From a virus (taxonomy: Duplodnaviria > Heunggongvirae > Uroviricota > Caudoviricetes): 64,000 bases of DNA. The number at the start of each line of letters is the position of its first letter. Positions within the stretch are counted from its first letter, which is position 1. Position numbers and translations under genes: made by a program. Where the stretch lies: positions 12,132-76,131 of IMG/VR virus record IMGVR_UViG_2778261223_000007. The stretch is one strand, 5' to 3'. This document shows positions 1-64,000 of this stretch, one piece after another. The notes beneath the pieces are model-generated. The model worked only from the letters and a program-made list of their open reading frames with translations, was not told the origin of the DNA and searched no databases.

Positions 1-1
1 T

Positions 2-1948
2 AAGGATACATTTTTATCCACTGACGAAAACACAAAACAAGTAAAAAAAGCTGTTGAAGACGGCACCAAAAAAACTGTCGATGCGATTCATTCTTTAGGT
101 GAGCAGCTACAAGGCGGGCGTGATGGTGAAGATGGTGTTGGTGAGCACGGGTATACTTCCCCGGCTGAATTTAATGCCCCTACCAGCAACACCATTGCAG
201 CGGATCTGAATATTGGTGGCAGCAACGCCAAAAACCGCAATTACCGGAATAATAATCTCGGCAACCTTGTTTTCGCTAATCAGGAAGGGGCGACGCTGGA
301 AGCACCAAATGCAAAAGGTGAACAACGTTTTGCGCGATTTAACACGCCTGAAGAAGGGATCAGGGCGCTGGCAAACCAGGTGTCAAGCTATTACAACGGC
401 ACCAGCGCCGCTGCTGGGTATCAGAAGCTACAGACGGTATCCAGTATTATTTCCAAATGGGCACCCCCAAAGGAGAACAATACTAATCAATATATTGATA
501 ACGTCAGCAAATATCTTGGCGTCTCGCCTAATGAAAAAATAGACGTCAGCAACCCAGAGGTTATGACGCAATTAGTTCGTGCAATAGCGACGAAAGAAGG
601 TGGAAACCCGGCGGTTAACAATGAGTTCATAAAGAATGCTCTTGGGGCATTTAACACAAATACTGGTCGATGGGAGGGACAATTCTCTGACGAAACATTG
701 GCGCGGATTAATAAAATTCAGAAAGAAAATGGTGGTCAGCTAATTGCCCGCGATTCGCAATATAGTGTTGGTCGCAAGATAAAATATGTTAATGGAAAAT
801 CTCCAGCTCAACCAGTTTTGAATGCCGTTCCGACAGCAACACAACAGCCAATTGAGGTTGCACAACATGCCCAGGCAGTCAAAAAGCCACAAAAAACAGG
901 CAATCAATCGCAACCGATTAATCCAGAGAACGTTGATGTTAATACTGGCTCTCCATCAAGTCTGCTTGAGAGATTAATCGCTATAAATGACAGCGGGGTA
1001 GGTAATTTATTTGGAGGTGCGGCTACCAGCCTTGCTGGTACAAGCCTTGGCCTGATTAAGGATTTTGCGTCGGCGACTTCGTTTGGTTCTATATCTTCGC
1101 TTTCCGAAAAAGCGAAAGGAATGGATCAGGCTCTTACTGAAAAGATATCCAGCTTAACCGGTAAATCTTTTGGATTTCAAAAAGCAAGCCAGGTAACTGA
1201 TATAAGAGACGCTTTACAAAAAAGACCAAAAGCTGAACGCGATATGCCTTCAGTGGATCTTCTTTCCGGTGTTTCTTCGGCAAGTGAGAGTGAAAAAATC
1301 CCTGTAAACTCAAGGGGGATTCCAGTTTATGACAATGGATACAAGGTAATTGATGGTGAAGATAAGGGGGTGCTTGGCTCTTTGTTTGACTCGTCATTAA
1401 CAGGTCTGAAACGTATTAGCTCTGCTGTGTTACCTGCAATTGGCGATAACGTTTCACGACTTATTGGTGGGGTAGATGGCACTGGCATTGTTAATGATTT
1501 GGTTTATCAGGCTACTGGGCAGAACTCAACAATTGCTAGGGCTATTAGCCCGCTTACCAGGAGCGCCGGTAGTTGGCTGAATAATGGTATTCAACAAACC
1601 GCAGATAGCATTAGAGGTATATCAAACGAAGCCAATAATGCCATATTTGGCTCTGCGTCAGCCGTGCAAGAACCTTTTCTTGCTATGCCACCACAGCTTC
1701 CTACTGTAACAGATCTCGCACGAAGCGGAATAAGACAACCATTAACTACTGACACTATAAATAACGATCCTGCTATGTTGAAGGCGCTGGATAACATCTG
1801 CTCTATCCTGAACGATCTTCTGAATGTGAACAAGAACAATACAAAAGGCGATCCGGATAAGGTTGTCAAAACATCGCAGCCGCAACCGCGACCACGTGCT
1901 AGCACAACTATTAATGACCCGTCGCTGGATGCTCTGCTTGAGGATTAA
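2..1948 (+). CDS. 5'-truncated large tail protein, C-terminal part of a Sit/tape-measure-like injection protein. The reading frame is open from base 2.
   Basis: Frame 2 is open from the window start and continuous with the listed 380..1948 ORF. The product is long and Gly/Ser/Thr-rich and lies immediately upstream of the baseplate and tail-fibre genes, as sit does in P1. Confidence 0.5.
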   Translation, partial: KDTFLSTDENTKQVKKAVEDGTKKTVDAIHSLGEQLQGGRDGEDGVGEHGYTSPAEFNAPTSNTIAADLNIGGSNAKNRNYRNNNLGNLVFANQEGATLEAPNAKGEQRFARFNTPEEGIRALANQVSSYYNGTSAAAGYQKLQTVSSIISKWAPPKENNTNQYIDNVSKYLGVSPNEKIDVSNPEVMTQLVRAIATKEGGNPAVNNEFIKNALGAFNTNTGRWEGQFSDETLARINKIQKENGGQLIARDSQYSVGRKIKYVNGKSPAQPVLNAVPTATQQPIEVAQHAQAVKKPQKTGNQSQPINPENVDVNTGSPSSLLERLIAINDSGVGNLFGGAATSLAGTSLGLIKDFASATSFGSISSLSEKAKGMDQALTEKISSLTGKSFGFQKASQVTDIRDALQKRPKAERDMPSVDLLSGVSSASESEKIPVNSRGIPVYDNGYKVIDGEDKGVLGSLFDSSLTGLKRISSAVLPAIGDNVSRLIGGVDGTGIVNDLVYQATGQNSTIARAISPLTRSAGSWLNNGIQQTADSIRGISNEANNAIFGSASAVQEPFLAMPPQLPTVTDLARSGIRQPLTTDTINNDPAMLKALDNICSILNDLLNVNKNNTKGDPDKVVKTSQPQPRPRASTTINDPSLDALLED

Positions 1949-1953
1949 TAAAG

Positions 1954-2328
1954 ATGCTTTATGAAATAGACGCAAGACTTCAAACGAATGAGAGCGGTGT
2001 CATTATTGCAGAAGGAAGTTCCGCAGCATGGATGGCCCGACTTGACGAGTGGCTACGAACCCCTGAAGGGAGTGTTTATGGTTTACCCTCTTGGGGGAAT
2101 CCAATGGAAGAATTTAAGCATGAACCATTCGGCTCTGAAACTTCGCACATAGTTGAAGTGGCTATTGAAGGGAGAATGATGAAAAAACTACGACAAGACT
2201 TGCCAGGTTTGGATGTGCAGGGGATTCGTTGCACATCAATTTCTGAAGATTCTTTATTAATTAGTTTTTATGCGAAAGGTGGGAGCATGGATATTGTTAT
2301 GCAGAAATCAAGTGGGGTGGGCGCGTGA
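1954..2328 (+). CDS. small baseplate assembly protein (gp25/W-like position)
   Basis: 124-aa ORF packed tightly between the tape-measure-like gene and the J-like baseplate gene. The call rests on synteny only. Confidence 0.4.
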   Translation: MLYEIDARLQTNESGVIIAEGSSAAWMARLDEWLRTPEGSVYGLPSWGNPMEEFKHEPFGSETSHIVEVAIEGRMMKKLRQDLPGLDVQGIRCTSISEDSLLISFYAKGGSMDIVMQKSSGVGA

Positions 2329-3755
2329 CGATTACAGAATTACTGGACAAATTTAACGCCAAGTTAAATGAAAACACATGGTGGTCACGATTTGTAAATA
2401 GTCAGTTTGTGCAGATGCACGCTATATTCGGATCACAGCTTATTTATATTGCCCGTACATTTGCAAGCCGCGGCCTCACTGAGGGACTTATTTCAACGGC
2501 TACGCGCCGCTCAAGTATTTTAGCGGTTGCTGAAGACCGTAGCTACGTAGGGCGATTTGTTAGTGCTTCATACGGAACAACGTCTATAACCAATAAAACT
2601 GATCGGGATATTACGTTACCAGCCGGGGCTGAATTGCTTGCCAATGACCAAACACCTTTGGCAATTATTAACAGTGTTGTAATTCCTGCTGGAGGAACTG
2701 TTTCTGGCGTAGAAACTAAACAGCATGAAGCTGTTAGCGTTACATTTGATATTGAGAAGGAAACTTTATTTCTGACATTGTTGCTTTCCAGAGAATTAAC
2801 AAAAGAAGTCTCTAGCCTGGATGTTTATGTTATTACAGATGGCGTAGAAGAAAAATGGACATATAACCCATTATTTAGAATGTCCAGAGACAAGAGTAAG
2901 CACTATTCATTGGCATATAAACCTACAGAACAACTTGGAGTCAAGTTTGGTGATGGTTCTATGGGTATGATGCCTCCAGCAGGCTGTCAGGTTCGAATCG
3001 ATGTTATGGCTAGCCTTGGCGACTATACTTTGGCTGAAGGACAAAAGTTAGAACCGGCTGGAAATATCGCTCAATATGTGGAGTCACTAGAGTTTAAAAC
3101 TGATTCGATCATTACCGGTGGTAGTGGTATGGAAACTACAGAAGAAACTCGAAATCGTGCTCAGTATTATGTTGCATACGATGAACAAGTGGTATGGGGC
3201 GGTGATTATCGCCAATTCATTCAGAATGTTGTTCATGGAACTTCATGGTTGAACGTTTGGGGCGAAGCGTTGCAAGAGAAAATAACTGGGTTTGACGTTC
3301 GAAACATCAACAAGATTTTCTTTTGCGGACATAAGCCAGGTGTAAGCCAGGCTCAGCTAAAATCAGAAATACTGAAAGCTCTAGAGAATGTTCCAAATGA
3401 GTTGAACAAGCGGTTTGAGTATGTAGATACAAATGAACAACCATTTACTATAATATTTACAGGTATTGCACGTAAAAATGTTCTGATAGACGACGCTCAA
3501 AATGCTATTAAAGCAGCGTTGGAAGAAAATTTTGGTCGTGATTCGTCATCATTCAGTTTATTACTACAGAGTGATGATGATTCTCAGCAATGTTATGCAC
3601 AGGTAAAAGTTAAAGATATTTGGCGAGTAATAGAGTCGCTGGATATGTTTCTCTCTTATGACATAACAATACAAAATATGAAAGATGCAGTTTACTTTAA
3701 TGACTTCATTTATCTTGACGTGAAATCTTCAACGTTCAGCATTTCTTACCCGTAA
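2325..3755 (+). CDS. baseplate J-like protein
   Basis: 476-aa ORF overlapping the upstream stop by 4 nt. Its size and position are typical of baseplate wedge J-family proteins. Confidence 0.45.
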   Translation: MTITELLDKFNAKLNENTWWSRFVNSQFVQMHAIFGSQLIYIARTFASRGLTEGLISTATRRSSILAVAEDRSYVGRFVSASYGTTSITNKTDRDITLPAGAELLANDQTPLAIINSVVIPAGGTVSGVETKQHEAVSVTFDIEKETLFLTLLLSRELTKEVSSLDVYVITDGVEEKWTYNPLFRMSRDKSKHYSLAYKPTEQLGVKFGDGSMGMMPPAGCQVRIDVMASLGDYTLAEGQKLEPAGNIAQYVESLEFKTDSIITGGSGMETTEETRNRAQYYVAYDEQVVWGGDYRQFIQNVVHGTSWLNVWGEALQEKITGFDVRNINKIFFCGHKPGVSQAQLKSEILKALENVPNELNKRFEYVDTNEQPFTIIFTGIARKNVLIDDAQNAIKAALEENFGRDSSSFSLLLQSDDDSQQCYAQVKVKDIWRVIESLDMFLSYDITIQNMKDAVYFNDFIYLDVKSSTFSISYP

Positions 3756-3765
3756 TGAGGTTAGC

Positions 3766-4611
3766 ATGAAAGATAATTGGCTTAAGGAACGATTAACTAA
3801 AGTAAAACAGGATTCACATCTCTGGAGTGCATTTATAGACGCTTTACAGGATGTCTGGAATGAGGCAGTAGAACCAATATTAACAAGAATAAGTAACAGA
3901 AAATCCTTCTTCACTATGGACAGTGAGGACATGGATGCCCGCATTGCTGAATACGGGCGTTTTTTCGTTATCACTGAAAAAGATAAGGCTCGTAGGCCAA
4001 TGCTGCTGGCACAACGTTTAGATGAAGTGCACTTTAAAGGCACTATCTTGCCAATTGAGCAGACATTCTGGCGTGAATTCGGTTGTATTCCTGTTAGTTG
4101 GGAACCGCTGTATGCACCTGTAAATATAGAAAAACACCCCTATGGTTCATATTTTGCGACCGAAATAGAAATACCTACGGCACAGGCTCAATTCGGTGAG
4201 TTCTTCCTGACATCAAGGGGGCTGGTCGTTGTTGATCAGAACAAGCTATATCGCTCATATGGAGAGCAGGATAAAGAAGCCGCTGTACAGAAATTGTTAT
4301 CTGACTTCGAAACAGTAATAGCCCCTTTATTGCCATTGCATATTGTTTTTGATGGCGTCTCGTTTCGGCTTAGTGCTGTATTCCCTGAAGTGGCAGAAAT
4401 ACTAAATTGCTTGTCTACGGATGTTTCGGTAATTGAAGGTGTTTATGTTACTGAGAGTATGGCTGATATGCTATCCCGTAGTGATACCTCCTGCCAGGTA
4501 GACAATATTTCTCTTAACGCCATACCGAACCGAACGGCAGAAAAGCAATTACATCTTGATGTAACCCCACTCGATGCGTGGCCTTTGGATTACCACCTTC
4601 AACCTGTTTAA
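3766..4611 (+). CDS. tail/baseplate protein
   Basis: 281-aa ORF lying in the tail operon. Confidence 0.4.
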   Translation: MKDNWLKERLTKVKQDSHLWSAFIDALQDVWNEAVEPILTRISNRKSFFTMDSEDMDARIAEYGRFFVITEKDKARRPMLLAQRLDEVHFKGTILPIEQTFWREFGCIPVSWEPLYAPVNIEKHPYGSYFATEIEIPTAQAQFGEFFLTSRGLVVVDQNKLYRSYGEQDKEAAVQKLLSDFETVIAPLLPLHIVFDGVSFRLSAVFPEVAEILNCLSTDVSVIEGVYVTESMADMLSRSDTSCQVDNISLNAIPNRTAEKQLHLDVTPLDAWPLDYHLQPV

Positions 4612-4705
4612 TAATTCCTCCCCCGCATTTGGGGGAAGAACAACGGAAATCACAAACTGAGCATACTCTCCTTTGGTTCATTGCTTATGAAGGAGCTATG
4701 TTCGT

Positions 4706-5152
4706 ATGGCTGAAAATTTAAAGGCAAGAGATGGTAACCGCCTGTATAAGGCACAATTGCTTTCCTACTATTATTCACGCCGCGCTGAGTCGGCGATCGG
4801 CAAAGGTGCGCGTTTTGTTATCTCTAAGGCGTATTGGTGCAAATCTAGTCTGGTAACTGCTAATGGTGCAGGAGGCTGGAATATAGCGGACATTCCACTC
4901 GATTTTAAATTGAGTGACGCTCAACAGTTTGCTGTGTCCGATCTGATATTGTCCAGCGTGGATGGGATTATCACTATCAATGCAGCCTTCCCACAAGAAA
5001 GAATGCCGGATAACACGCCTTACGATTTTAACACGCTTGTGCTTGTTGATGCTGAGGAACGGGCTTTTGGTGTGCTTTGCACCCAGCAAGATACCCTCTA
5101 TAAAGGTAAACGTTACAGTATTCTCATGACAATCGAGCAAGTTGAGGGTTGA
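4706..5152 (+). CDS. tail-fibre-associated protein (P1 R position)
   Basis: 148-aa ORF with a good SD (aggag). Its stop overlaps the start of the tail-fibre gene. Confidence 0.45.
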   Translation: MAENLKARDGNRLYKAQLLSYYYSRRAESAIGKGARFVISKAYWCKSSLVTANGAGGWNIADIPLDFKLSDAQQFAVSDLILSSVDGIITINAAFPQERMPDNTPYDFNTLVLVDAEERAFGVLCTQQDTLYKGKRYSILMTIEQVEG

Positions 5153-8100
5153 TTATGGGGGCTGATAAAACGAACAACATAATGACACTATCCTCTGGTG
5201 TCTCACAGCCTTTGCTTGCTGATGTTCAATATTTCGAACTCTATAGTAGTTCGGCTCTTAACAGAAAACTTAAAAATATTGTTTTGCCTGGCTTTTACTG
5301 TGGATTTGAACCAGTTCCCGGCACAGGGTTGAGTGTTCGTATAACTTCTGAAAACTCAGAAGGTAAAGGGGCTGCTTCAGTAGATGTAAATAATGTTCAG
5401 ATATCCGTTCAGCAAATAGAAGATGTGACTGTCTCGGTAAAGGCTGGGGCTACCAACATTATTGTGCTGGAAGCCAATTTTGAACATGGTGTAAAAACGA
5501 CACAGGTAGATAGCGCATCTTCTGTCAGTGCTGCAAGAATTTACGCGCGTACGGACAATACTATTGGGCAGAATCAAATTGAATTATGTCGAGTTATCGT
5601 GCCTAACGGCGCAACGGCTGTGACTAAAGAAATGATTGTGCTTAAATACCGGGTTAACCGTGCTGTTGGTGTCGAATTCTCTAATGAAATAAGCAGTACA
5701 GAAGAAAGAAAAGCGGCTACACCTCTGGCTGTCAAAACTCTCCATGATTTGGTTGATACAAAAGCTCCGCTCGATAGTCCGCATCTGTCAGGTACGCCGA
5801 CTTCGCCGACACCTGAACCCGGTACAAACAACACACAGATCGCAAATGCGGCCTTTGTCTATGCTGCTATAAATGCGCTTATCAATGGTGCTCCGGGAAC
5901 GATGGACACGCTGAAAGAAATAGCGGCTGCGATCAATAACGACCCGAATTTCAGCACAACTATCAACAATGCCCTGGCTCTTAAAGCTCCTTTGGCAAGC
6001 CCGGCGTTCACAGGTACGCCGACAGCACCTACGGCCTCACAAGGCACAAATAGCACGCAGATTGCAAATACAGCCTTTGTTAAGGCAGCTATAACGGCAC
6101 TTATCAACGGTGCGCCTGGCACACTGGATACGCTGAAAGAAATAGCGGCTGCGATCAATAACGACCCGAATTTCAGCACAACTATCAACAATGCCCTGGC
6201 TCTCAAAGCGCCTTTGGCAAGCCCTGCATTAACGGGTGTCCCTACTGCGCCGACCGCCGCACAGGGCACAAATAATACGCAGATTGCTACGACCGCTTAT
6301 GTAAGAGCTGCCATATCCGCATTGGTTGGTTCATCACCAGAAGCTCTTGATACCCTGAATGAGCTTGCCGCAGCACTTGGCAATGACCCGAACTTTGCGA
6401 CAACAATGACAAATGCGCTGGCAGGCAAACAGCCTCTGGATGCAACTTTAACCGCGCTCGCTGGCCTTGCGACTGGTGCAAACAAACTGCCTTATTTCAC
6501 CGGTAAGGATACGGTAGCGCAGACTGATTTAACGTCAGTCGGTCGCGATATTCTGGCTAAAACAAGCACACTGGCCGTTATCCAATACCTTGGTTTAAGA
6601 GAACTCGGTACCAGTGGTGAAAAGATCCCCCTGTTGAGTACGGCTAACACATGGAGTGCGCGCCAGACTTTCAATGGCGGGATCACCGGGGCGCTGACAG
6701 GGAACGCCGACACCGCGACGAAATTGAAAACAGCCATAAACATTAATGGCGTCAGGTTCGATGGTTCGGCTGACATTAATATCAATACTCTGGTATCGCG
6801 TGGTCGCGTAACGGCTCTGGGGGCGAATGCACAGGGGACATCCGGGATTCAGCTGTATGAGGCATACAACAATGGCTATCCTTCCCCCTATGGCAATGTG
6901 CTTCACCTTAAAGGTGCCACCGCTGCTGGCGAAGGTGAATTATTCATTGGCTGGAGTGGCTCGAGCGGTGACCATGCGCCCGTACATATCCGTTCGCGGC
7001 GTGATACTGATTCTGCCAACTGGTCTGAATGGGCACAGGTCTATACGTCAAAAGATTCAGTTCCCGGCGTTAATGCCAAAGGGAATCAGGATACCTCTGG
7101 TAATGCGGCTACAGCGACCAAATTGCAGACGGCGTGTACTATCAACGGTGTCTCGTTTGATGGTTCTAAAAACATTGAGCTAACGGCGGAAGATTTAAAT
7201 CTTGAGCAAACCGTAGAATTAGCCGCAGGAGCATTGCAGAAAAACCAGAACGGTGCAGATATTCCGAATAAAGATAAATTCATACAAAACACAGGGGCCT
7301 GTCGTGCATTTAGCGGTCAGACTGATATCGATGGTTCACAAGGTGAATGGTCGACAGTTGCATTTATCTCGTGGCTGGAGAATAACGGAGCTTTCCGACA
7401 TCCATACTGGATGTGTAAAGGGTCATGGTCCTATGCCAGAAACAGGGTTATTACGGATACCGGTTGTGGAAATATCTGCCTTGCCGGAGCCGTGATTGAG
7501 GTTATGGGAACCCGCGGCGCAATGACCATACGCGTTACCACGCCGAGCACGTCCAGCGGTGGCGGAATCACTAACGCTCAATTCACTTATATTAATCATG
7601 GTGATGCTTACGCTCCTGGCTGGCGACGAGACTACAACACGAAAAACCAGCAGCCTGCATTTGCTTTAGGGCAAACAGGACGCAGGGTCGCAAATGATAA
7701 AGCTGTTGGCTGGAACTGGAATAGCGGCGTTTATGATGCAGATATCAGTGGCGCATCGACATTAATCCTCCACTTTAATATGAATGCGGGGAGTTGCCCT
7801 GCTGTACAGTTCCGCGTGAATTACAGAAATGGCGGTATCTTTTATCGTTCAGCGCGTGATGGTTATGGCTTTGAAGCTAACTGGTCAGAGTTTTACACCA
7901 CAACACGCAAACCCTCTGCGGGAGATGTTGGTGCATATACGCAGGCAGAATGTAACTCAAGGTTTATTACAGGTATTCGCCTTGGCGGTCTGTCATCTGT
8001 TAAGACATGGAATGGTCCTGGCTGGTCTGACAGGTCAGGTTATGTCGTTACTGGTTCAGTTAACGGAAACCGTGATGAATTAATTGATACAACTCAGGCA

Positions 8101-8154
8101 AGGCCAATTCAGTATTGCATTAATGGAACGTGGTATAACGCGGGGAGTATTTAA
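5149..8154 (+). CDS. S: tail fibre protein (S-like). The constant part is followed by a variable distal part encoded inside the invertible segment (current orientation Sv).
   Basis: 1001 aa. It has N-terminal collar repeats (INGAPGT-DTLKEIAAAINNDPNFSTTINNALALKAPL, three copies) and an ALDTLNELAAALGNDPNFATTMTNALAGKQP motif typical of lambdoid/P1/Mu side tail fibres. The ORF crosses the cix-like site at 6578. Confidence 0.9.
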   Translation: MIMGADKTNNIMTLSSGVSQPLLADVQYFELYSSSALNRKLKNIVLPGFYCGFEPVPGTGLSVRITSENSEGKGAASVDVNNVQISVQQIEDVTVSVKAGATNIIVLEANFEHGVKTTQVDSASSVSAARIYARTDNTIGQNQIELCRVIVPNGATAVTKEMIVLKYRVNRAVGVEFSNEISSTEERKAATPLAVKTLHDLVDTKAPLDSPHLSGTPTSPTPEPGTNNTQIANAAFVYAAINALINGAPGTMDTLKEIAAAINNDPNFSTTINNALALKAPLASPAFTGTPTAPTASQGTNSTQIANTAFVKAAITALINGAPGTLDTLKEIAAAINNDPNFSTTINNALALKAPLASPALTGVPTAPTAAQGTNNTQIATTAYVRAAISALVGSSPEALDTLNELAAALGNDPNFATTMTNALAGKQPLDATLTALAGLATGANKLPYFTGKDTVAQTDLTSVGRDILAKTSTLAVIQYLGLRELGTSGEKIPLLSTANTWSARQTFNGGITGALTGNADTATKLKTAININGVRFDGSADININTLVSRGRVTALGANAQGTSGIQLYEAYNNGYPSPYGNVLHLKGATAAGEGELFIGWSGSSGDHAPVHIRSRRDTDSANWSEWAQVYTSKDSVPGVNAKGNQDTSGNAATATKLQTACTINGVSFDGSKNIELTAEDLNLEQTVELAAGALQKNQNGADIPNKDKFIQNTGACRAFSGQTDIDGSQGEWSTVAFISWLENNGAFRHPYWMCKGSWSYARNRVITDTGCGNICLAGAVIEVMGTRGAMTIRVTTPSTSSGGGITNAQFTYINHGDAYAPGWRRDYNTKNQQPAFALGQTGRRVANDKAVGWNWNSGVYDADISGASTLILHFNMNAGSCPAVQFRVNYRNGGIFYRSARDGYGFEANWSEFYTTTRKPSAGDVGAYTQAECNSRFITGIRLGGLSSVKTWNGPGWSDRSGYVVTGSVNGNRDELIDTTQARPIQYCINGTWYNAGSI
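5760..6440 (+). repeat. tandem ~240-bp coding repeats (about 2.6 copies) encoding the tail-fibre collar motif
   Basis: Near-identical nucleotide blocks at 5853-5990 and 6093-6230, with a third, diverged copy. The repeats lie in frame inside the S-like ORF. Confidence 0.85.
6578..6603. promoter_or_regulatory. crossover site for the DNA invertase (cix-like, left)
   Basis: 26-bp TTATCCAATACCTTGGTTTAAGAGAA with the ACC(T/A)(T/A)GGTTT core shared by hix/gix/cix sites. The reverse complement of the right-hand site shares its 19-bp right half exactly. Confidence 0.75.
6604..7200. repeat. left inverted repeat of the invertible segment (~0.6 kb, ~90% identical to its partner at ~10240-10842)
   Basis: The reverse complement of 10680-10842 aligns base for base with 6604-6770. 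Beyond that the two arms diverge gradually. Confidence 0.8.
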
Positions 8155-8156
8155 TT

Positions 8157-8690
8157 ATGATGCACTTAAAAAATATTACTGCTGGCAACCCTAAAACAAA
8201 AGAGCAATACCAGCTAACAAAGCAATTTAACATCAAATGGCTTTATTCAGATGATGGAAAAAACTGGTATGAGGAACAAAAGAATTTCCAGCCAGACACT
8301 TTGAAAATGGTCTATGACCATAACGGCGTTATTATTTGTATTGAAAAGGATGTTTCAGCAATTAATCCGGAAGGCGCAAGCGTCGTTGAATTACCTGATA
8401 TTACAGCAAATCGCCGGGCTGATATTTCGGGTAAATGGATGTTCAAAGATGGCGTAGTGATAAAGCGAACTTATACCGAGGAGGAACAGAGGCAGCAGGC
8501 AGAGAATGAAAAGCAAAGCCTGTTGCAACTTGTCAGGGATAAAACCCAGCTATGGGACTCACAGCTACGGCTGGGTATCATTTCCGACGAGAATAAACAA
8601 AAATTAACCGAGTGGATGCTCTATGCGCAGAAGGTCGAATCCACAGACACCTCCAGCCTGCCAGTAACGTTTCCAGAACAACCAGAATGA
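8157..8690 (+). CDS. U: tail fibre assembly protein (U-like)
   Basis: 177 aa. It begins 3 nt after the S stop and is 60% identical to the oppositely oriented U' paralog ([22 protein letters not shown]...[17 protein letters not shown]). Confidence 0.85.
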   Translation: MMHLKNITAGNPKTKEQYQLTKQFNIKWLYSDDGKNWYEEQKNFQPDTLKMVYDHNGVIICIEKDVSAINPEGASVVELPDITANRRADISGKWMFKDGVVIKRTYTEEEQRQQAENEKQSLLQLVRDKTQLWDSQLRLGIISDENKQKLTEWMLYAQKVESTDTSSLPVTFPEQPE

Positions 8691-8718
8691 AACAAGGCCC
8701 GCTATCGGGCCTTAATTT

Positions 8719-9249
8719 TTATTCAGGCTTTTGTGGCCATTCAGGATTTGCCGTATCCACACGGCTGACCAGAACACTATAGCGTTCCCATGACTCCAGT
8801 CGTGCGCGTTCCTCATCCGTCGCCATATTCAGCCTGACAGCGCGTTCCAGTGGCTGAATAACGTTTTCTGCTTCGGAAAGTAACGCGGCCTTTTGTGATT
8901 CGGCCTGTTGTTGTTGCTCGTCTGCCGTATAAATCCGTTTAACCACAGCTCCGTCCTTAAACATCCACTTCCCTGAATCATCGGCACGACGATTGGCTGT
9001 TATATCTGGAATCTCAACGACGCTAAAGCCTTCGGGATTAAGCGTTGAGGCATCTTTGGTTATGGCAACAATAATATTATTTTCGTCGTATACAATCTTT
9101 ATGGTGTCGTCCTGAAAGTTATTTACTTCTTCATACCAGTTTTTACCGTCTTCGGACCATAACCAGATAACATCAAAATTCTTTGTTAGCTGATATTGTT
9201 CTTTCGTTTTAGGATTTCCAGACTTAATATTTTTTAAATGCTGCATCAT
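8719..9249 (-). CDS. tail fibre assembly protein (U'-like, for the alternative orientation)
   Basis: 176 aa and a paralog of U. It sits directly downstream of Sv' on the minus strand. Confidence 0.85.
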
Positions 9250-10842
9250 TTACACCTGTGCGACGTTATACCATGTGCCATTGATGTATTTTTGTATTGG
9301 CCTGAAGATGGCTTCATCATCGCCATCTACTTCACCAATGATTCTTAATCCGGTAATTGCGTGTCCGGCTTTTTCATAACGACCACCACGCGCCATCAAT
9401 TGAACAACACGTGTGCCAAGTCGGACATCTCTCACATAGCGTGAGTCAAAATTGCCATAATTGCCGGGAATAACTTGCGCACCACAAAGCCAGTTACCGT
9501 TATTATCCATGTACGCCTGACCATCGGTGCCATTGGCTGTCCTTGAGTTATTAATCATGTAGATGCCAAATTGCTTGTTCCCCAGTCCACCTATCATGAA
9601 CTTTCGGTCGGCGTGATTCTGGCGAAGTAACGCCTGAGCGCTATCAGTGTTAACTATATTTTTCCCAAAGATAGCGTTGTTATCGCGCATCTGAATCCAC
9701 ATACCATTACTGCTGTTAATAGCAAAACGGTCTGAAAGTGTCTCCCCTGAAACATTAAGACCACGTCCCATCGAAACAGCGCCAGTAGCGTTATTAATCC
9801 ATAATGGCCTTAATCCGTTATAAGTCCCCATGTTGTCACCGGAGTTTGTCAACATGAAGTATGTATTTGAACCATCATTACGAATAAAGAATCCGTAATT
9901 ACCATAAGCAATACGTAGGCCGTTTGCTGATTTTGATATGACTTCGCCATTTACAATGGCATTGACAAGAACATACAAAGCATCCCATTTAAGATTCATC
10001 AGGTCTTTTGTTGTGGTACTTTGTTTGCTTCTCCATTTGAAATATTCATTGCCGTTGTCGCCTGTCTCAAACCACATGTATGAATCAGTATCGCTGTCGG
10101 CATCATTTTTAAAACCAATCTTCGCCCAGTCAGTATTCCGAATCCAGGCAAGGATTGAGTCGTTTTCAAAAGTAAGTCCACCGGACAAGGTATCGCCTGT
10201 CTTTTGAACCGCGTTATCAGCCTTGTTTACCGTTTCCTGTAGATTTAAATCTTCCGCCGTTAGCTCAATATTTTTAGAACCGTCAAACGAGACGCCGTTG
10301 ATAGTACATGCTATCTGCAATTTGGTCGCTGTAGCCGCATTACCAGAGGTGTCCTGATTCCCTTTAGCATTGACGCCGGGAACTGAATCTTTTGACGTAT
10401 AGATCTGTGCCCACTCGGACCATGCCGCAGCAGTGCTATCTCTTTTGGATCGAATGAAAGCAGGTGCATGAGCGCCATTTGTGCCACTCCAGCCAATGAA
10501 TAACTCACCTTCGCCAGCAGCGGTGGCACCTTTAAGGTGAAGCACATTGCCATAGGGGGAAGGGTAGCCATTGTTGTATGCCTCATACATCTGCAATCCA
10601 GTAGCAGCACCTTGCGTTGTACCGGTAAGCGCAGTAACGCGTCCTCTAGACGTAATTGTTGGTATCGAAATGTTCGTAGAACCATCGAACCTGACGCCAT
10701 TAATGTTTATGGCTGTTTTTAATTTCGTCGCGGTATCGGCGTTCCCTGTCAGCGCCCCGGTGATCCCGCCGTTGAAAGTCTGGCGTGCACTCCACGTGTT
10801 AGCCGTGCTCAACAGGGGGATCTTTTCACCGCTGGTACCGAG
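9250..10842 (-). CDS. alternative distal tail-fibre segment Sv'. It is promoterless and becomes fused in frame to the constant S part after inversion.
   Basis: The minus-strand frame is open from the right crossover site. Its first ~200 codons (ELGTSGEKIPLLSTANTWSARQTFNGG...) parallel the plus-strand S sequence after 6604, and the C-terminus is unrelated. The listed ORF 9250..10812 starts at an internal Met. Confidence 0.8.
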   Translation of the reverse strand, partial: LGTSGEKIPLLSTANTWSARQTFNGGITGALTGNADTATKLKTAININGVRFDGSTNISIPTITSRGRVTALTGTTQGAATGLQMYEAYNNGYPSPYGNVLHLKGATAAGEGELFIGWSGTNGAHAPAFIRSKRDSTAAAWSEWAQIYTSKDSVPGVNAKGNQDTSGNAATATKLQIACTINGVSFDGSKNIELTAEDLNLQETVNKADNAVQKTGDTLSGGLTFENDSILAWIRNTDWAKIGFKNDADSDTDSYMWFETGDNGNEYFKWRSKQSTTTKDLMNLKWDALYVLVNAIVNGEVISKSANGLRIAYGNYGFFIRNDGSNTYFMLTNSGDNMGTYNGLRPLWINNATGAVSMGRGLNVSGETLSDRFAINSSNGMWIQMRDNNAIFGKNIVNTDSAQALLRQNHADRKFMIGGLGNKQFGIYMINNSRTANGTDGQAYMDNNGNWLCGAQVIPGNYGNFDSRYVRDVRLGTRVVQLMARGGRYEKAGHAITGLRIIGEVDGDDEAIFRPIQKYINGTWYNVAQV

Positions 10843-10868
10843 TTCTCTTAAACCAAGGTTTAGGATTG
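10843..10868. promoter_or_regulatory. crossover site for the DNA invertase (cix-like, right)
   Basis: TTCTCTTAAACCAAGGTTTAGGATTG, an inverted copy of the left site core. It overlaps the 3' end of cin. Confidence 0.75.
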
Positions 10869-11420
10869 AAATGATGATGCCGGAAACTTCTTATAAAGCG
10901 TGGAAACAGCCACATCATAGATGATTGCAACCTGCTTACGAGGGATGCCCTTCTCCAGCAATCGCCGCATTTGCTGCCATGTTTCTTCTTGGTATTTAGG
11001 CCGACGCCCACCTATACGACCTTCTGCGCGAGCTGCATCAAGTCCAGCGCGTGTACGTTCAATGATAAGCTCACGTTCCATTTCTGCCAGCGCACCCATT
11101 ACGTGAAAGAAAAAGCGCCCCATTGGTGTACTGGTGTCGATGGAGTCAGTGAGACTCCGGAAGTTAATGCCTCTGTCACGCAGCTCTTCCACCAGCACAA
11201 CCAAGTGACGCATGCTGCGCCCAAGGCGATCTAACTTCCATACGACCAGGGTGTCACCTCTGGAAAGAATACGCAGAACCTTTTTTAACCCTGGGCGTTC
11301 AGCCTTTTTGCCGCTCGCCTTATCCTCAAAAATTAGCTCACATCCTGCGCTTTCAAGGGCGTTTCGTTGTAAAGCGGTGTTTTGGTCATTAGTTGATACG
11401 CGAATGTATCCAATAAGCAT
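10860..11420 (-). CDS. cin: serine DNA invertase (Cin/Gin/Hin/Pin family)
   Basis: 186 aa. It carries the N-terminal catalytic motif MLIGYIRVSTNDQ...LDRLGRS and a C-terminal HTH. It is adjacent to the invertible segment and transcribed toward it. Confidence 0.92.
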   Translation of the reverse strand: MLIGYIRVSTNDQNTALQRNALESAGCELIFEDKASGKKAERPGLKKVLRILSRGDTLVVWKLDRLGRSMRHLVVLVEELRDRGINFRSLTDSIDTSTPMGRFFFHVMGALAEMERELIIERTRAGLDAARAEGRIGGRRPKYQEETWQQMRRLLEKGIPRKQVAIIYDVAVSTLYKKFPASSFQS

Positions 11421-11525
11421 ATGTCCCCCCTTGTATGTTAAGGGGGGAGATTCTAGAAGATGTCCTGTAAGGAAATAACAAACTGACTAAGTTAGTGGCG
11501 CATTAGATGTTATTTCTGGAGGGGT

Positions 11526-11852
11526 ATGTTTGCAGATTATGAAAATCTGGCTGTAGTAGTCATAACATCCCTACTAAGTGGAACCGGCGTATTCCTTCTC
11601 GGAGTTAGAGACGGGCGCATTTCTGCGTCCCTGCTCAATCTTGCGAGTGAATTGTTTACTGCGGTAACAGCCGGGCTTGCGGGGTATGGGGTGGCGGTTA
11701 GCCAAGAATGGCCTGAAGGTATCATTTTCTGCGTTGTTCTGATTGCCAGTAACAACGGTAGTGAAATTTTACAGGGCTTGAAGTCCAGAGCTAGTAACGT
11801 CTTGAATCTCTTAAGCGTAATAGCGAATGGGGGAAAAGGTGGAGAGAAATAA
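11526..11852 (+). CDS. holin-like membrane protein (LydA position)
   Basis: 108 aa with three hydrophobic segments. It is the first gene of the operon containing the darA-like gene, as in P1. Confidence 0.5.
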   Translation: MFADYENLAVVVITSLLSGTGVFLLGVRDGRISASLLNLASELFTAVTAGLAGYGVAVSQEWPEGIIFCVVLIASNNGSEILQGLKSRASNVLNLLSVIANGGKGGEK

Positions 11853-12298
11853 TGGGTAACTTTGGAAATTATTTCATTTTTATCATGGCATTTGTTGCCA
11901 TCATTGACCGTTTCATTTTTCGTCGCAAGAGTGTTGAGATTTTGAGTATTGGTGACGCTGTAGTGAAAGAATCCGCTATAGCATTTCCTGTTTCGCTACG
12001 TGTTAAGCGAAGCTGGGTGAGCAATGCTCAAATCGAATATTGGTTGCAAGACCTGAAAAATCCATCTGTGGTTATTTCAGGGAAAACGCGACCAGTTGAC
12101 GCCTCAAAACGCGGTGAGAGAGAAGAGTATTTGCTCATCGATACGAAATATCTTGAGCCAACGAAGTGGGATCTGAAAGTCACATTGACTAACGGTAACT
12201 GCCGACTGAATCCGCTTTATCGCATTTTCCCTATCAATGACTGCATAGAGCGCCAATTTACGATCGAAAAGCGTGAAGGAGACTGGGATGTCAAATAA
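11852..12298 (+). CDS. antiholin-like protein (LydB position)
   Basis: 148 aa with an N-terminal hydrophobic anchor. Its start overlaps the preceding stop. Confidence 0.4.
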   Translation: MGNFGNYFIFIMAFVAIIDRFIFRRKSVEILSIGDAVVKESAIAFPVSLRVKRSWVSNAQIEYWLQDLKNPSVVISGKTRPVDASKRGEREEYLLIDTKYLEPTKWDLKVTLTNGNCRLNPLYRIFPINDCIERQFTIEKREGDWDVK

Positions 12299-12908
12299 AA
12301 ATAATTATGTTCTTCTTAATTATGATGAGTTAAACGAAAAGGGGCTGTCAAAACTCGTCAAAGAAATCAGCAAAGGTGGTTACAAGATAGCGAGGGTGAT
12401 CCCTGCAAGTAATGGCAGGAAGAAAGATGGGATCATGACGCGCACGTTTACCCTTATTGGTATTGATGAACAGACAATGGAAGTTCAGGTTAACGATACC
12501 GGTGATATATCTGGGATCAAACTGAATGGTAAAACAGTACCGTTCAAGCCAGTAAAAACAATGTCGGCTTTGGGGCAATCTCTTGCGGCTTTATTTAATC
12601 GTGGAGCAACTTCTTTCCAGAAGTCACTAGCTCGAAAACTTGCTCGTGCAGCAAAAAATATTGATGACGGAAATAAGAAGCGGCAGGGAGTTAAATCTAA
12701 CGCTCAGAAATTAGCTGAAGCGAAAGAATCACGTGATGCACTCCGTGAAGATATCGCTAATGCTAACGACAAACTGTCTAAACTCCAGAGCAAGTCAGAC
12801 AAAGTAATGCAAGATACGGGTAATGTTAAAGCTGCCTTGTCTCAGGAAGTAGCTAAGACACGTGCTCTTAAAGAAGAAATCGCGCGCCTGGAGGATGAGC
12901 ATGATTAA
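12273..12908 (+). CDS. Hdf-like head/antirestriction accessory protein
   Basis: 211-aa basic protein with a coiled-coil C-terminus, lying upstream of the darA-like gene. The call rests on synteny. Confidence 0.35.
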   Translation: MKETGMSNKNNYVLLNYDELNEKGLSKLVKEISKGGYKIARVIPASNGRKKDGIMTRTFTLIGIDEQTMEVQVNDTGDISGIKLNGKTVPFKPVKTMSALGQSLAALFNRGATSFQKSLARKLARAAKNIDDGNKKRQGVKSNAQKLAEAKESRDALREDIANANDKLSKLQSKSDKVMQDTGNVKAALSQEVAKTRALKEEIARLEDEHD

Positions 12909-14838
12909 CAATCCTTTACGAATTAATATTCAGTCTACTTTTGCTGATACGATCCCCGGCTATATGCCAAGTCGCTGGTCTTCAGAAGAATTAAGCGAAG
13001 ATGACCTGATTTTTGAGGCGGCGACCTTAGAAGATATTGAGCTTGCCTATATGGGCAATGAAATTCTGGTTGTGTCTGACGAAGCTATGTTTGAGTCCAT
13101 AACTACAACCAGAATTCGGTTAGCTCAAACAATGCGAGCTTTCGTCCGTGCGCTGAATCGTGGCCTGAATGGTACGAATATTATGGCAGGGACTGATGAA
13201 GCTGGGACCGATGAAAATGGACGTAATTGTATTGGTGGTGCGATTATCGGTCGTGTACGTCGGGTAGCTAATATCCCCGTTTTGACCGCGCAGATACCGC
13301 TTACTGACGGGCAGAGTACAAGCATAATTTTCCACTCTCCAACAGCTGACGGGGCAAAAATAAAGAGTAACGACGAGCTTGTTGCATTTCAGTTTTTACT
13401 TAATAAGCGTAACGTAACTCACGTTGTCGCCCCGATTGGTGGGAGAGATGTTTCTTTAAACCAGGTATGCCAGGCGCTATCTAATTTGATTGAGCGTAAC
13501 AGCGAAAAATTTAAGAAAGCAAAAGAGCGCCAGGACAAAATGAAGGCAGATATTGAGAGTTATCTCAATGAAGCAGATAAACTGGCAGAAGAACGGTCAA
13601 TAATGATTGATCAGGTGGAAGTTGCGCAACGAGGGCTGACTGAAAAGCGTGCTGCTCTTACGGAGATGCAAAAAAAACTTGATTCCCAGAAAGCCATCAA
13701 CGAGGAATTACAAGCAAAACGCGATAAATTGTTGTCTGCTAAAGGTGAAAAAACGAAAGAACGAGCGTTTAGTGACCAGCTGCGACATGTAAAACATAAT
13801 CTTGCCATTGACGGAAAAACAGTGCTGGATAATGGCGCTGAAGTTAATTATGTCACGTCCGGCAGTGATAATTTCGTTACGATAGTAGCACCTGAAGGTA
13901 AATTCAGTATTGATGCCAGTGCTGTCAAAGGAGGCAGTTTGGCAGATGCTGCAACCAAATTACTTAAAGCCTACCGAGAGCATAACGCAGATAAATATAA
14001 AGTTGATGTGTTACCAGGCCAGCAGGAAGACCCCGAACCACCACAGACAGACCCCGAGACGAACCCAGTATCACAACCAGAGAGCCAGGATGTAGGTAAA
14101 TACCACTATGCACTTCAATCTCGCCCGGCTGGTGTTGGTGCTGTGCCGGATGGAAATAAAGCCGTGCTTGATCGTCCTGACCAGGCTGATCAGTATTACG
14201 AATATGCTCGTCACGGTATCATTACGTATGACCGTAAACTGACAGATGAAGAAGTCAGCCAGTACGAGTTGCTCTATCTTCCTGATGAAGATGAGCTGAA
14301 AGATTTTGCAGGCCAATTGGTTGTGTCCAGCATGTCGAAACATATTGATGGCTATGTAGACCTGTTTGGCAGTGACCTGAAAACATTCAAGGCGCAAGTG
14401 AAAATTCTTTTCCGCAAAGCGTTTCCAAACGTGGCGTATCCACTTGGTGATGGGGAGAACCTTTTCATTATGGACGTATATAACGCCCTTCAAAATCATT
14501 CAAACGAAGTAACGCCAGAGCCTGAATTAGCACCTGTAGTTGAGCCAGAATCACACCCACAAACAGCACCAGAGCAACAGCCAACGCCGGAAGACGCTGA
14601 AGAAGCGGCAACTGAAGCTGATCAGGAAGCAGATAAAGCGTTGGAGTACCTTAAATCCGTCCCGGTGCAGTTTACATCTCGCGATCTGACGGTAATCAGT
14701 GCCGAACTTGACCATGTGCAGGAAGCTGCAAACGCTCTTATCAGTGCTGGTCGATACGACGAGAACGAATCAACGGTTGGCGCAGCAGTTGACTACCTGA
14801 TCAACATTCTGGCTGAAATTCAGCAGGGAGGTGCTTAA
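12901..14838 (+). CDS. DarA-like internal head / antirestriction protein
   Basis: 645 aa counted from the ATG at 12901, which has a GGAGG 6 nt upstream. The track ORF starts earlier, at 12862. The size matches P1 DarA (639 aa) and the gene lies in a lyd-hdf-darA-ddrA-ddrB arrangement. Confidence 0.5.
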   Translation: MINNPLRINIQSTFADTIPGYMPSRWSSEELSEDDLIFEAATLEDIELAYMGNEILVVSDEAMFESITTTRIRLAQTMRAFVRALNRGLNGTNIMAGTDEAGTDENGRNCIGGAIIGRVRRVANIPVLTAQIPLTDGQSTSIIFHSPTADGAKIKSNDELVAFQFLLNKRNVTHVVAPIGGRDVSLNQVCQALSNLIERNSEKFKKAKERQDKMKADIESYLNEADKLAEERSIMIDQVEVAQRGLTEKRAALTEMQKKLDSQKAINEELQAKRDKLLSAKGEKTKERAFSDQLRHVKHNLAIDGKTVLDNGAEVNYVTSGSDNFVTIVAPEGKFSIDASAVKGGSLADAATKLLKAYREHNADKYKVDVLPGQQEDPEPPQTDPETNPVSQPESQDVGKYHYALQSRPAGVGAVPDGNKAVLDRPDQADQYYEYARHGIITYDRKLTDEEVSQYELLYLPDEDELKDFAGQLVVSSMSKHIDGYVDLFGSDLKTFKAQVKILFRKAFPNVAYPLGDGENLFIMDVYNALQNHSNEVTPEPELAPVVEPESHPQTAPEQQPTPEDAEEAATEADQEADKALEYLKSVPVQFTSRDLTVISAELDHVQEAANALISAGRYDENESTVGAAVDYLINILAEIQQGGA

Positions 14839-15212
14839 TGACTATCTCTGTTTTAGACCGTCTGAAATTGGGTAAAGAGCTATCAGATTTAATGCAGGCG
14901 CAGAAAACCGCGCCAGTATTACAACGCGTCGCCATTGGTAAGCAGATTGTCGATCTGATGCTTAAACTGGGGTTGGGTACTGCCGCTCAACCGATGTCGG
15001 AACCGCAACCACAACCACAGTCTGATCCTGTTGCAGATGAAGTTCCTAAGATAGTGACTGACTTCCTGGGCGGCGTGTTCACAAAGTCCACACAAATGGA
15101 ATTTATTGATGCGCTGCGTGGGATCTCAAACTATGTTGGTGAGTTCCTTACGTTGGAGCAGGCTAAAGAGCAGACCATAAGCTGGGTGAAAGCCAACGGT
15201 TATGCCGGGTAA
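14838..15212 (+). CDS. DdrA-like protein
   Basis: 124 aa. It is translationally coupled to the preceding gene (ATGA overlap). Confidence 0.4.
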   Translation: MTISVLDRLKLGKELSDLMQAQKTAPVLQRVAIGKQIVDLMLKLGLGTAAQPMSEPQPQPQSDPVADEVPKIVTDFLGGVFTKSTQMEFIDALRGISNYVGEFLTLEQAKEQTISWVKANGYAG

Positions 15213-15215
15213 TCA

Positions 15216-15250
15216 AAAGGGGGTGAAATGCCCCTTTCACTTCTCTGTTC
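15216..15250 (+). terminator. hairpin plus U-rich tract after the ddrA-like gene (possible attenuator or terminator)
   Basis: AAAGGGG / CCCCTTT 7-bp stem with an 8-nt loop, followed by a T-rich stretch. Confidence 0.35.
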
Positions 15251-15306
15251 TCACATAAATCACACTCTTTTTACACTCACAGCTTTCTCTATAGTTGGAG
15301 TGTATT

Positions 15307-16671
15307 TTGAACAAATCAGTTACTTCTGCGCTTTCCGAGGCCGCAGATATTAACAGCGTCATTGCTCTGGTTTCTTCATTAGAGAGGAAAGAAACACGCC
15401 TGGGGCGAAGTAGCTACGTAGTCACCAGCAAAGGTGCAGAGGTAAAGACGGCTTTTAAGGTCGTTGATGCCAGCAGTCTGATCATTTCGAACAACCTTGA
15501 CGGTACGATTAACCCGGCCTTCCCGGAAGAACTCCAACCACGAGATCGTACCCGGCTATCCAGCAAACTCCAGGTTAACCGTATTGCCTCCGATTTACGC
15601 CCGGCACAATTAACGGATTCCGGTATGAGCAGCCACGGAGCGCCGATAGTTGGTCCGGACAACGTTGTTGAATCCGGCAACGGAAGGAGTATGGGTATCT
15701 GGCGTGCCTATGAGCAAGGACAGGCGGATGAGTATCGCCAGTACCTGATCGACCATGCGAAAGAGTTTGGTCTGAATCCTGACGAAATTTCGCAAATGTC
15801 TATGCCCGTACTGGTGCGAGAAAGACTCACAGATGTAGACCGCGCTCAATTTGCCCGCGATTCAAACATTAGCGATCTGCAAGAGATGGCAGCAAGTGAA
15901 AAAGCGTATGCGGATGCGCAATTTCTCACTGAGAGCGTCATGGCGCTATTTAATCCTTCAGATGATGGAAATCTGCTGGCGCGGTCCAATGATGCGTTTA
16001 TTCGTGCGTTTTTGCGCGAAATTGGCGATACAGCGACGGCAGGCTTGCTTACTGCCGATGGGCGTCCCACGAAACAGCTTATCGATCGCATCCAGAATGC
16101 AATTTTTGCCAAAGCGTACAAGGATGAAAGGCTTGTTCGGCTGGTGTCGGAAGAGCCAGATCCGGAAATGCGTAATATCCTGATCGCATTAAATACGGCA
16201 GCCAGCGATTTTGCGCAAATGCAGTCGCTGTCTGGCGATGTTCACCATGACACGGTAACCGGACTGGTAGACGGTATAGAGCAATTGAATGGTCTGGATA
16301 AACAGGCTATTGCAGCGCTACAGGAAGCAATTAACCTTGTTCGTGAAGCAAAAGATAACGGTCAGGCAGTAGAAGAGGTGATCGCACAGCGTGGATTGTT
16401 TGGAGATAGCACTCCGGAAGCAGAAGCGCTTGCTCTGTTTATTGTTGCCAACAACCGAAGCGCTAAGCGAATGGGGGCCGCTTTCAAGAAACTGGCGCAA
16501 AAAATTAACGATGAACTTATTCACCAACAACAAGCGTTAGGCGATATGTTCGGCGGCGGAGATGTCGATCTGCGTAGCATTTTATCTGCCGTTTCTGATG
16601 AAATTGAGACTGAGTTTGGCGAAGGTAAAGGGTTAATTTTTTCTATGTTTGAGCCAACCTCTGTTGGGTAA
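15307..16671 (+). CDS. DdrB-like protein (possibly only the N-terminal part of a larger ancestral gene)
   Basis: 454 aa from the TTG at 15307, which has a GGAG SD. The track starts at the TTG at 15295. An AT-rich island begins right after its stop. Confidence 0.4.
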   Translation: MNKSVTSALSEAADINSVIALVSSLERKETRLGRSSYVVTSKGAEVKTAFKVVDASSLIISNNLDGTINPAFPEELQPRDRTRLSSKLQVNRIASDLRPAQLTDSGMSSHGAPIVGPDNVVESGNGRSMGIWRAYEQGQADEYRQYLIDHAKEFGLNPDEISQMSMPVLVRERLTDVDRAQFARDSNISDLQEMAASEKAYADAQFLTESVMALFNPSDDGNLLARSNDAFIRAFLREIGDTATAGLLTADGRPTKQLIDRIQNAIFAKAYKDERLVRLVSEEPDPEMRNILIALNTAASDFAQMQSLSGDVHHDTVTGLVDGIEQLNGLDKQAIAALQEAINLVREAKDNGQAVEEVIAQRGLFGDSTPEAEALALFIVANNRSAKRMGAAFKKLAQKINDELIHQQQALGDMFGGGDVDLRSILSAVSDEIETEFGEGKGLIFSMFEPTSVG

Positions 16672-16796
16672 CATCAATGTAACTTAATGCTCTTTCTGTG
16701 CGTTCATCACATATCTGAAGATGGGCGCATAATTCATTTTTGTTCCTGTTTAATAATATGTAAACTAGCTGAAAATATAATGAATGAGGATAACCG

Positions 16797-17354
16797 ATGT
16801 CATCATTTACAGATTTGGTTTCAGCTCTTGCATGGCCATTGGTGTTTGTGTGGTTTGTTAATAAGTATGGGGTTGATATTAAGGAGTTAATAGTACGTCT
16901 GAGTAGATTCAAGATTGGAGTAGCTGAAGCTGAGTTTAATGCGGGACTAACCGCAGCAGAAGTATTAGCAACAGATGCATCAGTTGGGAATAGAAATATT
17001 AACAATGGTAATAATAACTCTGAATATATAAATAAAATCGCACAATTAGAGAGAATTGCTGATTTTTCACCTAGAGCTGCTATTATGGAGTCATGGTTGA
17101 TGGTAGAGGAGGCTGCCGGGCGCTCTGGTTTTATACAGGGAGGGTTAAAGCCGAAACGGAATCCAGAACTATTCATTGACTGGTTGATTCAAGAAGGAAA
17201 ACTTGAAGATTCCGCTGCTTTGCTGTTAAAACGGCTTCGCTCGCTAAGAAATGAAGCCGCGCACTTTCTGGATTTTGAAATCACCAGAAATGAAGCTGAA
17301 CGCTATATAAGACTTGCAGCGAAGGTTTCACAACTTATTGTTGATCCAGATTAG
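16797..17354 (+). CDS. membrane-anchored HEPN-like (Rx4H, DUF4145-like) protein
   Basis: 185 aa. It has an N-terminal TM helix (LVSALAWPLVFVWFV) and a C-terminal LRSLRNEAAHFLDFEITRNEAERYIRLAAKV with an R-x4-H motif. Local GC is low and there is a strong SD (gagga). Confidence 0.55.
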   Translation: MSSFTDLVSALAWPLVFVWFVNKYGVDIKELIVRLSRFKIGVAEAEFNAGLTAAEVLATDASVGNRNINNGNNNSEYINKIAQLERIADFSPRAAIMESWLMVEEAAGRSGFIQGGLKPKRNPELFIDWLIQEGKLEDSAALLLKRLRSLRNEAAHFLDFEITRNEAERYIRLAAKVSQLIVDPD

Positions 17355-17398
17355 TTTTACTTACTTAGCTTTGATAATTTATAACATGGAGTATAGTT

Positions 17399-17731
17399 AT
17401 GAGAAATATAATCCTGGTTTGTGCTTTATTAGCTTCTGCATCAGTTTGTGCTGCGCCCTATAAGATAAAAATCCCTTCTGATCCAAAAGCTACTTATACA
17501 GTGCTGGATATTGGTCGTGAAGGTGAATATAAAACTATCATTACAAAAAGGGAAGGCCCATCTGGGACAGCATATTCGAAGAGAATATATAATTGCATGA
17601 CAAATGAAGTGAAGTATCTTGGTTCTGGGGAGACGCTTGAACAGATGAAAAATTCAAAACCTGATCCCAAAATGGGGGGGATTGTAAGTGGTTCCATCGC
17701 TGACTATGTGGGCAGGGAAGCGTGTAAGTAA
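17399..17731 (+). CDS. small secreted/periplasmic protein
   Basis: 110 aa with a cleavable signal peptide (MRNIILVCALLASASVCAAP) and two Cys. It shares the AT-rich island with the previous gene. Confidence 0.6.
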   Translation: MRNIILVCALLASASVCAAPYKIKIPSDPKATYTVLDIGREGEYKTIITKREGPSGTAYSKRIYNCMTNEVKYLGSGETLEQMKNSKPDPKMGGIVSGSIADYVGREACK

Positions 17732-17815
17732 TCATTAACAGCACCAATAAAACTCTCCTATCAAATCACATACTGATTATGCTGCCGCAAAACTGGAAAC
17801 AATTTGCGGTGATTC

Positions 17816-19498
17816 ATGGCAACGAAAGACAAAAACAAAGGCTTTCTGTCAGCATTGAAGAAAGCCTTCAACGGTGGTGATGTTACGCCCGCCGATCCGG
17901 TCGTTTTTACGAGCGGGCATAGTGTCGTTGCTCGTTCCGGCCTGTCTGCTTTACGTCCAGGTATACTGGGGAGCAACAGCGATGGCATGACGAGTGCAGC
18001 AGATTCAATTTCTTTATCCGCTGAACTGCCCGGCGAGCGCCTGCAAAAGTACAACATCCTGGAAACGATGGCTAAAAGCCCGACTATCTCGACGGCTTTA
18101 AACATTCACATTGCACATGCGCTTGCGCCTTCAAAAAAAACCGGACAAGCATTCATCCTTTCGCCAAAGGATGGTTCCGATGCTGAGGCAGTAAGTAGAT
18201 GTGAAGAGTTAACCGCTGATTTGGGGGCGATGATTAATGACGGACTTCCTTCATGGGCCATGATTATGGCTATCTTTGGGGTGTCTTATGTCCGACCTTA
18301 TGCTGAACAGGGCAGGGGGATAACAGGCATTGAGTCCAGTTATTACACTCTGCCACACTTCGTCCAGGAGTTTTATCGTGGTAGCCAGCTGGTAGGTTTC
18401 AGTGGTGATTACATTCTGGATACGCATAGTTTGCGCAGAGTAATAACCGAACCGTGGAATCTGGTTTCCATGAAAAATCCCTATTGGACGCCACAGCATA
18501 AAGTTATTCCGGTTAGCTACGGCACAAAAGGGTACTCACTGTTAAGTGATCAGGCTGATAAGCCGTTAATGGAGACGCAGAATTACGGAACTTCATTCCT
18601 GGAATACAGCTATGAACCTTACCTTAATTTATGTGCTTCGCTCGCCGCGCTGAAATCAACGCGAAATAATGCAGCCAAAATTGACCGCCTGATTGCTCTT
18701 ACGACGAACACACTGGACCCGGTTAATGCGGCGAACTATACGCGTGGCGTCAGCCAGGCATTGAAGCGTCATAGTGACCTGGTGGCGCAAAGGTCGATTA
18801 ATGCCAACGCTATTCCGACTGTGCTTAACCATCTGATACCTGTTATGGGAGACGGGAAGAACGGCATCACCATTGATACGCAATCCATACCCGCAGATAT
18901 CAGTGGTATCGAAGACGTTATGTTTCACCTCCGGCAGCTTGCTGCAAGCCTCGGCATTGACGCAACAATGCTTGGCTGGGCTGATCAGATGAGCGGAGGG
19001 CTTGGAGAAGGCGGCTGGCAGCAAACTGCTATCCAGGCTGCATTGCGTGCGAACTGGATCAGACAGGCCGCCCAGCGAACTATTTATCGGCTTCTGGACA
19101 TTCACCTCGCTTATAAATACGGCAAGGTTTACACCGAAACAAACCGCCCTTATGACGTGCAATTCAACTCAATGAACACTGCTATCCAGGAAGAGGAAAA
19201 CCGAGAACTGGATGCACGCGCCAACTTTGTTGCTGTCATCTCCCAAATTATGGACCAGATCCAGAACAACCCGAAACTGGCTGGTAGCGACGCGTTTATG
19301 CGTTATCTGTTCACTGAGCAGTTGCACATCGACGATGACACTCTCAACACCATGATCAAAGAGTTTAAGGCGAATGAATCAGAGCAAAACAACGAGCATG
19401 GTATGTACGAATCCGCGCCGTTGTCGTCCGGTGACGATCCGGAAAACTGGACGCCAGAACAGTTAATAAACTTTGCAAAATTTGTGATGAGCAATTAA
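17816..19498 (+). CDS. portal protein (Prt-like)
   Basis: 560-aa acidic protein. Its position relative to the protease-like gene matches the P1 prt-pro arrangement. Confidence 0.5.
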   Translation: MATKDKNKGFLSALKKAFNGGDVTPADPVVFTSGHSVVARSGLSALRPGILGSNSDGMTSAADSISLSAELPGERLQKYNILETMAKSPTISTALNIHIAHALAPSKKTGQAFILSPKDGSDAEAVSRCEELTADLGAMINDGLPSWAMIMAIFGVSYVRPYAEQGRGITGIESSYYTLPHFVQEFYRGSQLVGFSGDYILDTHSLRRVITEPWNLVSMKNPYWTPQHKVIPVSYGTKGYSLLSDQADKPLMETQNYGTSFLEYSYEPYLNLCASLAALKSTRNNAAKIDRLIALTTNTLDPVNAANYTRGVSQALKRHSDLVAQRSINANAIPTVLNHLIPVMGDGKNGITIDTQSIPADISGIEDVMFHLRQLAASLGIDATMLGWADQMSGGLGEGGWQQTAIQAALRANWIRQAAQRTIYRLLDIHLAYKYGKVYTETNRPYDVQFNSMNTAIQEEENRELDARANFVAVISQIMDQIQNNPKLAGSDAFMRYLFTEQLHIDDDTLNTMIKEFKANESEQNNEHGMYESAPLSSGDDPENWTPEQLINFAKFVMSN

Positions 19499-19511
19499 CC
19501 GGAGGGAAATA

Positions 19512-20510
19512 ATGCAATCACTGAATACTGTTACGGATCGCTTCTCCCTGGTAGAGAAAATCCGCAAACACACACCGCAGAACAACCGAAATTACGTCAT
19601 TCAGTCGGTACGAGACACATTCAACTCGCCAGAAACAAAAGAGCGTATCGCGCTGGGTGAGATGTATGGTTATTACGGTCATGGTCGCCGGGCGATGCAC
19701 TATAACAAAACGAAAAGCCTGAACTTGCCGGAAGTCTCTGTTGTGATGGTAGATGGGAAGCCTGTTGTATTGGAGAACGTGCCGTCAAACAGGACTATCG
19801 ACATTTCGATTGACGACAACGGCATTGTTACGCATACGCAGGAAATACTGGATACAGACACCGGGCGTATTGTTCAGGGCATGATTAATTCTGGTGCTGG
19901 TGGTTGGTCGTGGGCTACATCTGGTCCAGATTCATCGGTATCCCTGGTAAAGTCTTTCCACGGCTTTGATTACGTAACTGTGCCTAACTATATCAGCCTC
20001 GACAAGAAAAGCCTGATGCTTGAATCAGCAGAAGAGCGCGATGCGGCTATTCATGCAGCACTTATCGAACAAGGTTTTACCGATAACGCTGCTACGGATC
20101 TGGTTCACCACTTTTCAGCAATGAAAAATCAGCAAGCCATGCTCGAATCTGCACATCGTGAAGCCCTGGAATCAGAATTGATGCTCCTTGAAGTGGAAAA
20201 CATACAGCTTCGAGATAAGCTGCGCGCTCAAACAGCGATGATGGAAAGCCAGGGGGAAAATGCAAAGCAATGCCGCCGGATTTTGCGTGACGCTATCCAG
20301 GAAATGCCTGTTTTTATCAGCGCAGAACAGCGCCGGGCGCTTTGCCGTATGCAGTCTGAAGATGATGCCCGCATAGTGGCTGCGATGCTTGAATCTCTTG
20401 GGGCAAATGCTACTTATGGCTTACCGGTATCAGGCAAGAAAGAACCAGAGTTATCACCGAAGGAGAACAAAAACACCACCCCGTTACTCTTCGTTTCTAG
20501 AAGGGGGTGA
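19512..20510 (+). CDS. head processing protease / scaffold (Pro-like)
   Basis: 332 aa, immediately after the portal-like gene. Confidence 0.4.
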   Translation: MQSLNTVTDRFSLVEKIRKHTPQNNRNYVIQSVRDTFNSPETKERIALGEMYGYYGHGRRAMHYNKTKSLNLPEVSVVMVDGKPVVLENVPSNRTIDISIDDNGIVTHTQEILDTDTGRIVQGMINSGAGGWSWATSGPDSSVSLVKSFHGFDYVTVPNYISLDKKSLMLESAEERDAAIHAALIEQGFTDNAATDLVHHFSAMKNQQAMLESAHREALESELMLLEVENIQLRDKLRAQTAMMESQGENAKQCRRILRDAIQEMPVFISAEQRRALCRMQSEDDARIVAAMLESLGANATYGLPVSGKKEPELSPKENKNTTPLLFVSRRG

Positions 20511-20522
20511 TTGCCTTGTTAA

Positions 20523-20540
20523 GTTAAATTTCTAACATAG
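20523..20540 (-). promoter_or_regulatory. C1-type operator-like motif
   Basis: The reverse complement is CTATGTTAGAAATTTAAC, matching the recurrent RTGTTAGAAAAYTAAWTT motif. Confidence 0.4.
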
Positions 20541-20623
20541 TGTATTTATATACACTGTTGATCCTGGTGGATGGGATCGAGTAGGATCGCGGTCACTGCT
20601 CCGGTAGCGACTGCCAAAAAAGC

Positions 20624-20650
20624 AAAAGCCGCTGAGAAGCGGCTTTTTGG
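20624..20650 (+). terminator. rho-independent terminator
   Basis: AGCCGC-TGAGAA-GCGGCT stem-loop followed by TTTTT. Confidence 0.7.
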
Positions 20651-20710
20651 GTGTATAAATCCACTGCCATAGATTTATACGGTAGATAGATTTTTTCACG
20701 GAACTATCTG

Positions 20711-21673
20711 GTGAGTATTTTAAATTCAGTTTCAGTAACTTTCAACACTTCTGAGTATAAAAACAACACTGAATACCACAAAAAAATCAAAGGTCATCAG
20801 TTGAGTTTTTTTGCTCGTCATAGCGGTCTTCTTTCCCCTTCACATAGCGCCATTATTGCCGAGTTCGCCAACCTGGCAGGGTCTACCGATGAATACATGA
20901 TCCGTCGCTCATATGCTGATATGTCCGAGATTACAGGACGCAGTATTTCTACTGTGCGCCGGGCATTTGCTGAAGCGACGAAGTGCGGAATGCTTGTTAA
21001 GCAACATCAGGTAGCGAATAACAATGCCCAGGTGTGTAACGTATATCGGTTTACGACACAATTTCTCCACTTCATTCATGTAGCAATGGAGATAGGGGGT
21101 AAGCAGGGCATCAAATTTGCCAACGCCACAAAACTGGTTAAGCAGTTGATTTCAAAGGTTCGTTATTTTTTTGAAACTGGGAACCCCCTGTTCAAATTGA
21201 ACAAGTCCCCCCATGTTCAAAATGAACAGCCAATAGAAAATAAGAGTCACTCTATAGCCAAAAGAAGAGAAAGATCATACGCGGTTCAGCCAAAGGCTTC
21301 ACCAGCAGATAGTTCTCAAACGGATAACGGTGTACTGGATAAAAAACCAGTAATCAGGGAAGAACATACCAACCACTGCCTGGCGGCGGCAAAAGCGAGA
21401 GCTGCAAAGCGTCGTTCAGACGAGGGGCACGCAAAACGGCAGGCTCTGTATCGTACCGCTGAAAAGCTGGCAAAAAAATTTGCATGGATACGTAGTGCCG
21501 CTACCGCAGTGAATAAGCCTAAACAATCCAATGCCCTGGATTTCTCAATGGATTATTCTGGCTCCCAGGGGTGTGCAACCATTGGTGAAGCCTTTGACCT
21601 GATGAAACAGCGTGGCTATCGGTCTGAATTTGACCGGGAGGATTGGTCAATCCCTGCGGGATTTAGGGGATGA
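20711..21673 (+). CDS. HTH DNA-binding protein, possibly a replication initiator or regulator
   Basis: 320 aa with a GTG start. It has an HTH (MSEITGRSISTVRRAFAEATKCGMLV) and a basic K/R-rich tail. Confidence 0.45.
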   Translation: MSILNSVSVTFNTSEYKNNTEYHKKIKGHQLSFFARHSGLLSPSHSAIIAEFANLAGSTDEYMIRRSYADMSEITGRSISTVRRAFAEATKCGMLVKQHQVANNNAQVCNVYRFTTQFLHFIHVAMEIGGKQGIKFANATKLVKQLISKVRYFFETGNPLFKLNKSPHVQNEQPIENKSHSIAKRRERSYAVQPKASPADSSQTDNGVLDKKPVIREEHTNHCLAAAKARAAKRRSDEGHAKRQALYRTAEKLAKKFAWIRSAATAVNKPKQSNALDFSMDYSGSQGCATIGEAFDLMKQRGYRSEFDREDWSIPAGFRG

Positions 21674-21726
21674 CCTGTGTGTCTACAAAGCATCCCAATG
21701 ATCGGAAAATGCCCGCTCGATGATTT

Positions 21727-21744
21727 ATGTTAGAAAATTAATTT
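21727..21744 (+). promoter_or_regulatory. C1-type operator-like motif upstream of immI-like module A
   Basis: ATGTTAGAAAATTAATTT. A partial inverted half, TTTCTAAAT, follows it. Confidence 0.45.
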
Positions 21745-22086
21745 GCTGTTTCTAAATCGGAATGTATGATCTGCATCATCGACTGAAGTCATCCATTGCT
21801 GAAATTTTTAGTTGATCTTCCATGTTTTCAGGCTTATATTCATGCCGTCGTAGCAAATTCTGCGACCAGGTTTGACAGCCTGAATGTTAGTGCGGACAAC
21901 CGCAGATTTCCGATATTGCGGTATTTTTGTGTCCGTAAACCGCGTTACGCCCGAATTATGGTGGGGCGTGATGGGGAGGCTTCGGCCTGCTGGTTTCACT
22001 AACGCCAGTCTGTCAACCCTGTCACGTCCTGCCACCTGTTTGACAGCGGGTAGCAGGTTGTTAAACCTGTTAGTGAGGCCGTAACT

Positions 22087-22311
22087 ATGGTTAATGCCAA
22101 TCCTTGCTCACGTCCAGAATTCATCTGGCGTTTCCACTCCCTGCAAAAACACTGCGATCACTTCGCAATTGCCGCAACCGAAAAAGAAGCCCGTTCTCTG
22201 ATCCCTGATCAGCATGGTGTTCTTACTGGTCGTTTCTCTACTTCCCCACAACCAAACACTAATCCCTGGTATCGCAATATTACCAATCCCGGCATTGCGG
22301 AGGCACACTGA
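22087..22311 (+). CDS. Icd-like small protein (module A)
   Basis: 74 aa. Its stop overlaps the Rha-like start (TGATG). It is a paralog of 58280..58495 (EFIWRF.S.QKH...AATE.EARS motif). Confidence 0.5.
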   Translation: MVNANPCSRPEFIWRFHSLQKHCDHFAIAATEKEARSLIPDQHGVLTGRFSTSPQPNTNPWYRNITNPGIAEAH

Positions 22312-23018
22312 TGGATATCTGCATTCTTGAAAAGCCATCAATGACCAGCATTGAGATCGCGGAGCTGGTGGGAAAACGTCATGACAATGTGAAGCGTACC
22401 ATTGAAACATTAGCCGAATCCGGCGTTATTGTTCGTCCTCAAATTGAGGATGAACCAAAAATAGATGTAATGGGGCGTTCTCGATTAATTCAGGTGTTCC
22501 GATTTAGCGACGAGCAAGGCAAACGAGACAGCATCATTGTAGTCGCACAGCTTTGTCCTGAGTTTACTGCCCGGCTGGTGGACCGCTGGCGCGAACTGGA
22601 AGAACAAGTACGCCAGCCGTTGACCGAAATAGAGATGATCGCCGCAATGGCTGCAAATGCAGTTCAGCAGCAAAAGCGGCTTCATGCTGTTGAGTCAAAG
22701 GTTAGCCAGGTCGCTGAAACCGTCGAGCAAATCAAGAAGGGCAATATGCCAGATGGCTACATTGGCTACCGCCAGCTGGCGGCGAAATGTGGCCTGACCG
22801 AAGCCAAATGCCGTAACCTGGTTAACGCTTACCGGATTCCCACCGATACACATGAGTTTTTAACTCCAGAGGGGGTATTGTCGCGTCGTTCCATCGTGGC
22901 CTTATCTCCCTTCATGAATGCTTTTAACCGGATGATGTCGGAGGCTGAACACCGAGGAAAACGCTGGTATCACCCCAAAATGGGGCAATTCCAGGTGATC
23001 GGTTGGGGAGGTGAGTGA
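22311..23018 (+). CDS. Rha-family phage regulatory / antirepressor-like protein (module A)
   Basis: 235 aa. The N-terminal motif SIEIAELVGKRHDNVKRTIE is typical of the Rha family. Its C-terminal half is ~90% identical to 58495..59421. Confidence 0.7.
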   Translation: MDICILEKPSMTSIEIAELVGKRHDNVKRTIETLAESGVIVRPQIEDEPKIDVMGRSRLIQVFRFSDEQGKRDSIIVVAQLCPEFTARLVDRWRELEEQVRQPLTEIEMIAAMAANAVQQQKRLHAVESKVSQVAETVEQIKKGNMPDGYIGYRQLAAKCGLTEAKCRNLVNAYRIPTDTHEFLTPEGVLSRRSIVALSPFMNAFNRMMSEAEHRGKRWYHPKMGQFQVIGWGGE

Positions 23019-23215
23019 TGGACATCATGCAGGCGGTAAAAAAAATCAGGGAAGGACAGGCTGAAGTGTGCCGCCGTAAAGCATGGAGTGTTGGTGTATG
23101 GGCCTGGCCTGATAATTACTCTACTACCGGATGGTTTTGTATTAATGGACTCCAGATCCGGGAAGTTGATTTATCGACGGCTGATATAGTCGGTAATGAT
23201 TGGATCGTGACTTGA
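23018..23215 (+). CDS. DUF2829 (Tad2-like) small protein
   Basis: 65 aa from an ATG overlapping the Rha stop. Motifs VCRRKAWS...GVWAWP...DLSTADIVGNDWIV match the DUF2829 pattern. In module B the same domain is fused to the Rha C-terminus. Confidence 0.5.
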   Translation: MDIMQAVKKIREGQAEVCRRKAWSVGVWAWPDNYSTTGWFCINGLQIREVDLSTADIVGNDWIVT

Positions 23216-23223
23216 AGCGTGAT

Positions 23224-23248
23224 GCCCCGGCCTGGCCGGGGCTTTTTT
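23224..23248. terminator. bidirectional rho-independent terminator
   Basis: GCCCCGG-CCTGG-CCGGGGC followed by TTTTTT. It lies between convergent genes. Confidence 0.75.
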
Positions 23249-23733
23249 CATGCCTCATTAGTTGAGGTTGCTGCGTCTCCGACTGGTAACAGAGCGGTAT
23301 TGCGTGGTTCGCCAGCAGGCCAGCGATAGCCAGACACTCTTGATGTTGGGAATGCGCGAATATTAACCGCATCCCCCTGGTTCCCACCCAGGACAAGCAG
23401 ATCGCCATTGGCGCGGCGTCCGACAACGAAGCCTACGTGCCCACCGCCTACACGGGTAAATACAACGATACATCCGTATGCCGGTGTATCTAATTTCTCG
23501 CCCCAATCCAGATAGGATTTTGCCGACTCAAATCTTGTTGAGCGGATGCCTACACGTTCCAGCATTGCACCGACAAATGCTGCGCACCACGGCGTTTCAT
23601 CGTCTTTAATTCCGCCGCGCTTGATGTCGCGCCAGAACTGAACGATTTCAGGGTTGTGTTTAGCGCCTTTTATTTCAGTCAGGCCAATGTGCTTACGGGC
23701 TTCAATTAGCCAGCGAGGTTCAATGTTTGCCAT
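23248..23733 (-). CDS. TIGR02594-family putative peptidoglycan hydrolase
   Basis: 161 aa. Motifs KHNPEIVQFW...TPWCAAFV...GGHVGFVVG are typical of the phage-associated TIGR02594/CHAP-like family. Confidence 0.55.
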   Translation of the reverse strand: MANIEPRWLIEARKHIGLTEIKGAKHNPEIVQFWRDIKRGGIKDDETPWCAAFVGAMLERVGIRSTRFESAKSYLDWGEKLDTPAYGCIVVFTRVGGGHVGFVVGRRANGDLLVLGGNQGDAVNIRAFPTSRVSGYRWPAGEPRNTALLPVGDAATSTNEA

Positions 23734-23884
23734 ATTTTTCTCCCGGTCATGGGTTAATAAGTAGGCAAACTATGGGGAGTATGTGATTTTGACGGTAGTA
23801 TCGTCCCCCTGAAAATAACATTCTCCATACCCTCTCAACCGTACCGCATAGCGGAATTTTTTACGGTTTAGAGGGGGAAATCCT

Positions 23885-26800
23885 TTGGACAAACTACTTC
23901 ATTCAATCAGTGAAGCCTCCAGCTTAGGCGAACTGATTGAAATTGTTAGTCGGTTGCATAAATTACGTGCTGTTGCGACCTTTGGCGTCAGGAAAGCCGA
24001 TGGCGTCAGTATTCAGAAAACACGCCGGGCAGCAAATAATGCCGCAGTAAATCTTCTTAATTCCCTTCCGCCCGGCTTCGATGGGGCGAAATTAACTGAC
24101 GAACAACGTCAGATTCTTGCCGGGTATACCGGTGAAGGCGGCCTGACAGATGGTGAGGGCAGCCAATACGAATACTACACGCCACAGTTTATGGCTGAAG
24201 GTATATGGGATCTGTTTGCTGACTACGGTATTGATGGCGGGCACGTACTGGAACCATCAGCGGGCACAGGTATTTTCCAGGAGACAAAACGGCAGGGCAT
24301 GATAATGACCAGCGCGGAACTGTCTCCGATTTCTGGTCGAATAAACCAGCTTTTGCACCCGGAAGACGATGTGAATATCGGGGCGTTTGAGGCGCTGGCG
24401 GCGAAAGATGCAATGTATGACCACGCTGTTGGTAACGTACCGTTTGGTGAAGGGCGTTCCGGCGTTGCCGGGCTTGATCCGGCATATGCAAACGAGAAGA
24501 ACGTTGGCAATTACTTTGTGCTGCGCACGATCGACAAGGTTAAGCCTGGTGGGCTTATCGTATTGGTGGTGCCAAATGGCATGACCGATGGTACGAAATA
24601 TAAAAAATTGCGCGATAAAGTCAGCCGTAAAGCGGAATTTTTGGGCGCACATCGTATGCCTTCCGGTACGTTCAGCGAATCCGGTACAGATACCGTGGTG
24701 GACGTATGGGTATTGCGTAAACACCCGGAAACCTTCCTGGAGATGATCCCCGACACGGATGATTCAACACTCAAATCGGCAAACGTCCTTTGGGATACCT
24801 TCCTCAAAGGAAAATGGTTTACAACCGAAGGGAAGCGATTTGTTTACGGCGACATGGAACGTGCCAGCTTCCGCAATACCCTGGTGGTGAAAAAAGACGG
24901 TCGTGTATCCAATGAGTCGATGAAAACCGCGCTATCTCGTCGCTTTGATAGTCGCATCAATTGGGATTTGCTCGGCGTAACTACTCAGGCATGGCAGGGC
25001 GCGAAAGTGGGCGATAAACGCCTTGTAGGCGGTATCTGGCATGAGTTTGATGGTCTGAAATGGGTTAAGGACACGACAACCAAATCCTCCGCGCTTGATG
25101 TAAGTCGATATGGTGTTTCGACGTTTGGCGATCTGCAGATCGCGTTCCAGTCAACAAACGGGATTCTGGCTTTGTCATGGGACCAGATATCGGCGATCGC
25201 GTCCGACTATCCATCGGTTGTCAGTGATGAAGTGGCAGCAATGATTCGCTTTGCTGGCAAGCAGCGAGAAAAAGATAGAGAGCGCGTTATGCGCGGTGCG
25301 CTGATAGGGCAGTTGATCAACAAGGCACTTGATTTGCGTAACCTGGGGGTGAACGTTGATGACAAACTGGCAGATGCATCCCGCCTGGCGGCAGCAGAAG
25401 TTGCGAAGTATGGACCACCACACGCCATTAAGCTGAATGGGCTTGCTGAAGCTGGCGCTAAAAACTGGATGACGTTCACTGGCAATGTGAAACAGGATGG
25501 TTCCACTTCTGACCTTCTGGCAGGGCGACTTGATGTAACGGATGGTGCTGCCGGTATTGACTTTACACGTCCTGAACAAGTGATAGCACATCTTTTCAGT
25601 GATGTAGCCCTTAATCCTATAACGCTGGGAGACTTTCGTGAGGCGTTTGCTGGTGAACTGCCAGAGGACGACGACGCGGCCCTTGAATACCTGGCGAAAT
25701 TTGATGATATCGCTATTGATGGGTATGGCTGTCTGCTGCCGATGGACCGCGCCACCAGCGGCGATGTTGCAACCAAAACAGCACTGCTGGTGGGCTGGCG
25801 TGATGCGTCAACAGGTGAGCAGAAAGCGAACTTTGAGCGTCAGTTGGCGAAAATCGAAGAGAAACGCATTTTCACGCCACTAAATAAAGTCACCGTTAAT
25901 CTGAATGCCCGCTGGCTGGATCGCCGCTTGATAAAAGAGTTCTTGGCAGAGCAGGGCTATGACGAGTTTAAGTACACTGAACCTGATCTGAAGGTCGTCG
26001 ATGGCATTCTGGTATCTCCGGACGATTACGAAGGTAAGGACGGGGTATTTACCGGCTATCAGCTACGAACCGTAAACGGCAAAAACGGGAATGAGTTCAA
26101 GAAGGCCAACAATAAAGACGGCTTCCTGAACCAGTTAGAAAACTACCTGAACGGTGTTAAACCGCGTGGGCAGAACGCTAACGAGTACCTGGATAAAATT
26201 GCTCAACTGGAAGTTAGCTTTAACGACTGGTTACGCACCCACCCGCAGGCGGATCAGATAGCCCGTGACTATAACGACGCATTCAATGGTTTCATTCCGT
26301 TCACACATTCTGACGCACCGCTTGGCCTGGAAGGGATTAGTGGAAAGCGCATTCCTCTGACTTATCAGAATGAAGAAGTTCGGCGCTTGTCAGAAGATGG
26401 GCGTGGCATCATGGGATTTGGTACCGGGCTGGGTAAAACCACGACCGCGCTTGCGCTTGAGGCGTATAACTTCGAAACAGGTCGCACTAAACGCACGTGT
26501 ATTGTTGTTCCGAAGGCGGTTTATCAGAACTGGTATCACGAGGCACAGAGTTTCTACAGTGCTGATGCCTTCGCCAATATGATGTTTATCGGTTTGGATG
26601 AAGTTCGTGATGACAGCGGAAATATTCTGACCGCGCCGGTGCTTGATGAAAATGGCGAACCACGCCTCGACAGTAACGGGCAGCCTCTTACCAGAAATGT
26701 TGTGAAAGAGTCCTCCAGCGCCGTTATCGTTCAGCGTATGAACATGATCCCGTCGTCAAATTGGCGAACGGTCATCATGACAAAAGAACAATTCGCGTCT

Positions 26801-29800
26801 ATCCCGCTACGAGAAAAAACCATCGAGGAGAACTCACAGCAAGCTGTCTTTAATGCTGTGGAAATGGGGCGTCTTGACCTGGCGTCCGGTAAACACCGTG
26901 ATGCGCAGAAGAAGAACAAGATTAAGGATCAGGCCGCGAATACCGGTACAACGAAGAAGCAAAATATCCCGTACTTTGAGGATATGAACTTCGATAGCGT
27001 GATTGCCGACGAGGGGCATAACTACCGCAACTCCTTTAATGCCGGGCGTGAAGCGGGACAACTGGCATATTTGCCTAACCCGGCAGTATCCAAGATGGCC
27101 CGCGACATGGCTGTAAAAGCTGCGTACATGATGAAACGCAACAACGGGCGTGGTGTAGTCATGCTGACGGCAACACCGCTGGTGAACAGTCCGATTGATG
27201 CCTTCAACATGCTGTCTACTGTCATTCCGCAGGAAGAGTGGATGCGTATGGGCATCATTACGCCTGATGATTTCGTTCGTGTGTTTGGCAAAACAGCCAC
27301 AGTTCAGGTCCAGAAAATTTCCGGGGAAGTGGAAGAGAAGCAGGGGCTGGTGGGCTTCCAGAACCTTGACGGCCTGCGTGGTATTTTCCATCGTTGGGCC
27401 ACTCTGAAGACTGCTGCAGATGTCGGAGCGACGGTTAAAATTCCCGACATCATCGAGAACACCTTGCAGATCCCGATGACAGGGGAGCAGGAGACTGCTT
27501 ATGAAGAGCTTCGTAAGCGTGCTCAGGAGTTAAGTCGCAATGATGAGCTGACAGTCGATGAAAACGGGCATATCACTAACGACAAACCGGATGATTTCAT
27601 CTTCTCCATCATCCGTGACATGGATAAGGTTGCTATAGACCCGGATCTGTATGCCAGTGCGATTACATTCCAGTTCCCCGTTGAGCTTGCAGACCAGGTA
27701 AAAGCTATTGCTGATGCCTTGCCAAAAGTAGCTGGCGGTAAAGTGGCAGATGATGTTGATGAGGCCGAGGAAGACGGCGCTGGCGGGCTGGTCAGTACGC
27801 GTACCAGCAAGGTAGTGAAGACCGCTTTTAGTGAACATCCGACGCATGTTGAAATACGTGCCAGCATTGAACTGGAAGCTGAAATACTGAAGGCCATTGC
27901 GGCTGCCGGCATTGATATGCAGCAGGTATCGCACCCCATCCCGCCGAAGTATGCCGCGCTGATCGAAAATCTTCGTGAAGGTCTGAAGAACGGTAAGCAG
28001 ATCGTCTTTATTGATGAAAAAGCCCAGCACCAGAAGCTGCGCCGTATTATCGCCAGTGCACTGCAAATGCCGGAGCAGGAGATTGGCATTATCAATGCGA
28101 CGACAGTTAGCCAGGCTGGTGGCATCAAACTGAAGAAGGTGAATAAGCCGACCGAACCTACTCCAAACAAAAACGGTGAATACAAAGAAGGGGCATGGGA
28201 AACCTACTACAGCAAACTTGCCCAATATGAGGATTATCTCTCCGCTAAAAATGATGCTGGCCTTGAGGGCATGGAAGGTATTGCCGCCGACTATAACGAA
28301 GGTCGCACGCGCATCATAATCTGTAACAAGAAGGCTGAAGTAGGTATTAACCTGCACATCGGGACAACCGATATCCACCACCTGACACTACCCTGGACAC
28401 CAGCCAGTATCGACCAACGAAATGGGCGCGGTGCGCGCGTAGGTTCACCGCAAGAAAAGGTCAATGTTCACTACTATTGTGGCAAAGGCACATTCGATGA
28501 CTTCCGTCTGGATACGCTTAAACGTAAGAAAGACTGGATCAAGATGGTGATGACCTCCGACATGTCAGAGATCGCCAATGGTGATGCGGATGATGCTGAT
28601 GAACGCGCCATTATGCTGGCGGCAAACCCGGAAGAACGCCGCGCAATCATGGCTCGCCAGGCGCAAGAGCGTGAAGAACGTCTGAAACTGAAAGCACAGC
28701 GCGAGGCCAACAATGCTCTCGATATCTACCTGAAAGCGGCAAACGCCGCCGGAAAAGATATCGGCATGATGGAGACAGAACTGAAAAGCGCGATGGAACA
28801 GATAGAGTATTACCAGCGAAATCTTGACGACCTGATAAAAGCGGGTACGAACAGGAATGGGCAAAAATACGCGCTTGAGCAGTTGAGTAGCTACAGAAAA
28901 CGTGCGCGGGTGCTGCGGTTTGCGATCACCAGGGCAAAAGACGCGGATACCATAATGAAACGCTCTCGTGGTGATGTGGAGCGCGCTATTAAGTCTGGTG
29001 TGCTGGATATCAGTATCGATGTTATTCAGAACCCACAGGAATATATGCGCACTGACAAGAATATCCTGTTGCATAAAGGTAGTTATTACCGTGCAGTCAT
29101 TGATGATCGCGAAACAACAGCGATTGTCCGGGTGGAAAAAATTGACGGTGAAAAAGCACAATACCTCTGCCGTATCGCCTGGCTGGATAGAGCAAGTCGT
29201 TACGCTCGAGCACCGGGGTCAATCGTTACATTGCCGTTTGACTCTGTGATTGAAGCGGTAACTTTTGAAGAGGGGGTAGCTGAATCGCGCGCAACGGCTG
29301 CGCGAGGTGTTCAGTGCCACCAGCTATCAACAATACTTACTCGCGATCAGTTCTATGATGCTATTCGCAATGGGGTAATGAATGTTATTGCTGGTAAACC
29401 TGGTAATGCATGGGGCGGTGGGTCAGCTATTAAATACTGGGCATATCGCACAGATGATGGTCAGATCGCGCTGTCATCGGCCTATGATGGCGTGATAGGC
29501 CAAAAAATCGGGCGAGCATCGGATATAGCACCTGAGCGATGGATATATCCTGATGGCAACGACGAGGCGCTGAAGCGTGAAGTGGCAAAAATACAAGCCA
29601 GTGATAACCCGCTGAATATCGTGGACGGCGAGGGATTCCTCCAGGCATTGTATGGGTATGATTACATCCAGGGAATGCAGGCATGGGGCGCACAGGCAAC
29701 GATGGATGATGTTGCCCAGGAGTTCGAAAACTGGATGGCTGGGCGTGGTCTGTCAGGTCGTTCGCTTAATAAAGTCACTTCTGAAGATATTCTTAGCTTG

Positions 29801-30721
29801 TTCCGCAAACCGTCCGGAGAAGGTCTGGAATCATTCTGGAGGACCGTGCTGGCATACCGTTTATTCCAGGGCAGGATGAAAGCCTTTAGCAATATCGATG
29901 ATATTGAACGGATGTTTAATCAGGTCAAGATCGCGAAAATTAAGGCGAAGATCGAAAAAACACGTTCTGCGCTGGTGGCCTGGCGCGATGCATTGTTTGA
30001 GCAATATAAATCACTCAGTGATGCAGATGGATGGGCGGCATTGGAACAGCTGGCGAATAATGGGGTAGATGGAGCGAAACTCGCCATTGTTCAGGCTGAT
30101 AACCCCCTGGAATCACCGGCAGCACAGTGGATTAAGGTGGGGGCTGTCATCAATGCATTTGATGAAAAACACATTAGTAAGGACGATTTTGCTGATGCTG
30201 TTTCTGTTAATCGCCTGGTAGAAATGGCTACCCGCCGCGCCCGTGAGTTGAAAGACGGCGACTATGTGAATGAGTTGCCGGATACGCTCAAATCGGCAAC
30301 GTGGCAGGACTATGTATCGCTGAAAAACGGCGGGGCCACTGAATCAGAGATCGCGGAAAGGCTTGAGCAGGCTGAAAGCAAAAGAGAAGAGCAGGCGGCA
30401 GTGGCTGAAGCCAGAGCTGATGAAGCGGCGAATGATGACTATATCATTGTGGTTAATGATAAGCCGATTCGCGCTAAGGCGCGTGTTCGCGGGCGCTGGT
30501 GGAGCGTCAGCGAGGACGTTGGCGCGGTTTATCTCATTGCCGACCAACCAGGTTCCTCGACAATACGGAACGCCAAAGACGCGATTAAGAAGATTGGCGG
30601 GCGTTTCTGGAATTTTGAAGCAAACCCGGTTGCTGATGTGAACTTTGACCGTCCTGCATGGATGGTATCTACGCGTTACTCGGTAGATGAACTGCGTAAA
30701 ATAATCGCCGATGCGGCCTAA
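23885..30721 (+). CDS. darB: DarB-like antirestriction protein: N-terminal N6-adenine methyltransferase domain fused to an SNF2/DEAD-like helicase
   Basis: 2278 aa, starting at TTG with a strong SD (GAGGGGGAAA). It has an MTase region (GNVPFG), Walker A (GFGTGLGKTT), a DEGH box (VIADEGHNY) and helicase motif VI (QRNGRGARVGS). P1 DarB is 2255 aa. Confidence 0.85.
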   Translation: MDKLLHSISEASSLGELIEIVSRLHKLRAVATFGVRKADGVSIQKTRRAANNAAVNLLNSLPPGFDGAKLTDEQRQILAGYTGEGGLTDGEGSQYEYYTPQFMAEGIWDLFADYGIDGGHVLEPSAGTGIFQETKRQGMIMTSAELSPISGRINQLLHPEDDVNIGAFEALAAKDAMYDHAVGNVPFGEGRSGVAGLDPAYANEKNVGNYFVLRTIDKVKPGGLIVLVVPNGMTDGTKYKKLRDKVSRKAEFLGAHRMPSGTFSESGTDTVVDVWVLRKHPETFLEMIPDTDDSTLKSANVLWDTFLKGKWFTTEGKRFVYGDMERASFRNTLVVKKDGRVSNESMKTALSRRFDSRINWDLLGVTTQAWQGAKVGDKRLVGGIWHEFDGLKWVKDTTTKSSALDVSRYGVSTFGDLQIAFQSTNGILALSWDQISAIASDYPSVVSDEVAAMIRFAGKQREKDRERVMRGALIGQLINKALDLRNLGVNVDDKLADASRLAAAEVAKYGPPHAIKLNGLAEAGAKNWMTFTGNVKQDGSTSDLLAGRLDVTDGAAGIDFTRPEQVIAHLFSDVALNPITLGDFREAFAGELPEDDDAALEYLAKFDDIAIDGYGCLLPMDRATSGDVATKTALLVGWRDASTGEQKANFERQLAKIEEKRIFTPLNKVTVNLNARWLDRRLIKEFLAEQGYDEFKYTEPDLKVVDGILVSPDDYEGKDGVFTGYQLRTVNGKNGNEFKKANNKDGFLNQLENYLNGVKPRGQNANEYLDKIAQLEVSFNDWLRTHPQADQIARDYNDAFNGFIPFTHSDAPLGLEGISGKRIPLTYQNEEVRRLSEDGRGIMGFGTGLGKTTTALALEAYNFETGRTKRTCIVVPKAVYQNWYHEAQSFYSADAFANMMFIGLDEVRDDSGNILTAPVLDENGEPRLDSNGQPLTRNVVKESSSAVIVQRMNMIPSSNWRTVIMTKEQFASIPLREKTIEENSQQAVFNAVEMGRLDLASGKHRDAQKKNKIKDQAANTGTTKKQNIPYFEDMNFDSVIADEGHNYRNSFNAGREAGQLAYLPNPAVSKMARDMAVKAAYMMKRNNGRGVVMLTATPLVNSPIDAFNMLSTVIPQEEWMRMGIITPDDFVRVFGKTATVQVQKISGEVEEKQGLVGFQNLDGLRGIFHRWATLKTAADVGATVKIPDIIENTLQIPMTGEQETAYEELRKRAQELSRNDELTVDENGHITNDKPDDFIFSIIRDMDKVAIDPDLYASAITFQFPVELADQVKAIADALPKVAGGKVADDVDEAEEDGAGGLVSTRTSKVVKTAFSEHPTHVEIRASIELEAEILKAIAAAGIDMQQVSHPIPPKYAALIENLREGLKNGKQIVFIDEKAQHQKLRRIIASALQMPEQEIGIINATTVSQAGGIKLKKVNKPTEPTPNKNGEYKEGAWETYYSKLAQYEDYLSAKNDAGLEGMEGIAADYNEGRTRIIICNKKAEVGINLHIGTTDIHHLTLPWTPASIDQRNGRGARVGSPQEKVNVHYYCGKGTFDDFRLDTLKRKKDWIKMVMTSDMSEIANGDADDADERAIMLAANPEERRAIMARQAQEREERLKLKAQREANNALDIYLKAANAAGKDIGMMETELKSAMEQIEYYQRNLDDLIKAGTNRNGQKYALEQLSSYRKRARVLRFAITRAKDADTIMKRSRGDVERAIKSGVLDISIDVIQNPQEYMRTDKNILLHKGSYYRAVIDDRETTAIVRVEKIDGEKAQYLCRIAWLDRASRYARAPGSIVTLPFDSVIEAVTFEEGVAESRATAARGVQCHQLSTILTRDQFYDAIRNGVMNVIAGKPGNAWGGGSAIKYWAYRTDDGQIALSSAYDGVIGQKIGRASDIAPERWIYPDGNDEALKREVAKIQASDNPLNIVDGEGFLQALYGYDYIQGMQAWGAQATMDDVAQEFENWMAGRGLSGRSLNKVTSEDILSLFRKPSGEGLESFWRTVLAYRLFQGRMKAFSNIDDIERMFNQVKIAKIKAKIEKTRSALVAWRDALFEQYKSLSDADGWAALEQLANNGVDGAKLAIVQADNPLESPAAQWIKVGAVINAFDEKHISKDDFADAVSVNRLVEMATRRARELKDGDYVNELPDTLKSATWQDYVSLKNGGATESEIAERLEQAESKREEQAAVAEARADEAANDDYIIVVNDKPIRAKARVRGRWWSVSEDVGAVYLIADQPGSSTIRNAKDAIKKIGGRFWNFEANPVADVNFDRPAWMVSTRYSVDELRKIIADAA

Positions 30722-30757
30722 CAGATAAGGAGCGGCCCCAACTGGGGCCGAATTTGA

Positions 30758-31192
30758 ATGACGACATTAATTGACACTGTAAAACCGACGGAATCCTACC
30801 TTGAGGACATTTTGCCGCAGGCGCTCAATGGCAGGAGTGAAGAGGCGTTTCTGGATGCATATCTGAATGGCATGGTGGAAAGGCTGAAACGAGATCCACA
30901 GCTTTATCACCTTTATGGGCCGTGGTGGCCTGCGCTTAAAACGTTATTGCTGGAGCGCGGCGACATATCATTTGGACAAGTGGTAGATAGTGATGTGGCA
31001 GAGATCTACAAAATGAGTCGCCCGGCGCTTACGGTTTTGGCTGGGCATCTGTATTCGAGCGATCGCCTGGAAAATGACGCGGTATACAATCCTGTTCATG
31101 CTCTGGAAGTCGCACCTTATGCCGATGATACAGAGCCATACGTGTACACAAGTTACGACGAGTCTATAGAGAAATATCGAATTATGGGGTAG
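30758..31192 (+). CDS. hypothetical protein
   Basis: 144-aa ORF in the same direction as darB. Confidence 0.5.
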   Translation: MTTLIDTVKPTESYLEDILPQALNGRSEEAFLDAYLNGMVERLKRDPQLYHLYGPWWPALKTLLLERGDISFGQVVDSDVAEIYKMSRPALTVLAGHLYSSDRLENDAVYNPVHALEVAPYADDTEPYVYTSYDESIEKYRIMG

Positions 31193-31194
31193 CC

Positions 31195-31455
31195 ATGCGA
31201 AAGAATCGTAGGTTTACGGTCGAAGACCTAAAGGAATATTCCATATCGAAGGGGTATATCCTTGAGTTCCACCGATACAAGAAGGTTTTTACGCTGCGAA
31301 AAGCAGAAAACCCTGCGAACTGGAGCTGGATATACTTTCCTCACACCGATGATAAGTTGGTAGAACTTGTTGATGATTTAACCTATGAAGGTTGGTTGAT
31401 CGCAATCGACAAGACAATCAAAGAATTATCCGAACAGGATAAAATAACCCTTTAA
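31195..31455 (+). CDS. hypothetical protein
   Basis: 86-aa ORF whose start overlaps the previous stop. Confidence 0.45.
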   Translation: MRKNRRFTVEDLKEYSISKGYILEFHRYKKVFTLRKAENPANWSWIYFPHTDDKLVELVDDLTYEGWLIAIDKTIKELSEQDKITL

Positions 31456-31591
31456 AAATAACAGGTTGGGTAAATGCCATGCGATTTACCCTCCTTGTTG
31501 ATTAAGGTCGCTCTTTACTCTAAAAGCAAATCCGACCTGTTGCATATAGACCATCCTTGAGTAGTATCTCTCTTGTTTTACAAATCTAACG

Positions 31592-32086
31592 TTGTTGTTA
31601 TTATTTCGCATATTTACTATCAATTGGTGTGTTAGAAAAATAGCGCGAAAGAGAAGGCGTCGCAGTGAATATTCTGAAACATCCCCACATGCCGCAGCTC
31701 TTAGAGAACTGGAGAAAAACCCAGATCTAATCAAAAGGAACCATGAGCATTACGAGCAGGTTCGCGTCCTGGACTGGATGTATCGCAATATGCGTTATGT
31801 GTATGAGCATACTCACGCCACTCCAAACGGTGGCCTGCGAGGCATAAGGACGGCAATAAAAATGGTGGCAGAGGGCCAAAAGAAGGGATATCCCGATCTT
31901 TCTATAGACCTTGCTTGTGGGGGATACCACGGAATGCGCATTGAGATGAAACATGGGAGAAATCGCCTGACTCCCGAACAACTCGTCTGGATGACTCGCC
32001 TCACAGAAGCCGGTTACTACTGCTTTGAGGCGCGCAGTGCCGCTGAAGCCATAAAAGCTATCACGGAGTATGTTTGTCTTGATTAA
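31592..32086 (+). CDS. VRR-NUC domain nuclease-like protein. The true start is probably internal: TTG starts, with the ATGs at 31778 and 31790 as alternatives.
   Basis: C-terminal motif GIRTAIKMVAEGQKKGYPDLSIDLACGGYHGMRIEMKHGRNRLTPEQLVW matches VRR-NUC (G.KG.PDL...IE.K...S..Q..W). Confidence 0.6.
   Translation: MLLLFRIFTINWCVRKIARKRRRRSEYSETSPHAAALRELEKNPDLIKRNHEHYEQVRVLDWMYRNMRYVYEHTHATPNGGLRGIRTAIKMVAEGQKKGYPDLSIDLACGGYHGMRIEMKHGRNRLTPEQLVWMTRLTEAGYYCFEARSAAEAIKAITEYVCLD
31629..31646 (+). promoter_or_regulatory. partial C1-type operator-like motif
   Basis: GTGTTAGAAAAATAGCGC. The first 11 nt match the consensus. Confidence 0.3.
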
Positions 32087-32100
32087 ACGGAGAAATCGTT

Positions 32101-32301
32101 TTGCGTTTACATAACGTGGCAGAACTTATCCCTGCAGGAACTAATGCTATCGCTCGTCGTCGCTCATGGCAGCAGGCTCTATGTATTGAGATCTCGAAAC
32201 GTATCAATGGAAGTTTTGAAGCTCGCAATATTGTTACTGGCGATAAGGTTCACATAACCCCGGAAAGTGCAAGCGCTGATGATTGGGAGTTTGTACATTG
32301 A
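32101..32301 (+). CDS. small DUF2829-like protein
   Basis: 66 aa with a TTG start (alternative GTG at 32116). It has ARRRSWQQ and the C-terminal motif ITPESASADDWEFV. Confidence 0.4.
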   Translation: MRLHNVAELIPAGTNAIARRRSWQQALCIEISKRINGSFEARNIVTGDKVHITPESASADDWEFVH

Positions 32302-32597
32302 GCAAAAAATATTATGTGAGTCTGGCGTTCGCTGACGATGCGGGGAGGACGCGGAGTATCACGTTGAGCACACCGGTTCAGGCTGTGACAGCGCCGTTAA
32401 TCCGTGAAGCTCTCAGAGAGCTGGAATTGGGTGAAAACTCGGCACTGTTGTCGGTTAGTTGGTTAGGGAAAATGTCAGAGAAACAATACGTGGATGGAGT
32501 TACCCCAATAACAGTAATGAGGCTACTTTCATTGCTGCAATGGGCCATCGTACCTGTATTTATCGCGTATCTTATTTATCAGGCTGCAACACAGTAA
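32298..32597 (+). CDS. small C-terminally membrane-anchored protein
   Basis: The track ORF is 32283..32597. A TTG at 32298 overlaps the upstream stop. The C-terminus has a TM segment (AIVPVFIAYLIY). Confidence 0.4.
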   Translation: MSKKYYVSLAFADDAGRTRSITLSTPVQAVTAPLIREALRELELGENSALLSVSWLGKMSEKQYVDGVTPITVMRLLSLLQWAIVPVFIAYLIYQAATQ

Positions 32598-32604
32598 TTG
32601 CATA

Positions 32605-32634
32605 AAAACCCGCCAATTAGCGGGTTTTTTGTTT
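32605..32634 (+). terminator. rho-independent terminator
   Basis: AACCCGC-CAATTA-GCGGGTT followed by TTTTT. Confidence 0.8.
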
Positions 32635-32671
32635 ATTGCATCTTCCGATACCGTCATCAAACTAATAAAAT

Positions 32672-32689
32672 ATGTTAGAAAACTAATTT
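32672..32689 (+). promoter_or_regulatory. C1-type operator-like motif
   Basis: ATGTTAGAAAACTAATTT, lying 22 nt upstream of the next gene. Confidence 0.45.
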
Positions 32690-32710
32690 AACAAAGTGAC
32701 GGGAACAGCA

Positions 32711-33919
32711 ATGAGTCAACACACTGATACTTCTAATCTGGAAATTATCTCGACAGCAATTGAAACGCTGCGCACACAAATCGCTCTTATACAGAAACGG
32801 AATCCTGGTGATGACCTGTCAAAGCGACTGCACGAGAGTGTCATTGCCACTACAGATAACCTGGTGGCGGAAATCAACAAGCTGCTTGATGATGGGGCAG
32901 TTGATTACAATAAGCTGGTGGATCAGTTTGAGGAATACCAACAAGCCGTTAATGATGGCTTGATCCGTTTTTCACAAGTCACAGGCGTATCAGCGACAGT
33001 TGAAAGCCTGGGTGATGCAGTTAATCAATTTGCCACGAATATGCGTAATGAGATCGGCAATCTGGAAGCGCGTCTTGAACAGGCAAATACACTGCGTAAA
33101 TCTGCTGAAGCCGATTTGAACCGTTACAAAAAAGACTATCCGCCCACCCTGACAAAGCGGCTGGATGTTGCGGAGAAGGATAACCGCACGCTGAAAAGAG
33201 AGCGCCGGGAACTAAAAGAGCGTTTAACCAAGCTCAATCAGCAATGCATTGATTATCAAGGCGAAGGCGTCACACTGCGTAAAAAGTTGGCTACAGCGCA
33301 GAGCATTATCGAAACATTAAAGCGAGAGTGCTCACAGCTTGGTCACGATCTGAACCGTGCTTGTGGCATGGGACAAAGACCAGAGACATTTCCACTTATG
33401 TATGACGGAAGGGATGCCATTGCCTACATCCATGAGTATCCGCACGGCCTGGTTGCGGAAACTGGGCAGCGTGGCGAAGCACTGCTGACGGCTAATTACC
33501 ATCAACAAATCAGAACCAATCGCCTGTTAACGATGGATGTGATCCCATCGGTATGGGGAACGCCGCTTTACTATCGCCTGCCGGGCTTCGAAAAGGACTG
33601 GAATACCGACATAGACGAATGTCTCGCAGATAAAATTATGGCGTACCTGGAGACGGATTTTCCGCGCTTATATCGCCGGATTATGGACTCAAAGGATGCG
33701 CCAATCGATGAATTAAAAATGCGTCCGGAGACGCTGGAGGCAATCAAGCAGACGGAGTTTGATACTGTATTCAGTGTGGCCTGCATTCCAAGCTGTTTCC
33801 ATGAAAGCATTCCGTTCATGCAAGGAGATCGTCGTCAGGAAATCATTGACGCTTGCCGGGTATGGGCGAACGAATGGGATAAGAAGAATGGGGGTGTAGA
33901 AGATCTTTACGGGAAGTAA
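32711..33919 (+). CDS. coiled-coil protein with a C-terminal globular domain of unknown function (early, repressor-controlled)
   Basis: 402 aa from the ATG at 32711 (the track ORF starts at the GTG at 32696). The N-terminal 200 aa are heptad-rich, and an operator-like motif lies upstream. Confidence 0.55.
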   Translation: MSQHTDTSNLEIISTAIETLRTQIALIQKRNPGDDLSKRLHESVIATTDNLVAEINKLLDDGAVDYNKLVDQFEEYQQAVNDGLIRFSQVTGVSATVESLGDAVNQFATNMRNEIGNLEARLEQANTLRKSAEADLNRYKKDYPPTLTKRLDVAEKDNRTLKRERRELKERLTKLNQQCIDYQGEGVTLRKKLATAQSIIETLKRECSQLGHDLNRACGMGQRPETFPLMYDGRDAIAYIHEYPHGLVAETGQRGEALLTANYHQQIRTNRLLTMDVIPSVWGTPLYYRLPGFEKDWNTDIDECLADKIMAYLETDFPRLYRRIMDSKDAPIDELKMRPETLEAIKQTEFDTVFSVACIPSCFHESIPFMQGDRRQEIIDACRVWANEWDKKNGGVEDLYGK

Positions 33920-33920
33920 T

Positions 33921-33938
33921 GTGTTAGAAATCTAAAAT
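33921..33938 (+). promoter_or_regulatory. C1-type operator-like motif
   Basis: GTGTTAGAAATCTAAAAT. Confidence 0.4.
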
Positions 33939-34571
33939 CACAATTCGAATGTGTTGATTGTGAAGGTAACTTAACATAGAATTTTCCTTGCTGGTGGGCG
34001 GTACCCACGTTTCGCTTGCTGGGCTTGATAGTCACTTATTGGTTATTGTTCGCCCACCAGCATTTAACAAATTAAAGCGTTAGAAAAGTATAGTAACGCA
34101 AGAGCACGCTTTGGCACTGTGCAGGCAAAAGTTCAGCAGGTTTAGTGCGGAAAGTGGTTTCAGAGAGAGCACTTTGCGGAGTAAACGACAATACATGTTG
34201 AGCCACGGAAGGTCTTTTTAAGGTGTTCATTGATGATGGTCCGGCAGAGAGTAACGGTACATGCTGCATCTAATCATCAATGCACATCTTCAACATTAAG
34301 GAGGCATAGGGATTTTTGTGGCGGTTACCTTTTGCCCTGAGTCTCCTTAATGTTGCAGTAATGCACCTATGCGGATGTGGCCTTGCATTGTGTCTTGAAA
34401 GAATGGGGTAAGGCCGGGGATATCCCCAGGGGGAGGCACTCCCGCTGCAACGAACAGCCACAGACGGCAGTCGAGTGATGGGAACGTGAAAAGACTTTAA
34501 ACCTCGTTATGGCTGGCGTGGCAAACGCGACAACCGAGACAGAGCGGTGACGGGCGGAGAGAGTGCCGCAT

Positions 34572-34693
34572 CAAGAAAGAAGCCGACTTGTGATCCCTTT
34601 CAGCGGGCATTTGAAAGTGAATCCAACTCAGGCAGTCGGCTTCTTTCTTGTGTGAGATGTAGCGTATTTGCCCATCTTCGGGTGGGCTTTTTT
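34572..34693 (+). ncRNA. candidate small structured RNA: a 17-bp perfect-stem hairpin followed by an intrinsic terminator
   Basis: CAAGAAAGAAGCCGACT (34572-34588) pairs with AGTCGGCTTCTTTCTTG (34634-34650). GCCCATC-TTCG-GGTGGGC plus TTTTTT follows at 34670-34693. Confidence 0.4.
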
Positions 34694-35153
34694 AGGGTTT
34701 TCGTCATGGTTAGCGACTTTGCGGCGGTTTAGAAACCGACCATTAAAGTAAATGCAAACGATGATCTGATGATGGTAGCGGCCTAAGAAGCCAGACGCCA
34801 CGGGGTATGAGTCGTCCCCCGTCAAAAAATCGACCGCAGAGTGTCCCCGTCTGTGTATTAGGGAACGGGGAGGCATAACAGGCAAGGGCGCTGGTGTGAT
34901 TAACCAGATGAATGAGAAGGGTCAGGTCTTTCTGGTCAGCGCCCTTACCTGTTACGTCCCTCCCGCGTAACAGCCATTGCTTAATGGCATCCTGGGGGAA
35001 TTTCTTGTAACGGGTATATCCCGTCATGCTGAAGGCGCTAATCACGCTGGAAGCCAGGGTTGTGCATCCCCTGTTACCGAATTGCAGCCAGGGCGCGGTG
35101 CGCCGAAAAGCATACGGAGGTGGAAGCCCTCGCCGGAGACGTACCCGGCAAGT

Positions 35154-35229
35154 GATGGTGTAGCTCAGCGGTTAGAGCGGTTGACTGTTAATCAACGGGT
35201 CGATGGTTCAAATCCATCCACCATCGCCA
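35154..35229 (+). tRNA. tRNA-Asn (GTT)
   Basis: Canonical cloverleaf with a 7-bp acceptor GATGGTG/CACCATC, a TTCAAAT T-loop, an encoded CCA, and the anticodon loop CTGTTAA. Confidence 0.9.
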
Positions 35230-35231
35230 AT

Positions 35232-35307
35232 GCCGGTTTAGCTCAGTTGGTAGAGCGCCTGCCTTGTAAGCAGGATGTCAGCGGTTCGAGTCCGTTAATC
35301 GGCACCA
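35232..35307 (+). tRNA. tRNA-Thr (TGT)
   Basis: Acceptor GCCGGTT/AATCGGC, T-loop TTCGAGT, encoded CCA, and anticodon loop CTTGTAA. It starts 2 nt after tRNA-Asn. Confidence 0.9.
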
Positions 35308-35315
35308 GCACAACA

Positions 35316-35389
35316 GGTAAGGGTATTTTGCGACGTCGGAGATCGCCGAGCTTGGCAGAGGGTTCGAATCCCTACGAAGTACCCTTACC
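35316..35389 (+). other. tRNA-like structured element: a 10-bp perfect stem enclosing a T-arm-like GAGGGTTCGAATCCCTA. The cloverleaf is not canonical.
   Basis: GGTAAGGGTA ... TACCCTTACC with an internal TTCGAAT T-loop consensus. There is no clean D or anticodon arm. Confidence 0.3.
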
Positions 35390-35535
35390 GTTGTGATGAA
35401 GTGCAGCTCTTTGAAGCAACCAGAAGATAAGCATCTGGCTTCACAACATAAACCGCAGGAACGACCAATAAACGGTAGTCCGTACGGAGAACACCCCGTT
35501 GAGGAAGAGGCCTGGCCGGAACCGTAACCGGCACT

Positions 35536-35627
35536 ACAACGTTGAGAACACTGGCGTAACGGGGTCATATCCCAATCTACGAATAAATGTTGCGTTGCAG
35601 CGTGACAACCAGTGTTCTCAACGTTGT
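35536..35627. repeat. 19-bp perfect inverted repeat separated by 54 nt
   Basis: ACAACGTTGAGAACACTGG at 35536-35554 and CCAGTGTTCTCAACGTTGT at 35609-35627. Confidence 0.6.
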
Positions 35628-35772
35628 GGTGGATTCGCAGGCTGATGCGATAGCTTTCTTGGATGTTAGGGAAATGCGGCCGCAAATCTTCCCTTTCGCG
35701 AGCGGTGATCGTCCGTAGTCCTAATTGGCTGCACCGTATGCCGGAGATTCAGTACCGGCCACCACAACGGCC

Positions 35773-35859
35773 GGAGAGTAGGGCGCATGGTGCTCAAGCG
35801 GTCTTGAAAACCGTCCCATTGCGCAAGCGATGATGGTTCGATTCCATTACTCTCCGCCA
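35773..35859 (+). tRNA. degenerate type-II tRNA-like gene, tRNA-Ser(TGA)-like and possibly a pseudo-tRNA
   Basis: Acceptor GGAGAGT/ACTCTCC with CCA; anticodon stem-loop GCGGT-CTTGAAA-ACCGT; long variable arm; T-arm GATGG-TTCGATT-CCATT. The D-arm is irregular. Confidence 0.35.
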
Positions 35860-36126
35860 GCGCAACGTTAAGAGTATTTGGCTAATTAAGCGAATGCCGG
35901 AAGCAGAACCGGATCACCAAATGCGTACAGGCGTCATCGCCGCCCAGCCAGCCAAGTGCTCTTACCATTGCGGTGAATGCGGCTAAGCGCACGCGGAACA
36001 GTTAAAACAATCCTCCTTAGTGGTTAAGTCAAAAATCCCGGCGTTAATTGTTAACTGGTTAACGTCACCTGGAGGCACCAGGCACCGCAACCTAATAAAT
36101 ACGTCATGTTTATTGAGGGATAACCA

Positions 36127-36561
36127 ATGTTCGGTAAATTTTTCGGTAAGAAAGTCGCTTCAGCAAAAGTAGAGCTGAAAAGGGTTGAGAATCGCGATCT
36201 GATGGAGGCCATTATCGGTGGCTGTTTGTTGGTGTCTGCCGCAGATGGTGAAATCGAAAAGGAAGAAACAGCGAAACTTGATCAGCTTGTCCGCTCTAAT
36301 CCTCGCTTAAGTCATTTTGGCAACGAAATTACCGCAACAATCACCCGTTTTACTGAGCAACTGGAAGCTGGTTTCCGTGTTGGTCGCATGAATATCCTTC
36401 GCGAAATTGAAGATATCAAAAATGATCCAAAAGAAGCGGAAGAAGTATTCGTTAACATGCTGACGATTGCAGAAGCGGACGGTGAAATCGAGCCAGCAGA
36501 ACACAAAGTACTGGAAGAAGTAGGCCGTCGTTTGGGCCTTCGTGTGGAAGATTATCTGTAA
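36127..36561 (+). CDS. tciA: TerB-like protein (TciA-like, tellurite/phage-exclusion family)
   Basis: 144 aa with duplicated acidic motifs LLVSAADGEIEKEE and LTIAEADGEIEPAEHKVLEEVGRRLGL typical of TerB. Confidence 0.7.
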   Translation: MFGKFFGKKVASAKVELKRVENRDLMEAIIGGCLLVSAADGEIEKEETAKLDQLVRSNPRLSHFGNEITATITRFTEQLEAGFRVGRMNILREIEDIKNDPKEAEEVFVNMLTIAEADGEIEPAEHKVLEEVGRRLGLRVEDYL

Positions 36562-36725
36562 TGATTGGCAAGGCGCGTATTGCGTGCGCCATTGGTTTTC
36601 TCGTTTTGTCCGTGCTGGTGGATTTCACCAGCAAAGTGATGTCGGTGTTGGCTGATGGGGCACTGGTTTCAGTAGCTGTGGTATTGCTATTGCCGATTAT
36701 TAAAGCTGCGTTCAGGAACTCATGA
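36561..36725 (+). CDS. small membrane peptide (TciB position)
   Basis: 54-aa ORF not in the track (MIGKARIACAIGFLVLSVLVDF...). It has two hydrophobic segments and is coupled to the tciA stop (TAATG). Confidence 0.45.
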   Translation: MIGKARIACAIGFLVLSVLVDFTSKVMSVLADGALVSVAVVLLLPIIKAAFRNS

Positions 36726-36835
36726 TGGATTTTTGGACGTATATTGATAAGAACCCTGGATGGTCTTTGCTATTTCTGCTTGTGATCGTATACGGAGTAG
36801 AACAAGTAGCGAAGAATCTCAGGCGTCGAAAATAA
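36722..36835 (+). CDS. small membrane peptide (TciC position)
   Basis: 37-aa ORF (MMDFWTYIDKNPGWSLLFLLVIVYGVEQVAKNLRRRK) overlapping the previous stop. Confidence 0.4.
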   Translation: MMDFWTYIDKNPGWSLLFLLVIVYGVEQVAKNLRRRK

Positions 36836-36844
36836 AAACTAATT

Positions 36845-36920
36845 GGCCCCTTAGCTCAGTGGTTAGAGCTGGCGACTCATAATCGCACGGTCACCGGTTC
36901 AAGTCCGGTAGGGGCCACCA
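36845..36920 (+). tRNA. tRNA with CAT anticodon (Met or lysidine-modified Ile2 type)
   Basis: Perfect 7-bp acceptor GGCCCCT/AGGGGCC, D-arm GCTC-AGTGGTTA-GAGC, anticodon loop CTCATAA, T-loop TTCAAGT, encoded CCA. Confidence 0.85.
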
Positions 36921-37374
36921 TATTTGGTTGTAACACGGCGTCTGGCACATGCGTCGTTAGCGGTCTGGTGACGTTAAAGGGGTTACCTTTTCCCCTAGCT
37001 CAGGCAACAAACCAGGTAGCCGGAATGTGCAAGCCCCGTTCATATCGTCGGACCGAGGATTCACCATCCTGGCGATTCGGTGTGACAGCCGGAAGAGCAC
37101 GGCGCACAACAGGAAAAGGCGTTTAATTAGCGTGAGCGCCGTTTCCGTTGTGGTAATTGCGGCTATGCGCTCGTGACGAAGCCATTTTCATTCACTACGT
37201 TCTGATAAGTGACGTCGCCAGGAGTGGCTAACCTGGCAGGTGGAGGCACCACCGCCACAACTCCTTTCAATTCATCATATAGCCGCTCAGGCTGTACCCC
37301 TTAATTAATACGAAGTTACGACATCACTACCGGCACTTCCGGGGGATAGTCGCGCGTGTAAAAAAGGAGACGTT

Positions 37375-37950
37375 ATGTTAATGGCGAACGATAACGCATA
37401 TGCAGAAGAAGATCTCATTTTGAGTGACTTCATAGGGAAGCGTGAACGCTGGACCCAAAAGCGAGAGGAACTTTACGCCTCATTAGTTCGCAAAGGCGTC
37501 AATATCGAAACCGCACAGAGCGGCGATATGACAGTGGTAAGCGTTGGATTGCACGGTGTAAGCGTGTCAGCAATCAATCATGAGCCATACGTTGCGTTAT
37601 CCGAGTCAATGGTAAGGTTAGTTAAGTTCCTGAAGTACACAGAAGCGAATAATGTAATCATTGGCAAAAAGAATATCCCTTTTTCCTCGGCTTTTTACTG
37701 GATGATGAAAGGGCTTGATGCCCGGCGGACATCATGGCCTAAAGGGAGCTATATATCGATGTTCCGTGGCAGCATTGGCAGCAAAGAAAAGCTCTTCGAA
37801 TTCTTGCCGGAAGAGGCATTCGATATTGTGGAAGGGTGCGATGTGATGGTGATGCCTCGCCTGGTAATGATGAATGGTGATTTACAGGCGCAGACAGACT
37901 GGTTTGCAACTGGTGTGGATATTATCGCGACTGACTGGGAGGCTTTCTGA
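37375..37950 (+). CDS. hypothetical protein with a C-terminal DUF2829-like domain
   Basis: 191 aa. The C-terminal half carries KGLDARRTSWPKG ... GDLQAQTDWFATGVDIIATDWEAF, which resembles the DUF2829 pattern. Confidence 0.45.
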   Translation: MLMANDNAYAEEDLILSDFIGKRERWTQKREELYASLVRKGVNIETAQSGDMTVVSVGLHGVSVSAINHEPYVALSESMVRLVKFLKYTEANNVIIGKKNIPFSSAFYWMMKGLDARRTSWPKGSYISMFRGSIGSKEKLFEFLPEEAFDIVEGCDVMVMPRLVMMNGDLQAQTDWFATGVDIIATDWEAF

Positions 37951-38342
37951 TGTACGGGACTACCAAATTAAGCACTCAACAGGCCACCAATATTGAGTGG
38001 TCTATCGCTAACTGTAAGATCGTGTCATGCAATGCCACGCGTACTGATGTGGGCCATAAAAGCACTATAACAGGCTATCTAGTAATGACCACCAGGGGGA
38101 TGAGGGTTAGATTTCGTTGGAAAGCAGAGCAAGTAACGCCATTCAGAGAGCCATCAATGCCGCTGCAGGTTGAGCAGGATTATCTATGTTTACCAGAAAT
38201 AGATGGCGGAATGCTGGTGGAGTCTGATGGTAGTAAGGCTGATTTTGAAGCCAATTTGAAGCTGGCACAGGCCGTAATCAATAGTTATCGCGGACAGTGG
38301 ATCGCAAAAGTGAAACATGTTGTTCGTTTGTCTCGCTGGTAG
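37950..38342 (+). CDS. hypothetical protein
   Basis: 130-aa ORF coupled to the previous gene (ATGA overlap). Confidence 0.5.
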   Translation: MYGTTKLSTQQATNIEWSIANCKIVSCNATRTDVGHKSTITGYLVMTTRGMRVRFRWKAEQVTPFREPSMPLQVEQDYLCLPEIDGGMLVESDGSKADFEANLKLAQAVINSYRGQWIAKVKHVVRLSRW

Positions 38343-38354
38343 TATTAGATATTT

Positions 38355-38372
38355 GGTATTAATTTTCTAATA
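38355..38372 (-). promoter_or_regulatory. C1-type operator-like motif (partial), embedded in an 8-bp palindrome GTATTAGA..TCTAATAC
   Basis: The reverse complement is GTATTAGAAAATTAATAC. It lies upstream of the lpa-position gene. Confidence 0.35.
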
Positions 38373-38450
38373 CAATCATCTTTTTGCCAGTCTATACAGT
38401 TTTAACATTCTCATTATCATCCCCTCGGTCATTTCCTGCCCGGGGGATTA

Positions 38451-38843
38451 ATGGAACAAATCAGCAGCGCAGAAATTGCGGATATCATGATCAGGGCTGA
38501 CTGCTATCTGACAGTCACTGAAATTACCACTCTCGCCAAAGAAAAATACCCTCATCTCCATGTTTCACGAGTAAGTGTAACTAACATCATTCGTCATTTT
38601 GTTCGTTCAAGCAGGGCAATCTGTGAGCTTGATGATCGTGTGTATCCACGAAAATACTGGTTGCATGGCCTGAACGGATATCAGTTCAAGGTGCGTGGGC
38701 GAACCCCGGAATACGGCAGTTTACTGGTTAAAAACTGTAGCAGGAAATCAGTCGAACAGGCGCGAAAAGAGCAACGAGAGCTGGTGGACATGGCGAATAA
38801 GCTGTGGAATGCCGCCGTTAAAAAGCGTGGTGTTGCTTTATGA
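38451..38843 (+). CDS. late-gene activator candidate (Lpa position, immediately upstream of pacA)
   Basis: 130 aa. Its stop overlaps the pacA start. The call rests on position only. Confidence 0.3.
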   Translation: MEQISSAEIADIMIRADCYLTVTEITTLAKEKYPHLHVSRVSVTNIIRHFVRSSRAICELDDRVYPRKYWLHGLNGYQFKVRGRTPEYGSLLVKNCSRKSVEQARKEQRELVDMANKLWNAAVKKRGVAL

Positions 38844-40204
38844 GTCTGGTTAATTGGGAGGAGCACCGCGCCCGCTTTATGGCGTTGCGTGAAGAAAAAG
38901 GGATCACTGTAAAGGAATACTGTGAGGAGCATGGCCTTAGCTTCAATACAGCCAGAAAGCATCTCAATATGAAAAAAAATGAGGTGCGGTCGCAGGTAAA
39001 GACAACAAAAAAAAGCACCAAATCACCTGAAAAAAAACGGGCGGGAAGAGCAACAAAAAAGCTGGAAGAGGGTGCAGAAAAAACAAAATTTACAGAAATT
39101 GACAATTCGCAGGGCGCAGGTTCTTTCCGAAGTATGCCGAGAAAGAAAACTTCGGATCATGAAAATAATTCAAATAATAACAATGAGATAAAAGAATCCG
39201 TCAGGAGATCATTGCGCGAAAAAATGGCGAAAATGATCCCCGAAGAAGATAAAAGCGCCCCAAAAATTGAGGGATCTTCTGCAATGATCCCTGACGGTGC
39301 TGTGCAGCGTGCCACATTGCCAACTACGAATGTGGCTCGCGATATGATGAAGAACGGCGCAGAAGAACACCTGCGGTTAGCAATTCAAATGGCGCAAGAG
39401 CGCGCACTTCAGTATCAAAGCATTGTTGATCAGGAGGCCGAACGTCTACAGGCGGAAATAGACGCCTTGGGCGATAAAGAGCCAGAAGGAATGCACCCTG
39501 GGCAGCGCCTTCTCGGTCTAATCAGTGACGCGGCCTACTACATGAATGATTTTATCAGTAGGTTGGCAGCTATATATCAGTCCGAACAAAAGCTGCGACA
39601 GGGGGATGAAAAGCTTCGTCAGAGCGCTCGCCAGCAAGCATTCAAAGAGGCTGAGGCCAGAGAAAAACTCGAATTAGCACGCCTACAGGCCGAACAGCGT
39701 GGCAAAGAGATTGAATATCGCATTGGCGCTGACGCACGCGCAGCCAGAGTTATCGCCGCCGCTATACGTATGCGTGAGCGCGAGGAACTGGATGATATCG
39801 GTGTTGCTGAATACATCGAGCGCCAGGGTGTCAGCGTCCCGGCTATCCTCGCGGCGCGCGCGGCGAAAGCTATCACTCTTCTCGAACCACCTGTTTCTGA
39901 CGTCAATGATGTTGATGATGAACAGCTGGACAAAGAGGCAAGGGAGTTTGCAACGCTTCAGGCTAACCATCCGCAATGGCTGGCAGAGCGCCGGGCGGAT
40001 GTGGCAACCATTGTTGAAGAATTGGGGTGCGGAGATTACGACCGCAATGGCGAGCGTAAAGCAGGAGAATTCGAGGCCAACGACGAAGAGCTGGATATTG
40101 ACCCTTCGGCAACGGCTGAAATTTACGGTGATTATGATGCATCTGATGCAGGGTATGACGCCGGAGATGATGATATCGCGATAGAACCGCCGGAGGATGA
40201 TTAA
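38840..40204 (+). CDS. pacA: terminase small subunit (PacA-like)
   Basis: 454 aa with an N-terminal HTH (ITVKEYCEEHGLSFNTARKHL), a K-rich linker and an acidic C-terminus. It is coupled to the large subunit. Confidence 0.65.
   Translation: MSLVNWEEHRARFMALREEKGITVKEYCEEHGLSFNTARKHLNMKKNEVRSQVKTTKKSTKSPEKKRAGRATKKLEEGAEKTKFTEIDNSQGAGSFRSMPRKKTSDHENNSNNNNEIKESVRRSLREKMAKMIPEEDKSAPKIEGSSAMIPDGAVQRATLPTTNVARDMMKNGAEEHLRLAIQMAQERALQYQSIVDQEAERLQAEIDALGDKEPEGMHPGQRLLGLISDAAYYMNDFISRLAAIYQSEQKLRQGDEKLRQSARQQAFKEAEAREKLELARLQAEQRGKEIEYRIGADARAARVIAAAIRMREREELDDIGVAEYIERQGVSVPAILAARAAKAITLLEPPVSDVNDVDDEQLDKEAREFATLQANHPQWLAERRADVATIVEELGCGDYDRNGERKAGEFEANDEELDIDPSATAEIYGDYDASDAGYDAGDDDIAIEPPEDD
39147..39293. 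other. candidate pac region: a cluster of four (T/G)GATC(A/C) hexamers inside pacA
   Basis: GATC at ~39149, 39234, 39272 and 39290. P1 pac is a Dam-methylated hexamer cluster within pacA. Confidence 0.25.
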
Positions 40205-41712
40205 TGGCTGGAGGGCGCAAGATTAAATGCGTCACCAGCGATCCACGCTGGCGCGATATGGTAATCAAATACCGCTACAACTTTACCCAAGCTGTTGTCG
40301 ATATTTTTGGGATGTTCCCCTCCCACCAGCAGCAGCAGATCATTCAGTCCGTGCAGGAAACGGGGAGTAGGACGACCGTCACGTCCGGACACGGAACGGG
40401 GAAGTCGTCCCTTACCGCGATGTTGCTGTTGATTTTCATGATCCTGTTCCCCGATGCCCGTGTCATCATTGTTGCTAACAAGATAGGCCAGGTAAAAACA
40501 GGCGTATTCAAATACGTTAAACAGTATTGGGCGAATGCAGTTAAGCGTCATGGGTGGTTGCAGACCTATTTTGTCCTCTCTGACACCATGTTTTATGAGC
40601 GCTCCCGTAAGGGGATTTGGGAAGTTCTCTGCAAAGGTTATCGACTCGGCAACGAAGAAGCGCTGGCGGGGGAACACGCGGCACATTTGCTTCTAATTCT
40701 GGATGAAGCATCTGGTATATCTGATAAGGCGATCGGCGTAATGACCGGTGCTCTTACTGAAGAAGATAACCGGATGTTGATGCTATCCCAGCCAACAAGG
40801 CCAAGTGGTTATTTCTACGATTCGCACCATTCTCAAGCAAAAACCCCAGACAACCCGAAAGGGATCTGGACAGCAATTGTTCTTAACTCGGAAGAATCAC
40901 CGTTCGTCACACCACAATTCATCAAGCAGAAGCTTCTGGAATATGGCGGGCGCGATTCTATTGAGTACATGGTCAAGGTGCTTGGTCAGTTCCCACGAGA
41001 AATTAACGGCTATTTGCTTGGTCGTGATGAATGCGATCGCGCTGCTCGCCGCAAGGTGTTGTTGGAGAAAAACTGGGGATGGGTGGCAACGGCTGACGTT
41101 GGTAATGGGCGAGATAAGTCGGTCCTCAACATCTGCAAGGTATCAGGTCACAGGGATAAGCGGCGCGTTGTTAACTTTAAGGTAATGGAGATGCCTGGCA
41201 CTATGGACCCATTGGCCTTTGCTGACTTCATATATAACGAATGTACGCCGGAAAAATACCCGAATATAACAATCGCGGTTGATGCTGATGGTTTTGGTTC
41301 TGATACGTGTGCGCAGTTGGTGCGTCGTGGTGCGAACCCGGTACGTATTCGGTGGGGAAAACCCATGTTTGCGAACAAAGACAGGGAGCGATTTGTTAAT
41401 CAGCGTGCCTACGCAAATATTATGGCGCGTGATGCCATAAAGTCAGGGCGTATGCGGATAGACAGTGACCCTAAAACGGCAGAGCAAGCGTCAAAAATCC
41501 CCTTTTTACTGAATGAAGAAGGGAAAATGGCGATGATGCGCAAAGAGCACATGCGGCAAAAGCTAAACATCAAATCGCCTGACCGATGGGATACCTACTG
41601 CTTCACTATGCTGGTGGACTATGTGCCTGCTAATGAAGATATTGGTGCCGAAATGGCAACTTTCCGAGATCAGGTTCTGGCGGATATCGAAATGCCGGAT
41701 CTGGATATATAA
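40204..41712 (+). CDS. pacB: terminase large subunit (PacB-like)
   Basis: 502 aa with Walker A (VTSGHGTGKSS), Walker B (LLLILDEASGI) and a C-terminal nuclease-like region. Confidence 0.85.
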   Translation: MAGGRKIKCVTSDPRWRDMVIKYRYNFTQAVVDIFGMFPSHQQQQIIQSVQETGSRTTVTSGHGTGKSSLTAMLLLIFMILFPDARVIIVANKIGQVKTGVFKYVKQYWANAVKRHGWLQTYFVLSDTMFYERSRKGIWEVLCKGYRLGNEEALAGEHAAHLLLILDEASGISDKAIGVMTGALTEEDNRMLMLSQPTRPSGYFYDSHHSQAKTPDNPKGIWTAIVLNSEESPFVTPQFIKQKLLEYGGRDSIEYMVKVLGQFPREINGYLLGRDECDRAARRKVLLEKNWGWVATADVGNGRDKSVLNICKVSGHRDKRRVVNFKVMEMPGTMDPLAFADFIYNECTPEKYPNITIAVDADGFGSDTCAQLVRRGANPVRIRWGKPMFANKDRERFVNQRAYANIMARDAIKSGRMRIDSDPKTAEQASKIPFLLNEEGKMAMMRKEHMRQKLNIKSPDRWDTYCFTMLVDYVPANEDIGAEMATFRDQVLADIEMPDLDI

Positions 41713-41713
41713 A

Positions 41714-41730
41714 GCCCCGCGATGCGGGGC
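41714..41730. terminator. GC-rich hairpin between convergent genes (weak terminator)
   Basis: GCCCCGC-GAT-GCGGGGC. No strong T-run follows it. Confidence 0.3.
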
Positions 41731-41739
41731 CGGTTGTGA

Positions 41740-42777
41740 TTACCAGAGCTTCGCGGCGTACTGCGTTTGGGGGAATGTGTATCCGTAACGTTCTTCGATT
41801 GCTTTGCCGTATTTTTTACGAGCTTCATTCAGTTTAATGCCGGTCAGGTCGTCTCCAGAGGCCATCATTACGTCTAACAATTCCAGATCCATTTTATCCA
41901 GCCTTGCCATTGCTTCACGTGATGTACGTATCTTACGCTCAATGATATGGCGAATAGCCGGATCGGCATCCTCCAGCATCTTAGCGGATTTCTGCTTAAG
42001 GCTTTCATTGCGAATATCGATGTTCCTTAAGATGTACGACTTCGCAACGTAGCTTGGCTGGTGTTTTTCCAGGTCACGAACACGATATAAGTTAAAATCG
42101 CCGAGAAGGCTGCAAGGTACCGATTCGACGCCAGAATAAATTGTAATGCTCCGGCGTTCACCAACATTATTGACAACGGGGATCGTTGTCTTCGGTTGTC
42201 TTGCGAAAACCAATGCGCCATGTGCGCCAACTCTAAAGCGAGAAAGGGCATTGCTGCCTTCGATGTTTGTTGTCAGCACAACATCTGTATATGCCTCTTT
42301 ACGCGCCCGGTAGATCTCGCCTTCAGGCTCAGCTTCAAAGAAGCGCTGTTCTTCTTCAAGAGCACCTACGATTTGAGAAAAAACCCTATTTTTCAGGCTT
42401 TTCTTTATGATTTTGTCGTATTTTTTTAGCAATTGTTCACGTGTAAATGTACGTGTTGTTGTAGCGCTTTGCACAACGACATGCGTGCTTTGATTGGTGT
42501 CCTCAATGATGAATGGGATCGGAGAATATACAGACTCAACAATGTTCGACGCTTTGCCGTCGGCATCGCGGCACATGTCAACGAAGGCTTTCCATTCAGC
42601 AAGACATTTTTCAGCTTCTTCTAATATGTTTTGGTCATGCGTTAATGCAACATGGCGGAATTCCTCGCCAGCATAACTGGTATCATGGAAAACAGAGTTT
42701 GCGACCACCAGCTCTTTCCACCGTTCAGCGGTTTGCAGGAACCGTTTGTACTCTTTCTCGATCGACTTCTTACTCAT
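41740..42777 (-). CDS. hypothetical 345-aa protein. Position and operator-like repeats in its promoter make it a candidate C1-type immunity repressor, though this is unverified.
   Basis: Long minus-strand ORF between pacB and rox. Two operator-like motifs lie just upstream of its start. No similarity was recognised from the sequence itself. Confidence 0.5.
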   Translation of the reverse strand: MSKKSIEKEYKRFLQTAERWKELVVANSVFHDTSYAGEEFRHVALTHDQNILEEAEKCLAEWKAFVDMCRDADGKASNIVESVYSPIPFIIEDTNQSTHVVVQSATTTRTFTREQLLKKYDKIIKKSLKNRVFSQIVGALEEEQRFFEAEPEGEIYRARKEAYTDVVLTTNIEGSNALSRFRVGAHGALVFARQPKTTIPVVNNVGERRSITIYSGVESVPCSLLGDFNLYRVRDLEKHQPSYVAKSYILRNIDIRNESLKQKSAKMLEDADPAIRHIIERKIRTSREAMARLDKMDLELLDVMMASGDDLTGIKLNEARKKYGKAIEERYGYTFPQTQYAAKLW

Positions 42778-42788
42778 TATTCCTACTC

Positions 42789-42806
42789 GATTTAGTTTTC
42801 TAACAT
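42789..42806 (-). promoter_or_regulatory. C1-type operator-like motif
   Basis: The reverse complement is ATGTTAGAAAACTAAATC. It lies 12 nt upstream of the 345-aa gene start. Confidence 0.45.
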
Positions 42807-42877
42807 AAAATTACTATGACAAATTTATGTCGAATAACAGAGTGAGTAAAGGATCGAACTGTGATTTTTTGTCATCA

Positions 42878-42893
42878 ATTTTAGAAAACCAAC
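42878..42893 (+). promoter_or_regulatory. partial operator-like motif
   Basis: TTTTAGAAAACCAACC. Confidence 0.25.
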
Positions 42894-42986
42894 CGTAGAA
42901 ACCACACTTCGCTAATTAAAGACCATGAAGGCAACGTGTTACTGGTCATCATCAATCTATGATGGATTAAAAAAAATCGGCATTTT

Positions 42987-43020
42987 ATAACTTTAAATAA
43001 TTGGCATTATTTAAAGTTAG
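42987..43020. other. rox: rox-type recombination target site (14-4-14 palindrome), the Dre recombinase substrate
   Basis: ATAACTTTAAATA-ATTGGCAT-TATTTAAAGTTAG. The 32-bp core TAACTTTAAATAATTGGCATTATTTAAAGTTA is the reverse complement of the published rox site. It lies 150 bp upstream of the Cre homologue. Confidence 0.9.
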
Positions 43021-43171
43021 GCTATAATCATGTGTAGATGAACAGTATTGACATCACTGAAAATACGTGCATCCAATCAAAGGCTTGTATTTTGAAAATT
43101 AACTTATAGCTACCCTGTCATTTTTATATTTTTCGCGTAGCTTCATCTGTATATAGAGGTGAAATGGTTTC

Positions 43172-44200
43172 ATGAGTGAATTAATTATCTCTGGCAGTTC
43201 CGGTGGTTTTCTGCGCAACATTGGCAAAGAGTACCAGGAAGCCGCAGAAAACTTTATGCGGTTCATGAATGATCAGGGTGCTTATGCGCCGAATACTCTG
43301 CGCGACCTCCGGTTGGTGTTTCATTCCTGGGCGCGCTGGTGTCACGCTCGCCAGCTTGCCTGGTTTCCGATCTCACCAGAAATGGCCCGCGAGTATTTTC
43401 TTCAGTTGCATGATGCCGATCTGGCTTCGACCACCATTGATAAGCACTACGCCATGCTTAACATGCTGCTTTCTCATTGTGGCCTTCCGCCACTTTCGGA
43501 TGATAAAAGTGTTTCTCTGGCTATGCGGCGTATCCGGCGCGAAGCGGCAACGGAAAAAGGCGAACGAACAGGCCAGGCTATACCGCTGCGATGGGACGAC
43601 CTGAAACTGCTCGACGTCCTGTTGTCCAGGTCAGAACGGCTGGTGGACCTGCGCAACCGGGCTTTTCTCTTTGTTGCATACAATACGCTGATGCGTATGT
43701 CGGAAATCTCGCGTATTCGTGTAGGAGATCTGGACCAAACAGGTGACACTGTCACGCTACATATTTCACACACGAAGACAATAACGACCGCCGCCGGGCT
43801 TGATAAGGTGCTTTCCCGTCGCACTACTGCTGTGCTGAATGACTGGCTGGATGTTTCCGGGCTTCGTGAACATCCTGACGCGGTGCTGTTCCCGCCGATA
43901 CACCGTAGCAATAAGGCCAGGATTACGACAACGCCCCTTACTGCACCTGCAATGGAGAAAATATTCAGCGACGCCTGGGTGTTGCTGAATAAAAGGGATG
44001 CCACGCCAAACAAAGGGAGATACCGGACGTGGACCGGGCATAGTGCTCGTGTCGGGGCCGCTATCGATATGGCTGAAAAGCAGGTGTCTATGGTGGAGAT
44101 TATGCAGGAAGGAACCTGGAAGAAACCGGAAACACTTATGCGGTATCTGCGCCGTGGCGGTGTGTCTGTGGGGGCTAATAGCCGCTTGATGGATTCATAA
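43172..44200 (+). CDS. dre: Dre tyrosine recombinase (Cre homologue)
   Basis: 342 aa. It aligns along its whole length with Cre (WFP..PE..R.Y...L...GL...TI..H...LNML...GLP.PSD...VSL.MRRIR...GER..QA....DL....A.NTL.R..EI.RIRV.D...GHSARVGAA.DMA). Confidence 0.92.
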   Translation: MSELIISGSSGGFLRNIGKEYQEAAENFMRFMNDQGAYAPNTLRDLRLVFHSWARWCHARQLAWFPISPEMAREYFLQLHDADLASTTIDKHYAMLNMLLSHCGLPPLSDDKSVSLAMRRIRREAATEKGERTGQAIPLRWDDLKLLDVLLSRSERLVDLRNRAFLFVAYNTLMRMSEISRIRVGDLDQTGDTVTLHISHTKTITTAAGLDKVLSRRTTAVLNDWLDVSGLREHPDAVLFPPIHRSNKARITTTPLTAPAMEKIFSDAWVLLNKRDATPNKGRYRTWTGHSARVGAAIDMAEKQVSMVEIMQEGTWKKPETLMRYLRRGGVSVGANSRLMDS

Positions 44201-44216
44201 ATTAAATTTCTAACAC
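44199..44216 (-). promoter_or_regulatory. C1-type operator-like motif
   Basis: The reverse complement is GTGTTAGAAATTTAATTT. Confidence 0.4.
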
Positions 44217-44261
44217 ATCTTTTTAGATTGATATCTTTGCTGTAAAGTACCCTCGCCTATT

Positions 44262-44618
44262 TTGGAGGGTGCTTTGCAGAGTCAAATCACGGAATCAAGA
44301 CGCTTCACGGTGGATGGTTACACCGTAACCTTCGCCGCTGGTGTTAAGAACAGTCATGCTGTCGTTGTATTCGGCATCATGACCGGGCTTGAGGCCGTCC
44401 CTGTGTTTACCCTCGAAAAAAACTGGCGAAATCTGGAGGAAGCAGAAAGCTACGTCCGGAAAGTAACCATCATTGCCGCCGAAAAACTCCTGGCCCACTA
44501 TCAGGAAAATTATCGCACTATGGTCGAGAAGATTAATCTCGCTTTCACTCGCCCCACTACCGGCTTTATTGCACCGGATACTAATGCAGGTCGATATCCG
44601 GCAAGGGGGCGTCGGTGA
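44262..44618 (+). CDS. hypothetical protein (start uncertain, TTG)
   Basis: 118-aa ORF. Confidence 0.35.
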   Translation: MEGALQSQITESRRFTVDGYTVTFAAGVKNSHAVVVFGIMTGLEAVPVFTLEKNWRNLEEAESYVRKVTIIAAEKLLAHYQENYRTMVEKINLAFTRPTTGFIAPDTNAGRYPARGRR

Positions 44619-45091
44619 AAACTTATTACCCATCTCTGAATTGTTACCCGTCTTCCTATCCAGGATTGTCCGGGAAGCTGTTAGCTCTATTAGCTAAAGC
44701 ACCTACGGAATGGTTTAAGCCAGTCGTTATCAATCCACACTTCCTGGATTACGGATCTGTTCGCACTCGTAACGAACTCAAAAACCTACTGGCGCATGGA
44801 TTCATTCGACACCGTGCCGGTAAAGGCTATCAGTTATCGATTGCGCCAGAAGAGGCCGTGCGGCTATTCGCATATCGTGACAGCCAGACAAAAGCTCGGG
44901 TAATAGCTCAAATACTTCATAACGGCAGCACCTATGCCCGCCAGTTTGGCGGCGACACGTCGCAGTTCTTGCGGGCGGTGCGATCGCTGGAGGAGCAAGG
45001 AGTTATTGAAAGTTCCTGTCTTCCTGTTCCAACCGTTCCACATATCAAACGTCGGGTTTACACCTTCACGCAGAGAGCTAAAAAACAATGA
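44615..45091 (+). CDS. hypothetical protein
   Basis: 158 aa. Its GTG start overlaps the upstream stop. Confidence 0.45.
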   Translation: MKTYYPSLNCYPSSYPGLSGKLLALLAKAPTEWFKPVVINPHFLDYGSVRTRNELKNLLAHGFIRHRAGKGYQLSIAPEEAVRLFAYRDSQTKARVIAQILHNGSTYARQFGGDTSQFLRAVRSLEEQGVIESSCLPVPTVPHIKRRVYTFTQRAKKQ

Positions 45092-45582
45092 TTTACGTAA
45101 AAGTGAAACGCCTACATCCGGCAGCAAAACTTCCAGCTTATGCCACCTCCGGATCGGCGGCGATGGATTTTGAGGCTGTTGAAATAAAACCATGTGTCGA
45201 TAGCAATGGTGCAATTTCCTCAAGCTGGTGGGTGTACACCGGATTGGCTATGGAGATCCCGCCCGGCTGGTGTCTGAAACTCTATCCGCGATCCGGATTG
45301 GGCTGCAAAAAACATACTCGCCTGGCTAACTGCGTAGGAATTATCGACTCCGATTATCGCGGCGAAATCATGGCAAAACTGATTACTGATCCCGGCGGGG
45401 AAGGCGTTTGTCTCAAGCCTGGAATGGCTGTCATGCAAGGAATTTTTGAGCGTGTTGAACAAGTCTCACTAGTCGAGGTTGAGGAACTCAACGAAACGGA
45501 ACGTGGTGATGGTGGCTTTGGTAGCACATCGGAAGGCCACTTTGAAATTAAGCGTTCACCGCTTCAGTACGAAAAGTTATAA
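45088..45582 (+). CDS. dut: dUTP diphosphatase
   Basis: 164 aa with the trimeric-dUTPase motifs AMDFEAV, PRSGLG and GIIDSDYRGEI. Confidence 0.8.
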   Translation: MIYVKVKRLHPAAKLPAYATSGSAAMDFEAVEIKPCVDSNGAISSSWWVYTGLAMEIPPGWCLKLYPRSGLGCKKHTRLANCVGIIDSDYRGEIMAKLITDPGGEGVCLKPGMAVMQGIFERVEQVSLVEVEELNETERGDGGFGSTSEGHFEIKRSPLQYEKL

Positions 45583-45596
45583 GCAGAGAAAAGACT

Positions 45597-46037
45597 ATGA
45601 ATAACATGGCAACGAAAGAGCTTTTTAAGTTCCTTCCAAAATACAAAGCTCACAAAAAAAATGGAACCACGGTCATCATTACGGATGACAACGGCGTGAT
45701 GATTAATCTTACCGGGAGCGTAACTATTTCTGCTGGTGGCATCACCACCCAGCAAGAAGAAATCGACCTTGAAGCAGCCGACTTTTCTGACGCGCTGATG
45801 TGGCTGAAGGATGGCAAGAAAGTTGCTCGACGCGGGTGGAACGGCGAAAACCAATTCTGCTGGCTGGTTCCTGAAGGACAGTACCCGGCACGAATGGAAG
45901 CCATTAAGGGATATTTCCCCGGCGACCTCGTTCCGTATGGTGCTTATTTCGCCTTAAAAAATGCACAAGGTGTAGTTGTTCCGTGGGTTCCTTCTGTAGG
46001 CGACTTACTGGCATGTGACTGGTTTGTGGTGGAGTGA
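45597..46037 (+). CDS. DUF2829 / Tad2-like protein with an extra N-terminal domain
   Basis: 146 aa. Its C-terminus (ALMWLKDGKKVARRGWNGENQFCWLVPEG...VVVPWVPSVGDLLACDWFVVE) is a near-canonical DUF2829. Confidence 0.65.
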   Translation: MNNMATKELFKFLPKYKAHKKNGTTVIITDDNGVMINLTGSVTISAGGITTQQEEIDLEAADFSDALMWLKDGKKVARRGWNGENQFCWLVPEGQYPARMEAIKGYFPGDLVPYGAYFALKNAQGVVVPWVPSVGDLLACDWFVVE

Positions 46038-46043
46038 TTTAAC

Positions 46044-46820
46044 GTGGAAAATACTAAAGCAATTCAATACCGCTTGCGTAATGGCCTGCTGGTGGCTGTT
46101 AACGCCGACATGTCACTGCCGTTTGACACGATTGAACGCACTATCATGACATATCTCGGCTTTAATGAAGAACTGAATGAAGAGCATGGCGTAGCTATAT
46201 GGAGCGATGCAGAAAGCGGCGTTCATCGTTACATCACCGCCAGGGGCAAAGACTACTCTCTGGAAGAACTGTTTACCCTTGCACAGTCTTTCGAATGTGT
46301 AGCATTAGACATGTTTAATGATCCTGCTATAGCGCAACGACTTATACGCGAGCTTGGGCTATCCGTTACACCAATTATCTTTAAGAATGGCAGCCTGACT
46401 GGCACATGGCGCGTAGAACGCATCTCAAACTACCTTCCATATAACCGACAGTTAAATGGAGTAATCTCCGGCGTTAATCAGCCCGTAGCGTGTGAAAATG
46501 TAAACCTGGTTGTCGCTGTTTTGGCAACCGCATGTCGTGTTATCGGTTTGGCTAAACAGGCATTTATTCATTTCCCAAATGGTGCAGAAGGTAGCGCAGA
46601 GATTATCGCGTGTGATTTCGAATTTACCTGGATGCTACGCGAATATCTGGACCAAACAGTATTCCGTGCCGAAGAACTGGATATGTATATCACGTCAACG
46701 ATTCCAGACGATGTGCGAGCAGAAGCAATCGCTACAGCCAGGGCGAAATGCCGTGCGGCGATTGCAGAACGGGCCAAAGAAGAACAGTCCAATGATACAG
46801 CGGCAGAAGAGGTGGAATAA
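46044..46820 (+). CDS. hypothetical protein
   Basis: 258-aa ORF followed by a terminator. Confidence 0.55.
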   Translation: MENTKAIQYRLRNGLLVAVNADMSLPFDTIERTIMTYLGFNEELNEEHGVAIWSDAESGVHRYITARGKDYSLEELFTLAQSFECVALDMFNDPAIAQRLIRELGLSVTPIIFKNGSLTGTWRVERISNYLPYNRQLNGVISGVNQPVACENVNLVVAVLATACRVIGLAKQAFIHFPNGAEGSAEIIACDFEFTWMLREYLDQTVFRAEELDMYITSTIPDDVRAEAIATARAKCRAAIAERAKEEQSNDTAAEEVE

Positions 46821-46824
46821 CAAA

Positions 46825-46853
46825 AAGCCCGCTTGGTATGGCGGGCTTCTTTT
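46825..46853 (+). terminator. rho-independent terminator
   Basis: AAGCCCGC-TTGGTATG-GCGGGCTT followed by CTTTTC. Confidence 0.65.
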
Positions 46854-47071
46854 CAAATACTGGAAGCACTTTGTCTGCTACCAAGCATTCTCTGTTTAAG
46901 CACAACCATTTCCTGACGGCATAACACAGCAATAGCGGTCCTGGCACCAATTTGCTTACCAACCAGGTATTGCTTTACCTCGCGGCGACTCACGCCATCA
47001 AGAAGCATCTTTAACGCTTCACGGGACAACTTGTTGTATTTACGTGCCATTAATCTACTCCGCAGAACCAT
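46853..47071 (-). CDS. small HTH-like ORF overlapping the doc 3' end (questionable)
   Basis: 72 aa ([40 protein letters not shown]). It resembles a transposase/regulator N-terminal HTH and overlaps doc by 17 nt. Confidence 0.25.
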
Positions 47072-47435
47072 ACAATCTACGTAACGTGTCGGCGACAGAA
47101 GATACAGATATCTCGCCAGTCGCAGCGCCTACAGTAAGGTCTGCCAGTTCAGGTGAATCAAATACCTGAACCCCGTTACGGCGTAGAAATAGCAGCGCAC
47201 TGTTTAGCGCGGTACGCTTATTGGCATCATTGAATATATGCCCTCTCGCTGTAGCCACCAGGTAGGTGGCGGAGACTTCGAAAAGGTCGCTGATCTCTTC
47301 GTAGGCAACTCTGGCCTGAACTCTCCCGATAATGGCCTCTGCCCTACCCGGATCTGACATTCCCGGCAGGCCACCGTAGCGGCTTATATTCGCATCATGA
47401 AGCGCAATAAGTTCTTCCGGTGATATATGCCTCAT
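47055..47435 (-). CDS. doc: Doc toxin (Fic-family kinase of the phd-doc addiction module)
   Basis: 126 aa. [47 protein letters not shown]... is essentially identical to P1 Doc. Confidence 0.95.
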
Positions 47436-47656
47436 TATCGGTTAACCAGTTCCTTGTTGGTGGAGTCCAGGGTGTCAAACAGGGATGCAAATTCGGCATC
47501 CAGCGCCGCTTTTTTGTAGGCTTCAAAAGTAGCCTTGCTAACAATTACTGCTGGCTCACGGCCTCTGCGGGTGATTTCAACCTCTTCCCCGGCTTCAACA
47601 TTGTTGAGCACTTCAGAAAGGTTGCCGCGCGCGGTACGGAAGTTAATGGATTGCAT
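47435..47656 (-). CDS. phd: Phd antitoxin
   Basis: 73 aa from Met3 of the listed ORF ([32 protein letters not shown]...). It is coupled to doc. Confidence 0.9.
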
Positions 47657-47764
47657 AAACACCTCGTGTGCTCGTTATGTGTACGCAATTATAGGTTTTA
47701 ATGATGCTGAATACCACTTCTTGGTGCCTTAAATCCTCGAGATGCAGTCTTGCAATTGCTGGGA

Positions 47765-48187
47765 TTAAGCAGAATAAGTGGTTGGAATTCTGAGCAGTAA
47801 TCCAATCTTGGCTATGTGCTCATATGGCAGCTCTCCGGTTTTACCGTCATGTATCGAGGCTATCAGATTCAATTCTTGCGCCGCTTTACGAATTTCAGTT
47901 TCTGATGGAACAAGGCGAAAACCGATGTGTAACATTTTGATATAGAAAGGTAATAGTTCGTACTTCACCCGTAACTGTGCTGCCGCATCTTTCAAATCAT
48001 GGATGATTTCTTGTTTTAAGTCAGAGCGGGGATTCGATAGCTTTGCTTGGTTAGACAATAACAGATGCGATATTTCCCCCAACTGTTCCTTGAATGAAAT
48101 GTAAGACTCAACCCCCTTGATGATGAGTCGACCTAGGACAAAAACGCTTACTCCAGTGACAACAGTGACAAAAGCAGACGAACTCAT
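47765..48187 (-). CDS. membrane-anchored hypothetical protein inserted between humD and phd
   Basis: 140 aa with an N-terminal TM helix (FVTVVTGVSVFVLGRLII). The coding DNA is moderately AT-rich. Confidence 0.5.
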   Translation of the reverse strand: MSSSAFVTVVTGVSVFVLGRLIIKGVESYISFKEQLGEISHLLLSNQAKLSNPRSDLKQEIIHDLKDAAAQLRVKYELLPFYIKMLHIGFRLVPSETEIRKAAQELNLIASIHDGKTGELPYEHIAKIGLLLRIPTTYSA

Positions 48188-48321
48188 TCGCGTACCTAAA
48201 AAGAGAATTATAACCTCATCTTATCTTCAAGTGAGTAACCGCGTCTAATGGGAGGAATCATTTAAATGGCCAGGGCGATATAGATCCAGTCATGCCTCTC
48301 TATGGTTTCTCTGAAAACAAA

Positions 48322-48711
48322 TCATATAGCAGGACTATCATCAAATTCACCGCCCCTGGCGTCATTGATAATGTGGGTGATCACACCAAAAACAGCATTA
48401 CTACCCGTGTAACCATCGTCATCTACTGGTAACGCCTCTTTCTTCCCGGTGCTTAAATCCTCCAGGTGCTGGCGCGGATACTTCCGGTATCTTTTTACGC
48501 GATATTCCCCCTCCATAGCGCATATAAGCAGTGAGCCATCAACCGGAGTAAGTGAGGAATCAACCACCAGCAAAGCACCCTGCAATATTCCCTCACGGTG
48601 ATGGCTATCAGCTGCCCGCATGAAGTAGGTTGCTGATGGATGTCTAATTAGTTGCTGATCAAGAGAAATTCGGCTTTCAACATAATCCGCCGCAGGAGAA
48701 GGGAAGCCCAT
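48322..48711 (-). CDS. humD: HumD (UmuD'-like translesion synthesis accessory protein)
   Basis: 129 aa resembling the UmuD peptidase S24 fold. An SOS box lies in its promoter. Confidence 0.8.
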   Translation of the reverse strand: MGFPSPAADYVESRISLDQQLIRHPSATYFMRAADSHHREGILQGALLVVDSSLTPVDGSLLICAMEGEYRVKRYRKYPRQHLEDLSTGKKEALPVDDDGYTGSNAVFGVITHIINDARGGEFDDSPAI

Positions 48712-48729
48712 AGCGTTTTACCTCAATGA

Positions 48730-48749
48730 TACTGTTTATTCATACAGTA
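48730..48749. promoter_or_regulatory. LexA (SOS) box
   Basis: TACTGTTTATTCATACAGTA fits CTGT-N8-ACAG perfectly. It lies 19-38 bp upstream of the humD start. Confidence 0.8.
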
Positions 48750-48901
48750 TACATTGAAAAGGCATAGTTTGTGAAAGCGGGGTTTGTAAGCAACGCCGCT
48801 GGCGGCAAGGTCTACGTTCACCTTGTCTCGCTCTTCCTGGCTTTTAGCTGCTATATTTCGATCTGACACAAGAAACCTCCAGGAGTTAGTGGATCAGGCA
48901 C

Positions 48902-49252
48902 ATGCACAATAACGTTCTCAATGTTAGCCGTTCAATTCAGACAATCAGAGACTGCACCAGTGTGGTGGCATCAATCCCATTGCGAAACAGCATAGACGAA
49001 CTGCAAATTCGTGTATTGAATCTGAATCAGGCTAATAAGCAATTGCGCTTTATTTTGACGCTGAAAAGTGAAACAGAGGGGATAAAGCACAGCGTAAAAG
49101 TGTTTTCTGAGGCCATTCTGCTTAATGGGAAGCTCCGGCATCTAGTAAGGCCAGAACGTCAATATCCTGACGTCCTGGCGCGTGAAAAAGACCTTCTTTC
49201 TGAAGTTCAGGATAGGGTGATCGATTTCGTCAAATGCTATCCCCTGCATTGA
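48902..49252 (+). CDS. hypothetical protein
   Basis: 116-aa ORF. It is the only plus-strand gene in this region. Confidence 0.35.
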   Translation: MHNNVLNVSRSIQTIRDCTSVVASIPLRNSIDELQIRVLNLNQANKQLRFILTLKSETEGIKHSVKVFSEAILLNGKLRHLVRPERQYPDVLAREKDLLSEVQDRVIDFVKCYPLH

Positions 49253-49494
49253 GGGCAGGTGTTCCCTTCCGCAAAGTAGGGAAAACTGCTATCAAGTTCA
49301 TCACACCATCTGCGATGGTCGTAGCACCAAAACGCCTCCCACGGTGCACGGAAATACTTCATCCACCAGGACACTCGATCAGGTATATCTGCTGGTGGCA
49401 GTTCTTCTGGCAATAATTTGCCTGATAATCCCGCGACAGCATTTTTTTGAGGCTCGCGTTCTCTTTTTCAAGCTCATCTACGCGCACCTGTAAT

Positions 49495-50577
49495 TCAGCT
49501 TTCGTTGGCATGGTCCGCCTCATGCTTTTCAGCCACCAGCGGCAATAAAGCCCTGGCCATCTTATGAACCAATAGTGCATCAATAATGCCAAGCGTATGC
49601 CCCGGCTTAATGTTTAATGCCGCCTCAAGGTGACACCTTTCCAAGCCACTTTTCTCGGCTTGTTTATGATGATCTGGTGTAATAACGTCGCCCAAAACAC
49701 GGCTAATTCTTTCTCGTAATTGCTGGGTGCCCGCACTCTTGATCGCTGTATCGTGGAGACGGTTAACCAGTTCGCGATAAACATGCGGCTTAATTCGGAT
49801 ACGTTCACCGGTGACGCCCTTTCCTGGCGCTGGCACCGAACTATCCGGAATATCCGGATAGTTGCCAGCCAGTCTACGCAAAACGGCCTTAACAGCCTCA
49901 ATACGGTCATCATCGCAATTTTCCAGCGTATCTATGCGATCGAGCATGATGATGGCGTTATCAATATCAGGATTGCCGGTCCACTCATTACCGCGATTGG
50001 ATTCGGCAGCCTGGTTGCCGCGTACTGGTTGATTATCGGCTTTACCCAGTCTGTCGTTGCTGCATGAATGCCCTTCCAGCCAGGCCAATGCTTGTCGCAT
50101 GAAATACGCAATATGTTTGCCGTGGTAATCGTCTTCATCGATGTGAAAAGCGATACTGCGGATGTATTCAATTGCGTTTTCAATGGCCTCCGGCGTTATC
50201 GGCGCTGACATATTTTGATTTTGGAGTGCCAAGACGCGGCTGGCATCCTCAACACCTTTAACGGCATCTGCGCAGTAGTTATAGCGATTGCATTCCACTA
50301 ACTTCTGCTTGAGATTTTCAATTGCTTGCGCGACATCAGCCTGCAATTCCCGAACTGGCGGAGTAGCATATAACGGCACCCACTTTGGTGCTTTATCCCC
50401 GACCGAACGCTGATACCAGTCACCCGGTTTGTATTCATAAAACTCACCAACAGGCTCTGCTTCCAGCGATGCCAGCGCAATTTCATAAGCACGGCGCTCA
50501 ATATTGTCTCGAACGTCCAGACTGCCTATGCGCTCTTTGATTTCTTTAATCAGTTCTTTGTCGGTTAAAACGGTCAT
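49495..50577 (-). CDS. hypothetical acidic protein (lambdoid ea-type)
   Basis: 360-aa ORF. Confidence 0.5.
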   Translation of the reverse strand: MTVLTDKELIKEIKERIGSLDVRDNIERRAYEIALASLEAEPVGEFYEYKPGDWYQRSVGDKAPKWVPLYATPPVRELQADVAQAIENLKQKLVECNRYNYCADAVKGVEDASRVLALQNQNMSAPITPEAIENAIEYIRSIAFHIDEDDYHGKHIAYFMRQALAWLEGHSCSNDRLGKADNQPVRGNQAAESNRGNEWTGNPDIDNAIIMLDRIDTLENCDDDRIEAVKAVLRRLAGNYPDIPDSSVPAPGKGVTGERIRIKPHVYRELVNRLHDTAIKSAGTQQLRERISRVLGDVITPDHHKQAEKSGLERCHLEAALNIKPGHTLGIIDALLVHKMARALLPLVAEKHEADHANES

Positions 50578-50587
50578 AATTTATGCC

Positions 50588-51043
50588 TCAGTTGTAGCCA
50601 ATCGGATTAACAGCAACAAGAACGCCGTCGGCGAATAAGTCTTTAATGAGGTGTTCGCTCGGCTTGCCTTTTTCGTACTCTTCAATAAGGTAAGTGTCGC
50701 CATTTTCATTGATATAAACAGGAAGGATGGAGCCGTTGATAAAGTAGGTTCCGTTATTGTCGAGGATTTTTGCCTCGGCGATTTGTTTTTTGGTAAAACT
50801 CTCTTCTTTTGTCAAAGTTGCCATATCAGTTTCCTTGTATGGGTTAATTTTATTGTGTAGTGCCCCGAATGGTTTACACACTATATCGATATACAGGTCA
50901 ACTAACGGTTCAAATGCTTTCCCCACTAGAACAGTCACTAATATTGAGGATATCGGTATCAGCAGCACGATAAACAGAATGAGAAACAAGAGTTCTATAG
51001 CCCTGCTTCTTCGCGGATATTCTTTTCTGAATAATGTCGGCAC
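50588..51043 (-). CDS. membrane-anchored hypothetical protein
   Basis: 151 aa with an N-terminal TM (ELLFLILFIVLLIPISSILVTVLVG). The DNA is AT-rich. Confidence 0.45.
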   Translation of the reverse strand: MPTLFRKEYPRRSRAIELLFLILFIVLLIPISSILVTVLVGKAFEPLVDLYIDIVCKPFGALHNKINPYKETDMATLTKEESFTKKQIAEAKILDNNGTYFINGSILPVYINENGDTYLIEEYEKGKPSEHLIKDLFADGVLVAVNPIGYN

Positions 51044-51044
51044 A

Positions 51045-51260
51045 TCACTCTCCTTTGTTGATCCTCAAAATTTTATGACCTGGCGCAAAAGCACGCGTTT
51101 TGTCGGCGCTTATTCGCCAGCCATCCTTACGCGCCTCTTTTGCACAGCCAGCCCATGACGTACCGATATACTCACCGAAGTCTGGCGTTTGATATTTACC
51201 ATTTGTACACTGGCGACAATCACAGTAGAGATGCATGGTGTAACTTGCGGCAATAGCCAT
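51045..51260 (-). CDS. small Cys-rich protein
   Basis: 71 aa from the internal Met, which has an AAGGAG SD (the track ORF is 107 aa). It has a CDC..C motif. Confidence 0.4.
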   Translation of the reverse strand: MAIAASYTMHLYCDCRQCTNGKYQTPDFGEYIGTSWAGCAKEARKDGWRISADKTRAFAPGHKILRINKGE

Positions 51261-51439
51261 ATCAGTCTCCTTTAGTGCGCAGGTGGTTTTTCCAGCGGTT
51301 TTGCGCCGCGCTGCCCTTATCTCGGACTCCCTCTCTGGCAATTCCAGAAAATGAAAACAACACCACACGACGATTGCTAACTCTCAACCACTGGCTGGGA
51401 TAGCAAAGTCTGTATACACGGGAGATAAGCATCTTAGCT

Positions 51440-52087
51440 TTACGGTTTTTCATCGTTTTGCTCTCCTGCGTCTCCTTTGATGCAAATGCCAGCGACGCGT
51501 GGCACATTAACTTCCACGATGCGCACTGTTGGTTTGTACATCTCAATCGCTGTCAGCCAGTCAGCGCCAGTCATGCGCTTTTCTGCATCGCCATTAGTCC
51601 ACTTAACCGGTACACCAATAGCCTTCATCGCGATTTCTATTTCCCCGGCGATGGCGCTTTTTCCGCAACCAGTAAAACCAGAAACAACGACAAGAACTTC
51701 ACCTTTGGCTGGTTTTATTTCCCGTGCTTCCAGTTCTGCTATGCGCTTTTCTGATGCTTCAAGTAACGCCTGCTTATCGCGTAGCGCTTCTTCCAGTTCA
51801 GCAACATGGCATTCACTATCAATAAGGTTGTTCTCTGCTGCTTCCAGCTCAACACGCAGCTTCCCTACCGTTAGCGCAATATCCTCGTTCTCCTGATCGC
51901 GGCTTTTGATGTATTGCAGGTTTCTTTCCCGTTCATCCAACAATGCCAGCGCGATATCTGGCGAAAAGTGCTTCATAAAATCGTTAAGCGCATTAATTCG
52001 CTGATCGAAAGGCATTACAGGTGCTTCACCAGCAATTTTTGTTTTTTCAGCGATTTCACGAAGCTTTTGATAATCAATCTTGCTCAC
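51440..52087 (-). CDS. Ea22-like coiled-coil protein
   Basis: 215 aa with a long heptad-rich middle region. Confidence 0.45.
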   Translation of the reverse strand: MSKIDYQKLREIAEKTKIAGEAPVMPFDQRINALNDFMKHFSPDIALALLDERERNLQYIKSRDQENEDIALTVGKLRVELEAAENNLIDSECHVAELEEALRDKQALLEASEKRIAELEAREIKPAKGEVLVVVSGFTGCGKSAIAGEIEIAMKAIGVPVKWTNGDAEKRMTGADWLTAIEMYKPTVRIVEVNVPRVAGICIKGDAGEQNDEKP

Positions 52088-52373
52088 TGGTTGCCTCCGC
52101 TTCCCACGTTTTCAGACTTTCACCACAGAATGGGCAAAATGAAACTCGAATAGGCGATTTAGAAAATTCACCAGACCGCAGCATGATCAGGTCCTGTGAA
52201 TGAATTAATTCATGGTTATAGACTTTGTATTTCAGCAGGCCTTTTCGCGTCGTGTATTCAGCATCCTGCTCCAGAGATTGTGCCAGCGCCGCGCACGGTT
52301 CTATTTTTCTGCCATTAATCAAACAAGTGGAGATTCTGCACTTTGCAGCTCCGTCACCGTTACCTTGACTCAT
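52074..52373 (-). CDS. small Zn-ribbon-like protein
   Basis: 99 aa with C..C ... CPFC. Confidence 0.35.
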   Translation of the reverse strand: MSQGNGDGAAKCRISTCLINGRKIEPCAALAQSLEQDAEYTTRKGLLKYKVYNHELIHSQDLIMLRSGEFSKSPIRVSFCPFCGESLKTWEAEATSEQD

Positions 52374-52386
52374 TGCGTTGTTCCCA

Positions 52387-53382
52387 TCAGTTATTAAACG
52401 TGATCACTCCGCGCTCGATGGCGAAGTCGAAAAGCTGGTTAGCGGCTACATAAAGTCGTATGCCATGTGCTTTTTCCCATGCCCGGACATCGTTTTCTGC
52501 GCTTCTGGCGCAGTCATCGCAAAGAGGAACAGCCCAGCGGTCGTGTTCGTTTAACGAGCGGACGCGGTACATGAACGGGTGGTTAACTTTGCCACCGCAT
52601 CCGATGCACGGACGAGAAACCACAAACCGGAGATAAGCTGGGCTTTTACCGAGGACCACTTTTGGTCGGCGCATATAAAGCAGGCCGGAATCCTCATCTA
52701 CAGACAGGTTGACGATCTGCTCTGCGGTTATGTCCACCAGCTCGCGGGTACTGTGCTCCCAAGTGATATCTGATTCTTTCAGCGTACCGGTAGGGATTTC
52801 AGTTTTTGGCTGACAAAATGCAATGCGACCGGCTTCATCTGGCAGCTCATCTTTCAGATTCCGGCGAATGGCCCAAAAAGTGAGTTCAACCATGCTCAGA
52901 TCGCGTTCTGGCGGTAGTTTTAACTCGCTCGCAGCCCAGTTCATAACCCAGTTGGCGCGATTCAGGGATAACTGGTCGTCCAGCTTGCTGTACCCCTTCA
53001 TCATGTATTCCGCATCATGCTTCCAGCACAGGCGAACGGCAGAGCCGTTATAGAAATGAGTGGTTAGCTGGTGGCTACAATCGCGCTTATCGTGCGCCTG
53101 GCAATCGTGGATATTGGAACTTACCCAATGAACAAGCGAATCTTCACCGCCTAACGCGTTAAATACGCGCTCGCTTTGAAAAAACGGTTTCAGAGACTGG
53201 TTGGCAACCAGCGAATAATTCAGATCCACTACGCCATCTGGCGTGTTTTCAGCCTGTTCACGCGGAAGTGGGGAGATAATGAAACGGCGACCTGCGCCAA
53301 TGTAGTTACTGGTGGGCTTGTCTACCGGAAAGACAGCCACACCAGCTCCGTTTACGAAATGAGGTGTGATTATTGCACTCAT
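52387..53382 (-). CDS. hypothetical protein with a C-terminal Cys cluster (CIGCGG...CDDC)
   Basis: 331-aa ORF. Confidence 0.5.
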   Translation of the reverse strand: MSAIITPHFVNGAGVAVFPVDKPTSNYIGAGRRFIISPLPREQAENTPDGVVDLNYSLVANQSLKPFFQSERVFNALGGEDSLVHWVSSNIHDCQAHDKRDCSHQLTTHFYNGSAVRLCWKHDAEYMMKGYSKLDDQLSLNRANWVMNWAASELKLPPERDLSMVELTFWAIRRNLKDELPDEAGRIAFCQPKTEIPTGTLKESDITWEHSTRELVDITAEQIVNLSVDEDSGLLYMRRPKVVLGKSPAYLRFVVSRPCIGCGGKVNHPFMYRVRSLNEHDRWAVPLCDDCARSAENDVRAWEKAHGIRLYVAANQLFDFAIERGVITFNN

Positions 53383-53423
53383 AATGTATACCGACTCTGT
53401 TTTGTTCCGAGCGGTAAAATAAT

Positions 53424-53441
53424 GTGTTAGAAAACTAAAAT
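53424..53441 (+). promoter_or_regulatory. C1-type operator-like motif
   Basis: GTGTTAGAAAACTAAAAT. It is followed by the partial repeat ATGTTCTAAC. Confidence 0.4.
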
Positions 53442-53480
53442 CAATGTTCTAACGTAATTTTGAGTGCGTAAATGATTTGA

Positions 53481-54173
53481 TCAGACTTTAAGCTGCCCTC
53501 CCTTCACCTGCATTAGCGTCAGATTTCCGCAAAAAACCGCGCCCGTGTCTATGTAGTGCTGATTCCAGTATGCTTTTGGTCTTCGTACCGGTGTGTGCCC
53601 AAAGATAAAGCGATCTGCGCCTGTGATTTCTCCACCAATGCCATCTATCGAATCACCGACGCGACTGCGCGACCAGACAACATCAAAAAGCGACACATCC
53701 TTACCGAACTGGTACTCTCCACCTGGATAGTCGGCATGGGCTATAACGATAGTTTCATGCCCGGTGTTCAACTCAATGATATATGGCAGACGCTTTACCA
53801 GCTCCACCAGCGCCCAGGCTAATATTTCCTGATCAGTGTCCAGCATGAAGAACCATTGTCCGCCATTCATTAGCCAGTTATTCACGTTGCCATCAGGACT
53901 TAACGCATCAAGCATCAACCGCTCATGGTTCCCCATTACTGCCCTGAACCAGGGCATCTGCAATAGTTCCAGACATTCGACATTTTCAGTACCGCGATCG
54001 ATAAGGTCGCCAACAGATATCAGTAAATCCTGCGCCGGGTCAAAATCCACACGATGGAGTTCGGACATCAGTCTGGTGTAGCAACCATGCAGATCACCAA
54101 CAACCCATATGTTTCTGTAGCCAGAACCATCAATACGGCTATATAAATTCACTTCATGCATAGTCTGGATCAT
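53481..54173 (-). CDS. Ser/Thr protein phosphatase (lambda PPase-like metallophosphoesterase)
   Basis: 230 aa from the ATG coupled to the upstream stop (ATGA). It carries the GDLHG, GDLIDRG and GNHE motifs. Confidence 0.8.
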
Positions 54174-54481
54174 GCGGCAACCTTCTCCCGCAGCCAGATA
54201 CAAACTGGACCATCTTCAGTGTCATGAATAGAGCCAACAAACCAGCCTTCACCCTCTGGTCGCTCCGGTTCCCAGGCGGCAATATCGGGACCAGCTGCGT
54301 CCAGATCAAAATCATCTTCATCCATACTGCGAATAGTCCACTGAAGATTATTTTCCTTCATCCAGGCGTCAAATTCCTCAGTGGAAATATATTCACGACC
54401 TGCGCAAAACTTCTCATACTCCGGATGTGTCCAGCAGCCATATTCATCACGTTCTACCGGCATTTCTTTAATGATGCTCAC
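54170..54481 (-). CDS. hypothetical acidic protein
   Basis: 103 aa. Confidence 0.45.
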
Positions 54482-54702
54482 TCTTCATCCTCCAAGTCGG
54501 CAACGGCCTCCATCACATCAGAACCGCGAATAACCGCAAAAGCACGGCAGGCCATTTCAAACACCTGTTGTTCTTGCGGATGCGGTGACTCCCAATACTT
54601 AAAACCAGGTCGATGCTCGTAACCCATCATGGAATAAAAATCGCCAGCAAGTTCAATCGCGGCATCAACAAGTTCGCGATTTGTCATCGTCTGTTCTGTC
54701 AT
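54478..54702 (-). CDS. hypothetical protein
   Basis: 74 aa with overlapping stop/start. Confidence 0.4.
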   Translation of the reverse strand: MTEQTMTNRELVDAAIELAGDFYSMMGYEHRPGFKYWESPHPQEQQVFEMACRAFAVIRGSDVMEAVADLEDEE

Positions 54703-54973
54703 TTGGTTTCTCCTGTCTGAACATCACTATCATCAGGTCGCCTTTTATCGCTATTCTGGCTGTTGTGCCTGGTTCAATGCGGCTAAGTTCAAATGCGTCA
54801 TAGAACGCTTCTAATGCCTTCTGGCGTAGTTCCTGTTTGCGCCGTTTTTTCCACTCTTTTAGGAAAATGGAACCCAGCCATCGCCAGGTACGGGACATGA
54901 TGTAAAGCCAACCGAGAAGTGCCAGACCGGTATTTAGGGCCGTATCGATCGTTATCGTGGTGTCGATATTCAC
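54665..54973 (-). CDS. small membrane protein
   Basis: 102 aa with a hydrophobic N-terminus. Confidence 0.4.
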   Translation of the reverse strand: MNIDTTITIDTALNTGLALLGWLYIMSRTWRWLGSIFLKEWKKRRKQELRQKALEAFYDAFELSRIEPGTTARIAIKGDLMIVMFRQEKPNDRTDDDKSRTC

Positions 54974-55251
54974 TGTGGTGGCTCCTGCTTTTCTGCCTTT
55001 AATACCATGCGAGAACCATCATCCAGCTCCCAATTAATTTCACCGCCTTCAGCCATGACTAGATGCCAAACGAGTTGTGCGGCCTCGTTGGTTACATCAC
55101 GACCGCGATCATTGCCGACACGACGTTTTGTTCCATCCCCTAAGTCACGCATTTTTGCCAACACGATGGTTTTTGATAGCGGTGAAAAACCAAGCTGTAG
55201 TCGTGCGGTATTACTCACTGTTTGCCTCCTTTGCGAAGCTGTTCCGCCCAT
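54970..55251 (-). CDS. hypothetical protein
   Basis: 93 aa. Confidence 0.35.
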   Translation of the reverse strand: MGGTASQRRQTVSNTARLQLGFSPLSKTIVLAKMRDLGDGTKRRVGNDRGRDVTNEAAQLVWHLVMAEGGEINWELDDGSRMVLKAEKQEPPQ

Positions 55252-55703
55252 TCTTCAAGGGATTTCTCCGCATATTCACCGGACAGGCCATCAATCGGGT
55301 GCGGTTCATTAGCCAACTCTTCTTTCGCTGACAGAATCATGCGCGTAACGTCGAAAACTTCACGTAAAGACTTATTGATAAATCCGTGGTTGAAAGCAGC
55401 AGCAAGACGGCTTGCGGTATAGTTAATCCCCTCGTTGCGAGCCGCCGCACGAATTTCAGCCAGAAAAGCATCGGTGGCTGGAGTTTCGCTGTGGTGCAGG
55501 GCATCGTTGATAATCATTGCAGCAACTCCGGCCTGACCTGCATCCGTGACCGACACATGCTCAAGAGTTACAGCCATTGCATGTTTCAGCCCAGCATTCT
55601 CCGCCGCCAGCGCAGCACACGCTTTCTCAAGTCGGGAAATTTCCGTTACATACTCAGCGTTACGCTCTGCCAGTTGTGCGGGCGTTAAACCTTCAGACTT
55701 CAT
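55215..55703 (-). CDS. ead/Ea22-like protein
   Basis: 162 aa. Confidence 0.4.
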   Translation of the reverse strand: MKSEGLTPAQLAERNAEYVTEISRLEKACAALAAENAGLKHAMAVTLEHVSVTDAGQAGVAAMIINDALHHSETPATDAFLAEIRAAARNEGINYTASRLAAAFNHGFINKSLREVFDVTRMILSAKEELANEPHPIDGLSGEYAEKSLEEWAEQLRKGGKQ

Positions 55704-56010
55704 ACACTCTCCTTTCGAAATAAACGTACTGATTAATCATGCCTAGGGGCATTTCGAGTTTTTCCGCGATCTCACGGCGGGGAACACCACACCGATGAAG
55801 CTGCCGTGCCAGTTCTATATCGCCCTGCCGGTATTTGGCTGACGGGTGAAAGTCTCCTTTCAGAATCATGCAGATCCGCAGTTGCCGCGCTTTGGTTCTG
55901 ACAGCACTACCGGTACGCCCGATCAGCCTCCCAATACTCTCGACTGTCATAGTCCCGGCGCACTGGCGGAGTATCATGATTTCTGCCCTTCCCCATCCCC
56001 GCCAGCTCAC
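55693..56010 (-). CDS. HTH protein
   Basis: 105 aa with a C-terminal HTH (RREIAEKLEMPLGMINQYV). Confidence 0.4.
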   Translation of the reverse strand: MSWRGWGRAEIMILRQCAGTMTVESIGRLIGRTGSAVRTKARQLRICMILKGDFHPSAKYRQGDIELARQLHRCGVPRREIAEKLEMPLGMINQYVYFERRVYEV

Positions 56011-56618
56011 GCAGAACTCCTTCTAACCAAAAGCACGCCATCTTCAGAAACAACGTTGCAGGACTTCAGGTAATTCATTGCCTCTTTCGGTAATGGATTC
56101 TTTGGATCGGCGTTTGCCAGGGATTTCGATAACCTCATGATAAATTTGATCATTACCTTCTGGCGGAGCTTGTGCTCATGAGATAAAGACAGGTAATAGG
56201 AAATGGTATGGGCTAAACGCTCACGAAGCTGTTCTGTGCCGTGATATACAGCAGCGATATCACACAGTGCATTGACCAGTTCCCGGTAAATATGCGGAGC
56301 AACCTGGCATTCAATGTTGGTTGGTGACTCATAAATTACAGTCAGCCCCAGCTTTTCAGCCAGCGCGTGCTCTGCACGAGCACCAATCGATTCCTCCCAT
56401 CGATTGAGCAAGTAGATCGCATCAGCAGAACGCACCATTGCCAGGCAAATATCCATGTATTCACTCTGACAAAGGCCACCAGGTAACACAGCTGGATTCA
56501 GAACGATATGCCCTTCAGCCATCAGCTCGCTCGCTTTCGCATTAAACGCAGCACGGTTGTAATCTGGATAACCAGTCATCGGCCCCGCGATGTAAATTTT
56601 CAAAACACGTTTCACCAT
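56007..56618 (-). CDS. DUF4406-like (nucleoside 2-deoxyribosyltransferase-fold) protein
   Basis: 203 aa from the Met coupled to the upstream micro-ORF. Motif KIYIAGPMTGYPDYN. Confidence 0.5.
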   Translation of the reverse strand: MVKRVLKIYIAGPMTGYPDYNRAAFNAKASELMAEGHIVLNPAVLPGGLCQSEYMDICLAMVRSADAIYLLNRWEESIGARAEHALAEKLGLTVIYESPTNIECQVAPHIYRELVNALCDIAAVYHGTEQLRERLAHTISYYLSLSHEHKLRQKVMIKFIMRLSKSLANADPKNPLPKEAMNYLKSCNVVSEDGVLLVRRSSA

Positions 56619-56773
56619 CAAAATTTCCCCAAAATCGTGACGCAAAACATAAGCACTGCGAAAAGCTCAATACCAAGCTCAAGTAGCGCCAACGCCCCGA
56701 AAAACAACACATAGAACAGGCCAATCTCATTCACAGATGGCTGGTGGATCGCACTTAAAGCTATAAGCATCAT
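56618..56773 (-). CDS. 51-aa hydrophobic micro-protein translationally coupled (TGATG) to the DUF4406-like gene
   Basis: MMLIALSAIHQPSVNEIGLFYVLFFGALALLELGIELFAVLMFCVTILGKF. It is not in the ORF track. Confidence 0.35.
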   Translation of the reverse strand: MMLIALSAIHQPSVNEIGLFYVLFFGALALLELGIELFAVLMFCVTILGKF

Positions 56774-56811
56774 GTCCTCCAAACAGTTATCAGGAATGAT
56801 ATTAATGTTTT

Positions 56812-56829
56812 GTGTTAGAAAATCAATTT
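56812..56829 (+). promoter_or_regulatory. C1-type operator-like motif in the divergent ref / ea-operon promoter region
   Basis: GTGTTAGAAAATCAATTT. P1 ref is known to be C1-controlled. Confidence 0.5.
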
Positions 56830-56890
56830 TGAATATCTAATCATTTTGATCAATCATAGAAAAATCGCTGAAAAGTAAGAGGCAGCCATC

Positions 56891-57469
56891 ATGCAGAAAC
56901 AGAGCTATTGGGAGAAACAGAGACAAAAAGCCATGCAAAAATTGGCTGACCCAGCCTGGCGAGAGGAACAAAGGGCAAAGTGCCTTCAACAAGCTCAACG
57001 CCAGCAGCAGCGAGCGAGAGAAAAAGCCGCATCGCCTGAATATCGGCAAAAGAAAATTGAAAAAGCAAAGCAATATGAACAGCGGAGAAAAGATAAAGCT
57101 GTATCCGCTCCGTCCAAAAAAACACGCACGTCACGCGGCCTGAAAGGCAGATCACTCACAGCCGATGAACGCCGGATACAGACCGCTATCGGTGCTCTCC
57201 CCTGCATTGCCTGCCATATTCACGGGCAACATAGCCCAGTGGTATCCCTGCACCATATCTTCGGGAGAACGGCAGAGAACGCGCATAAATATGTCCTCCC
57301 TTTGTGTAAATGGCACCACCAGTACGCAGCGCCAGCCGAGGTCCGAGAACAATATCCCTGGCTGGTCCCTGTTCATGCTGACGGAAAAATAGGCGGAAAA
57401 GCAGATTTCATGCGGCACAATGCCGATGAAATGACGTTGTATCAGATGGCGATTGAATTGATAAATTAG
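56891..57469 (+). CDS. ref: Ref (recombination enhancement function, HNH endonuclease)
   Basis: 192 aa. The C-terminal half matches P1 Ref (ALPCIAC...SLHHI.GRTA...LPLC.WHHQ.AAPAEVRE.YPWLVPVHADG). Confidence 0.85.
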   Translation: MQKQSYWEKQRQKAMQKLADPAWREEQRAKCLQQAQRQQQRAREKAASPEYRQKKIEKAKQYEQRRKDKAVSAPSKKTRTSRGLKGRSLTADERRIQTAIGALPCIACHIHGQHSPVVSLHHIFGRTAENAHKYVLPLCKWHHQYAAPAEVREQYPWLVPVHADGKIGGKADFMRHNADEMTLYQMAIELIN

Positions 57470-57480
57470 TTTTCTAACAT
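57463..57480 (-). promoter_or_regulatory. C1-type operator-like motif
   Basis: The reverse complement is ATGTTAGAAAACTAATTT. Confidence 0.4.
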
Positions 57481-57800
57481 TTTAAGTTGAATTGTAAATT
57501 TCTCCGATGTACATTCACTACCGATTGGCACACCGGTCAACTTTTTGAGACAAACTGTTTAGTTTTTCGTATTATTGCCGCCGCTATACCTATGGCGGTG
57601 CAATATAGGTGGCTGAAAAGCCCCCGTTGACTCACGGTGTTCCAGCCTTTATTGCGCCGCCACCAGACCGTGGAACAGTCGATGGCGGCTCCGAAAGCAA
57701 GGAGTCACTACACTATGAACAGCTACTGTCTTTTCCCATCACTCGTTGTCCGCCACTCACGCGATAATCTGCATTCTTTACTCGCGCTGGGGGTGTCAAA

Positions 57801-57968
57801 ATGACCGTTCGTTACCTCAACTTTCAAATCCAGAACATCACTGGCGGTTGCTATGACTGGTTTGTCACTCTCGGAAAAGAAGTGATCACCGGGAAGCTGG
57901 ATGAAGTGAAAACTAAAGCAATGGCCTACGCCTGCAAGCAAGCCCGGAAGAAATCCGCCAAAGCATAA
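57801..57968 (+). CDS. 55-aa ORF in the leader of immI-like module B (questionable)
   Basis: MTVRYLNFQIQNITGGCYDWFVTLGKEVITGKLDEVKTKAMAYACKQARKKSAKA. Confidence 0.25.
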   Translation: MTVRYLNFQIQNITGGCYDWFVTLGKEVITGKLDEVKTKAMAYACKQARKKSAKA

Positions 57969-58073
57969 AATACTGACTGTTGCGCCCTGGCATTATCGTG
58001 GGGTATATTTCTACGGCACCTTAGAAAAACGGGTGCCGGGATTGGAACCCCGGATAATGTCAAAGGCGACACA

Positions 58074-58094
58074 GACGCCGAAAGCGTCTTTTTT
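58074..58094 (+). terminator. rho-independent terminator
   Basis: GACGC-CGAAA-GCGTC followed by TTTTTT. Confidence 0.7.
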
Positions 58095-58109
58095 GTGTCA
58101 TGCCATCGC

Positions 58110-58270
58110 ACAGCCATACGTAGCGTTTAGCTCAGAGATCAATGGTAGTGCTGGCTGGGCTGCCGAAAGGCAGGCCGGTTCCCTTTGACGCCGGTAGTTC
58201 CAACCCAGTCAGTGCTACCGCCATTGAGATTGGAACCTCACGCGGTAGCTCCTTAACTTAGTCAAAGGAG
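58110..58270 (+). ncRNA. candidate c4-like regulatory RNA / structured leader upstream of the icd-like gene
   Basis: Contains the tRNA-like TAGCTCAGAGATCAATGGTAG and the hairpins CTGCC-GAAAG-GCAG and GGTTCC-CTTTGACGCCGGTAGTTCCAACC. It ends at the icd-like RBS. Confidence 0.25.
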
Positions 58271-58279
58271 GCTGCCAAT

Positions 58280-58495
58280 ATGGCTACTATCCCTACCCCA
58301 ACTCATTCTGAATTTATCTGGCGTTTCTATTCCTGCCAAAAACACCTGTATATCTGCGTCATGGCTGCTACCGAAGCAGAGGCGCGCTCATACCTTCCCG
58401 AAGAACCCTGCATTTTTGCTGCTCGCTTCACTCTTGATGCGATGGAGATCCTCAATTACTGGAATCTGCCGATGAACTGCGTGGAGGCGCACTGA
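58280..58495 (+). CDS. Icd-like small protein (module B)
   Basis: 71 aa, a paralog of 22087..22311. Its stop overlaps the Rha start. Confidence 0.5.
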   Translation: MATIPTPTHSEFIWRFYSCQKHLYICVMAATEAEARSYLPEEPCIFAARFTLDAMEILNYWNLPMNCVEAH

Positions 58496-59421
58496 TGAAT
58501 CTGTCCATCTCTCAAAAAGCGACAATGACCAGCATTGAGATCGCGGAACTGGTAGGTAAGCGCCCTGATAACGTTAAACGCACCATTGAACACCTGGCGG
58601 AACGGGGCGTAATATCTTTTCCTCAAATTGAGGAAAAGCCCACCGCAGGCCGCCCGGCGAGCTATTACGTCTTTGAAGGCGAACAAGGCAAGCGTGACAG
58701 TATCATTGTCGTCGCACAGCTTTCTCCCGAATTTACCGCCCGGCTGGTGGACCGCTGGCGCGAACTGGAGAATGCCCGGGTACAGTTAAAATCAAAAGCC
58801 GAAATCCTGGCTGAAATGGCGCAAATGCATCTTGAGCATGAACGCCGGATCAACGCCGTTAATGCCCAGGTAGCCGAAGTATCGGCACAAGTGTCCAAAG
58901 TCGCTGAAACCGTCGAGCAAATCAAGAAAGGCAATATTCCGGAAGGCTACATTGGCTACCGCCAGCTGGCGGCGAAATGTGGCCTGACTGAAGCCAAATG
59001 CCGAAACCTGGTTAACGCTTACCGGATTCCCACCGATACGCATGAGTTTTTAACTCCCGATGGTTTGCTTGCGCAACGCTCCATTGTGGCCCTGGCCCCC
59101 TTCCGGAAAGCCTTTAAGCAGGTGATGTCGGAGGCAGAACCACGCAATAAACGCTGGTATCATCCAAAGATGGGGATGTTTCAGGCAATCCACCATCCTG
59201 TGCCTGAAAGTCCAAAGGCAAACCTGTCGTTGCATACCGCCAGAGAGAGGATTAAAACAGGCTATGCAATCGTATGCCGTCGAGCATCCTGGCCTGAAGG
59301 TGTATGGGTGTGGCCCGAAGGTGGATCACGAAAGCACTGGCGCACTATCCGGGATGGGAAAATCCATGCGATTGATTTAGCTCCAGAGGATGTTGTTGCT
59401 ACGGACTGGATTGTTAGTTAA
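58495..59421 (+). CDS. Rha-family antirepressor-like protein fused to a C-terminal DUF2829-like domain (module B)
   Basis: 308 aa. The first ~240 aa are collinear with module A Rha. The C-terminal 60 aa (IVCRRASWPEGVWVWP...DLAPEDVVATDWIVS) are collinear with the separate 23018..23215 ORF. Confidence 0.7.
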   Translation: MNLSISQKATMTSIEIAELVGKRPDNVKRTIEHLAERGVISFPQIEEKPTAGRPASYYVFEGEQGKRDSIIVVAQLSPEFTARLVDRWRELENARVQLKSKAEILAEMAQMHLEHERRINAVNAQVAEVSAQVSKVAETVEQIKKGNIPEGYIGYRQLAAKCGLTEAKCRNLVNAYRIPTDTHEFLTPDGLLAQRSIVALAPFRKAFKQVMSEAEPRNKRWYHPKMGMFQAIHHPVPESPKANLSLHTARERIKTGYAIVCRRASWPEGVWVWPEGGSRKHWRTIRDGKIHAIDLAPEDVVATDWIVS

Positions 59422-59429
59422 TTACTGTT

Positions 59430-59451
59430 GCCCCGGCCTGTCCGGGGCTTT
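59430..59451 (+). terminator. terminator hairpin (same sequence family as 23224..23248)
   Basis: GCCCCGG-CCTGT-CCGGGGC followed by TTTAACT. Confidence 0.5.
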
Positions 59452-59480
59452 AACTACTAAATAACCGGATTCTCCGCACG

Positions 59481-59765
59481 ATGAAGAAAATAGATTTCAC
59501 TTACTCTGCTGCCACAATCCAGCGACGTTTCAGTCTCATAAGGGAAGTGGAACTATCAAAAAACTGCTATCAAATTCTACTGGATGAAGAGTTTTCACTG
59601 ATGGTTATAGCAGAAAAATTGGCTATGCCGAATGACCGGCACAAGGTCATAGCCAGCCTGGATCTGGTGACAAACAGATACTGGGAATACGAGGAACTAC
59701 TTGAAGTTGGCTTGATACGCGAGATGATAGAACAGGCTGTTCCCCTCCACTTACAGCAACCATAA
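59481..59765 (+). CDS. hypothetical protein
   Basis: 94 aa. Confidence 0.4.
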   Translation: MKKIDFTYSAATIQRRFSLIREVELSKNCYQILLDEEFSLMVIAEKLAMPNDRHKVIASLDLVTNRYWEYEELLEVGLIREMIEQAVPLHLQQP

Positions 59766-59901
59766 TTGAAAGATCTTAACGATAGTCTGCCACGAATAGT
59801 TACTTCCACTGCCTAAAGTTATTTAATTGCATTACAAAGTGTAAATTAGTAACATTAGAATCTCACACAGCACTATAACTATATGTTTTTTATGTAAAAG
59901 G

Positions 59902-60261
59902 ATGATAATCGTGGCTACTAAAATTAAACTTGAAAACCCTCAAACTGGCGAATCAATCACCGGTTTTTATGGTTTTTCCTGGACTACATTCTTGTTTGGT
60001 GCTTTTCCAGCTTTGTTCAGGAAAGACTTTATAACTTTTATTGGGGTATTTGTAGTGATGCTGATACTGGCATTCCTCACAGCCGGAATTGGCCCGTGGA
60101 TTGCCTCATTTATCTGGGCGTTCATGTATAATAAATATTTCACCGTAAATAAGATAAAACAAGGCTTCATTTTTGCTGGTTCTCACACAGAAAATGAGTT
60201 GGCTGCTAGCAAGCTAGGATTGTCATTAAATCAAAACAACTGCAAAACTATTACCGAGTAA
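59902..60261 (+). CDS. small inner-membrane protein (two TM segments)
   Basis: 119 aa (a GTG at 59911 with an AAAGGA SD is an alternative start). FSWTTFLFGAFPALF...IGVFVVMLILAFLTAGIGPWIASFIWAF. It lies in an AT-rich island. Confidence 0.55.
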   Translation: MIIVATKIKLENPQTGESITGFYGFSWTTFLFGAFPALFRKDFITFIGVFVVMLILAFLTAGIGPWIASFIWAFMYNKYFTVNKIKQGFIFAGSHTENELAASKLGLSLNQNNCKTITE

Positions 60262-60300
60262 AGCCAAAAAGCAGGCTTAATAGTAAGCCTGCTATGTCAA

Positions 60301-61134
60301 TCACGAATCTCTCTGACAATTCAGAAACATAAACGCCCGCTTGTCTGTTAAATCCGTAACATAATACTCTCTCATGCCTGTAGGTTTTATTCTACGAGCA
60401 TATACAAACTTATGAACTGGTTGTTTTTCCCCATAACTTACATCAGTCCTAAATTCATCAACCACGCTACCATCTTTTTCAGTTTCCTTTCTCACTAGCT
60501 GATTTTCTAATACAGGCTTTGATTCGTCCATGCCACTAAAAGCATCCTGACCTGTGCTGTTGCCTCGGTTTCCGCGTGGCAAATCCCATGAAAAATAAGT
60601 GCCATAGTCAGTAATCACACGATCCCATGTTCCGGAATCCCCCATATAGTTAGAACGCTCCCCCTTGTAAGTTACAGCCACCTTACAGGCATACGTTTCA
60701 CCATTATTTTTTTTATCATGTCCAGCCATGCTTGCAGGAGTTGCAGGGGAATTATGAATAGATGCGCTTACATCATCTTGCGTTAATTTCTCAACTGGAG
60801 CAAATTCATATATGGGTGTGCCGAGGCTATTTAAATATAACTTATATCTAACCCTAAGCGCACTTCCATCTGAGAATTCATACGTTCCCAGGCATTGGAG
60901 CTTATTGTTTTCTCTTATCTCATTGATCTGATTATAAGCATCAATTACAGAGATTGCTTCCTGCTCGTCCTTCAGCAGTTCATTATAATCATCGATTAAC
61001 ATCTGCCTAGTTTTAGGGGAATTGCAGTCAATTTTGCTAAAATCATAAGCAAAGGTGAGTGTGGGAACAAAAAGAGCAACAACAGTAGCTAGTATTGTTG
61101 AGGAAAATCTTTTTCCATTTTTTATAAAAAACAT
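60301..61134 (-). CDS. secreted/periplasmic protein of unknown function
   Basis: 277 aa from the internal Met (GGAG SD). Signal peptide MFFIKNGKRFSSTILATVVALFVPTLTFA. The island is AT-rich. Confidence 0.55.
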   Translation of the reverse strand: MFFIKNGKRFSSTILATVVALFVPTLTFAYDFSKIDCNSPKTRQMLIDDYNELLKDEQEAISVIDAYNQINEIRENNKLQCLGTYEFSDGSALRVRYKLYLNSLGTPIYEFAPVEKLTQDDVSASIHNSPATPASMAGHDKKNNGETYACKVAVTYKGERSNYMGDSGTWDRVITDYGTYFSWDLPRGNRGNSTGQDAFSGMDESKPVLENQLVRKETEKDGSVVDEFRTDVSYGEKQPVHKFVYARRIKPTGMREYYVTDLTDKRAFMFLNCQRDS

Positions 61135-61427
61135 TTCATTAACTCCATACCTTACCATCTTAGCCGCGAGCGCGGTCCCTAAAACCATTAACTTCACTGC
61201 ACCGTCCTTCATGCAATCAAAATGACTTTTATGTTATAAAAATAATCAGCCAAATCAACATGATTTAGGCCAAATTTCTGTCAAAAAATAAAATCCACAA
61301 AAAGTGGTTGACACTATTTTGGAAATCACAAACTGCACATAATCCATCGCGCTAACGGCTCCCGTTGAAGGTTCTTTTGACGATTAACTTTCAGCCGAAG
61401 CGCGGTAGGGAGTCATAACGCCAAAGC

Positions 61428-61452
61428 AGGCCGCCATGTGCGGCCTTTTTTT
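61428..61452 (+). terminator. rho-independent terminator
   Basis: AGGCCGC-CATGT-GCGGCCT followed by TTTTTTT. Confidence 0.7.
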
Positions 61453-61479
61453 GTATCCGTCATCCGTGGAGGAAGGACA

Positions 61480-62133
61480 ATGGAAAAGATCGCAATATTC
61501 AGCCTGACCACCAGCAAGCCTCAAATGCTCACTGCAATACTGAAAGACGGTGCTCTCATTATTAACGAAGTAAAACCCCTTCCCGCGTCAGCATTGGAGC
61601 AAAAGCAAAAAATTCCTCCAGCTATAGCAGCCCTGCGGAAAAGCAAATTTAAGGTACTGGTAGACGAAATTACGCCAACGATCTCCGCTGGCACCGGAGC
61701 AAGCCAGGTGACTCTCAAGACCCGTCATGCCGATGGCAGAGCAGCAATCATCGTCGGGATGGAAAGATACAGAGAGTTAAAACTCCAGAAGCTATTATCC
61801 CTGCCGCAAAATAACAAAGGTGCTTTCGAAATCCCTGACTCCATCGTTGACACCGAATACAACGGTAACGGAGAAGAAGTCTACCGGGTGAACTGGCAGG
61901 ATATCAGGCCGGAGCATATTTTGATGATCCTGTGTTGCTACGCGACCGTATACCACAATGTTGCCAGTGCGGATTACGTAGAGCAGATGACCGGTACAGT
62001 CGAGAAAGAGCAAAAAACAGGCATACTCGCTTCGTTCCTGTCCATTATTGGGCATGAAAAAGTTAAAGCAGGCACCTCCCAGCCAAAGTCACTGACTGGG
62101 AAAGAAGTTGATGAAGATACCGTGATACTTTGA
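61480..62133 (+). CDS. hypothetical protein
   Basis: 217 aa from the ATG preceded by GGAGG (the track ORF starts upstream, inside the terminator). Confidence 0.5.
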   Translation: MEKIAIFSLTTSKPQMLTAILKDGALIINEVKPLPASALEQKQKIPPAIAALRKSKFKVLVDEITPTISAGTGASQVTLKTRHADGRAAIIVGMERYRELKLQKLLSLPQNNKGAFEIPDSIVDTEYNGNGEEVYRVNWQDIRPEHILMILCCYATVYHNVASADYVEQMTGTVEKEQKTGILASFLSIIGHEKVKAGTSQPKSLTGKEVDEDTVIL

Positions 62134-62461
62134 TCACATTAGTAGCTTTGTTAACTCCCTCAATACCAGGTAGAAGAGTAACAAAAATATTGACGCCAGT
62201 ATTTGCGTGGTCAATGAAGCGTTCATAAACAGATCAATTAGCATTAATAATTCGAAGATAACATCCATGTCATTCACTCCGTTTAATTTTTAATCTAATG
62301 CCAGCAAATGAAGCTGGCCCCCGCATAAAGATTAATGAAAGTCACTTGTCACCAGTGAGGGGATTTATGAACCACATCCCCCTGAACTGGTGGCCTGTCT
62401 GTTTCTCGCATTTCACACCCTGCATACAGTTTCCCCCAGGTTATGACTGAGAGGCTTTGTT

Positions 62462-62791
62462 ATGGGCTATAGCAGACTCGACGATAGGTACATTGAAGAC
62501 GATATTTTTCGTGCGCTGTTTCACCAGGAAATGATTAAGCGGGTATCGGAGTATCACTCTGATAATTTCCAGTACACGATAAAGATTGATGAAGTATATC
62601 GTTCAGACCTTGCAGCCTACCGGGCGTATGGCAATGCAGATTTGCGCTGGGTATTCCGGGTGCTGGTGGGCCATGAGTCAGAAATGGAAGAAATGCCCGC
62701 CGGGACCACGTTAACTCTTCCTGATGTGGCATGGCTGAGGAACAAGATCCGTGATTACGCGAGCGCGGAACCGGAGATAGAAAATGCCTGA
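62462..62791 (+). CDS. hypothetical protein
   Basis: 109 aa with a GAGAGG SD. Confidence 0.5.
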   Translation: MGYSRLDDRYIEDDIFRALFHQEMIKRVSEYHSDNFQYTIKIDEVYRSDLAAYRAYGNADLRWVFRVLVGHESEMEEMPAGTTLTLPDVAWLRNKIRDYASAEPEIENA

Positions 62792-63926
62792 TTTCCTGAA
62801 AAACCAGGACGGGCGCTATATCACTGACGGCCTGTCCTCTAAGGACTTCACGCGTTTATTCGACCTTATCAGGAAAGAACAAACCCGTAAGCGCCGACAA
62901 GCTCACCGGACGCTGACGCCAGGTAGACTGAGGAACAAATCCGCCGAAGATATTCTCAAGTTAGGGAAGAAAAAAGGCGGCACGTTCTTCACGCGAGACG
63001 ACCTGAAAGGTTTCGAAAAGCTACGGAGTAAAACACGCGAAAAATATGACAGCAAGACGGCTGGCATCACATACGCCCAGCTGGTGGCATCCAGCCAGGC
63101 AATCGATATTAAGCGTGCAAATAACGCCGTGGATGACGGATCTGGTATCAAAAGAGCTACACCCGTATCTCTTCGCCACAACGTGATTAATATCCGCGTA
63201 GAAGCATCGAATATATCCGTCCACCAGCACCATATCGTCCGGATACGCTTTGAAGAATGGGATCAGATGGTCGATGACATCGCAGAAGACGATAAATCAG
63301 CTCTGAAAATCACTAAATCACTGTGCGCCGGGCGGGTGTCTTTCGATTGTGACTGTGGTCGTCATCAATACTGGTATCGTTACATCGCTACTGCGGGTAA
63401 CTTTGCCCTGGCCCCGCCAAAAGAATACGCCTATCCAAAAGTTCGTAACCCTAAGCTACAAGGCGTCGCCTGTAAACACGTGATCCACTCAATGACGCGG
63501 TTACAGTCCGCCAGTTGGCAAATGAGTATTGCTCGTGCGTTACAAAAGGCTGCAACGCAAATTGCATTTGGTGACGATCGCCGCCGTACAACCAAACACT
63601 TCTCAAAAGAAGACGAGAGGGAGTTTAATCGCAATCGCAACAGTAAAACAAACGTTGACGCTGCCAAGCGCGAATGGAGGCTCTATCAGAAGCGCCAGGC
63701 AGCTTTAAGTACAAAACTGGCAAAGGACAACGGCAAGATCGACAAGCTACGTGACCAATTGACCAGGGCCAGAAAGTTGTCAGACGCACAGAAAAAACGG
63801 GCGGCTGCAAAAGAAGCGGCCTTGCAACGAGAGAAACAGAAAAACAAGGAGCTTCAGCAACGCCTTGCCGATCAGTTCGCACTGAAGAAGCAGGCGTTCA
63901 TTGATGCGCTTGTCATGGCAGGATGA
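62784..63926 (+). CDS. SWIM zinc-finger protein with a basic coiled-coil C-terminus
   Basis: 380 aa. CAGRVSFDCDCGRHQYW...ACKHVIH fits the CxCxnCxH SWIM pattern. The C-terminal ~100 aa are K/R/Q/E-rich. Confidence 0.55.
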   Translation: MPDFLKNQDGRYITDGLSSKDFTRLFDLIRKEQTRKRRQAHRTLTPGRLRNKSAEDILKLGKKKGGTFFTRDDLKGFEKLRSKTREKYDSKTAGITYAQLVASSQAIDIKRANNAVDDGSGIKRATPVSLRHNVINIRVEASNISVHQHHIVRIRFEEWDQMVDDIAEDDKSALKITKSLCAGRVSFDCDCGRHQYWYRYIATAGNFALAPPKEYAYPKVRNPKLQGVACKHVIHSMTRLQSASWQMSIARALQKAATQIAFGDDRRRTTKHFSKEDEREFNRNRNSKTNVDAAKREWRLYQKRQAALSTKLAKDNGKIDKLRDQLTRARKLSDAQKKRAAAKEAALQREKQKNKELQQRLADQFALKKQAFIDALVMAG

Positions 63927-63977
63927 ACCGCCCCGGAAATCCTGGAGACTAAACTCCCTGAGAAAGAGGTAAACAGG

Positions 63978-64000
63978 ATGACTAAAAATACTCGTTTTTC
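63978..64000 (+). CDS. 3'-truncated ORF start (MTKNTRF...)
   Basis: An ATG preceded by AGAGG. It runs off the window. Confidence 0.3.

What the first reader, a model, noticed from the sequence alone, without database searches (positions are those of the whole stretch)
16672..17760. AT-rich two-gene island (TM + HEPN-like Rx4H protein, plus a secreted protein) wedged between the ddrB-like gene and the portal gene
Between the end of the dar operon and prt there is a ~1.1 kb block of much lower GC than its flanks, carrying two tightly spaced genes with strong SDs. The first gene (16797..17354) has an N-terminal TM helix and a C-terminal LRSLRNEAAHF...ITRNEAERYIRLAAKV segment with a textbook R-x4-H HEPN/DUF4145-like motif. 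The second (17399..17731) is a 110-aa signal-peptide protein. Membrane-tethered HEPN proteins are recurrent in abortive-infection and superinfection-exclusion systems. The ddrB-like ORF ends abruptly at the island border, so the insertion may have replaced part of ddrB. I do not recognise this pair as any named system.
Basis: partly seen in the sequence, partly recalled or inferred. Interest (0 to 1): 0.68.

Follow-up and report, generated by a model that had tools for sequence, protein, structure and literature searches.

The report
Two-gene accessory insert in phage D6
A 1.1 kb AT-rich insert found in a minority of D6-type phage-plasmids carries two unrelated cargo genes, a membrane-anchored HEPN (predicted RNA-cutting) protein of a large untested family and a small periplasmic protein common in prophages; both are plausible anti-phage genes, but they are not a paired system.

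Summary
The window is Escherichia phage D6 (99.9% identity). The finding is D6 orf24 (16797-17354) plus orf23 (17399-17731), in a 38.5% GC block between the ddrB-like gene and prt.

About 100 D6-like plasmids match at 90% identity or more. Fourteen carry the block. At least 43 listed records have ddrB followed by 64 bp and then prt, and three have an IS200/IS605 at that spot. It is therefore an accessory insert.

orf24 belongs to the "single TM helix with WP signature + DUF4145 HEPN" architecture described computationally in 2013. W13-P14 and R151-N-x3-H156 are conserved, and the best fold match is a HEPN domain. The family is large (657 cluster representatives at E<=1e-30) and stands alone. 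Members sit in a P2 gpA-gpQ antiviral hotspot, in PICI-like satellites and next to AbiTii.

orf23 is a secreted, disulfide-stapled beta-sheet protein with a Protein E/PseM-like fold. In 46 of 80 viral loci its relatives lie just upstream of the tape-measure gene, the HK97 gp15 moron position.

The two genes never co-occur outside D6-like elements (0 of 82 and 0 of 80 loci). The short DdrB is a lineage trait, not damage from the insert. Likely role: prophage-encoded exclusion or abortive infection (inferred). RefSeq already labels orf24 DUF4145. New member of a known kind.

The parts
16654..17764 (.). AT-rich accessory segment (38.5% GC). It replaces about 55 bp of the insert-free allele; the net length difference is 1059 bp.
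   Evidence: Flank alignment to the insert-free plasmids CP149812 and CP058619; 4201 versus 3142 bp spans; GC statistics.
16706..16713 (+). Left copy of the 8-bp direct repeat ATCACATA. It lies in register with the single copy of the insert-free allele.
   Evidence: family D17, spacing 1059, equal to the indel size.
17765..17772 (+). Right copy of the 8-bp direct repeat ATCACATA, at the right boundary where identity to the insert-free allele resumes.
16706..16733 (+). Weak sigma-70-like site (ATCACA-16-CATAAT, 9 of 12 matches), 64 nt upstream of orf24. A candidate only.
   Evidence: the number of such sites in the region does not exceed the shuffle expectation.
16797..17354 (+). orf24 (D6 YP_009914701), 185 aa: WP-signature single-TM helix + stalk helix + DUF4145-type HEPN domain.
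16803..16859 (+). Predicted TM helix (residues 3-21), including the conserved A12-W13-P14 (nt 16830-16838).
   Evidence: Hydropathy; WP is nearly invariant in 32 homologues; architecture in PMC3710099 section 15.
17016..17342 (+). HEPN helical bundle (residues 74-182), with the conserved S91-P-R-A-A95, E98, W100 and E104.
17247..17264 (+). R151-N-E-A-A-H156, the Rx4H putative catalytic motif.
   Evidence: R151 and N152 invariant, H156 in at least 90% of 32 homologues.
17399..17731 (+). orf23 (D6 YP_009914700), 110 aa: secreted beta-sheet protein with a C-terminal helix. Signal peptide about residues 1-18; conserved C66 (17594-17596) and C109 (17723-17725).
15295..16671 (+). Left flank: ddrB-like gene (ddrB-ParB domain), equivalent to residues 1-446 of P1 DdrB. 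Not part of the insert except for its last few codons.
17816..19498 (+). Right flank: portal gene prt. Not part of the insert.

Best explanation
The block is a moron-type accessory cassette. It was acquired by one sublineage of D6-like P1-family phage-plasmids in the short ddrB-prt spacer, and it carries two functionally independent cargo genes.

Gene 1 (orf24) is a small inner-membrane protein. Its N-terminus is a WP-containing TM helix, followed by a long stalk helix and a cytoplasmic DUF4145-type HEPN domain with an intact R-N-x3-H site. I infer that it is a single-gene, latent RNase. In this model it is switched on by an envelope or membrane event caused by an incoming phage or other mobile element, probably through stalk-mediated HEPN dimerisation. 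It would then cut cellular and invader RNA and abort the infection, protecting the resident plasmid-prophage population.

Gene 2 (orf23) is exported to the periplasm. It belongs to a family that is a recurrent prophage moron. I infer that it acts at the envelope, most likely by interfering with genome delivery of superinfecting phages, or otherwise by modifying the cell wall or envelope of the lysogen.

Shown here: the presence/absence polymorphism, the domain and motif assignments, the fold similarities, the genomic contexts and the lack of co-occurrence. Inferred: RNase activity, the trigger, the topology and any exclusion phenotype.

The confidence of 0.5 is for the whole statement. That the block is an accessory cassette of two independent genes is about 0.9. 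That orf24 is a HEPN-dependent anti-invader effector is about 0.5. That orf23 acts in exclusion is about 0.3.
For: Accessory insert:
- 14 plasmids plus D6 carry it.
- At least 43 listed D6-like plasmids at 96.5-99.1% identity have ddrB, 64 bp, then prt, in a 3142-bp span against 4201 bp here. Three more have an IS200/IS605 at the same spacer.
- GC is 38.5% against 49% in the flanks.
- It is present in 9 of 5426 complete E. coli genomes, always on plasmids.

orf24:
- Pfam DUF4145 E=8e-4 and HEPN_RiboL-PSP E=0.011. Homologues at about 58% identity carry precomputed PF13643 hits.
- A12-W13-P14 and R151, N152, A154 and H156 are conserved, matching the WP-TM/DUF4145 group of PMC3710099.
- The family has 657 representatives at E<=1e-30, almost all 175-210 aa, with no conserved neighbour in 82 loci.
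- Relatives sit in the P2-like gpA-gpQ hotspot (L100; hotspot defined in PMC9122126). Others sit beside AbiTii (L101), or in PICI-like satellites between the primase and a ClpP-capsid gene.
- Other single-gene DUF4145 HEPN proteins are proven immune effectors: RAZR (PMC13017515), BxaP (PMC10799925) and Ishtar (bioRxiv 2026.07.06.735840).

orf23:
- Signal peptide and conserved Cys pair; confident model, pLDDT 91.5.
- In 46 of 80 viral loci the gene lies a median of 62 bp upstream of the tape-measure gene. In 17 it follows a gp5-like spike gene, and in 9 it follows a CI-type repressor.
- The first of these is the HK97 gp15 moron site (PMC3594210).
Against: - No experiment exists for either family, and PADLOC has no model that matches either protein.
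- The Pfam score of orf24 is below the gathering threshold (19.9 against 23.1 bits).
- The TM call is borderline on hydropathy (1.63).
- No convincing own promoter and no terminator were found. The genes may simply be transcribed with the late dar/lysis operon, which would fit a lytic-cycle role as well as a lysogen-expressed one.
- Many orf24 relatives lie in ordinary chromosomal settings with no defence neighbours.
- The fold matches of orf23 (a muramidase effector and an adhesin) do not point specifically to phage exclusion.
Confidence: 0.5

Rival explanations
1. The two genes form one system, such as sensor plus effector or toxin plus antitoxin/immunity. In this reading the periplasmic protein regulates or is regulated by the membrane HEPN.
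For: They are 44 bp apart on the same strand and always occur together in D6-like plasmids.
Against: None of 82 orf24-homologue loci has an orf23 relative within 6 kb. Among the 80 viral loci plus one Pseudomonas prophage locus (L006) that hold an orf23 homologue, only the D6-like contig itself has an orf24 relative. orf24 relatives have no conserved neighbour. orf24 exposes only about 2-5 residues to the periplasm (sequence). The taxonomic ranges differ: the orf23 family is abundant in Pseudomonas and Xanthomonas prophages.
Confidence: 0.05
2. The genes serve D6's own lytic cycle, as part of the late lydA-lydB-hdf-darA-ddrA-ddrB...prt operon. Examples would be host RNA shut-off by the HEPN RNase, lysis timing at the membrane, or peptidoglycan remodelling by the PseM-like periplasmic protein.
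Against: Most D6-like relatives lack the insert, so it is dispensable. orf24 relatives occur mostly outside phages, and within satellites or hotspots that hold defence genes. Similarity of orf23 to PseM is at fold level only (8% identity), and no catalytic residues could be compared.
Confidence: 0.15
3. The cargo is lysogenic conversion unrelated to phage defence. orf23 would be an envelope or adhesion/fitness factor with a Protein E-like fold. orf24 would be a stress-responsive membrane RNase regulating host RNA stability, as Anantharaman et al. suggested for this architecture.
Against: Protein E is an outer-membrane lipoprotein, whereas orf23 has no conserved lipobox Cys and no Pfam hit. The patchy, mobile-element-linked distribution and the hotspot locations are typical of conflict genes.
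Confidence: 0.2
4. orf24 is a catalytically inert HEPN-fold protein with a structural or regulatory role, like MtlR, and the motif is coincidental.
Against: R151, N152 and A154 are invariant and H156 is present in at least 90% of 32 homologues that are only 25-59% identical to orf24. That pattern is expected for an active site.
Confidence: 0.08

Closest known systems
WP-signature single-TM + DUF4145 HEPN proteins (Anantharaman, Makarova, Burroughs, Koonin & Aravind 2013, PMC3710099, 'Bacterial membrane-associated HEPN domains')
   Same: N-terminal single TM helix with conserved WP, a C-terminal DUF4145-type HEPN with Rx4H, a predicted cytoplasmic HEPN, and stand-alone genes.
   Different: None detected; orf24 appears to be a member. 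The family was only described computationally and no function has been tested. The published exemplar (V. cholerae gi 153825856) could not be retrieved for direct comparison.
RAZR / PD-T7-4 (zinc finger + DUF4145 HEPN RNase; PMC13017515)
   Same: A single-gene protein whose effector is a DUF4145-type HEPN with essential R and H. It acts by abortive infection through RNA cleavage.
   Different: orf24 has no zinc finger (no Cys at all) and has a TM helix plus stalk instead. No PADLOC model, including PD-T7-4, matches it. The RAZR trigger (portal and other ring assemblies) cannot be assumed. The adjacency of orf24 to prt is not conserved in the family.
BxaP and Ishtar1 (other monogenic DUF4145-HEPN immune proteins; PMC10799925, bioRxiv 10.64898/2026.07.06.735840)
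   Same: DUF4145 HEPN fused to a different accessory domain, monogenic, with a patchy distribution.
   Different: Domain order and partner domains differ (HEAT-like or beta-rich C-terminal domains, against an N-terminal TM anchor here). The targets are T4 and RP4 respectively; the target here is unknown.
HK97 gp15 moron (PMC3594210) and other prophage envelope-level exclusion proteins
   Same: [quoted passage not shown] They are small envelope-targeted proteins with deviant GC and presence/absence polymorphism.
   Different: There is no sequence relationship. gp15 is an inner-membrane YebO-like protein, whereas orf23 is a soluble periplasmic beta-sheet protein. An exclusion function for orf23 is untested.
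Haemophilus influenzae Protein E (3zh5) and P. aeruginosa PseM/TdeM muramidase effector (9m3l; PMC12494544)
   Same: An antiparallel beta-sheet with a helix tied to the sheet by a disulfide, and secretion by a signal peptide.

Membership tests
WP-TM + DUF4145 HEPN architecture (PMC3710099) | Single N-terminal TM helix | tested here: met
   There is one hydrophobic segment, residues 3-21, with KD(19)=1.63 (borderline), followed by a net-positive stretch. AF2 predicts a continuous helix over residues 2-60.
WP-TM + DUF4145 HEPN architecture (PMC3710099) | Strictly conserved WP signature in the TM helix | tested here: met
   A12, W13 and P14 are present in at least 90% of 32 homologues that are 25-59% identical to orf24.
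WP-TM + DUF4145 HEPN architecture (PMC3710099) | C-terminal domain matching Pfam DUF4145 (PF13643) | tested here: inconclusive
   orf24 itself scores E=8e-4 and 19.9 bits, below the gathering score of 23.1. Most homologues at 50-59% identity carry precomputed PF13643 hits, and RefSeq names it DUF4145.
HEPN superfamily | Alpha-helical bundle of the HEPN fold | tested here: met
HEPN superfamily | Rx4-6H motif with a polar residue after R | tested here: met
   R151-N152-E-A-A-H156. R and N are invariant and H is present in at least 90% of homologues.
HEPN superfamily | Metal-independent RNase activity | not testable with these tools
   This needs biochemistry.
RAZR / PD-T7-4 | N-terminal Cys4 zinc-finger domain and a match to the PD-T7-4 model | tested here: not met
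   orf24 contains no cysteine, and PADLOC gave no hit at E<=1.
Moron (Juhala/Hendrix sense; PMC3594210) | Extra DNA relative to otherwise collinear relatives | tested here: met
   Spans of 4201 against 3142 bp in relatives at 96.5-99.1% identity.
Moron (Juhala/Hendrix sense; PMC3594210) | Base composition different from the surrounding genes | tested here: met
   38.5% against 49% GC.
Moron (Juhala/Hendrix sense; PMC3594210) | Own promoter and terminator allowing expression from the repressed prophage | tested here: inconclusive
   Only a weak 9/12 sigma-70-like site at 16706-16733, and no terminator-like site. Transcript data are needed.
Two-gene defence or toxin-antitoxin system | Conserved co-occurrence of the two gene families | tested here: not met
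   0 of 82 and 0 of 80 independent loci.
Adhesin Protein E family | Sequence match to the family, and lipoprotein signal (lipobox Cys) | tested here: not met

The most novel reading that the evidence does not exclude
The WP-TM/DUF4145 proteins (hundreds to thousands of clusters, none tested) are a widespread class of monogenic immune sensors. In this reading they read out membrane perturbation by incoming phage or conjugative DNA through the WP helix, and answer with HEPN RNase activity. D6-type phage-plasmids would carry one, together with an unrelated periplasmic entry blocker (orf23), as a stacked two-layer exclusion cassette.
Probability: 0.3. Interest if true: 0.6.

Novelty: new member of a known kind. 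Interest (0 to 1): 0.36.

Why it matters
If orf24 is active, it would give a first function to a very large stand-alone family of membrane-anchored HEPN proteins that has been known only from a 2013 computational survey. It would also add a membrane-sensing variant to the emerging group of single-gene DUF4145 immune RNases (RAZR, BxaP, Ishtar).

D6-like phage-plasmids offer a ready-made natural experiment. Near-identical elements with and without the 1.06 kb insert exist in E. coli and Salmonella.

orf23 marks a second uncharacterised family that occupies the classic moron slot before the tape-measure gene in many prophages.

As a genome-annotation finding it is otherwise ordinary: an accessory cassette in a known phage, already labelled DUF4145.

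Tried and rejected
- P1 comparison of the ddrB-prt junction was not applicable. P1 has darB next to prt and hxr next to ddrB.
- The idea that the insert truncated ddrB was rejected.
- A P1-type late promoter motif (AAGTKAYTW-N4-TANNNT, derived from LPpro, LPdar and LPlyz) gave 2 matches in the window, equal to chance, and none near the insert.
- The test of whether ATCACATA is a repeated regulatory box found only chance-level matches.
- PADLOC gave no hit for either protein. PHROGs gave only unknown-function families. NCBIfam gave only a negligible hit.
- Pfam on 22 orf23 relatives gave nothing. A PDB sequence search with the orf23 profile returned only a short repeated motif in a flagellin-hook protein, judged spurious.
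- A PDB sequence search with the orf24 profile gave only weak HEPN hits: HepS at E=0.17 and Csm6 at E=3.2.
- The 'diverged' insert copies in MK356557 and MK356558 (89-95% identity) were rejected as evolutionary evidence. Those records have fragmented CDS even in portal and ddrB, which suggests assembly errors.
- The afdb50 fold library was unavailable.
- A literature search for 'TdeM' was uninformative. The related PseM paper was found instead.
- The hairpin before prt is not significant, z = -1.75.

Full report
**Identity of the window and check of the observation**

The 2.4 kb around the finding is 99.9% identical to Escherichia phage D6, a P1-family phage-plasmid. The two ORFs are D6 orf24 (YP_009914701, annotated 'DUF4145 domain-containing protein') and orf23 (YP_009914700, hypothetical). 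They lie between orf25 ('similar to P1 ddrB') and orf22 (portal, prt).

Both ORFs are present exactly as described, at 16797-17354 (185 aa) and 17399-17731 (110 aa). Each has an SD-like sequence, GAGGA and GGAG.

The segment 16654-17764 is 38.5% GC. Both flanking genes are 49% GC and the window mean is 47.3% (sd 3.3%). Only 0.6% of 1.1 kb windows are as low.

**It is an accessory insert, but it did not truncate ddrB**

A 4.2 kb query spanning ddrB to prt matched about 100 plasmids at 90% identity or more.
- Fourteen contain the full 4201 bp.
- At least 43 of the listed records (96.5-99.1% identical) cover only the flanks, within a span of 3141-3142 bp.
- Three have an IS200/IS605 element (tnpA/tnpB) in the same spacer.

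In the insert-free plasmids the order is ddrB (461 aa), 64 bp, then prt. Base-by-base comparison places the left break just after TATGTTTGA (window 16653, inside the last codons of ddrB). The right break is at AAATCACATAC (17763).

An 8-bp direct repeat, ATCACATA, sits at 16706-16713 and 17765-17772. Its spacing of 1059 bp equals the length difference between the two alleles, and the left copy is in register with the single copy of the insert-free allele. This suggests insertion or deletion at a short repeat. However, the 52 bp to the left of the first copy are unrelated between alleles, which a simple event does not explain.

The insert occurs in 9 of 5426 complete E. coli genomes, always on plasmids, and in Salmonella D6-like plasmids.

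D6 DdrB aligns to residues 2-446 of P1 DdrB (995 aa) at 64% identity and ends there. The insert-free relatives have the same short DdrB, so this is a lineage feature and not damage from the insert. In P1 itself prt lies next to darB, and ddrB next to hxr.

**Gene 1 (orf24)**

*Domain assignment.* Pfam gives DUF4145 at E=8e-4 (19.9 bits, below the gathering score of 23.1) and HEPN_RiboL-PSP at E=0.011. PADLOC gives nothing.

A database search found 103 homologues. Most are 180-200 aa, full length, from Enterobacterales down to distant phyla, and many carry precomputed PF13643 hits.

*Conserved residues.* In an alignment of 32 homologues that are 25-59% identical to orf24, the invariant or nearly invariant positions are:
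- A12-W13-P14 in the N-terminal hydrophobic helix;
- S91-P-R-A-A95, E98, W100 and E104;
- R151-N152-x-A154-x-H156;
- F160 and Y170.

This matches a group described by Anantharaman et al. [quoted passage not shown] That paper predicts cytoplasmic HEPN domains of inner-membrane proteins and proposes that they couple surface stimuli to RNA degradation (PMC3710099).

Hydropathy gives a single, borderline TM segment (residues 3-21, 1.63). Positive charges follow it, so the HEPN domain should face the cytoplasm (inference).

*Family size.* An exhaustive profile search finds 657 cluster representatives at E<=1e-30 and 4153 at E<=1e-10. Nearly all are 175-210 aa and match end to end. This is a large, stand-alone family.

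**Context of orf24 relatives**

In 82 loci, mostly one per species, no neighbouring gene family is shared by more than 6 loci, and those are integrases. The gene is a solo module.

It is often on mobile elements.
- In Salmonella it lies beside an integrase fragment in an ICE-like island.
- In Klebsiella and Raoultella it lies in PICI-like satellites, between a D5_N/Pox_D5 primase and a ClpP-capsid fusion gene.
- In viral contig L100 it lies between the P2-type replication gene A and the portal/terminase genes. This is the P2 gpA-gpQ hotspot shown to hold antiviral systems (PMC9122126). Next to it there is a weak HepT-like HEPN gene.
- In L101 it lies next to an AbiTii gene (PADLOC E=1.4e-37).
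- In L106 it lies inside a myovirus tail module.
- Some relatives are in plain chromosomal neighbourhoods, such as Serratia between nrdDG and phn.

Other single-gene DUF4145 HEPN proteins are experimentally proven immune effectors. RAZR/PD-T7-4 is a zinc finger plus DUF4145 protein that cleaves RNA and causes abortive infection (PMC13017515). BxaP and Ishtar1 are further examples (PMC10799925; bioRxiv 10.64898/2026.07.06.735840).

orf24 is not a RAZR family member. It has no cysteines and no PADLOC match.

**Gene 2 (orf23)**

The search returned 108 homologues of about 110 aa in Enterobacterales, Pseudomonas, Xanthomonas and others, none with a Pfam domain. They share a signal peptide, two invariant cysteines (C66, C109) and motifs such as PxD, TKRxG and KYLG.

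The AF2 model is confident (pLDDT 91.5). It shows a four- to five-stranded antiparallel sheet plus a C-terminal helix placed so that C66 and C109 can bond.

In 80 viral contigs the gene occupies typical moron positions.
- In 46 it is the last gene before the tape-measure gene (median gap 62 bp), after a variable cargo region.
- In 17 it follows a gp5-like baseplate spike gene.
- In 9 it follows a CI-type repressor.

The slot between the tail chaperone and the tape-measure gene is where the first named moron lies. That moron, HK97 gene 15, encodes a superinfection-exclusion protein (PMC3594210).

**Are the two genes a system?**

No orf23 relative lies within 6 kb of any of 82 orf24-homologue loci. 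I also searched the 80 viral loci plus one Pseudomonas prophage locus (L006) that hold an orf23 homologue. Only the D6-like contig itself holds an orf24 relative. The pairing is therefore specific to this cassette. The simplest reading is two independent cargo genes that travelled together.

**Expression**

I found only a weak sigma-70-like site upstream of orf24 and no terminator-like structure. There is no P1-type late promoter near prt. The cassette may be read through from the late lydA-ddrB operon, may have an unrecognised promoter, or both. This remains open and keeps a lytic-cycle role as a rival.

**Most likely mechanism (inferred)**

orf24 would sit in the inner membrane as a latent HEPN RNase. 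A membrane or envelope event during invasion would change the TM/stalk arrangement and bring two HEPN domains together to form the composite R/H site. RNA cleavage would then stop growth of the infected cell.

orf23 would act in the periplasm, most plausibly against genome delivery by incoming phages, or on the wall or envelope of the lysogen.

Only the architecture, motif conservation, fold, polymorphism and contexts are shown here. Activity, trigger and phenotype are not.

**Novelty and verdict**

However, the architecture of orf24 was already described in 2013 and RefSeq already labels the gene. The 'pair' is not a system, and ddrB was not truncated by the insert.

I rate it a new member of a known kind, of moderate-to-low interest (0.36). 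Its main value is as a convenient natural plus/minus system for testing a large, uncharacterised membrane-HEPN family and a common prophage moron family.

Noticed in passing
L015 (CP057742.1) 1933-3622; same site as window ~16680-17760: In three D6-like E. coli plasmids the ddrB-prt spacer holds an IS200/IS605 element (tnpB and tnpA) instead of the orf24/orf23 insert. This short spacer therefore tolerates different insertions.
   Followed up: partly
window 16654-16705 versus L014 1855-1906: The 52 bp between the left break and the first ATCACATA copy have the same length as in the insert-free allele but are only about 33% identical. Simple insertion or deletion at the 8-bp repeat does not explain this.
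   Followed up: partly
window 15295-16671; L013 1143-4130 (P1 ddrB): The whole D6 lineage, with or without the insert, encodes only the N-terminal ParB-like 446-461 aa of DdrB. The C-terminal ~550 aa of P1 DdrB (annotated as a possible metallopeptidase) and the nested iddB are missing.
   Followed up: partly
L017 6699-7226, L018 807-1334, L098 6699-7226, L099 6702-7226, L192 5704-6231: A 174-175 aa ORF with no Pfam or PADLOC match follows the orf24 homologue in several Enterobacterales loci (Pantoea, S. arizonae, Serratia, two prophage contigs). It is absent in D6 and in many others. It could be an optional partner.
   Followed up: partly
L100 3070-3912 (-): In the P2-like gpA-gpQ hotspot the orf24 homologue sits beside a 280-aa protein with a weak HepT-like (HEPN RNase) match. 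That would be two HEPN-type genes in one hotspot.
   Followed up: no
viral loci L109-L187: In 13 viral loci a second orf23-family protein was found on the same strand within 3 kb upstream of the orf23 homologue. This could be a tandem paralogue; the distance and adjacency were not examined.
   Followed up: no
window 17784-17810: The inverted repeat GCCGCAAA...TTTGCGGT just upstream of the prt start is conserved in insert-free alleles. It folds at -13.1 kcal/mol, but z is only -1.75 against shuffles.
   Followed up: yes
window ~2650-3900 and ~59450-61300: Two other stretches are as AT-rich as the insert. The first is the bplA baseplate gene (structural). The second spans simB, orf80, pmgF and an ant/icd module.
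   Followed up: partly
L001 12088-13019 and L197 1723-2879 (D6 record 19986-20917 and 74022-75178): D6 is annotated with two separate icd-like plus anti-repressor (ant) modules.
   Followed up: no
L198 (MK356557.1), L199 (MK356558.1): These two Salmonella plasmid records show 89-95% identity to the region but have only tiny fragmented CDS, even across portal and ddrB. They look like error-rich assemblies rather than diverged relatives.
   Followed up: partly
L002-L005 6660-8066 (-): In Salmonella the orf24 homologue is followed by a convergent 468-470 aa protein with no Pfam or PADLOC match. It lies beside an integrase fragment and next to a P22-type gtrABC/tailspike region.
   Followed up: no

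Follow-up and report, generated by a model that had tools for sequence, protein, structure and literature searches.

Near-identical copies of an 18-bp word recur in both orientations along this DNA, raising the question of what recognizes them and which genes they control. With 99% identity to MF356679, the window (the whole 64,000-nt stretch analysed) represents a plasmid prophage of the phage D6 type; phage D6 is a relative of P1. Copies of the repeated word are very probably the operators at which the C1-type master repressor of this prophage acts. We infer that C1 is the binder, that its binding represses, and which promoter each site serves. The operators of phage D6 have so far been without annotation, and the set described here is an added member of the P1-type design.

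The word RTGTTAGAAAAYTAAWTT has three exact matches in the window (21727+, 32672+ and 57463−). Allowing up to three mismatches yields 11 matches, against 0.56 ± 0.72 expected from dinucleotide-preserving shuffles, whose maximum is 2. The nine near-identical copies listed in a sequence-only reading of this DNA are all present, the first of them at 20521 rather than 20523. In a k-mer count no 10-mer of the window outnumbers TGTTAGAAAA; its 7 copies tie with those of a Chi-containing word, and the other enriched 10-mers are Chi-related words only. A PWM separates 10 loci of at least 24.8 bits from a weak tail of at most 16 bits, and no match of at least 20 bits occurs in 200 random shuffles of the window that keep its base composition. 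This PWM shuffle test is circular, since these very sites served to train the PWM; the consensus search and the k-mer count are independent of it. Three further copies had been described as partial. Those at 31629 and 42878 are weak (8–11 bits), but the one at 38355 is half of a strong bivalent site (38342–38373). Two extra weak sites, at 34077 and 31575, are supported by position, the former by conservation too.

A conserved T at position −1 lengthens the motif, which is thus 19 bp rather than 18 bp, with the consensus T-RTGTTAGAAA-WYTAAWWT. The D6-type operator consists of an invariant 5′ core and a degenerate AT-rich tail. The sites had been taken as asymmetric, and this holds for the single-site form, found at about seven loci. 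Three strong window loci are instead 32-bp inverted pairs, so not every site is single and asymmetric; one more pair lies elsewhere in D6, and the inverted partner at a fourth window locus (21727–21758) is weak. The cores of these pairs face outward, their tails overlap by 4 bp, and the core spacing is fixed at 20 bp. Intergenic placement had been set beforehand as the refuting test. The strong copies in the window all lie within the approximately 10% of DNA that is non-coding, and in the full D6 genome (89.5% coding, 10.5% non-coding) each of the 13 strong loci is either intergenic or reaches no further than the final bases of a CDS (p ~2e-13). Those touching CDS ends lie at the dre and ref stop codons.

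The presumed binder is encoded by c1 (41740–42777, minus strand), a 345-aa C1-family prophage repressor. The sequence-only reading mistook this "345-aa gene next to rox" for an accessory target, when it is the repressor gene itself. Its product corresponds to D6_1, annotated as "prophage repressor, similar to P1 C1", and has a precomputed Pfam match to PF27008 (Phage_P7_repressor_C1), the family to which the homologous P1/P7 repressors belong. It shares 20% amino acid identity with P1 C1 over 242 aa (BLASTP, E 9e-8) and is longer (345 aa vs 283 aa). The gene order pacB, c1, rox/lox, recombinase is common to D6 and P1, so that c1 occupies the same genomic position, and C1 is the sole P1-type immunity repressor found. 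The c1-proximal operator ATGTTAGAAAACTAAATC (42789–42806, minus strand) lies 11 nt before the c1 ATG, downstream of a conserved candidate promoter, TTTACT-17-TAAATT (42850–42822). In an alignment of five elements whose C1 proteins are 44–100% identical, the core of this operator, TGTTAGAAAA, is the sole 10-column invariant block upstream of c1. An operator before c1 implies autoregulation, not accessory-gene control. A weak distal c1 operator, ATTTTAGAAAACCAACCG (42878–42895, plus strand; 8–9 bits), is inverted relative to the proximal one at 89 bp centre to centre, and the related elements L010 and L011 carry a full-strength TGTTAGAAAA site at this position.

In the proposed mechanism, C1 would recognize the asymmetric 19-bp site, and each 32-bp bivalent operator would take up two C1 molecules. 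At most operator sites a candidate promoter overlaps or adjoins the operator; the calls are weak consensus matches (8–9 out of 12), and a strict promoter scan returns fewer promoter-like sites than in shuffles. With sites lying across, directly against or beside sigma-70-type promoters, bound C1 would keep RNA polymerase out or trap it. The lysogen would thereby silence lytic replication from repL, both c4-icd-antirepressor modules, lpa, ref and the ea-like early operon, as well as the pdcB-pmgU, pmgS, tRNA/tci and dut-isaA operons, and C1 would repress its own gene by negative autoregulation. The genes behind the sites would then reasonably be assigned to the prophage-repressed early class.

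A group of operators precedes replication, immunity and late-control genes. The repL operator (20521–20538, minus strand) lies upstream of the lytic replication gene repL and is the positional counterpart of P1 OrepL. Its core end forms the −10 of a candidate promoter, TTGCCT-16-TAACAT (20511–20538), and L006 has a site upstream of repL-family genes too. The operator of immI module 1 (21727–21758) precedes c4-1, icd1 and an antirepressor gene. It combines a strong site (21727–21744, plus strand) with a weak inverted partner (21741–21758, minus strand) and is the counterpart of P1 Oc4, situated some 200 bp before c4. Rfam matches place a C4 antisense RNA at 21954–22039 and the c4-a1b1 target at 21834–21886. 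The bivalent 32-bp lpa operator (38342–38373), GTATTAGA-N16-TCTAATAC, is located upstream of the late promoter activator gene lpa, whose product matches Pfam BPP1_LPA (E 5e-57), and corresponds to P1 Olpa. Both half-sites are kept in L006 and L011 with a variable centre. Approximately 20 bp separate this operator from the best conserved promoter downstream of it, a poor fit to simple occlusion.

Two operators flank ref. The bivalent ref/ea operator (56812–56843) lies in the divergent region between ref (plus strand) and the ea-like early operon (minus strand), contains candidate −35 hexamers of both divergent promoters, and is the counterpart of P1 Oref. The ref divergent region holds a near-perfect 32-bp palindrome in L006 and TTCTAAGG in L009. 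The ref-stop operator (57463–57480, minus strand), an exact match, overlaps the ref stop codon and is the positional homologue of P1 Omat (2628–2645), which covers the end of ref (2637) in the same way. A candidate promoter, TTGAAT-16-TAACAT, lies at 57453–57480, and the operator precedes orf86/orf85 and immI module 2 (c4-2, icd2 and antirepressor 2; C4 RNA at 58138–58225). Operators thus stand before both modules that had been called icd/ant-like, as claimed, but their antirepressors are of the Rha/KilA type and not homologues of P1 ant.

The remaining operators are found in front of accessory operons. The pmgS operator (32672–32689, plus strand), an exact match, lies directly upstream of pmgS, which encodes a 402/407-aa coiled-coil protein. 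A terminator-like hairpin (32604–32629) and a candidate −10, TAAAAT (32666–32671), lie upstream of it. It is kept in L006 and L010 and is the counterpart of P1 OpmgRa/b; the P1 record states that OpmgR "controls pmgR and pmgS". The tRNA/tciA/tciB operator (33921–33938, plus strand) heads its operon, is the counterpart of P1 Obanab, and is followed by the promoter-like TTGATT-17-TAGAAT (33954–33982); tRNA-Asn, Thr, Ser and Met are located on the plus strand at 35154–36920. Downstream of the same promoter lies a second, weak operator, GCGTTAGAAAAGTATAGT (34077–34094, plus strand), which scores 11 bits in the window and 13.7 bits in the D6 version, which starts with GTG. A second site at similar spacing occurs in L006 (28363/28200) and L010 (16693/16568).

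The dre-stop operator (44199–44216, minus strand) overlaps the dre stop codon, precedes the orf117-orf116-dut-orf114-isaA operon and is the analogue of P1 Ossb, both operons ending in isaA. The interval downstream of the recombinase gene carries the site in L006, L007, L010 and L011, and TTCTAAGG instead in L008 and L009. Between ppp and pdcB (DUF968), a bivalent operator (53424–53455) precedes the pdcB-to-pmgU operon on the minus strand and encloses a candidate promoter, TTGATT-17-TATTTT (53444–53416); it is bivalent in L006 likewise. Sites are also present before the VRR-NUC gene, pmgM, as had been reported, but these are weak ones only. The pmgM promoter region (31575–31646) holds operator-like sites at 31575–31592 and 31629–31646 (10–11 bits), the latter reading GTGTTAGAAAAATAGCGC and kept in L006, together with a strong sigma-70-like promoter with TG, TTTACA-16-TATTAT (31577–31604). 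The gene pmgM is an uncertain member of the regulon. Four of the sites had been listed without gene names; those at 20521, 33921, 44199 and 53424 lie before repL, tRNA/tci, orf117-dut-isaA and pdcB-to-pmgU, respectively.

The C1 repressor of P1 has 22 dispersed operators, whose asymmetric 17-bp consensus is ATTGCTCTAATAAATTT (PMC8546580). Their positions were taken from the protein_bind features of AF234172/NC_005856. The C1 regulon of P1/P7 includes Oref, Omat, Ossb, Oc4, OrepL, Orlf, Odmt, Obanab, O26, Oppp, OpmgRa/b, OpmgT, Olpa and c1/coi, and the D6 sites correspond, nearly one for one, to the annotated Oref, Omat, Oc4, OrepL, Olpa, OpmgR, Oban, Ossb, Odmt and the c1 region. In both systems, more than 10 dispersed asymmetric operators of 17–19 bp combine a conserved 5′ core with an AT-rich tail. 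Both have monovalent operators and bivalent ones with cores outside and tails overlapping, as in P1 Obanab, although the bivalent site is 32 bp in D6 and 28 bp in P1. The shared targets are ref, c4-icd-antirepressor, repL, lpa, pmgR/S, the tRNA operon, the hrdC-dmt operon and c1. The architecture proposed for these sites, that of the P1 C1 regulon, is supported, in position site by site as well as in form. As in lambda-type CI/Cro control, a prophage master repressor with autoregulation is proposed for D6 C1. Lambda operators, however, are dyad-symmetric, bound by HTH dimers and clustered at OL/OR, whereas D6 sites are asymmetric and genome-wide, spread over more than 37 kb of the window without such clustering.

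The operator word itself is different, as had also been noted. D6 has TRTGTTAGAAAWYTAAWWT and P1 has ATTGCTCTAATAAATTT; the similarity is not significant, the alignment of the two consensus sequences not being above shuffles. The P1 core is found 18 times in P1, not at all in the window and once in D6 (chance level), and the D6 core is absent from P1. Because the D6 operators do not match the P1/P7 consensus, they fall into a different specificity class from P1/P7 immunity. No homologues of P1 Coi, Lxc, Ant1/2, KilA, Ssb or Ban were found in D6. In tblastn searches of D6 and the window, P1 Coi has no match at E ≤ 1 and P1 Lxc has only a 12-residue chance-level match (E 0.8); orf13, at the lxc position, has no similarity to Lxc. 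With Lxc and Coi homologues undetectable, the D6 circuit differs from the P1 circuit. D6 also differs from P1 in having two immI modules with Rha/KilA-type antirepressors.

Across the relatives, those with C1 44–70% identical to D6 C1 keep TGTTAGAAA, those with C1 29–30% identical carry TTCTAAGG at the same places, and the P1 word is TGCTCTAAT. The D6 core has 10–13 copies in D6-clade elements (C1 44–100% identical) and 0–1 elsewhere, and TTCTAAGG has 9 and 4 copies in two plasmids with C1 29–30% identical, at the same genomic positions. The Citrobacter/Leclercia P1/D6-like plasmids NZ_CP099368 and NZ_CP042508 show the same synteny as D6, and their C1 is just 29–30% identical to D6 C1. They carry a third word, wAATTCTAAGGnTTT, with sites, as in D6, upstream of c1, after the recombinase gene and in the ref divergent region, and further shared places upstream of rdgC/hrdC and in the lpa/pmgS region. 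To our knowledge, no C1-type regulons have been described for these plasmids. In these comparisons, the operator word shifts with the C1 clade at fixed positions, as a distinct repressor specificity predicts, and the earlier proposal of such a specificity is supported.

This covariation involves the whole phage lineage and not C1 alone, and therefore does not by itself single out C1. It would also be seen if the sites were bound by another regulator (a phage HTH, Rha or HigA-like protein, or a host nucleoid protein) while C1 acted elsewhere, and D6 C1 is just 20% identical to P1 C1. Such a binder is nonetheless improbable. About ten orthologous places coincide with annotated P1 C1 operators, the site 11 nt before c1 is the sole invariant block there, and the pK91 remnant, with little of D6 beyond c1, dre and some accessory genes next to them, keeps both flanking sites. 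A host factor would read one and the same word in Escherichia/Shigella, Citrobacter/Leclercia and P1 elements, all of which live in enterobacteria.

Slightly less probable again is that the word is no repressor site but a shared promoter module (an unusual −10/−35 or UP-like element) or is bound by a phage activator, e.g., Lpa. At two loci the core end TCTAACAT gives a −10-like TAACAT, at others the AT-rich tails give TTGAxx hexamers, and beside the tRNA-operon promoter one site shares bases with a P1-like late −22 box. This reading fits poorly with a word that points either way with respect to the gene behind it, at places ranging from ahead of −35 to past +1, that forms palindromic pairs with fixed core spacing, and that precedes even lpa and c1. 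The word also differs from the P1 late-promoter box AAGTGACTT, which the window contains no more often than by chance. A functionless chance or compositional repeat has a negligible probability, even though the intergenic DNA is AT-rich and the motif tail low in information: the excess over the dinucleotide-preserving shuffles and the lack of PWM matches of at least 20 bits in the 200 random shuffles speak against it, and the core stays unchanged between elements in which the DNA around it can no longer be aligned. The shuffle controls and this conservation rule it out.

Under the preferred reading of C1 operators, the form of the sites may relate to the fold of the repressor. For an AlphaFold model of C1 residues 1–235 (moderate confidence), E. 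coli Tus (PF05472), the protein that binds the replication terminus sites, is the only significant PDB match with two programs, while sequence support for a C1-Tus relationship is marginal at best. The conserved C1-family core (PF27008, ~245 residues) could adopt the Tus fold, with one C1 laying a Tus-like cleft along ~18 bp, and we rate this model-based proposal at slightly short of an even chance. Such a cleft of a single C1 would account for the length and asymmetry of P1- and D6-type operators and for their strict core and loose tail. By structural analogy, Tus-Ter also has a long asymmetric site (23 bp for Ter), but serves fork arrest vs transcriptional repression by C1. The likeness of the D6 operator to TerB (TATGTT...AACTAA; TerB sequence from PMC4499146) is not significant against shuffles (p 0.08–0.14). 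If the Tus reading is true, each C1 clade would have re-tuned its word (TGCTCTAAT, TGTTAGAAA, TTCTAAGG), Tus would no longer be an orphan fold, and the question would arise whether bound C1 is an orientation-dependent roadblock. A C-terminal helical hairpin, C1 residues 250–345, is restricted to closer relatives of D6 C1.

Escherichia phage D6 (MF356679), a plasmid prophage related to P1, and about 100 near-full-length plasmids of E. coli and Salmonella in PLSDB share 99% identity with the window. Relative to D6, the window is the reverse complement of 69520-91159 joined to 1-42781, and its Cin segment is inverted. Operators are annotated neither in the D6 record nor in the older immC record. 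The pattern RTGTTAGAAAAYTAAWTT, which a sequence-only reading had proposed as the operator of a P1 C1-type regulon, has three exact matches in the window and 11 matches with ≤3 mismatches, compared to 0.56 expected from dinucleotide-preserving shuffles (highest count 2). All nine copies reported as near-identical were found in the window, with 20523 corrected to 20521-20538. The three copies reported as partial are present too; those at 31629 and 42878 are weak, and 38355 belongs to a strong inverted pair as one of its halves. A position weight matrix separated 10 loci (≥24.8 bits) from a tail at ≤16 bits, and 200 random shuffles of the window gave no hit of ≥20 bits, a circular test, as these sites had served to train the matrix. 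In a 10-mer count independent of the proposed pattern, TGTTAGAAAA is the top word of the window with 7 copies, tied with a Chi-containing word, and the other enriched 10-mers are Chi-related words only. The conserved stretch reaches one base further left, with 9 of 10 sites having T at -1. In the resulting consensus, T-RTGTTAGAAA-WYTAAWWT, an 11-bp core is strict and the AT-rich tail behind it looser. Weak matches at 60345, 61231 and 61278, near mat/simB, lack conservation in L006, a relative carrying the D6-type word, and were treated as chance. Chi itself (GCTGGTGG) occurs 36 times in the window (24 on the + and 12 on the - strand; 1.9 expected), mostly between 19.9 and 63.2 kb, with a single copy in the first 19.8 kb, where the tail and tail-fibre genes lie.

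Beyond the window, a scan of the whole D6 genome added two loci, the first between gene 23 and orf52 and the second an inverted pair at D6 64115-64146 (64115/64129) upstream of hrdC-dcm-dmt, whose P1 counterpart is Odmt. None of the 13 strong D6 loci reaches further into a gene than its final bases, as at the stop codons of dre and ref; the others are intergenic. With 89.5% of D6 coding, this placement has p ~2e-13, so intergenic placement, which the sequence-only reading had chosen as its own refutation test, favours the motif.

The D6-type sites show a nearly one-to-one positional match to the annotated C1 operators of P1, taken from the protein-binding features of its GenBank record. Site 56812 serves the divergent ref and ea-like promoters (P1 Oref). 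Site 57463 overlaps the ref stop codon, as P1 Omat does, and is followed by orf86/85 and then immI module 2. The genes behind the other sites are c4-1, icd1 and antirepressor 1 at 21727 (Oc4), repL at 20521 (OrepL), lpa at 38342-38373 (Olpa), pmgS at 32672 (OpmgRa/b), an operon with isaA as its last gene at 44199 (Ossb) and c1 at 42789 (the P1 c1 operators). The pdcB (DUF968) to pmgU operon lies behind 53424, with OpmgT as the nearest P1 analogue. The lpa product matches Pfam BPP1_LPA (E 5e-57). Site 33921 corresponds to P1 Obanab and heads an operon of tRNA-Asn/Thr/Ser, tciA/B and tRNA-Met. ARAGORN places the tRNA genes on the + strand of the window. Three of them (35154-35859; D6 7145-7850) are annotated on the + strand in the D6 record, and ARAGORN and Rfam put them on the opposite strand, the same as tciA/tciB; they are therefore members of the operon headed by 33921. 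Sites claimed for the VRR-NUC gene (pmgM) are present, but they are weak and surround a strong sigma-70-like promoter at 31577-31604. The annotated pmgM TTG start (31592) falls inside this promoter (TTTACA-16-TATTAT with TG), and the true start looks like the GTG at 31666, preceded by AGAGAAGG. Rfam identified C4 antisense RNA in both immunity modules, at 21954-22039 and 58138-58225. Both immI-type modules in the window are complete, each with C4 RNA, icd and an antirepressor; module 1 (21834-22039) carries a c4-a1b1 target element, and module 2 (58016-58094, 58138-58225) has an isrK-like RNA directly upstream of C4.

Three loci in the window (38342-38373, 53424-53455 and 56812-56843) are 32-bp inverted pairs, and a fourth (21727-21758) is a strong site with only a weak inverted partner. 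The geometry of the pairs is constant: TTAGAA occupies positions 4-9 and TTCTAA or ATCTAA positions 24-29, so that the cores face outward and the AT-rich tails share 4 bp. The annotated divalent P1 operator Obanab likewise has its cores outside and its tails overlapping, but spans 28 bp compared to 32 bp in the D6-type pairs. At three places, strong or weak sites flank a candidate promoter on both sides, namely c1 (42878 and 42789), the tRNA operon (33921 and 34077) and pmgM (31575 and 31629). The second sites at c1 and the tRNA operon are weak in the window, and are conserved or at full strength in relatives.

Candidate promoters overlapping or abutting the sites came from a relaxed sigma-70 scan only; they are weak consensus matches that do not by themselves indicate function. 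With strict sigma-70 criteria, few promoters were seen at the sites, and promoter-like sites were fewer than in shuffles. The operators at repL and 57463 are placed between a good -35 (TTGCCT, TTGAAT) and a -10, TAACAT, made by the end of their own core. The bivalent sites at pdcB and ref/ea cover candidate -35 hexamers. The pmgS and c1 sites begin directly behind the candidate -10 or a few bases further on, and would therefore cover the transcript start; at the tRNA operon the site and its degenerate inverted partner abut the candidate -35. An upstream candidate c1 promoter, TTTACT-17-TAAATT, is kept in 4 of 5 relatives. C1 very probably binds each 19-bp site, with two molecules on the 32-bp sites, and bound C1 would block RNA polymerase. 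P1 C1 is described as acting in this way, on 22 dispersed operators that share an asymmetric consensus of 17 bp (PMC8546580). The predicted geometry at lpa does not fit simple occlusion: a conserved -10, TATCAT (38415-38420), puts the bivalent operator (38342-38373) about 20 bp upstream of the -35, so that it does not overlap the sole conserved promoter-like element. A hairpin in the lpa leader (38421-38448), located after the -10 and before the start codon, is conserved, with CCCCTCGG...CCCGGGGG in D6 and CCTCCGG...CCGGAGG in the relatives L010 and L011, apparently a compensatory change. This hairpin may be a translational or attenuation element.

The 345-aa gene next to rox, listed in the sequence-only reading among the controlled genes, does have a site and is c1 itself (D6_1). 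Its product is matched by Pfam Phage_P7_repressor_C1 (PF27008) among the precomputed matches, and shares 20% identity with P1 C1 over 242 residues (E 9e-8). An operator placed 11 nt ahead of the c1 start codon implies autoregulation. No homologues of P1 Coi, Lxc, Ant1, KilA, Ssb, Ban or C8 were found by tblastn in the window and the D6 genome. The D6-type circuit differs from that of P1 in having no detectable Coi, Lxc, Ant1/2 and KilA homologues, and in having two C4-controlled modules with Rha/KilA-type antirepressors. The product of orf13 (31195-31455, 86 aa), whose gene occupies the P1 lxc position next to ulx, was considered as a possible Lxc, but it has no similarity to Lxc.

The motif was further compared in relatives whose C1 proteins are 70%, 68%, 51%, 44%, 30% and 29% identical to that of the window. 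In those with 44-70% identity, TGTTAGAAA is kept at the same places, bivalent at ref/ea, ppp/pdcB and lpa, and the tails drift. In an alignment of the c1 upstream region of five elements, TGTTAGAAAA is the sole ten-column invariant block and the surrounding DNA is scrambled; upstream of lpa, both half-sites are retained and the centre varies. The Leclercia (NZ_CP042508; C1 30%) and Citrobacter (NZ_CP099368; C1 29%) plasmids have no D6-type site and instead carry wAATTCTAAGGnTTT 4 and 9 times, with copies at 8084, 9478, 19212 and 24325 in the former, and at 5778, 13617, 15159, 18377, 19886, 26035, 26215 and 39800 in the latter. This word is found upstream of both c1 and rdgC/hrdC, directly behind the stop codon of the recombinase gene, in the divergent region at ref, and in the lpa/pmgS region. 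With most copies at D6/P1 operator positions, it probably represents a third operator class. The P1 core TGC[TA]CTAAT occurs 18 times in P1 and 0-1 times elsewhere, the D6 core TGTTAGAAA 4-13 times in D6-clade elements and 0-1 times elsewhere, and TTCTAAGG 9 times in the Citrobacter and 4 times in the Leclercia plasmid, with chance levels elsewhere. Pairwise alignment of the P1, D6 and Citrobacter-type consensus words gave no significant similarity. These results agree with the earlier claim of a word distinct from that of P1. A TCTAA/TTAGA pentamer as a core common to the three was dropped, as the alignment scores are at chance.

If a repressor diverges, its operators would be expected to stay in place and to change their word with the repressor clade, as is seen here. 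Because the phage lineage diverges as a whole, such covariation by itself does not point to C1 in particular. The link from motif to C1 comes from positional homology with the P1 operators and from C1 being the sole P1-type immunity repressor present. The P1 C1 operators have been defined experimentally. The motif was also compared with the -22 box of P1 late promoters as another possible identity, but that box is a different word, with only two occurrences in the window, at chance level. Apart from the corrections given here, the sequence-only reading of a P1 C1-type regulon is supported.

This kind of system is textbook P1 biology, and D6 and its c1 gene are already known and annotated. The novelty seems to lie in the explicit D6-type operator map and consensus, the bivalent geometry, the stability of the word down to 44% C1 identity and the switch to a third word in a sister clade. 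A full-text literature search for the motif and for D6 with operator returned nothing relevant, and the D6 genome paper, Gilcrease & Casjens 2018, may contain these sites already. The map is ready for use with D6-type plasmid prophages, which are common in E. coli, Salmonella and Shigella (about 100 near-full-length in PLSDB). From the map follow predictions of the accessory genes silenced in the lysogen and of heteroimmunity with P1, and P1-based tools could use D6-type operators as orthogonal parts. Three words, one per clade and at constant positions, offer a natural series for specificity change in a monomeric repressor.

No solved structure of a C1 relative was found by hmmsearch against the PDB. 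An AlphaFold2 model of full-length C1 (9 sequences; pLDDT 80, pTM 0.50) is alpha/beta in its N-terminal part and has a long helical hairpin at the C-terminus. An exhaustive profile search of 1.84 billion representative proteins found only 84 clusters of C1 relatives, and among those more distant, most have 250-290 residues and match positions 5-245 only, so the N-terminal part is the conserved core. With a model of residues 1-235 (pLDDT 74.7, pTM 0.59), Foldseek matched only four Tus-Ter chains among solved structures at E ≤1e-3 (E 5e-8 to 1.4e-5, TM 0.40-0.49; next match E 0.12). Tus is a monomer that binds an asymmetric 23-bp site via an interdomain beta-sheet. Support at the sequence level is weak. 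A 76-sequence C1 profile aligned by hhalign to a shallow Tus profile gave 10.9% probability (E 0.003, 139 co-linear columns), and a shallow C1 profile gave 0.2%. A search for Tus homologues returned only sequences >80% identical and so no useful profile. The D6 operator (TATGTT...AACTAA) was also tried as a TerB-like site, with no significance over chance (p 0.08-0.14; TerB sequence from PMC4499146). A C1-Tus link was not found in a literature search. The models hint, with at most moderate confidence, at a Tus-like C1 core that may be the reason for the asymmetric site; we treat this as a lead and not as a result. If confirmed, it would be the first structural rationale for asymmetric C1 operators.

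A D6-like remnant is carried by the conjugative IncFIB resistance plasmid pK91 of S. Typhi (NZ_CP029871, 14036-21893). In this remnant c1 is intact (68% identical) and is kept together with the recombinase gene and the two flanking operators; if expressed, this c1 could give immunity to phages of the same C1 class.

Follow-up and report, generated by a model that had tools for sequence, protein, structure and literature searches.

Two predicted C4-controlled immI-type modules with different recognition codes in a D6-like plasmid prophage

The window, which is the whole 64,000-nucleotide stretch of DNA that was analysed, is a D6-like plasmid prophage and probably carries two immI-type switches that are independent of and orthogonal to each other, each controlled by a C4 antisense RNA. 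The switches correspond to two paralogous icd–rha(ant) modules in the same orientation, A (22087-23215) and B (58280-59421), which lie 36.2 kb apart. This reading draws directly on the RNA genes, the layout of their sites, complementarity, covariation, gene overlaps and family memberships, while the processing of C4 and its repressing action, the function of a short RNA and antagonism of the prophage repressor by the Rha proteins are the parts that we infer.

In each switch, a promoter would drive a leader with the decoy sites a1/b1, followed by a C4 antisense RNA of about 77-79 nt and by the sites a2/b2. The b2 site would lie over the Shine-Dalgarno sequence of icd, a short gene whose stop codon runs into the start codon of a Rha/Roi-family gene. 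On the model of P1 and P7, C4 would be excised from the leader and its exposed a'/b' elements would pair with a2/b2 (mechanism in PMC12197685). This pairing should block icd translation and, via coupling and polarity, also production of the downstream Rha ('Ant') protein. Because icd and ant would be blocked, a lytic or derepressing effector would be kept silent both in the lysogen and on any incoming genome with the same a/b code. In module B, an IsrK-type terminator should additionally release a short RNA bearing a1b1, and this RNA could titrate C4-B in the manner of Gifsy-1.

Gene content of the two modules

The genes and terminal hairpins of the two modules are the following.

22087..22311, + strand: icd-like gene of module A, 74 aa (NCBIfam NF033153 phage_ICD_like, 40.3 bits, cutoff 25; 61% identity to P1 Icd)
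22311..23018, + strand: Rha/Roi-family gene of module A ('ant'), 235 aa (Pfam PF09669, 37.2 bits, cutoff 29.9; PHROG 63 'anti-repressor Ant')
23015..23215, + strand: separate tail ORF of module A, 65-66 aa, overlapping the ant stop (TGATG); PHROG 7385
23224..23248, + strand: intrinsic terminator of module A, GCCCCGGCCTGGCCGGGGC followed by T6 (terminator scan)
58280..58495, + strand: icd-like gene of module B, 71 aa (NCBIfam NF033153, 49.5 bits, cutoff 25; 67% identity to the second icd of RCS47 and 63% to P1 Icd)
58495..59421, + strand: Rha/Roi-family gene of module B ('ant'), 308 aa, including a fused tail domain (Pfam PF09669, 30.7 bits; PHROG 63 matched up to the profile end; 66% identity to AntA)
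59430..59451, + strand: terminal hairpin of module B, GCCCCGGCCTGTCCGGGGC followed by just TTT (from the sequence; missed by the terminator scan)

The initial annotation, made from the sequence, had proposed two paralogous immI-like modules in which an ORF of 71-74 aa overlaps with its stop the start of a Rha-family protein. Both parts of this proposal were confirmed: the two modules combine an Icd-like ORF (74 and 71 aa) with a Rha-family protein behind different control regions, and in both the icd stop and the Rha-family start share one nucleotide within TGATG. Translational coupling of icd to the Rha-family gene is predicted from this overlap in both modules. A common terminator had also been proposed. 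The same hairpin, GCCCCGGCC-TGN-CCGGGGC, is indeed present at the 3' ends of A (23224-23242) and B (59430-59448), but its T tract differs, with T6 in A and TTT in B. Among plasmid records, pYU39_89 and three further Salmonella plasmids match region B with 100% identity, and region A reaches at most 99.2% identity to any PLSDB record.

Leader RNAs and their recognition codes

The leader of module A contains a C4 unit with the following features.

21812..21840, + strand: promoter-like TTGATC-17-TATATT (consensus scan), at the position of P1 promoter P1c4 (P51b) and aligning with the annotated P1c4 -10
21834..21892, + strand: leader with a1 TTGACAG (21872-21878) and b1 GTTAGTG (21886-21892), both identical to the annotated P1 a1/b1 (Rfam RF03163 c4-a1b1)
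21960..22036, + strand: C4-A antisense RNA gene with b' CACTAAC (21997-22003) and a' CTGTCAA (22010-22016) (Rfam RF01695)
22040..22078, + strand: RNA target with a2 (22040-22046), spacer hairpin CAGGTTGTTAAACCTG (22054-22069) and b2 GTTAGTGA (22069-22076) (pattern search and P1 annotation)

The RF03163 match covers 21834-21886 with 54.4 bits (gathering 46.7), and b1 follows directly 3' of it. C4-A scored 68.8 bits against RF01695 at 21954-22039 (gathering 45) and folds with -42.4 kcal/mol (z -5.6). It is identical to the C4 of phage P1 at 77 of 77 positions, and all four target sites are also those annotated in P1. The b2 site overlaps the Shine-Dalgarno GAGG of icd. A hairpin had been noticed near this ribosome-binding site; it is present at 22054-22069 and turns out to be the conserved a2–b2 spacer, found also in P1 and P7. 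The isrK model had no match in module A, and leader A has no terminator.

Module B starts with an RNA of a different family and continues with a C4 unit of its own.

58004..58009, + strand: probable -10 TATATT (from the sequence), 7 nt upstream of the 5' end of the IsrK model (Rfam isrK position 1 at 58016)
58016..58095, + strand: IsrK-type leader RNA with a1 TTGGAAC (58042-58048), b1 GTCAAAGG (58059-58066) and an intrinsic terminator (58073-58095) (Rfam RF01394, terminator scan and pattern search)
58144..58222, + strand: C4-B antisense RNA gene with b' CCTTTGAC (58182-58189) and a' GTTCCAA (58197-58203) (Rfam RF01695; ends set by analogy with P1 C4)
58230..58271, + strand: RNA target with a2 (58230-58236) and b2 (58261-58268), the latter overlapping the Shine-Dalgarno AAGGAGG of icd-B (pattern search and covariation)

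The promoter of module B is probably located at this -10, as judged from the hexamer and the position of the IsrK model; the consensus scan gave no call there. RF01394 matched 58016-58094 with 62.7 bits (gathering 50), and the terminator scan located at 58073-58095 the upstream terminator that had been predicted for this module. C4-B scored 77.1 bits against RF01695 at 58138-58225 (gathering 45) and folds with -46.5 kcal/mol (z -6.4) in the same architecture as C4-A. A tRNA-like element had been reported in this leader as well, but ARAGORN and Rfam place tRNAs at 35.1-36.9 kb only and none at 58.1 kb; the sequence TAGCTCAGAG at 58128-58137 is part of the spacer just 5' of C4-B. Nor are the two leaders unrelated, as had been stated: they have diverged (about 61% identity in a global alignment), yet each holds a full a1b1 - C4 - a2b2 unit with an Rfam C4.

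The recognition codes of the two units differ, being TTGACAG/GTTAGTG in A and TTGGAAC/GTCAAAGG in B. Each a..b signature is present exactly three times, as a1b1, as the reverse complement a'b' and as a2b2, with about 0.01 occurrences expected by chance. C4-A and C4-B share a three-way fold in which a' is single-stranded in both, and b' lies in a hairpin loop, fully in C4-A and partly paired in the minimum-energy fold of C4-B. For the b elements, the cognate duplexes have energies of -19.3 (A b'-b2) and -14.2 kcal/mol versus -6.4 and -5.6 kcal/mol for the cross pairs; for the a elements the values are -9.2 and -9.7 versus -2.4 and -2.3 kcal/mol. The predicted advantage of cognate duplexes over cross pairs is 7-13 kcal/mol, and C4-A and C4-B should not cross-regulate.

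Comparison among relatives points to the same sites. Among 25 distinct B leaders, which share about 94% identity apart from these sites, a'/b' pairs with a2/b2 in 100% of the cells, with six pairs altered on both sides; none of 500 shuffles matched this result, and slid controls reached 29-56%. The a1/b1 sites of the B leaders covary likewise with a'/b'. Alignment-based typing distinguished at least six B and at least five A code types on a nearly invariant background, and ten D6-like genomes yielded six different combinations of A and B types. The A and B codes assort freely across relatives. Since this three-site covariation is found in both modules, selection on the pairing is required.

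Effector proteins and similarity between the copies

The proteins downstream of icd belong to the Rha/Roi family. The N-terminal part of Ant is a winged-HTH Phage_pRha domain with 49-58% identity to the Roi proteins of HK97, VT2-Sakai and P27, and a homologue with 60% identity lies directly after cro in the Stx2d phage LC567830. Neither AntA nor AntB reached the NCBIfam TIGR02681 cutoff (18.1 and 12.8 bits versus 45.95), and BLASTP at E<=1e-3 matched neither of them to P1 Ant1, P1 KilA or the Ant of the second RCS47 module. Since the effector is of the Rha/Roi type and unrelated to P1 Ant, an antirepressor role can only be inferred; with a Roi/Rha-like N-terminal half, a homologue in a post-cro position and no homology to Ant1, Ant2 or KilA, 'antirepressor' is an annotation only. 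The same findings favour a reading in which RNA control operates as described and the Rha/Roi proteins are not antirepressors: they could be DNA-binding early or lytic regulators of the Roi/Rha/CII-position type, or proteins with a Tad2-like tail that binds small molecules, so that the two modules would gate two regulators rather than inactivate a C1-like repressor. The tail bears on this. The tail ORF of module A is 40% identical to residues 244-308 of AntB, so that a tail encoded separately in A is part of the Rha-family protein in B, as the initial annotation had it; the DUF2829 label given there fell below the Pfam cutoff. This family, now Tad2-like (PF11195), matched the tail over the whole profile with 15.1 (E 0.034) and 11.9 bits (cutoff 25), a weak full-length match that agrees with a Tad2-like tail but is sub-threshold. 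Homology searches recovered close relatives only, with no homologue labelled Tad2-like/DUF2829 by Pfam, and a PDB sequence search gave no match. An AlphaFold2 model from a 13-sequence alignment had a mean pLDDT of 55 (below 50 in the tail) and was unusable for the tail. Against the regulator reading, the genes sit exactly at the ant position of the immI operon, members of PHROG 63 and 1726 are annotated as anti-repressors, and AnrP of Gifsy-1, encoded downstream of isrK-orf45, induces its prophage (PMC4825925). We consider proteins other than antirepressors possible, but doubtful.

The similarity between the two copies is more limited than the approximately 90% that had been given for the 3' 450 bp or so of the Rha genes. 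At the DNA level, it amounts to 86% over 278 bp (22710-22985 versus 58900-59175), with 95% in a 160-bp core only; across some 310 bp at the 5' end of the Rha-family gene the identity is 75%. As proteins, the two Ant copies are 66% identical and the two Icd copies 45%. The core corresponds to the following feature.

22710..22869, + strand: putative gene-conversion patch in ant-A, with its partner in ant-B at 58900-59059 (95% nucleotide identity)

Within the patch, 38 of the 43 identical residues have identical codons versus 66% just downstream, and the paralogs are as alike as orthologs. The patch probably reflects gene conversion between A and B. Its nearly frozen synonymous sites could also mean that it is kept identical as a nucleic-acid element, for instance with the perfect 14-nt palindrome CCGCCAGCTGGCGG, found in the window in the two ant copies only, as a protein-binding site. 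This seems unlikely, as RNA structure in the patch is unconvincing (z -1.0, -2.5 and -0.1), the patch codes for the most conserved peptide of the protein, and the copies of the window and of D6 share paralog states mosaically, which fits short-tract conversion. The exchange of sequence evident in the patch, together with same-orientation repeats 36.19 kb apart that share exact matches of 44, 35, 32 and 29 bp, would also agree with the suggestion in the initial annotation that the two copies matter mainly as direct repeats for RecA-dependent deletion of the intervening 36 kb. We give this suggestion hardly any credence. Two synthetic chimeras representing the A-left/B-right and B-left/A-right junctions were searched against 72,556 plasmids and yielded no match at a coverage of at least 80%, although 452-577 records matched parts of the queries; the longest identity is 44 bp, and the 95% identity spans just 160 bp. 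In addition, 74.5-kb variants retain both copies, and the deletion would lose packaging and other phage genes listed in the initial annotation (darB, tRNAs, pac and phd-doc; the present analysis came across darB and the tRNAs only). What is found instead of deletion is the apparent gene conversion. A further reading holds that one of the modules has no role and is either a duplicate in decay or an insertion carried along passively. One module is enough for P1 and P7, a second module resembles an insertion between pacB and c1 in P1-type backbones (PMC6906374), the tail is split off in A, and the final terminator of B has a poor T tract. Yet all elements (RNA, six sites, ORFs and overlaps) are intact in both modules, three-site covariation is found in both, region A is kept at full length in 108 PLSDB plasmids and region B in 79, and AntB homologues occur on hundreds of contigs, which makes an idle module very improbable.

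Relation to known immunity systems

The finding of two modules in one genome, which had been considered unusual, is largely a rediscovery. D6 (MF356679 / NC_050154) and pYU39_89 (CP011430) share the gene order of the window, with both icd-ant pairs annotated (orf19/18 and orf83/82), and the second antisense/icd region of pYU39_89 was mentioned in a 2019 paper (PMC6799933). The annotation of the D6 stretches examined includes neither the C4 nor the IsrK RNAs. D6 differs from the window in its codes (A b = ACTTACG; B TTGAGAC/GCAAAAGG) and in the N-terminal region of AntA (87% amino acid identity). Likewise, the extra ant module located between pacB and c1 in the P1 relatives RCS47, JL22 and pTZ20_1P (PMC6906374) consists of an isrK-type leader, C4 and icd, has 87-89% DNA identity to the B leader and coexists with a classical P1-type c4-icd module. 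It is unlike module B in its effector, which is P1 Ant1-like (54% identity to Ant1) and not Rha-type, in its a element TTGAGAC and in its genomic position. The dual layout was seen in D6, in RCS47 and in three other genomes, and all three of the species-representative genomes with hits carry one module of each type.

The present analysis adds three points. The second module appears as a full C4 switch that has a code of its own and an IsrK-type leader; this joins the P1 immI and the Gifsy-1 IsrK literatures. The first switch is letter-for-letter that of P1, which predicts cross-immunity with P1 at the RNA level. Finally, the codes of both switches vary coordinately at three sites, on a nearly invariant background and with free recombination. 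More speculatively, D6-like and many P1-like phage-plasmids might carry a two-lock RNA immunity barcode, in which two orthogonal C4 locks (one P1-type and one with an IsrK-type leader) use a/b elements as independently exchanged cassettes, a resident silences the effectors of a relative only if both codes match, and the terminated IsrK-like RNA acts as a threshold-setting sponge of lock B. If this were true, immI would act as a combinatorial system for telling self from non-self and would drive heteroimmunity among phage-plasmids that circulate together, and homoimmunity with phage P1 at immI-A would be predicted for the element studied here. D6/P1-like phage-plasmids commonly carry resistance genes in Escherichia coli and Salmonella. 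Knowing how they exclude or induce one another would help to explain their co-existence and spread.

The likeness to the immI regions of P1 and P7 extends from the order of the elements (promoter, a1 b1, C4, a2 b2 on the icd ribosome-binding site, icd and a coupled downstream gene) to the derivation of specificity from short a/b elements that vary between relatives, as they do between P1 and P7; to this, module A adds the C4, the four sites and the spacer hairpin that it has in common with P1. Unlike P1 and P7, the genome studied here has two modules, Rha/Roi-family effectors with no similarity to Ant1/Ant2 and an icd overlap of 1 nt (TGATG) where theirs is 4 nt (ATGA). Unlike that of P1, the module here lies after repL and not before kilA-repL, and P1 control elements are lacking upstream: Op51 and P51a are not conserved upstream of module A, where the region is unalignable with P1, and the P1 C1 operator consensus, allowing up to three mismatches, had no match in the 64 kb window; a D6-specific operator is conceivable. 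No operator-like motif is repeated upstream of the modules, and one candidate, ATTGCTGAAATTTTTAG upstream of A, was unique in the search. These negative results weigh against the two-switch reading, as do the module B promoter that the scan missed and the weak T tract behind the terminal hairpin of B.

Module B, for its part, resembles the isrK - orf45 - anrP locus of the Salmonella prophage Gifsy-1, for which the IsrK mechanism, terminator read-through and a coupled ORF-antirepressor pair have been described (PMC4825925). It begins with an isrK-family RNA that ends in an intrinsic terminator, and read-through would produce a long mRNA in which translation of a small ORF is coupled to that of a predicted antirepressor. 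In the experimentally supported model of Gifsy-1, IsrK is a trans-activator of its own mRNA (PMC4825925). A short IsrK RNA that activates differs from simple repression by C4 and counts against the two-switch reading that we prefer. The Gifsy-1 locus is part of a chromosomal lambdoid prophage, unlike the plasmid prophage studied here. Its orf45 is placed over the region that is the C4 RNA here, where a separate Icd-family ORF follows C4 instead. Gifsy-1 also has a stable processed RNA, STnc1160, downstream of IsrK, and the corresponding position in module B is that of C4-B.

Two icd-ant modules in a D6-like plasmid prophage

Modules A and B, about 36.2 kb apart, each couple an icd-like gene to the gene of a Rha-family protein (AntA and AntB), and the ORF listing bears out the two paralogous modules recognized in the initial annotation.

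Genes of the two modules (window coordinates)
22087-22311, icd-like gene of module A (ORF listing; NCBIfam phage_ICD_like)
22311-23018, Rha-family gene of module A, AntA (ORF listing; Pfam Phage_pRha)
23015-23215, 66-aa tail ORF of module A (ORF listing)
58280-58495, icd-like gene of module B (ORF listing; NCBIfam phage_ICD_like)
58495-59421, Rha-family gene of module B, AntB (ORF listing; Pfam Phage_pRha)

A TGATG stop/start overlap was observed at icd-ant in both modules and also between ant-A and the tail ORF. AntA and AntB share 66% identity, and the two Icd proteins 45%. Since the tail ORF of A matches residues 244-308 of AntB (40% identity), the tail is indeed separate in A and fused in B, as first described. 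The common terminal hairpin reported for both modules is also real, with a T6 tail in A and only TTT in B; a terminator scan called the hairpin of A and not that of B. Because a CHAP-domain peptidoglycan hydrolase gene (23248-23733, - strand) converges on the module A terminator, this GC-rich hairpin (23224-23242) may terminate transcription in both directions.

Region 21500-23500 is 94.7% identical, and region 57400-59600 97.7% identical, to E. coli phage D6. The Salmonella plasmid prophage pYU39_89 (CP011430) and three sister plasmids match region B at 100% identity, the best match of region A (99.2%) lies in an E. coli plasmid, and full-length copies of regions A and B occur in 108 and 79 PLSDB plasmids, respectively. 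On the basis of these matches the window is assigned to a D6-like plasmid prophage.

Both modules occur in D6. RCS47 likewise combines its classical c4-icd with an isrK-C4-icd-ant unit located between pacB and c1, and among the species-representative genomes each of the three with matches has one c4-a1b1-type and one isrK-type module. Therefore, the claim that two modules in one genome are unusual does not hold. For RCS47 and pTZ20_1P, Venturini et al. described this insertion as 'two short hypothetical orfs and ... ant' (PMC6906374). Both the literature and GenBank annotation already contain the basic two-module observation; the feature is real and on record for close relatives, and was partly mis-described at first. 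The D6 RefSeq stretches L001 (18004-23004) and L002 (72343-77559) list both icd-ant pairs and no C4, c4-a1b1 or isrK features; Rfam detects all three RNAs there. In D6, the positions of isrK and C4 are overlapped by a hypothetical opposite-strand CDS, orf84 (L002 2027-2326). What merits experiment is the orthogonality of the codes (the a and b sequences of each module), their combinatorial diversity, and the fact that C4-A matches P1 C4 exactly.

Antisense RNAs in the two leaders

The leaders had been described as unrelated, yet each contains an Rfam C4 antisense RNA, with elements a' and b' complementary to the target sites a1/b1 and a2/b2. RNA genes, sites and complementarity were observed as follows.

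Features of the leaders (window coordinates)
21834-21886, c4-a1b1 motif of A (Rfam)
21954-22039, C4 antisense RNA of A (Rfam match, 68.8 bits)
58016-58094, isrK family RNA of B (Rfam)
58042-58048, a1 of B, TTGGAAC
58059-58066, b1 of B, GTCAAAGG
58073-58095, intrinsic terminator of the B leader
58138-58225, C4 antisense RNA of B (Rfam match, 77.1 bits)
about 58144-58222, C4-B, with b' CCTTTGAC and a' GTTCCAA
58230-58236, a2 of B
58261-58268, b2 of B, over the AAGGAGG Shine-Dalgarno of icd-B

Set against the annotated P1 genome, C4-A (21960-22036) equals P1 C4 at 77/77 positions, and module A has the P1 sequences at a1, b1, a2 and b2. The CAGGTTGTTAAACCTG hairpin noted near the RBS of A is present, but as the conserved a2-b2 spacer common to P1 and P7. 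P1 homology of this leader starts at the -10 region; operator Op51 and promoter P51a were absent upstream of module A in the alignment with P1, and the P1-type C1 operator had no match anywhere in the 64-kb window. As for the supposed tRNA-like element of B, TAGCTCAGAG (58128-58137) is the spacer just 5' of C4-B, where ARAGORN and Rfam see no tRNA. The C4 precursor of P1 and P7 is an RNase P substrate. The tRNA-like look would then trace distantly to the C4 stem and not to the TAGCTCAGAG decamer. A cluster of four tRNAs (Asn-GTT, Thr-TGT, Ser-TGA, Met-CAT) lies between the modules (35154-36920).

Each a..b signature has exactly three copies in 64 kb (two on the + strand and one reverse complement within C4), against a chance expectation of at most 0.01. 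The two C4 RNAs fold alike (z-scores -5.6 and -6.4), with a long closing stem, a first hairpin, a second hairpin with the b' loop and a single-stranded a', although b' is partly paired in the minimum-energy fold of C4-B. By predicted energy, cognate duplexes are far stronger than cross duplexes.

Predicted duplex energies (kcal/mol)
b' of A: cognate b2 of A, -19.3; non-cognate b2 of B, -6.4
b' of B: cognate b2 of B, -14.2; non-cognate b2 of A, -5.6
a' of A: cognate a2 of A, -9.2; non-cognate a2 of B, -2.4
a' of B: cognate a2 of B, -9.7; non-cognate a2 of A, -2.3

More positions separate the A code from the B code than separate the codes of P1 and P7; the P1/P7 difference has been described as the basis of heteroimmunity between these phages, in which C4 blocks the RBS of icd, to which ant is coupled (PMC12197685). 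Following this precedent, the C4 of each module would be processed from its precursor and repress its effector in the lysogen, and likewise silence that of any incoming genome whose code matches. In P1, Rho-dependent polarity adds to the effect. Because module B has an IsrK-type terminator, a short a1b1 RNA would be expected to accumulate, and could act as a sponge that titrates C4-B. The Gifsy-1 counterpart of such an RNA promotes translation of the read-through transcript, thereby activating the antirepressor (PMC4825925).

Covariation of codes across relatives

Icd-based retrieval yielded 80 IMG/VR loci and 10 genome loci. At least six classes of B-type leader were distinguished, with concerted variation of a1/a'/a2 and likewise of b1/b'/b2. 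Their a elements were TTGGAAC, TTGAGAC, TTGGTCT, or TTGGCCT pairing with TTGGTCT via G-U wobble, and their b elements GTCAAAGG, GCAAAAGG or GTCTAAGG. Among 25 distinct B leaders, ~94% identical outside the sites, a'/b' formed standard pairs with a2/b2 in 100% of cells, and two-sided changes were observed at six pairs (29 cells), a level reached by none of 500 shuffles; the paired fraction fell to 29-56% in slid controls. The a1/b1 to a'/b' set paired at 99.7%. Since its a1 (TTGAGAC) mismatches its own C4 a' and a2 (TTGGAAC-type), the B-type leader of one IMG/VR locus (IMGVR_UViG_2778261639_000014, L047 1250-1506) looks like a recombinant whose upstream decoy no longer matches the RNA.

A-type leaders vary in the same coordinated way; module A of D6, for instance, has b = ACTTACG at all three sites. 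The 21 D6-like A leaders cover all but one of the six possible a x b combinations, the commonest (10/21) being the P1 code carried by the window, and all four P1/P7 combinations occur in P1-like genomes. Six different AxB combinations were seen in the ten D6-like genomes whose two modules were both typed, and the codes of D6 are unlike those of the window in both modules.

Effectors and exchange between the copies

Both effectors score just above the Pfam Phage_pRha threshold and match PHROG 63 and 1726, both labelled anti-repressor. BLASTP detected no similarity of AntA or AntB to P1 Ant1, KilA or the second-module Ant of RCS47; their N-terminal halves are instead 49-58% identical to Roi of HK97 and Stx phages. 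Conservation of the control cassette is hence accompanied by a swap of its cargo. By position and annotation the effectors are putative antirepressors, presumably acting on the prophage repressor. In the Stx2d phage LC567830 (L096 1501-2562), a 60% homologue of AntB follows cro directly, occupying the cII position, and 3' of it an isrK + C4 unit (2374-2562) sits inside an annotated 'hypothetical protein' CDS. The DUF2829 label first given to the tail, now Tad2-like (Tad2 being Thoeris anti-defence 2), is sub-threshold in Pfam: matches of 23015-23215 and of AntB residues 233-308 (59191-59418) are full-length but weak (E 0.034 and 0.35, below cutoff), and the predicted tail structure was of poor quality.

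Similarity between the Rha genes is real but weaker than the ~90% DNA identity originally stated, at 86% over 278 bp; the 5' ends of ant share 75% over ~310 bp, with small islands elsewhere, and the longest exact runs are 44, 35, 32, 29 and 25 bp. A RecA-dependent deletion between the repeats had been predicted; with synthetic queries for both reciprocal products, junctions at ≥80% coverage were found in 0 of 72,556 plasmid records, and 74.5-kb variants keep both copies.

Codons 141-185 of ant are 91-98% identical in nucleotides, with identical codons at 38 of 43 identical residues, whereas codons 16-30 have 14/15 residues identical and yet just 4/14 identical codons. Within a 160-bp patch (22710-22869; 58900-59059) paralogs are 95.0% and orthologs 95.6% identical, against 66% and 100% just downstream; synonymous sites are nearly frozen in the patch and its flanks are ~66% identical. 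An embedded cis element has a small chance of accounting for this: a perfect 14-nt palindrome, CCGCCAGCTGGCGG, lies in the patch and only in the two ant copies, and RNA-fold scores of the patch are weak. Because the A copies of the window and of D6 share different states with the B copies, the patch rather suggests repeated short-tract gene conversion between the A and B copies. The AntA N-terminal wHTH (22311-22500, versus D6 L001 2312-2500) diverges sharply from that of D6 (87% identity overall, with differences clustered in residues 22-70) and is closer to AntB in the window than in D6; it is a second mosaic segment. Elsewhere in the window, 5761-6204 consists of two tandem 222-nt direct repeats of 80% identity.
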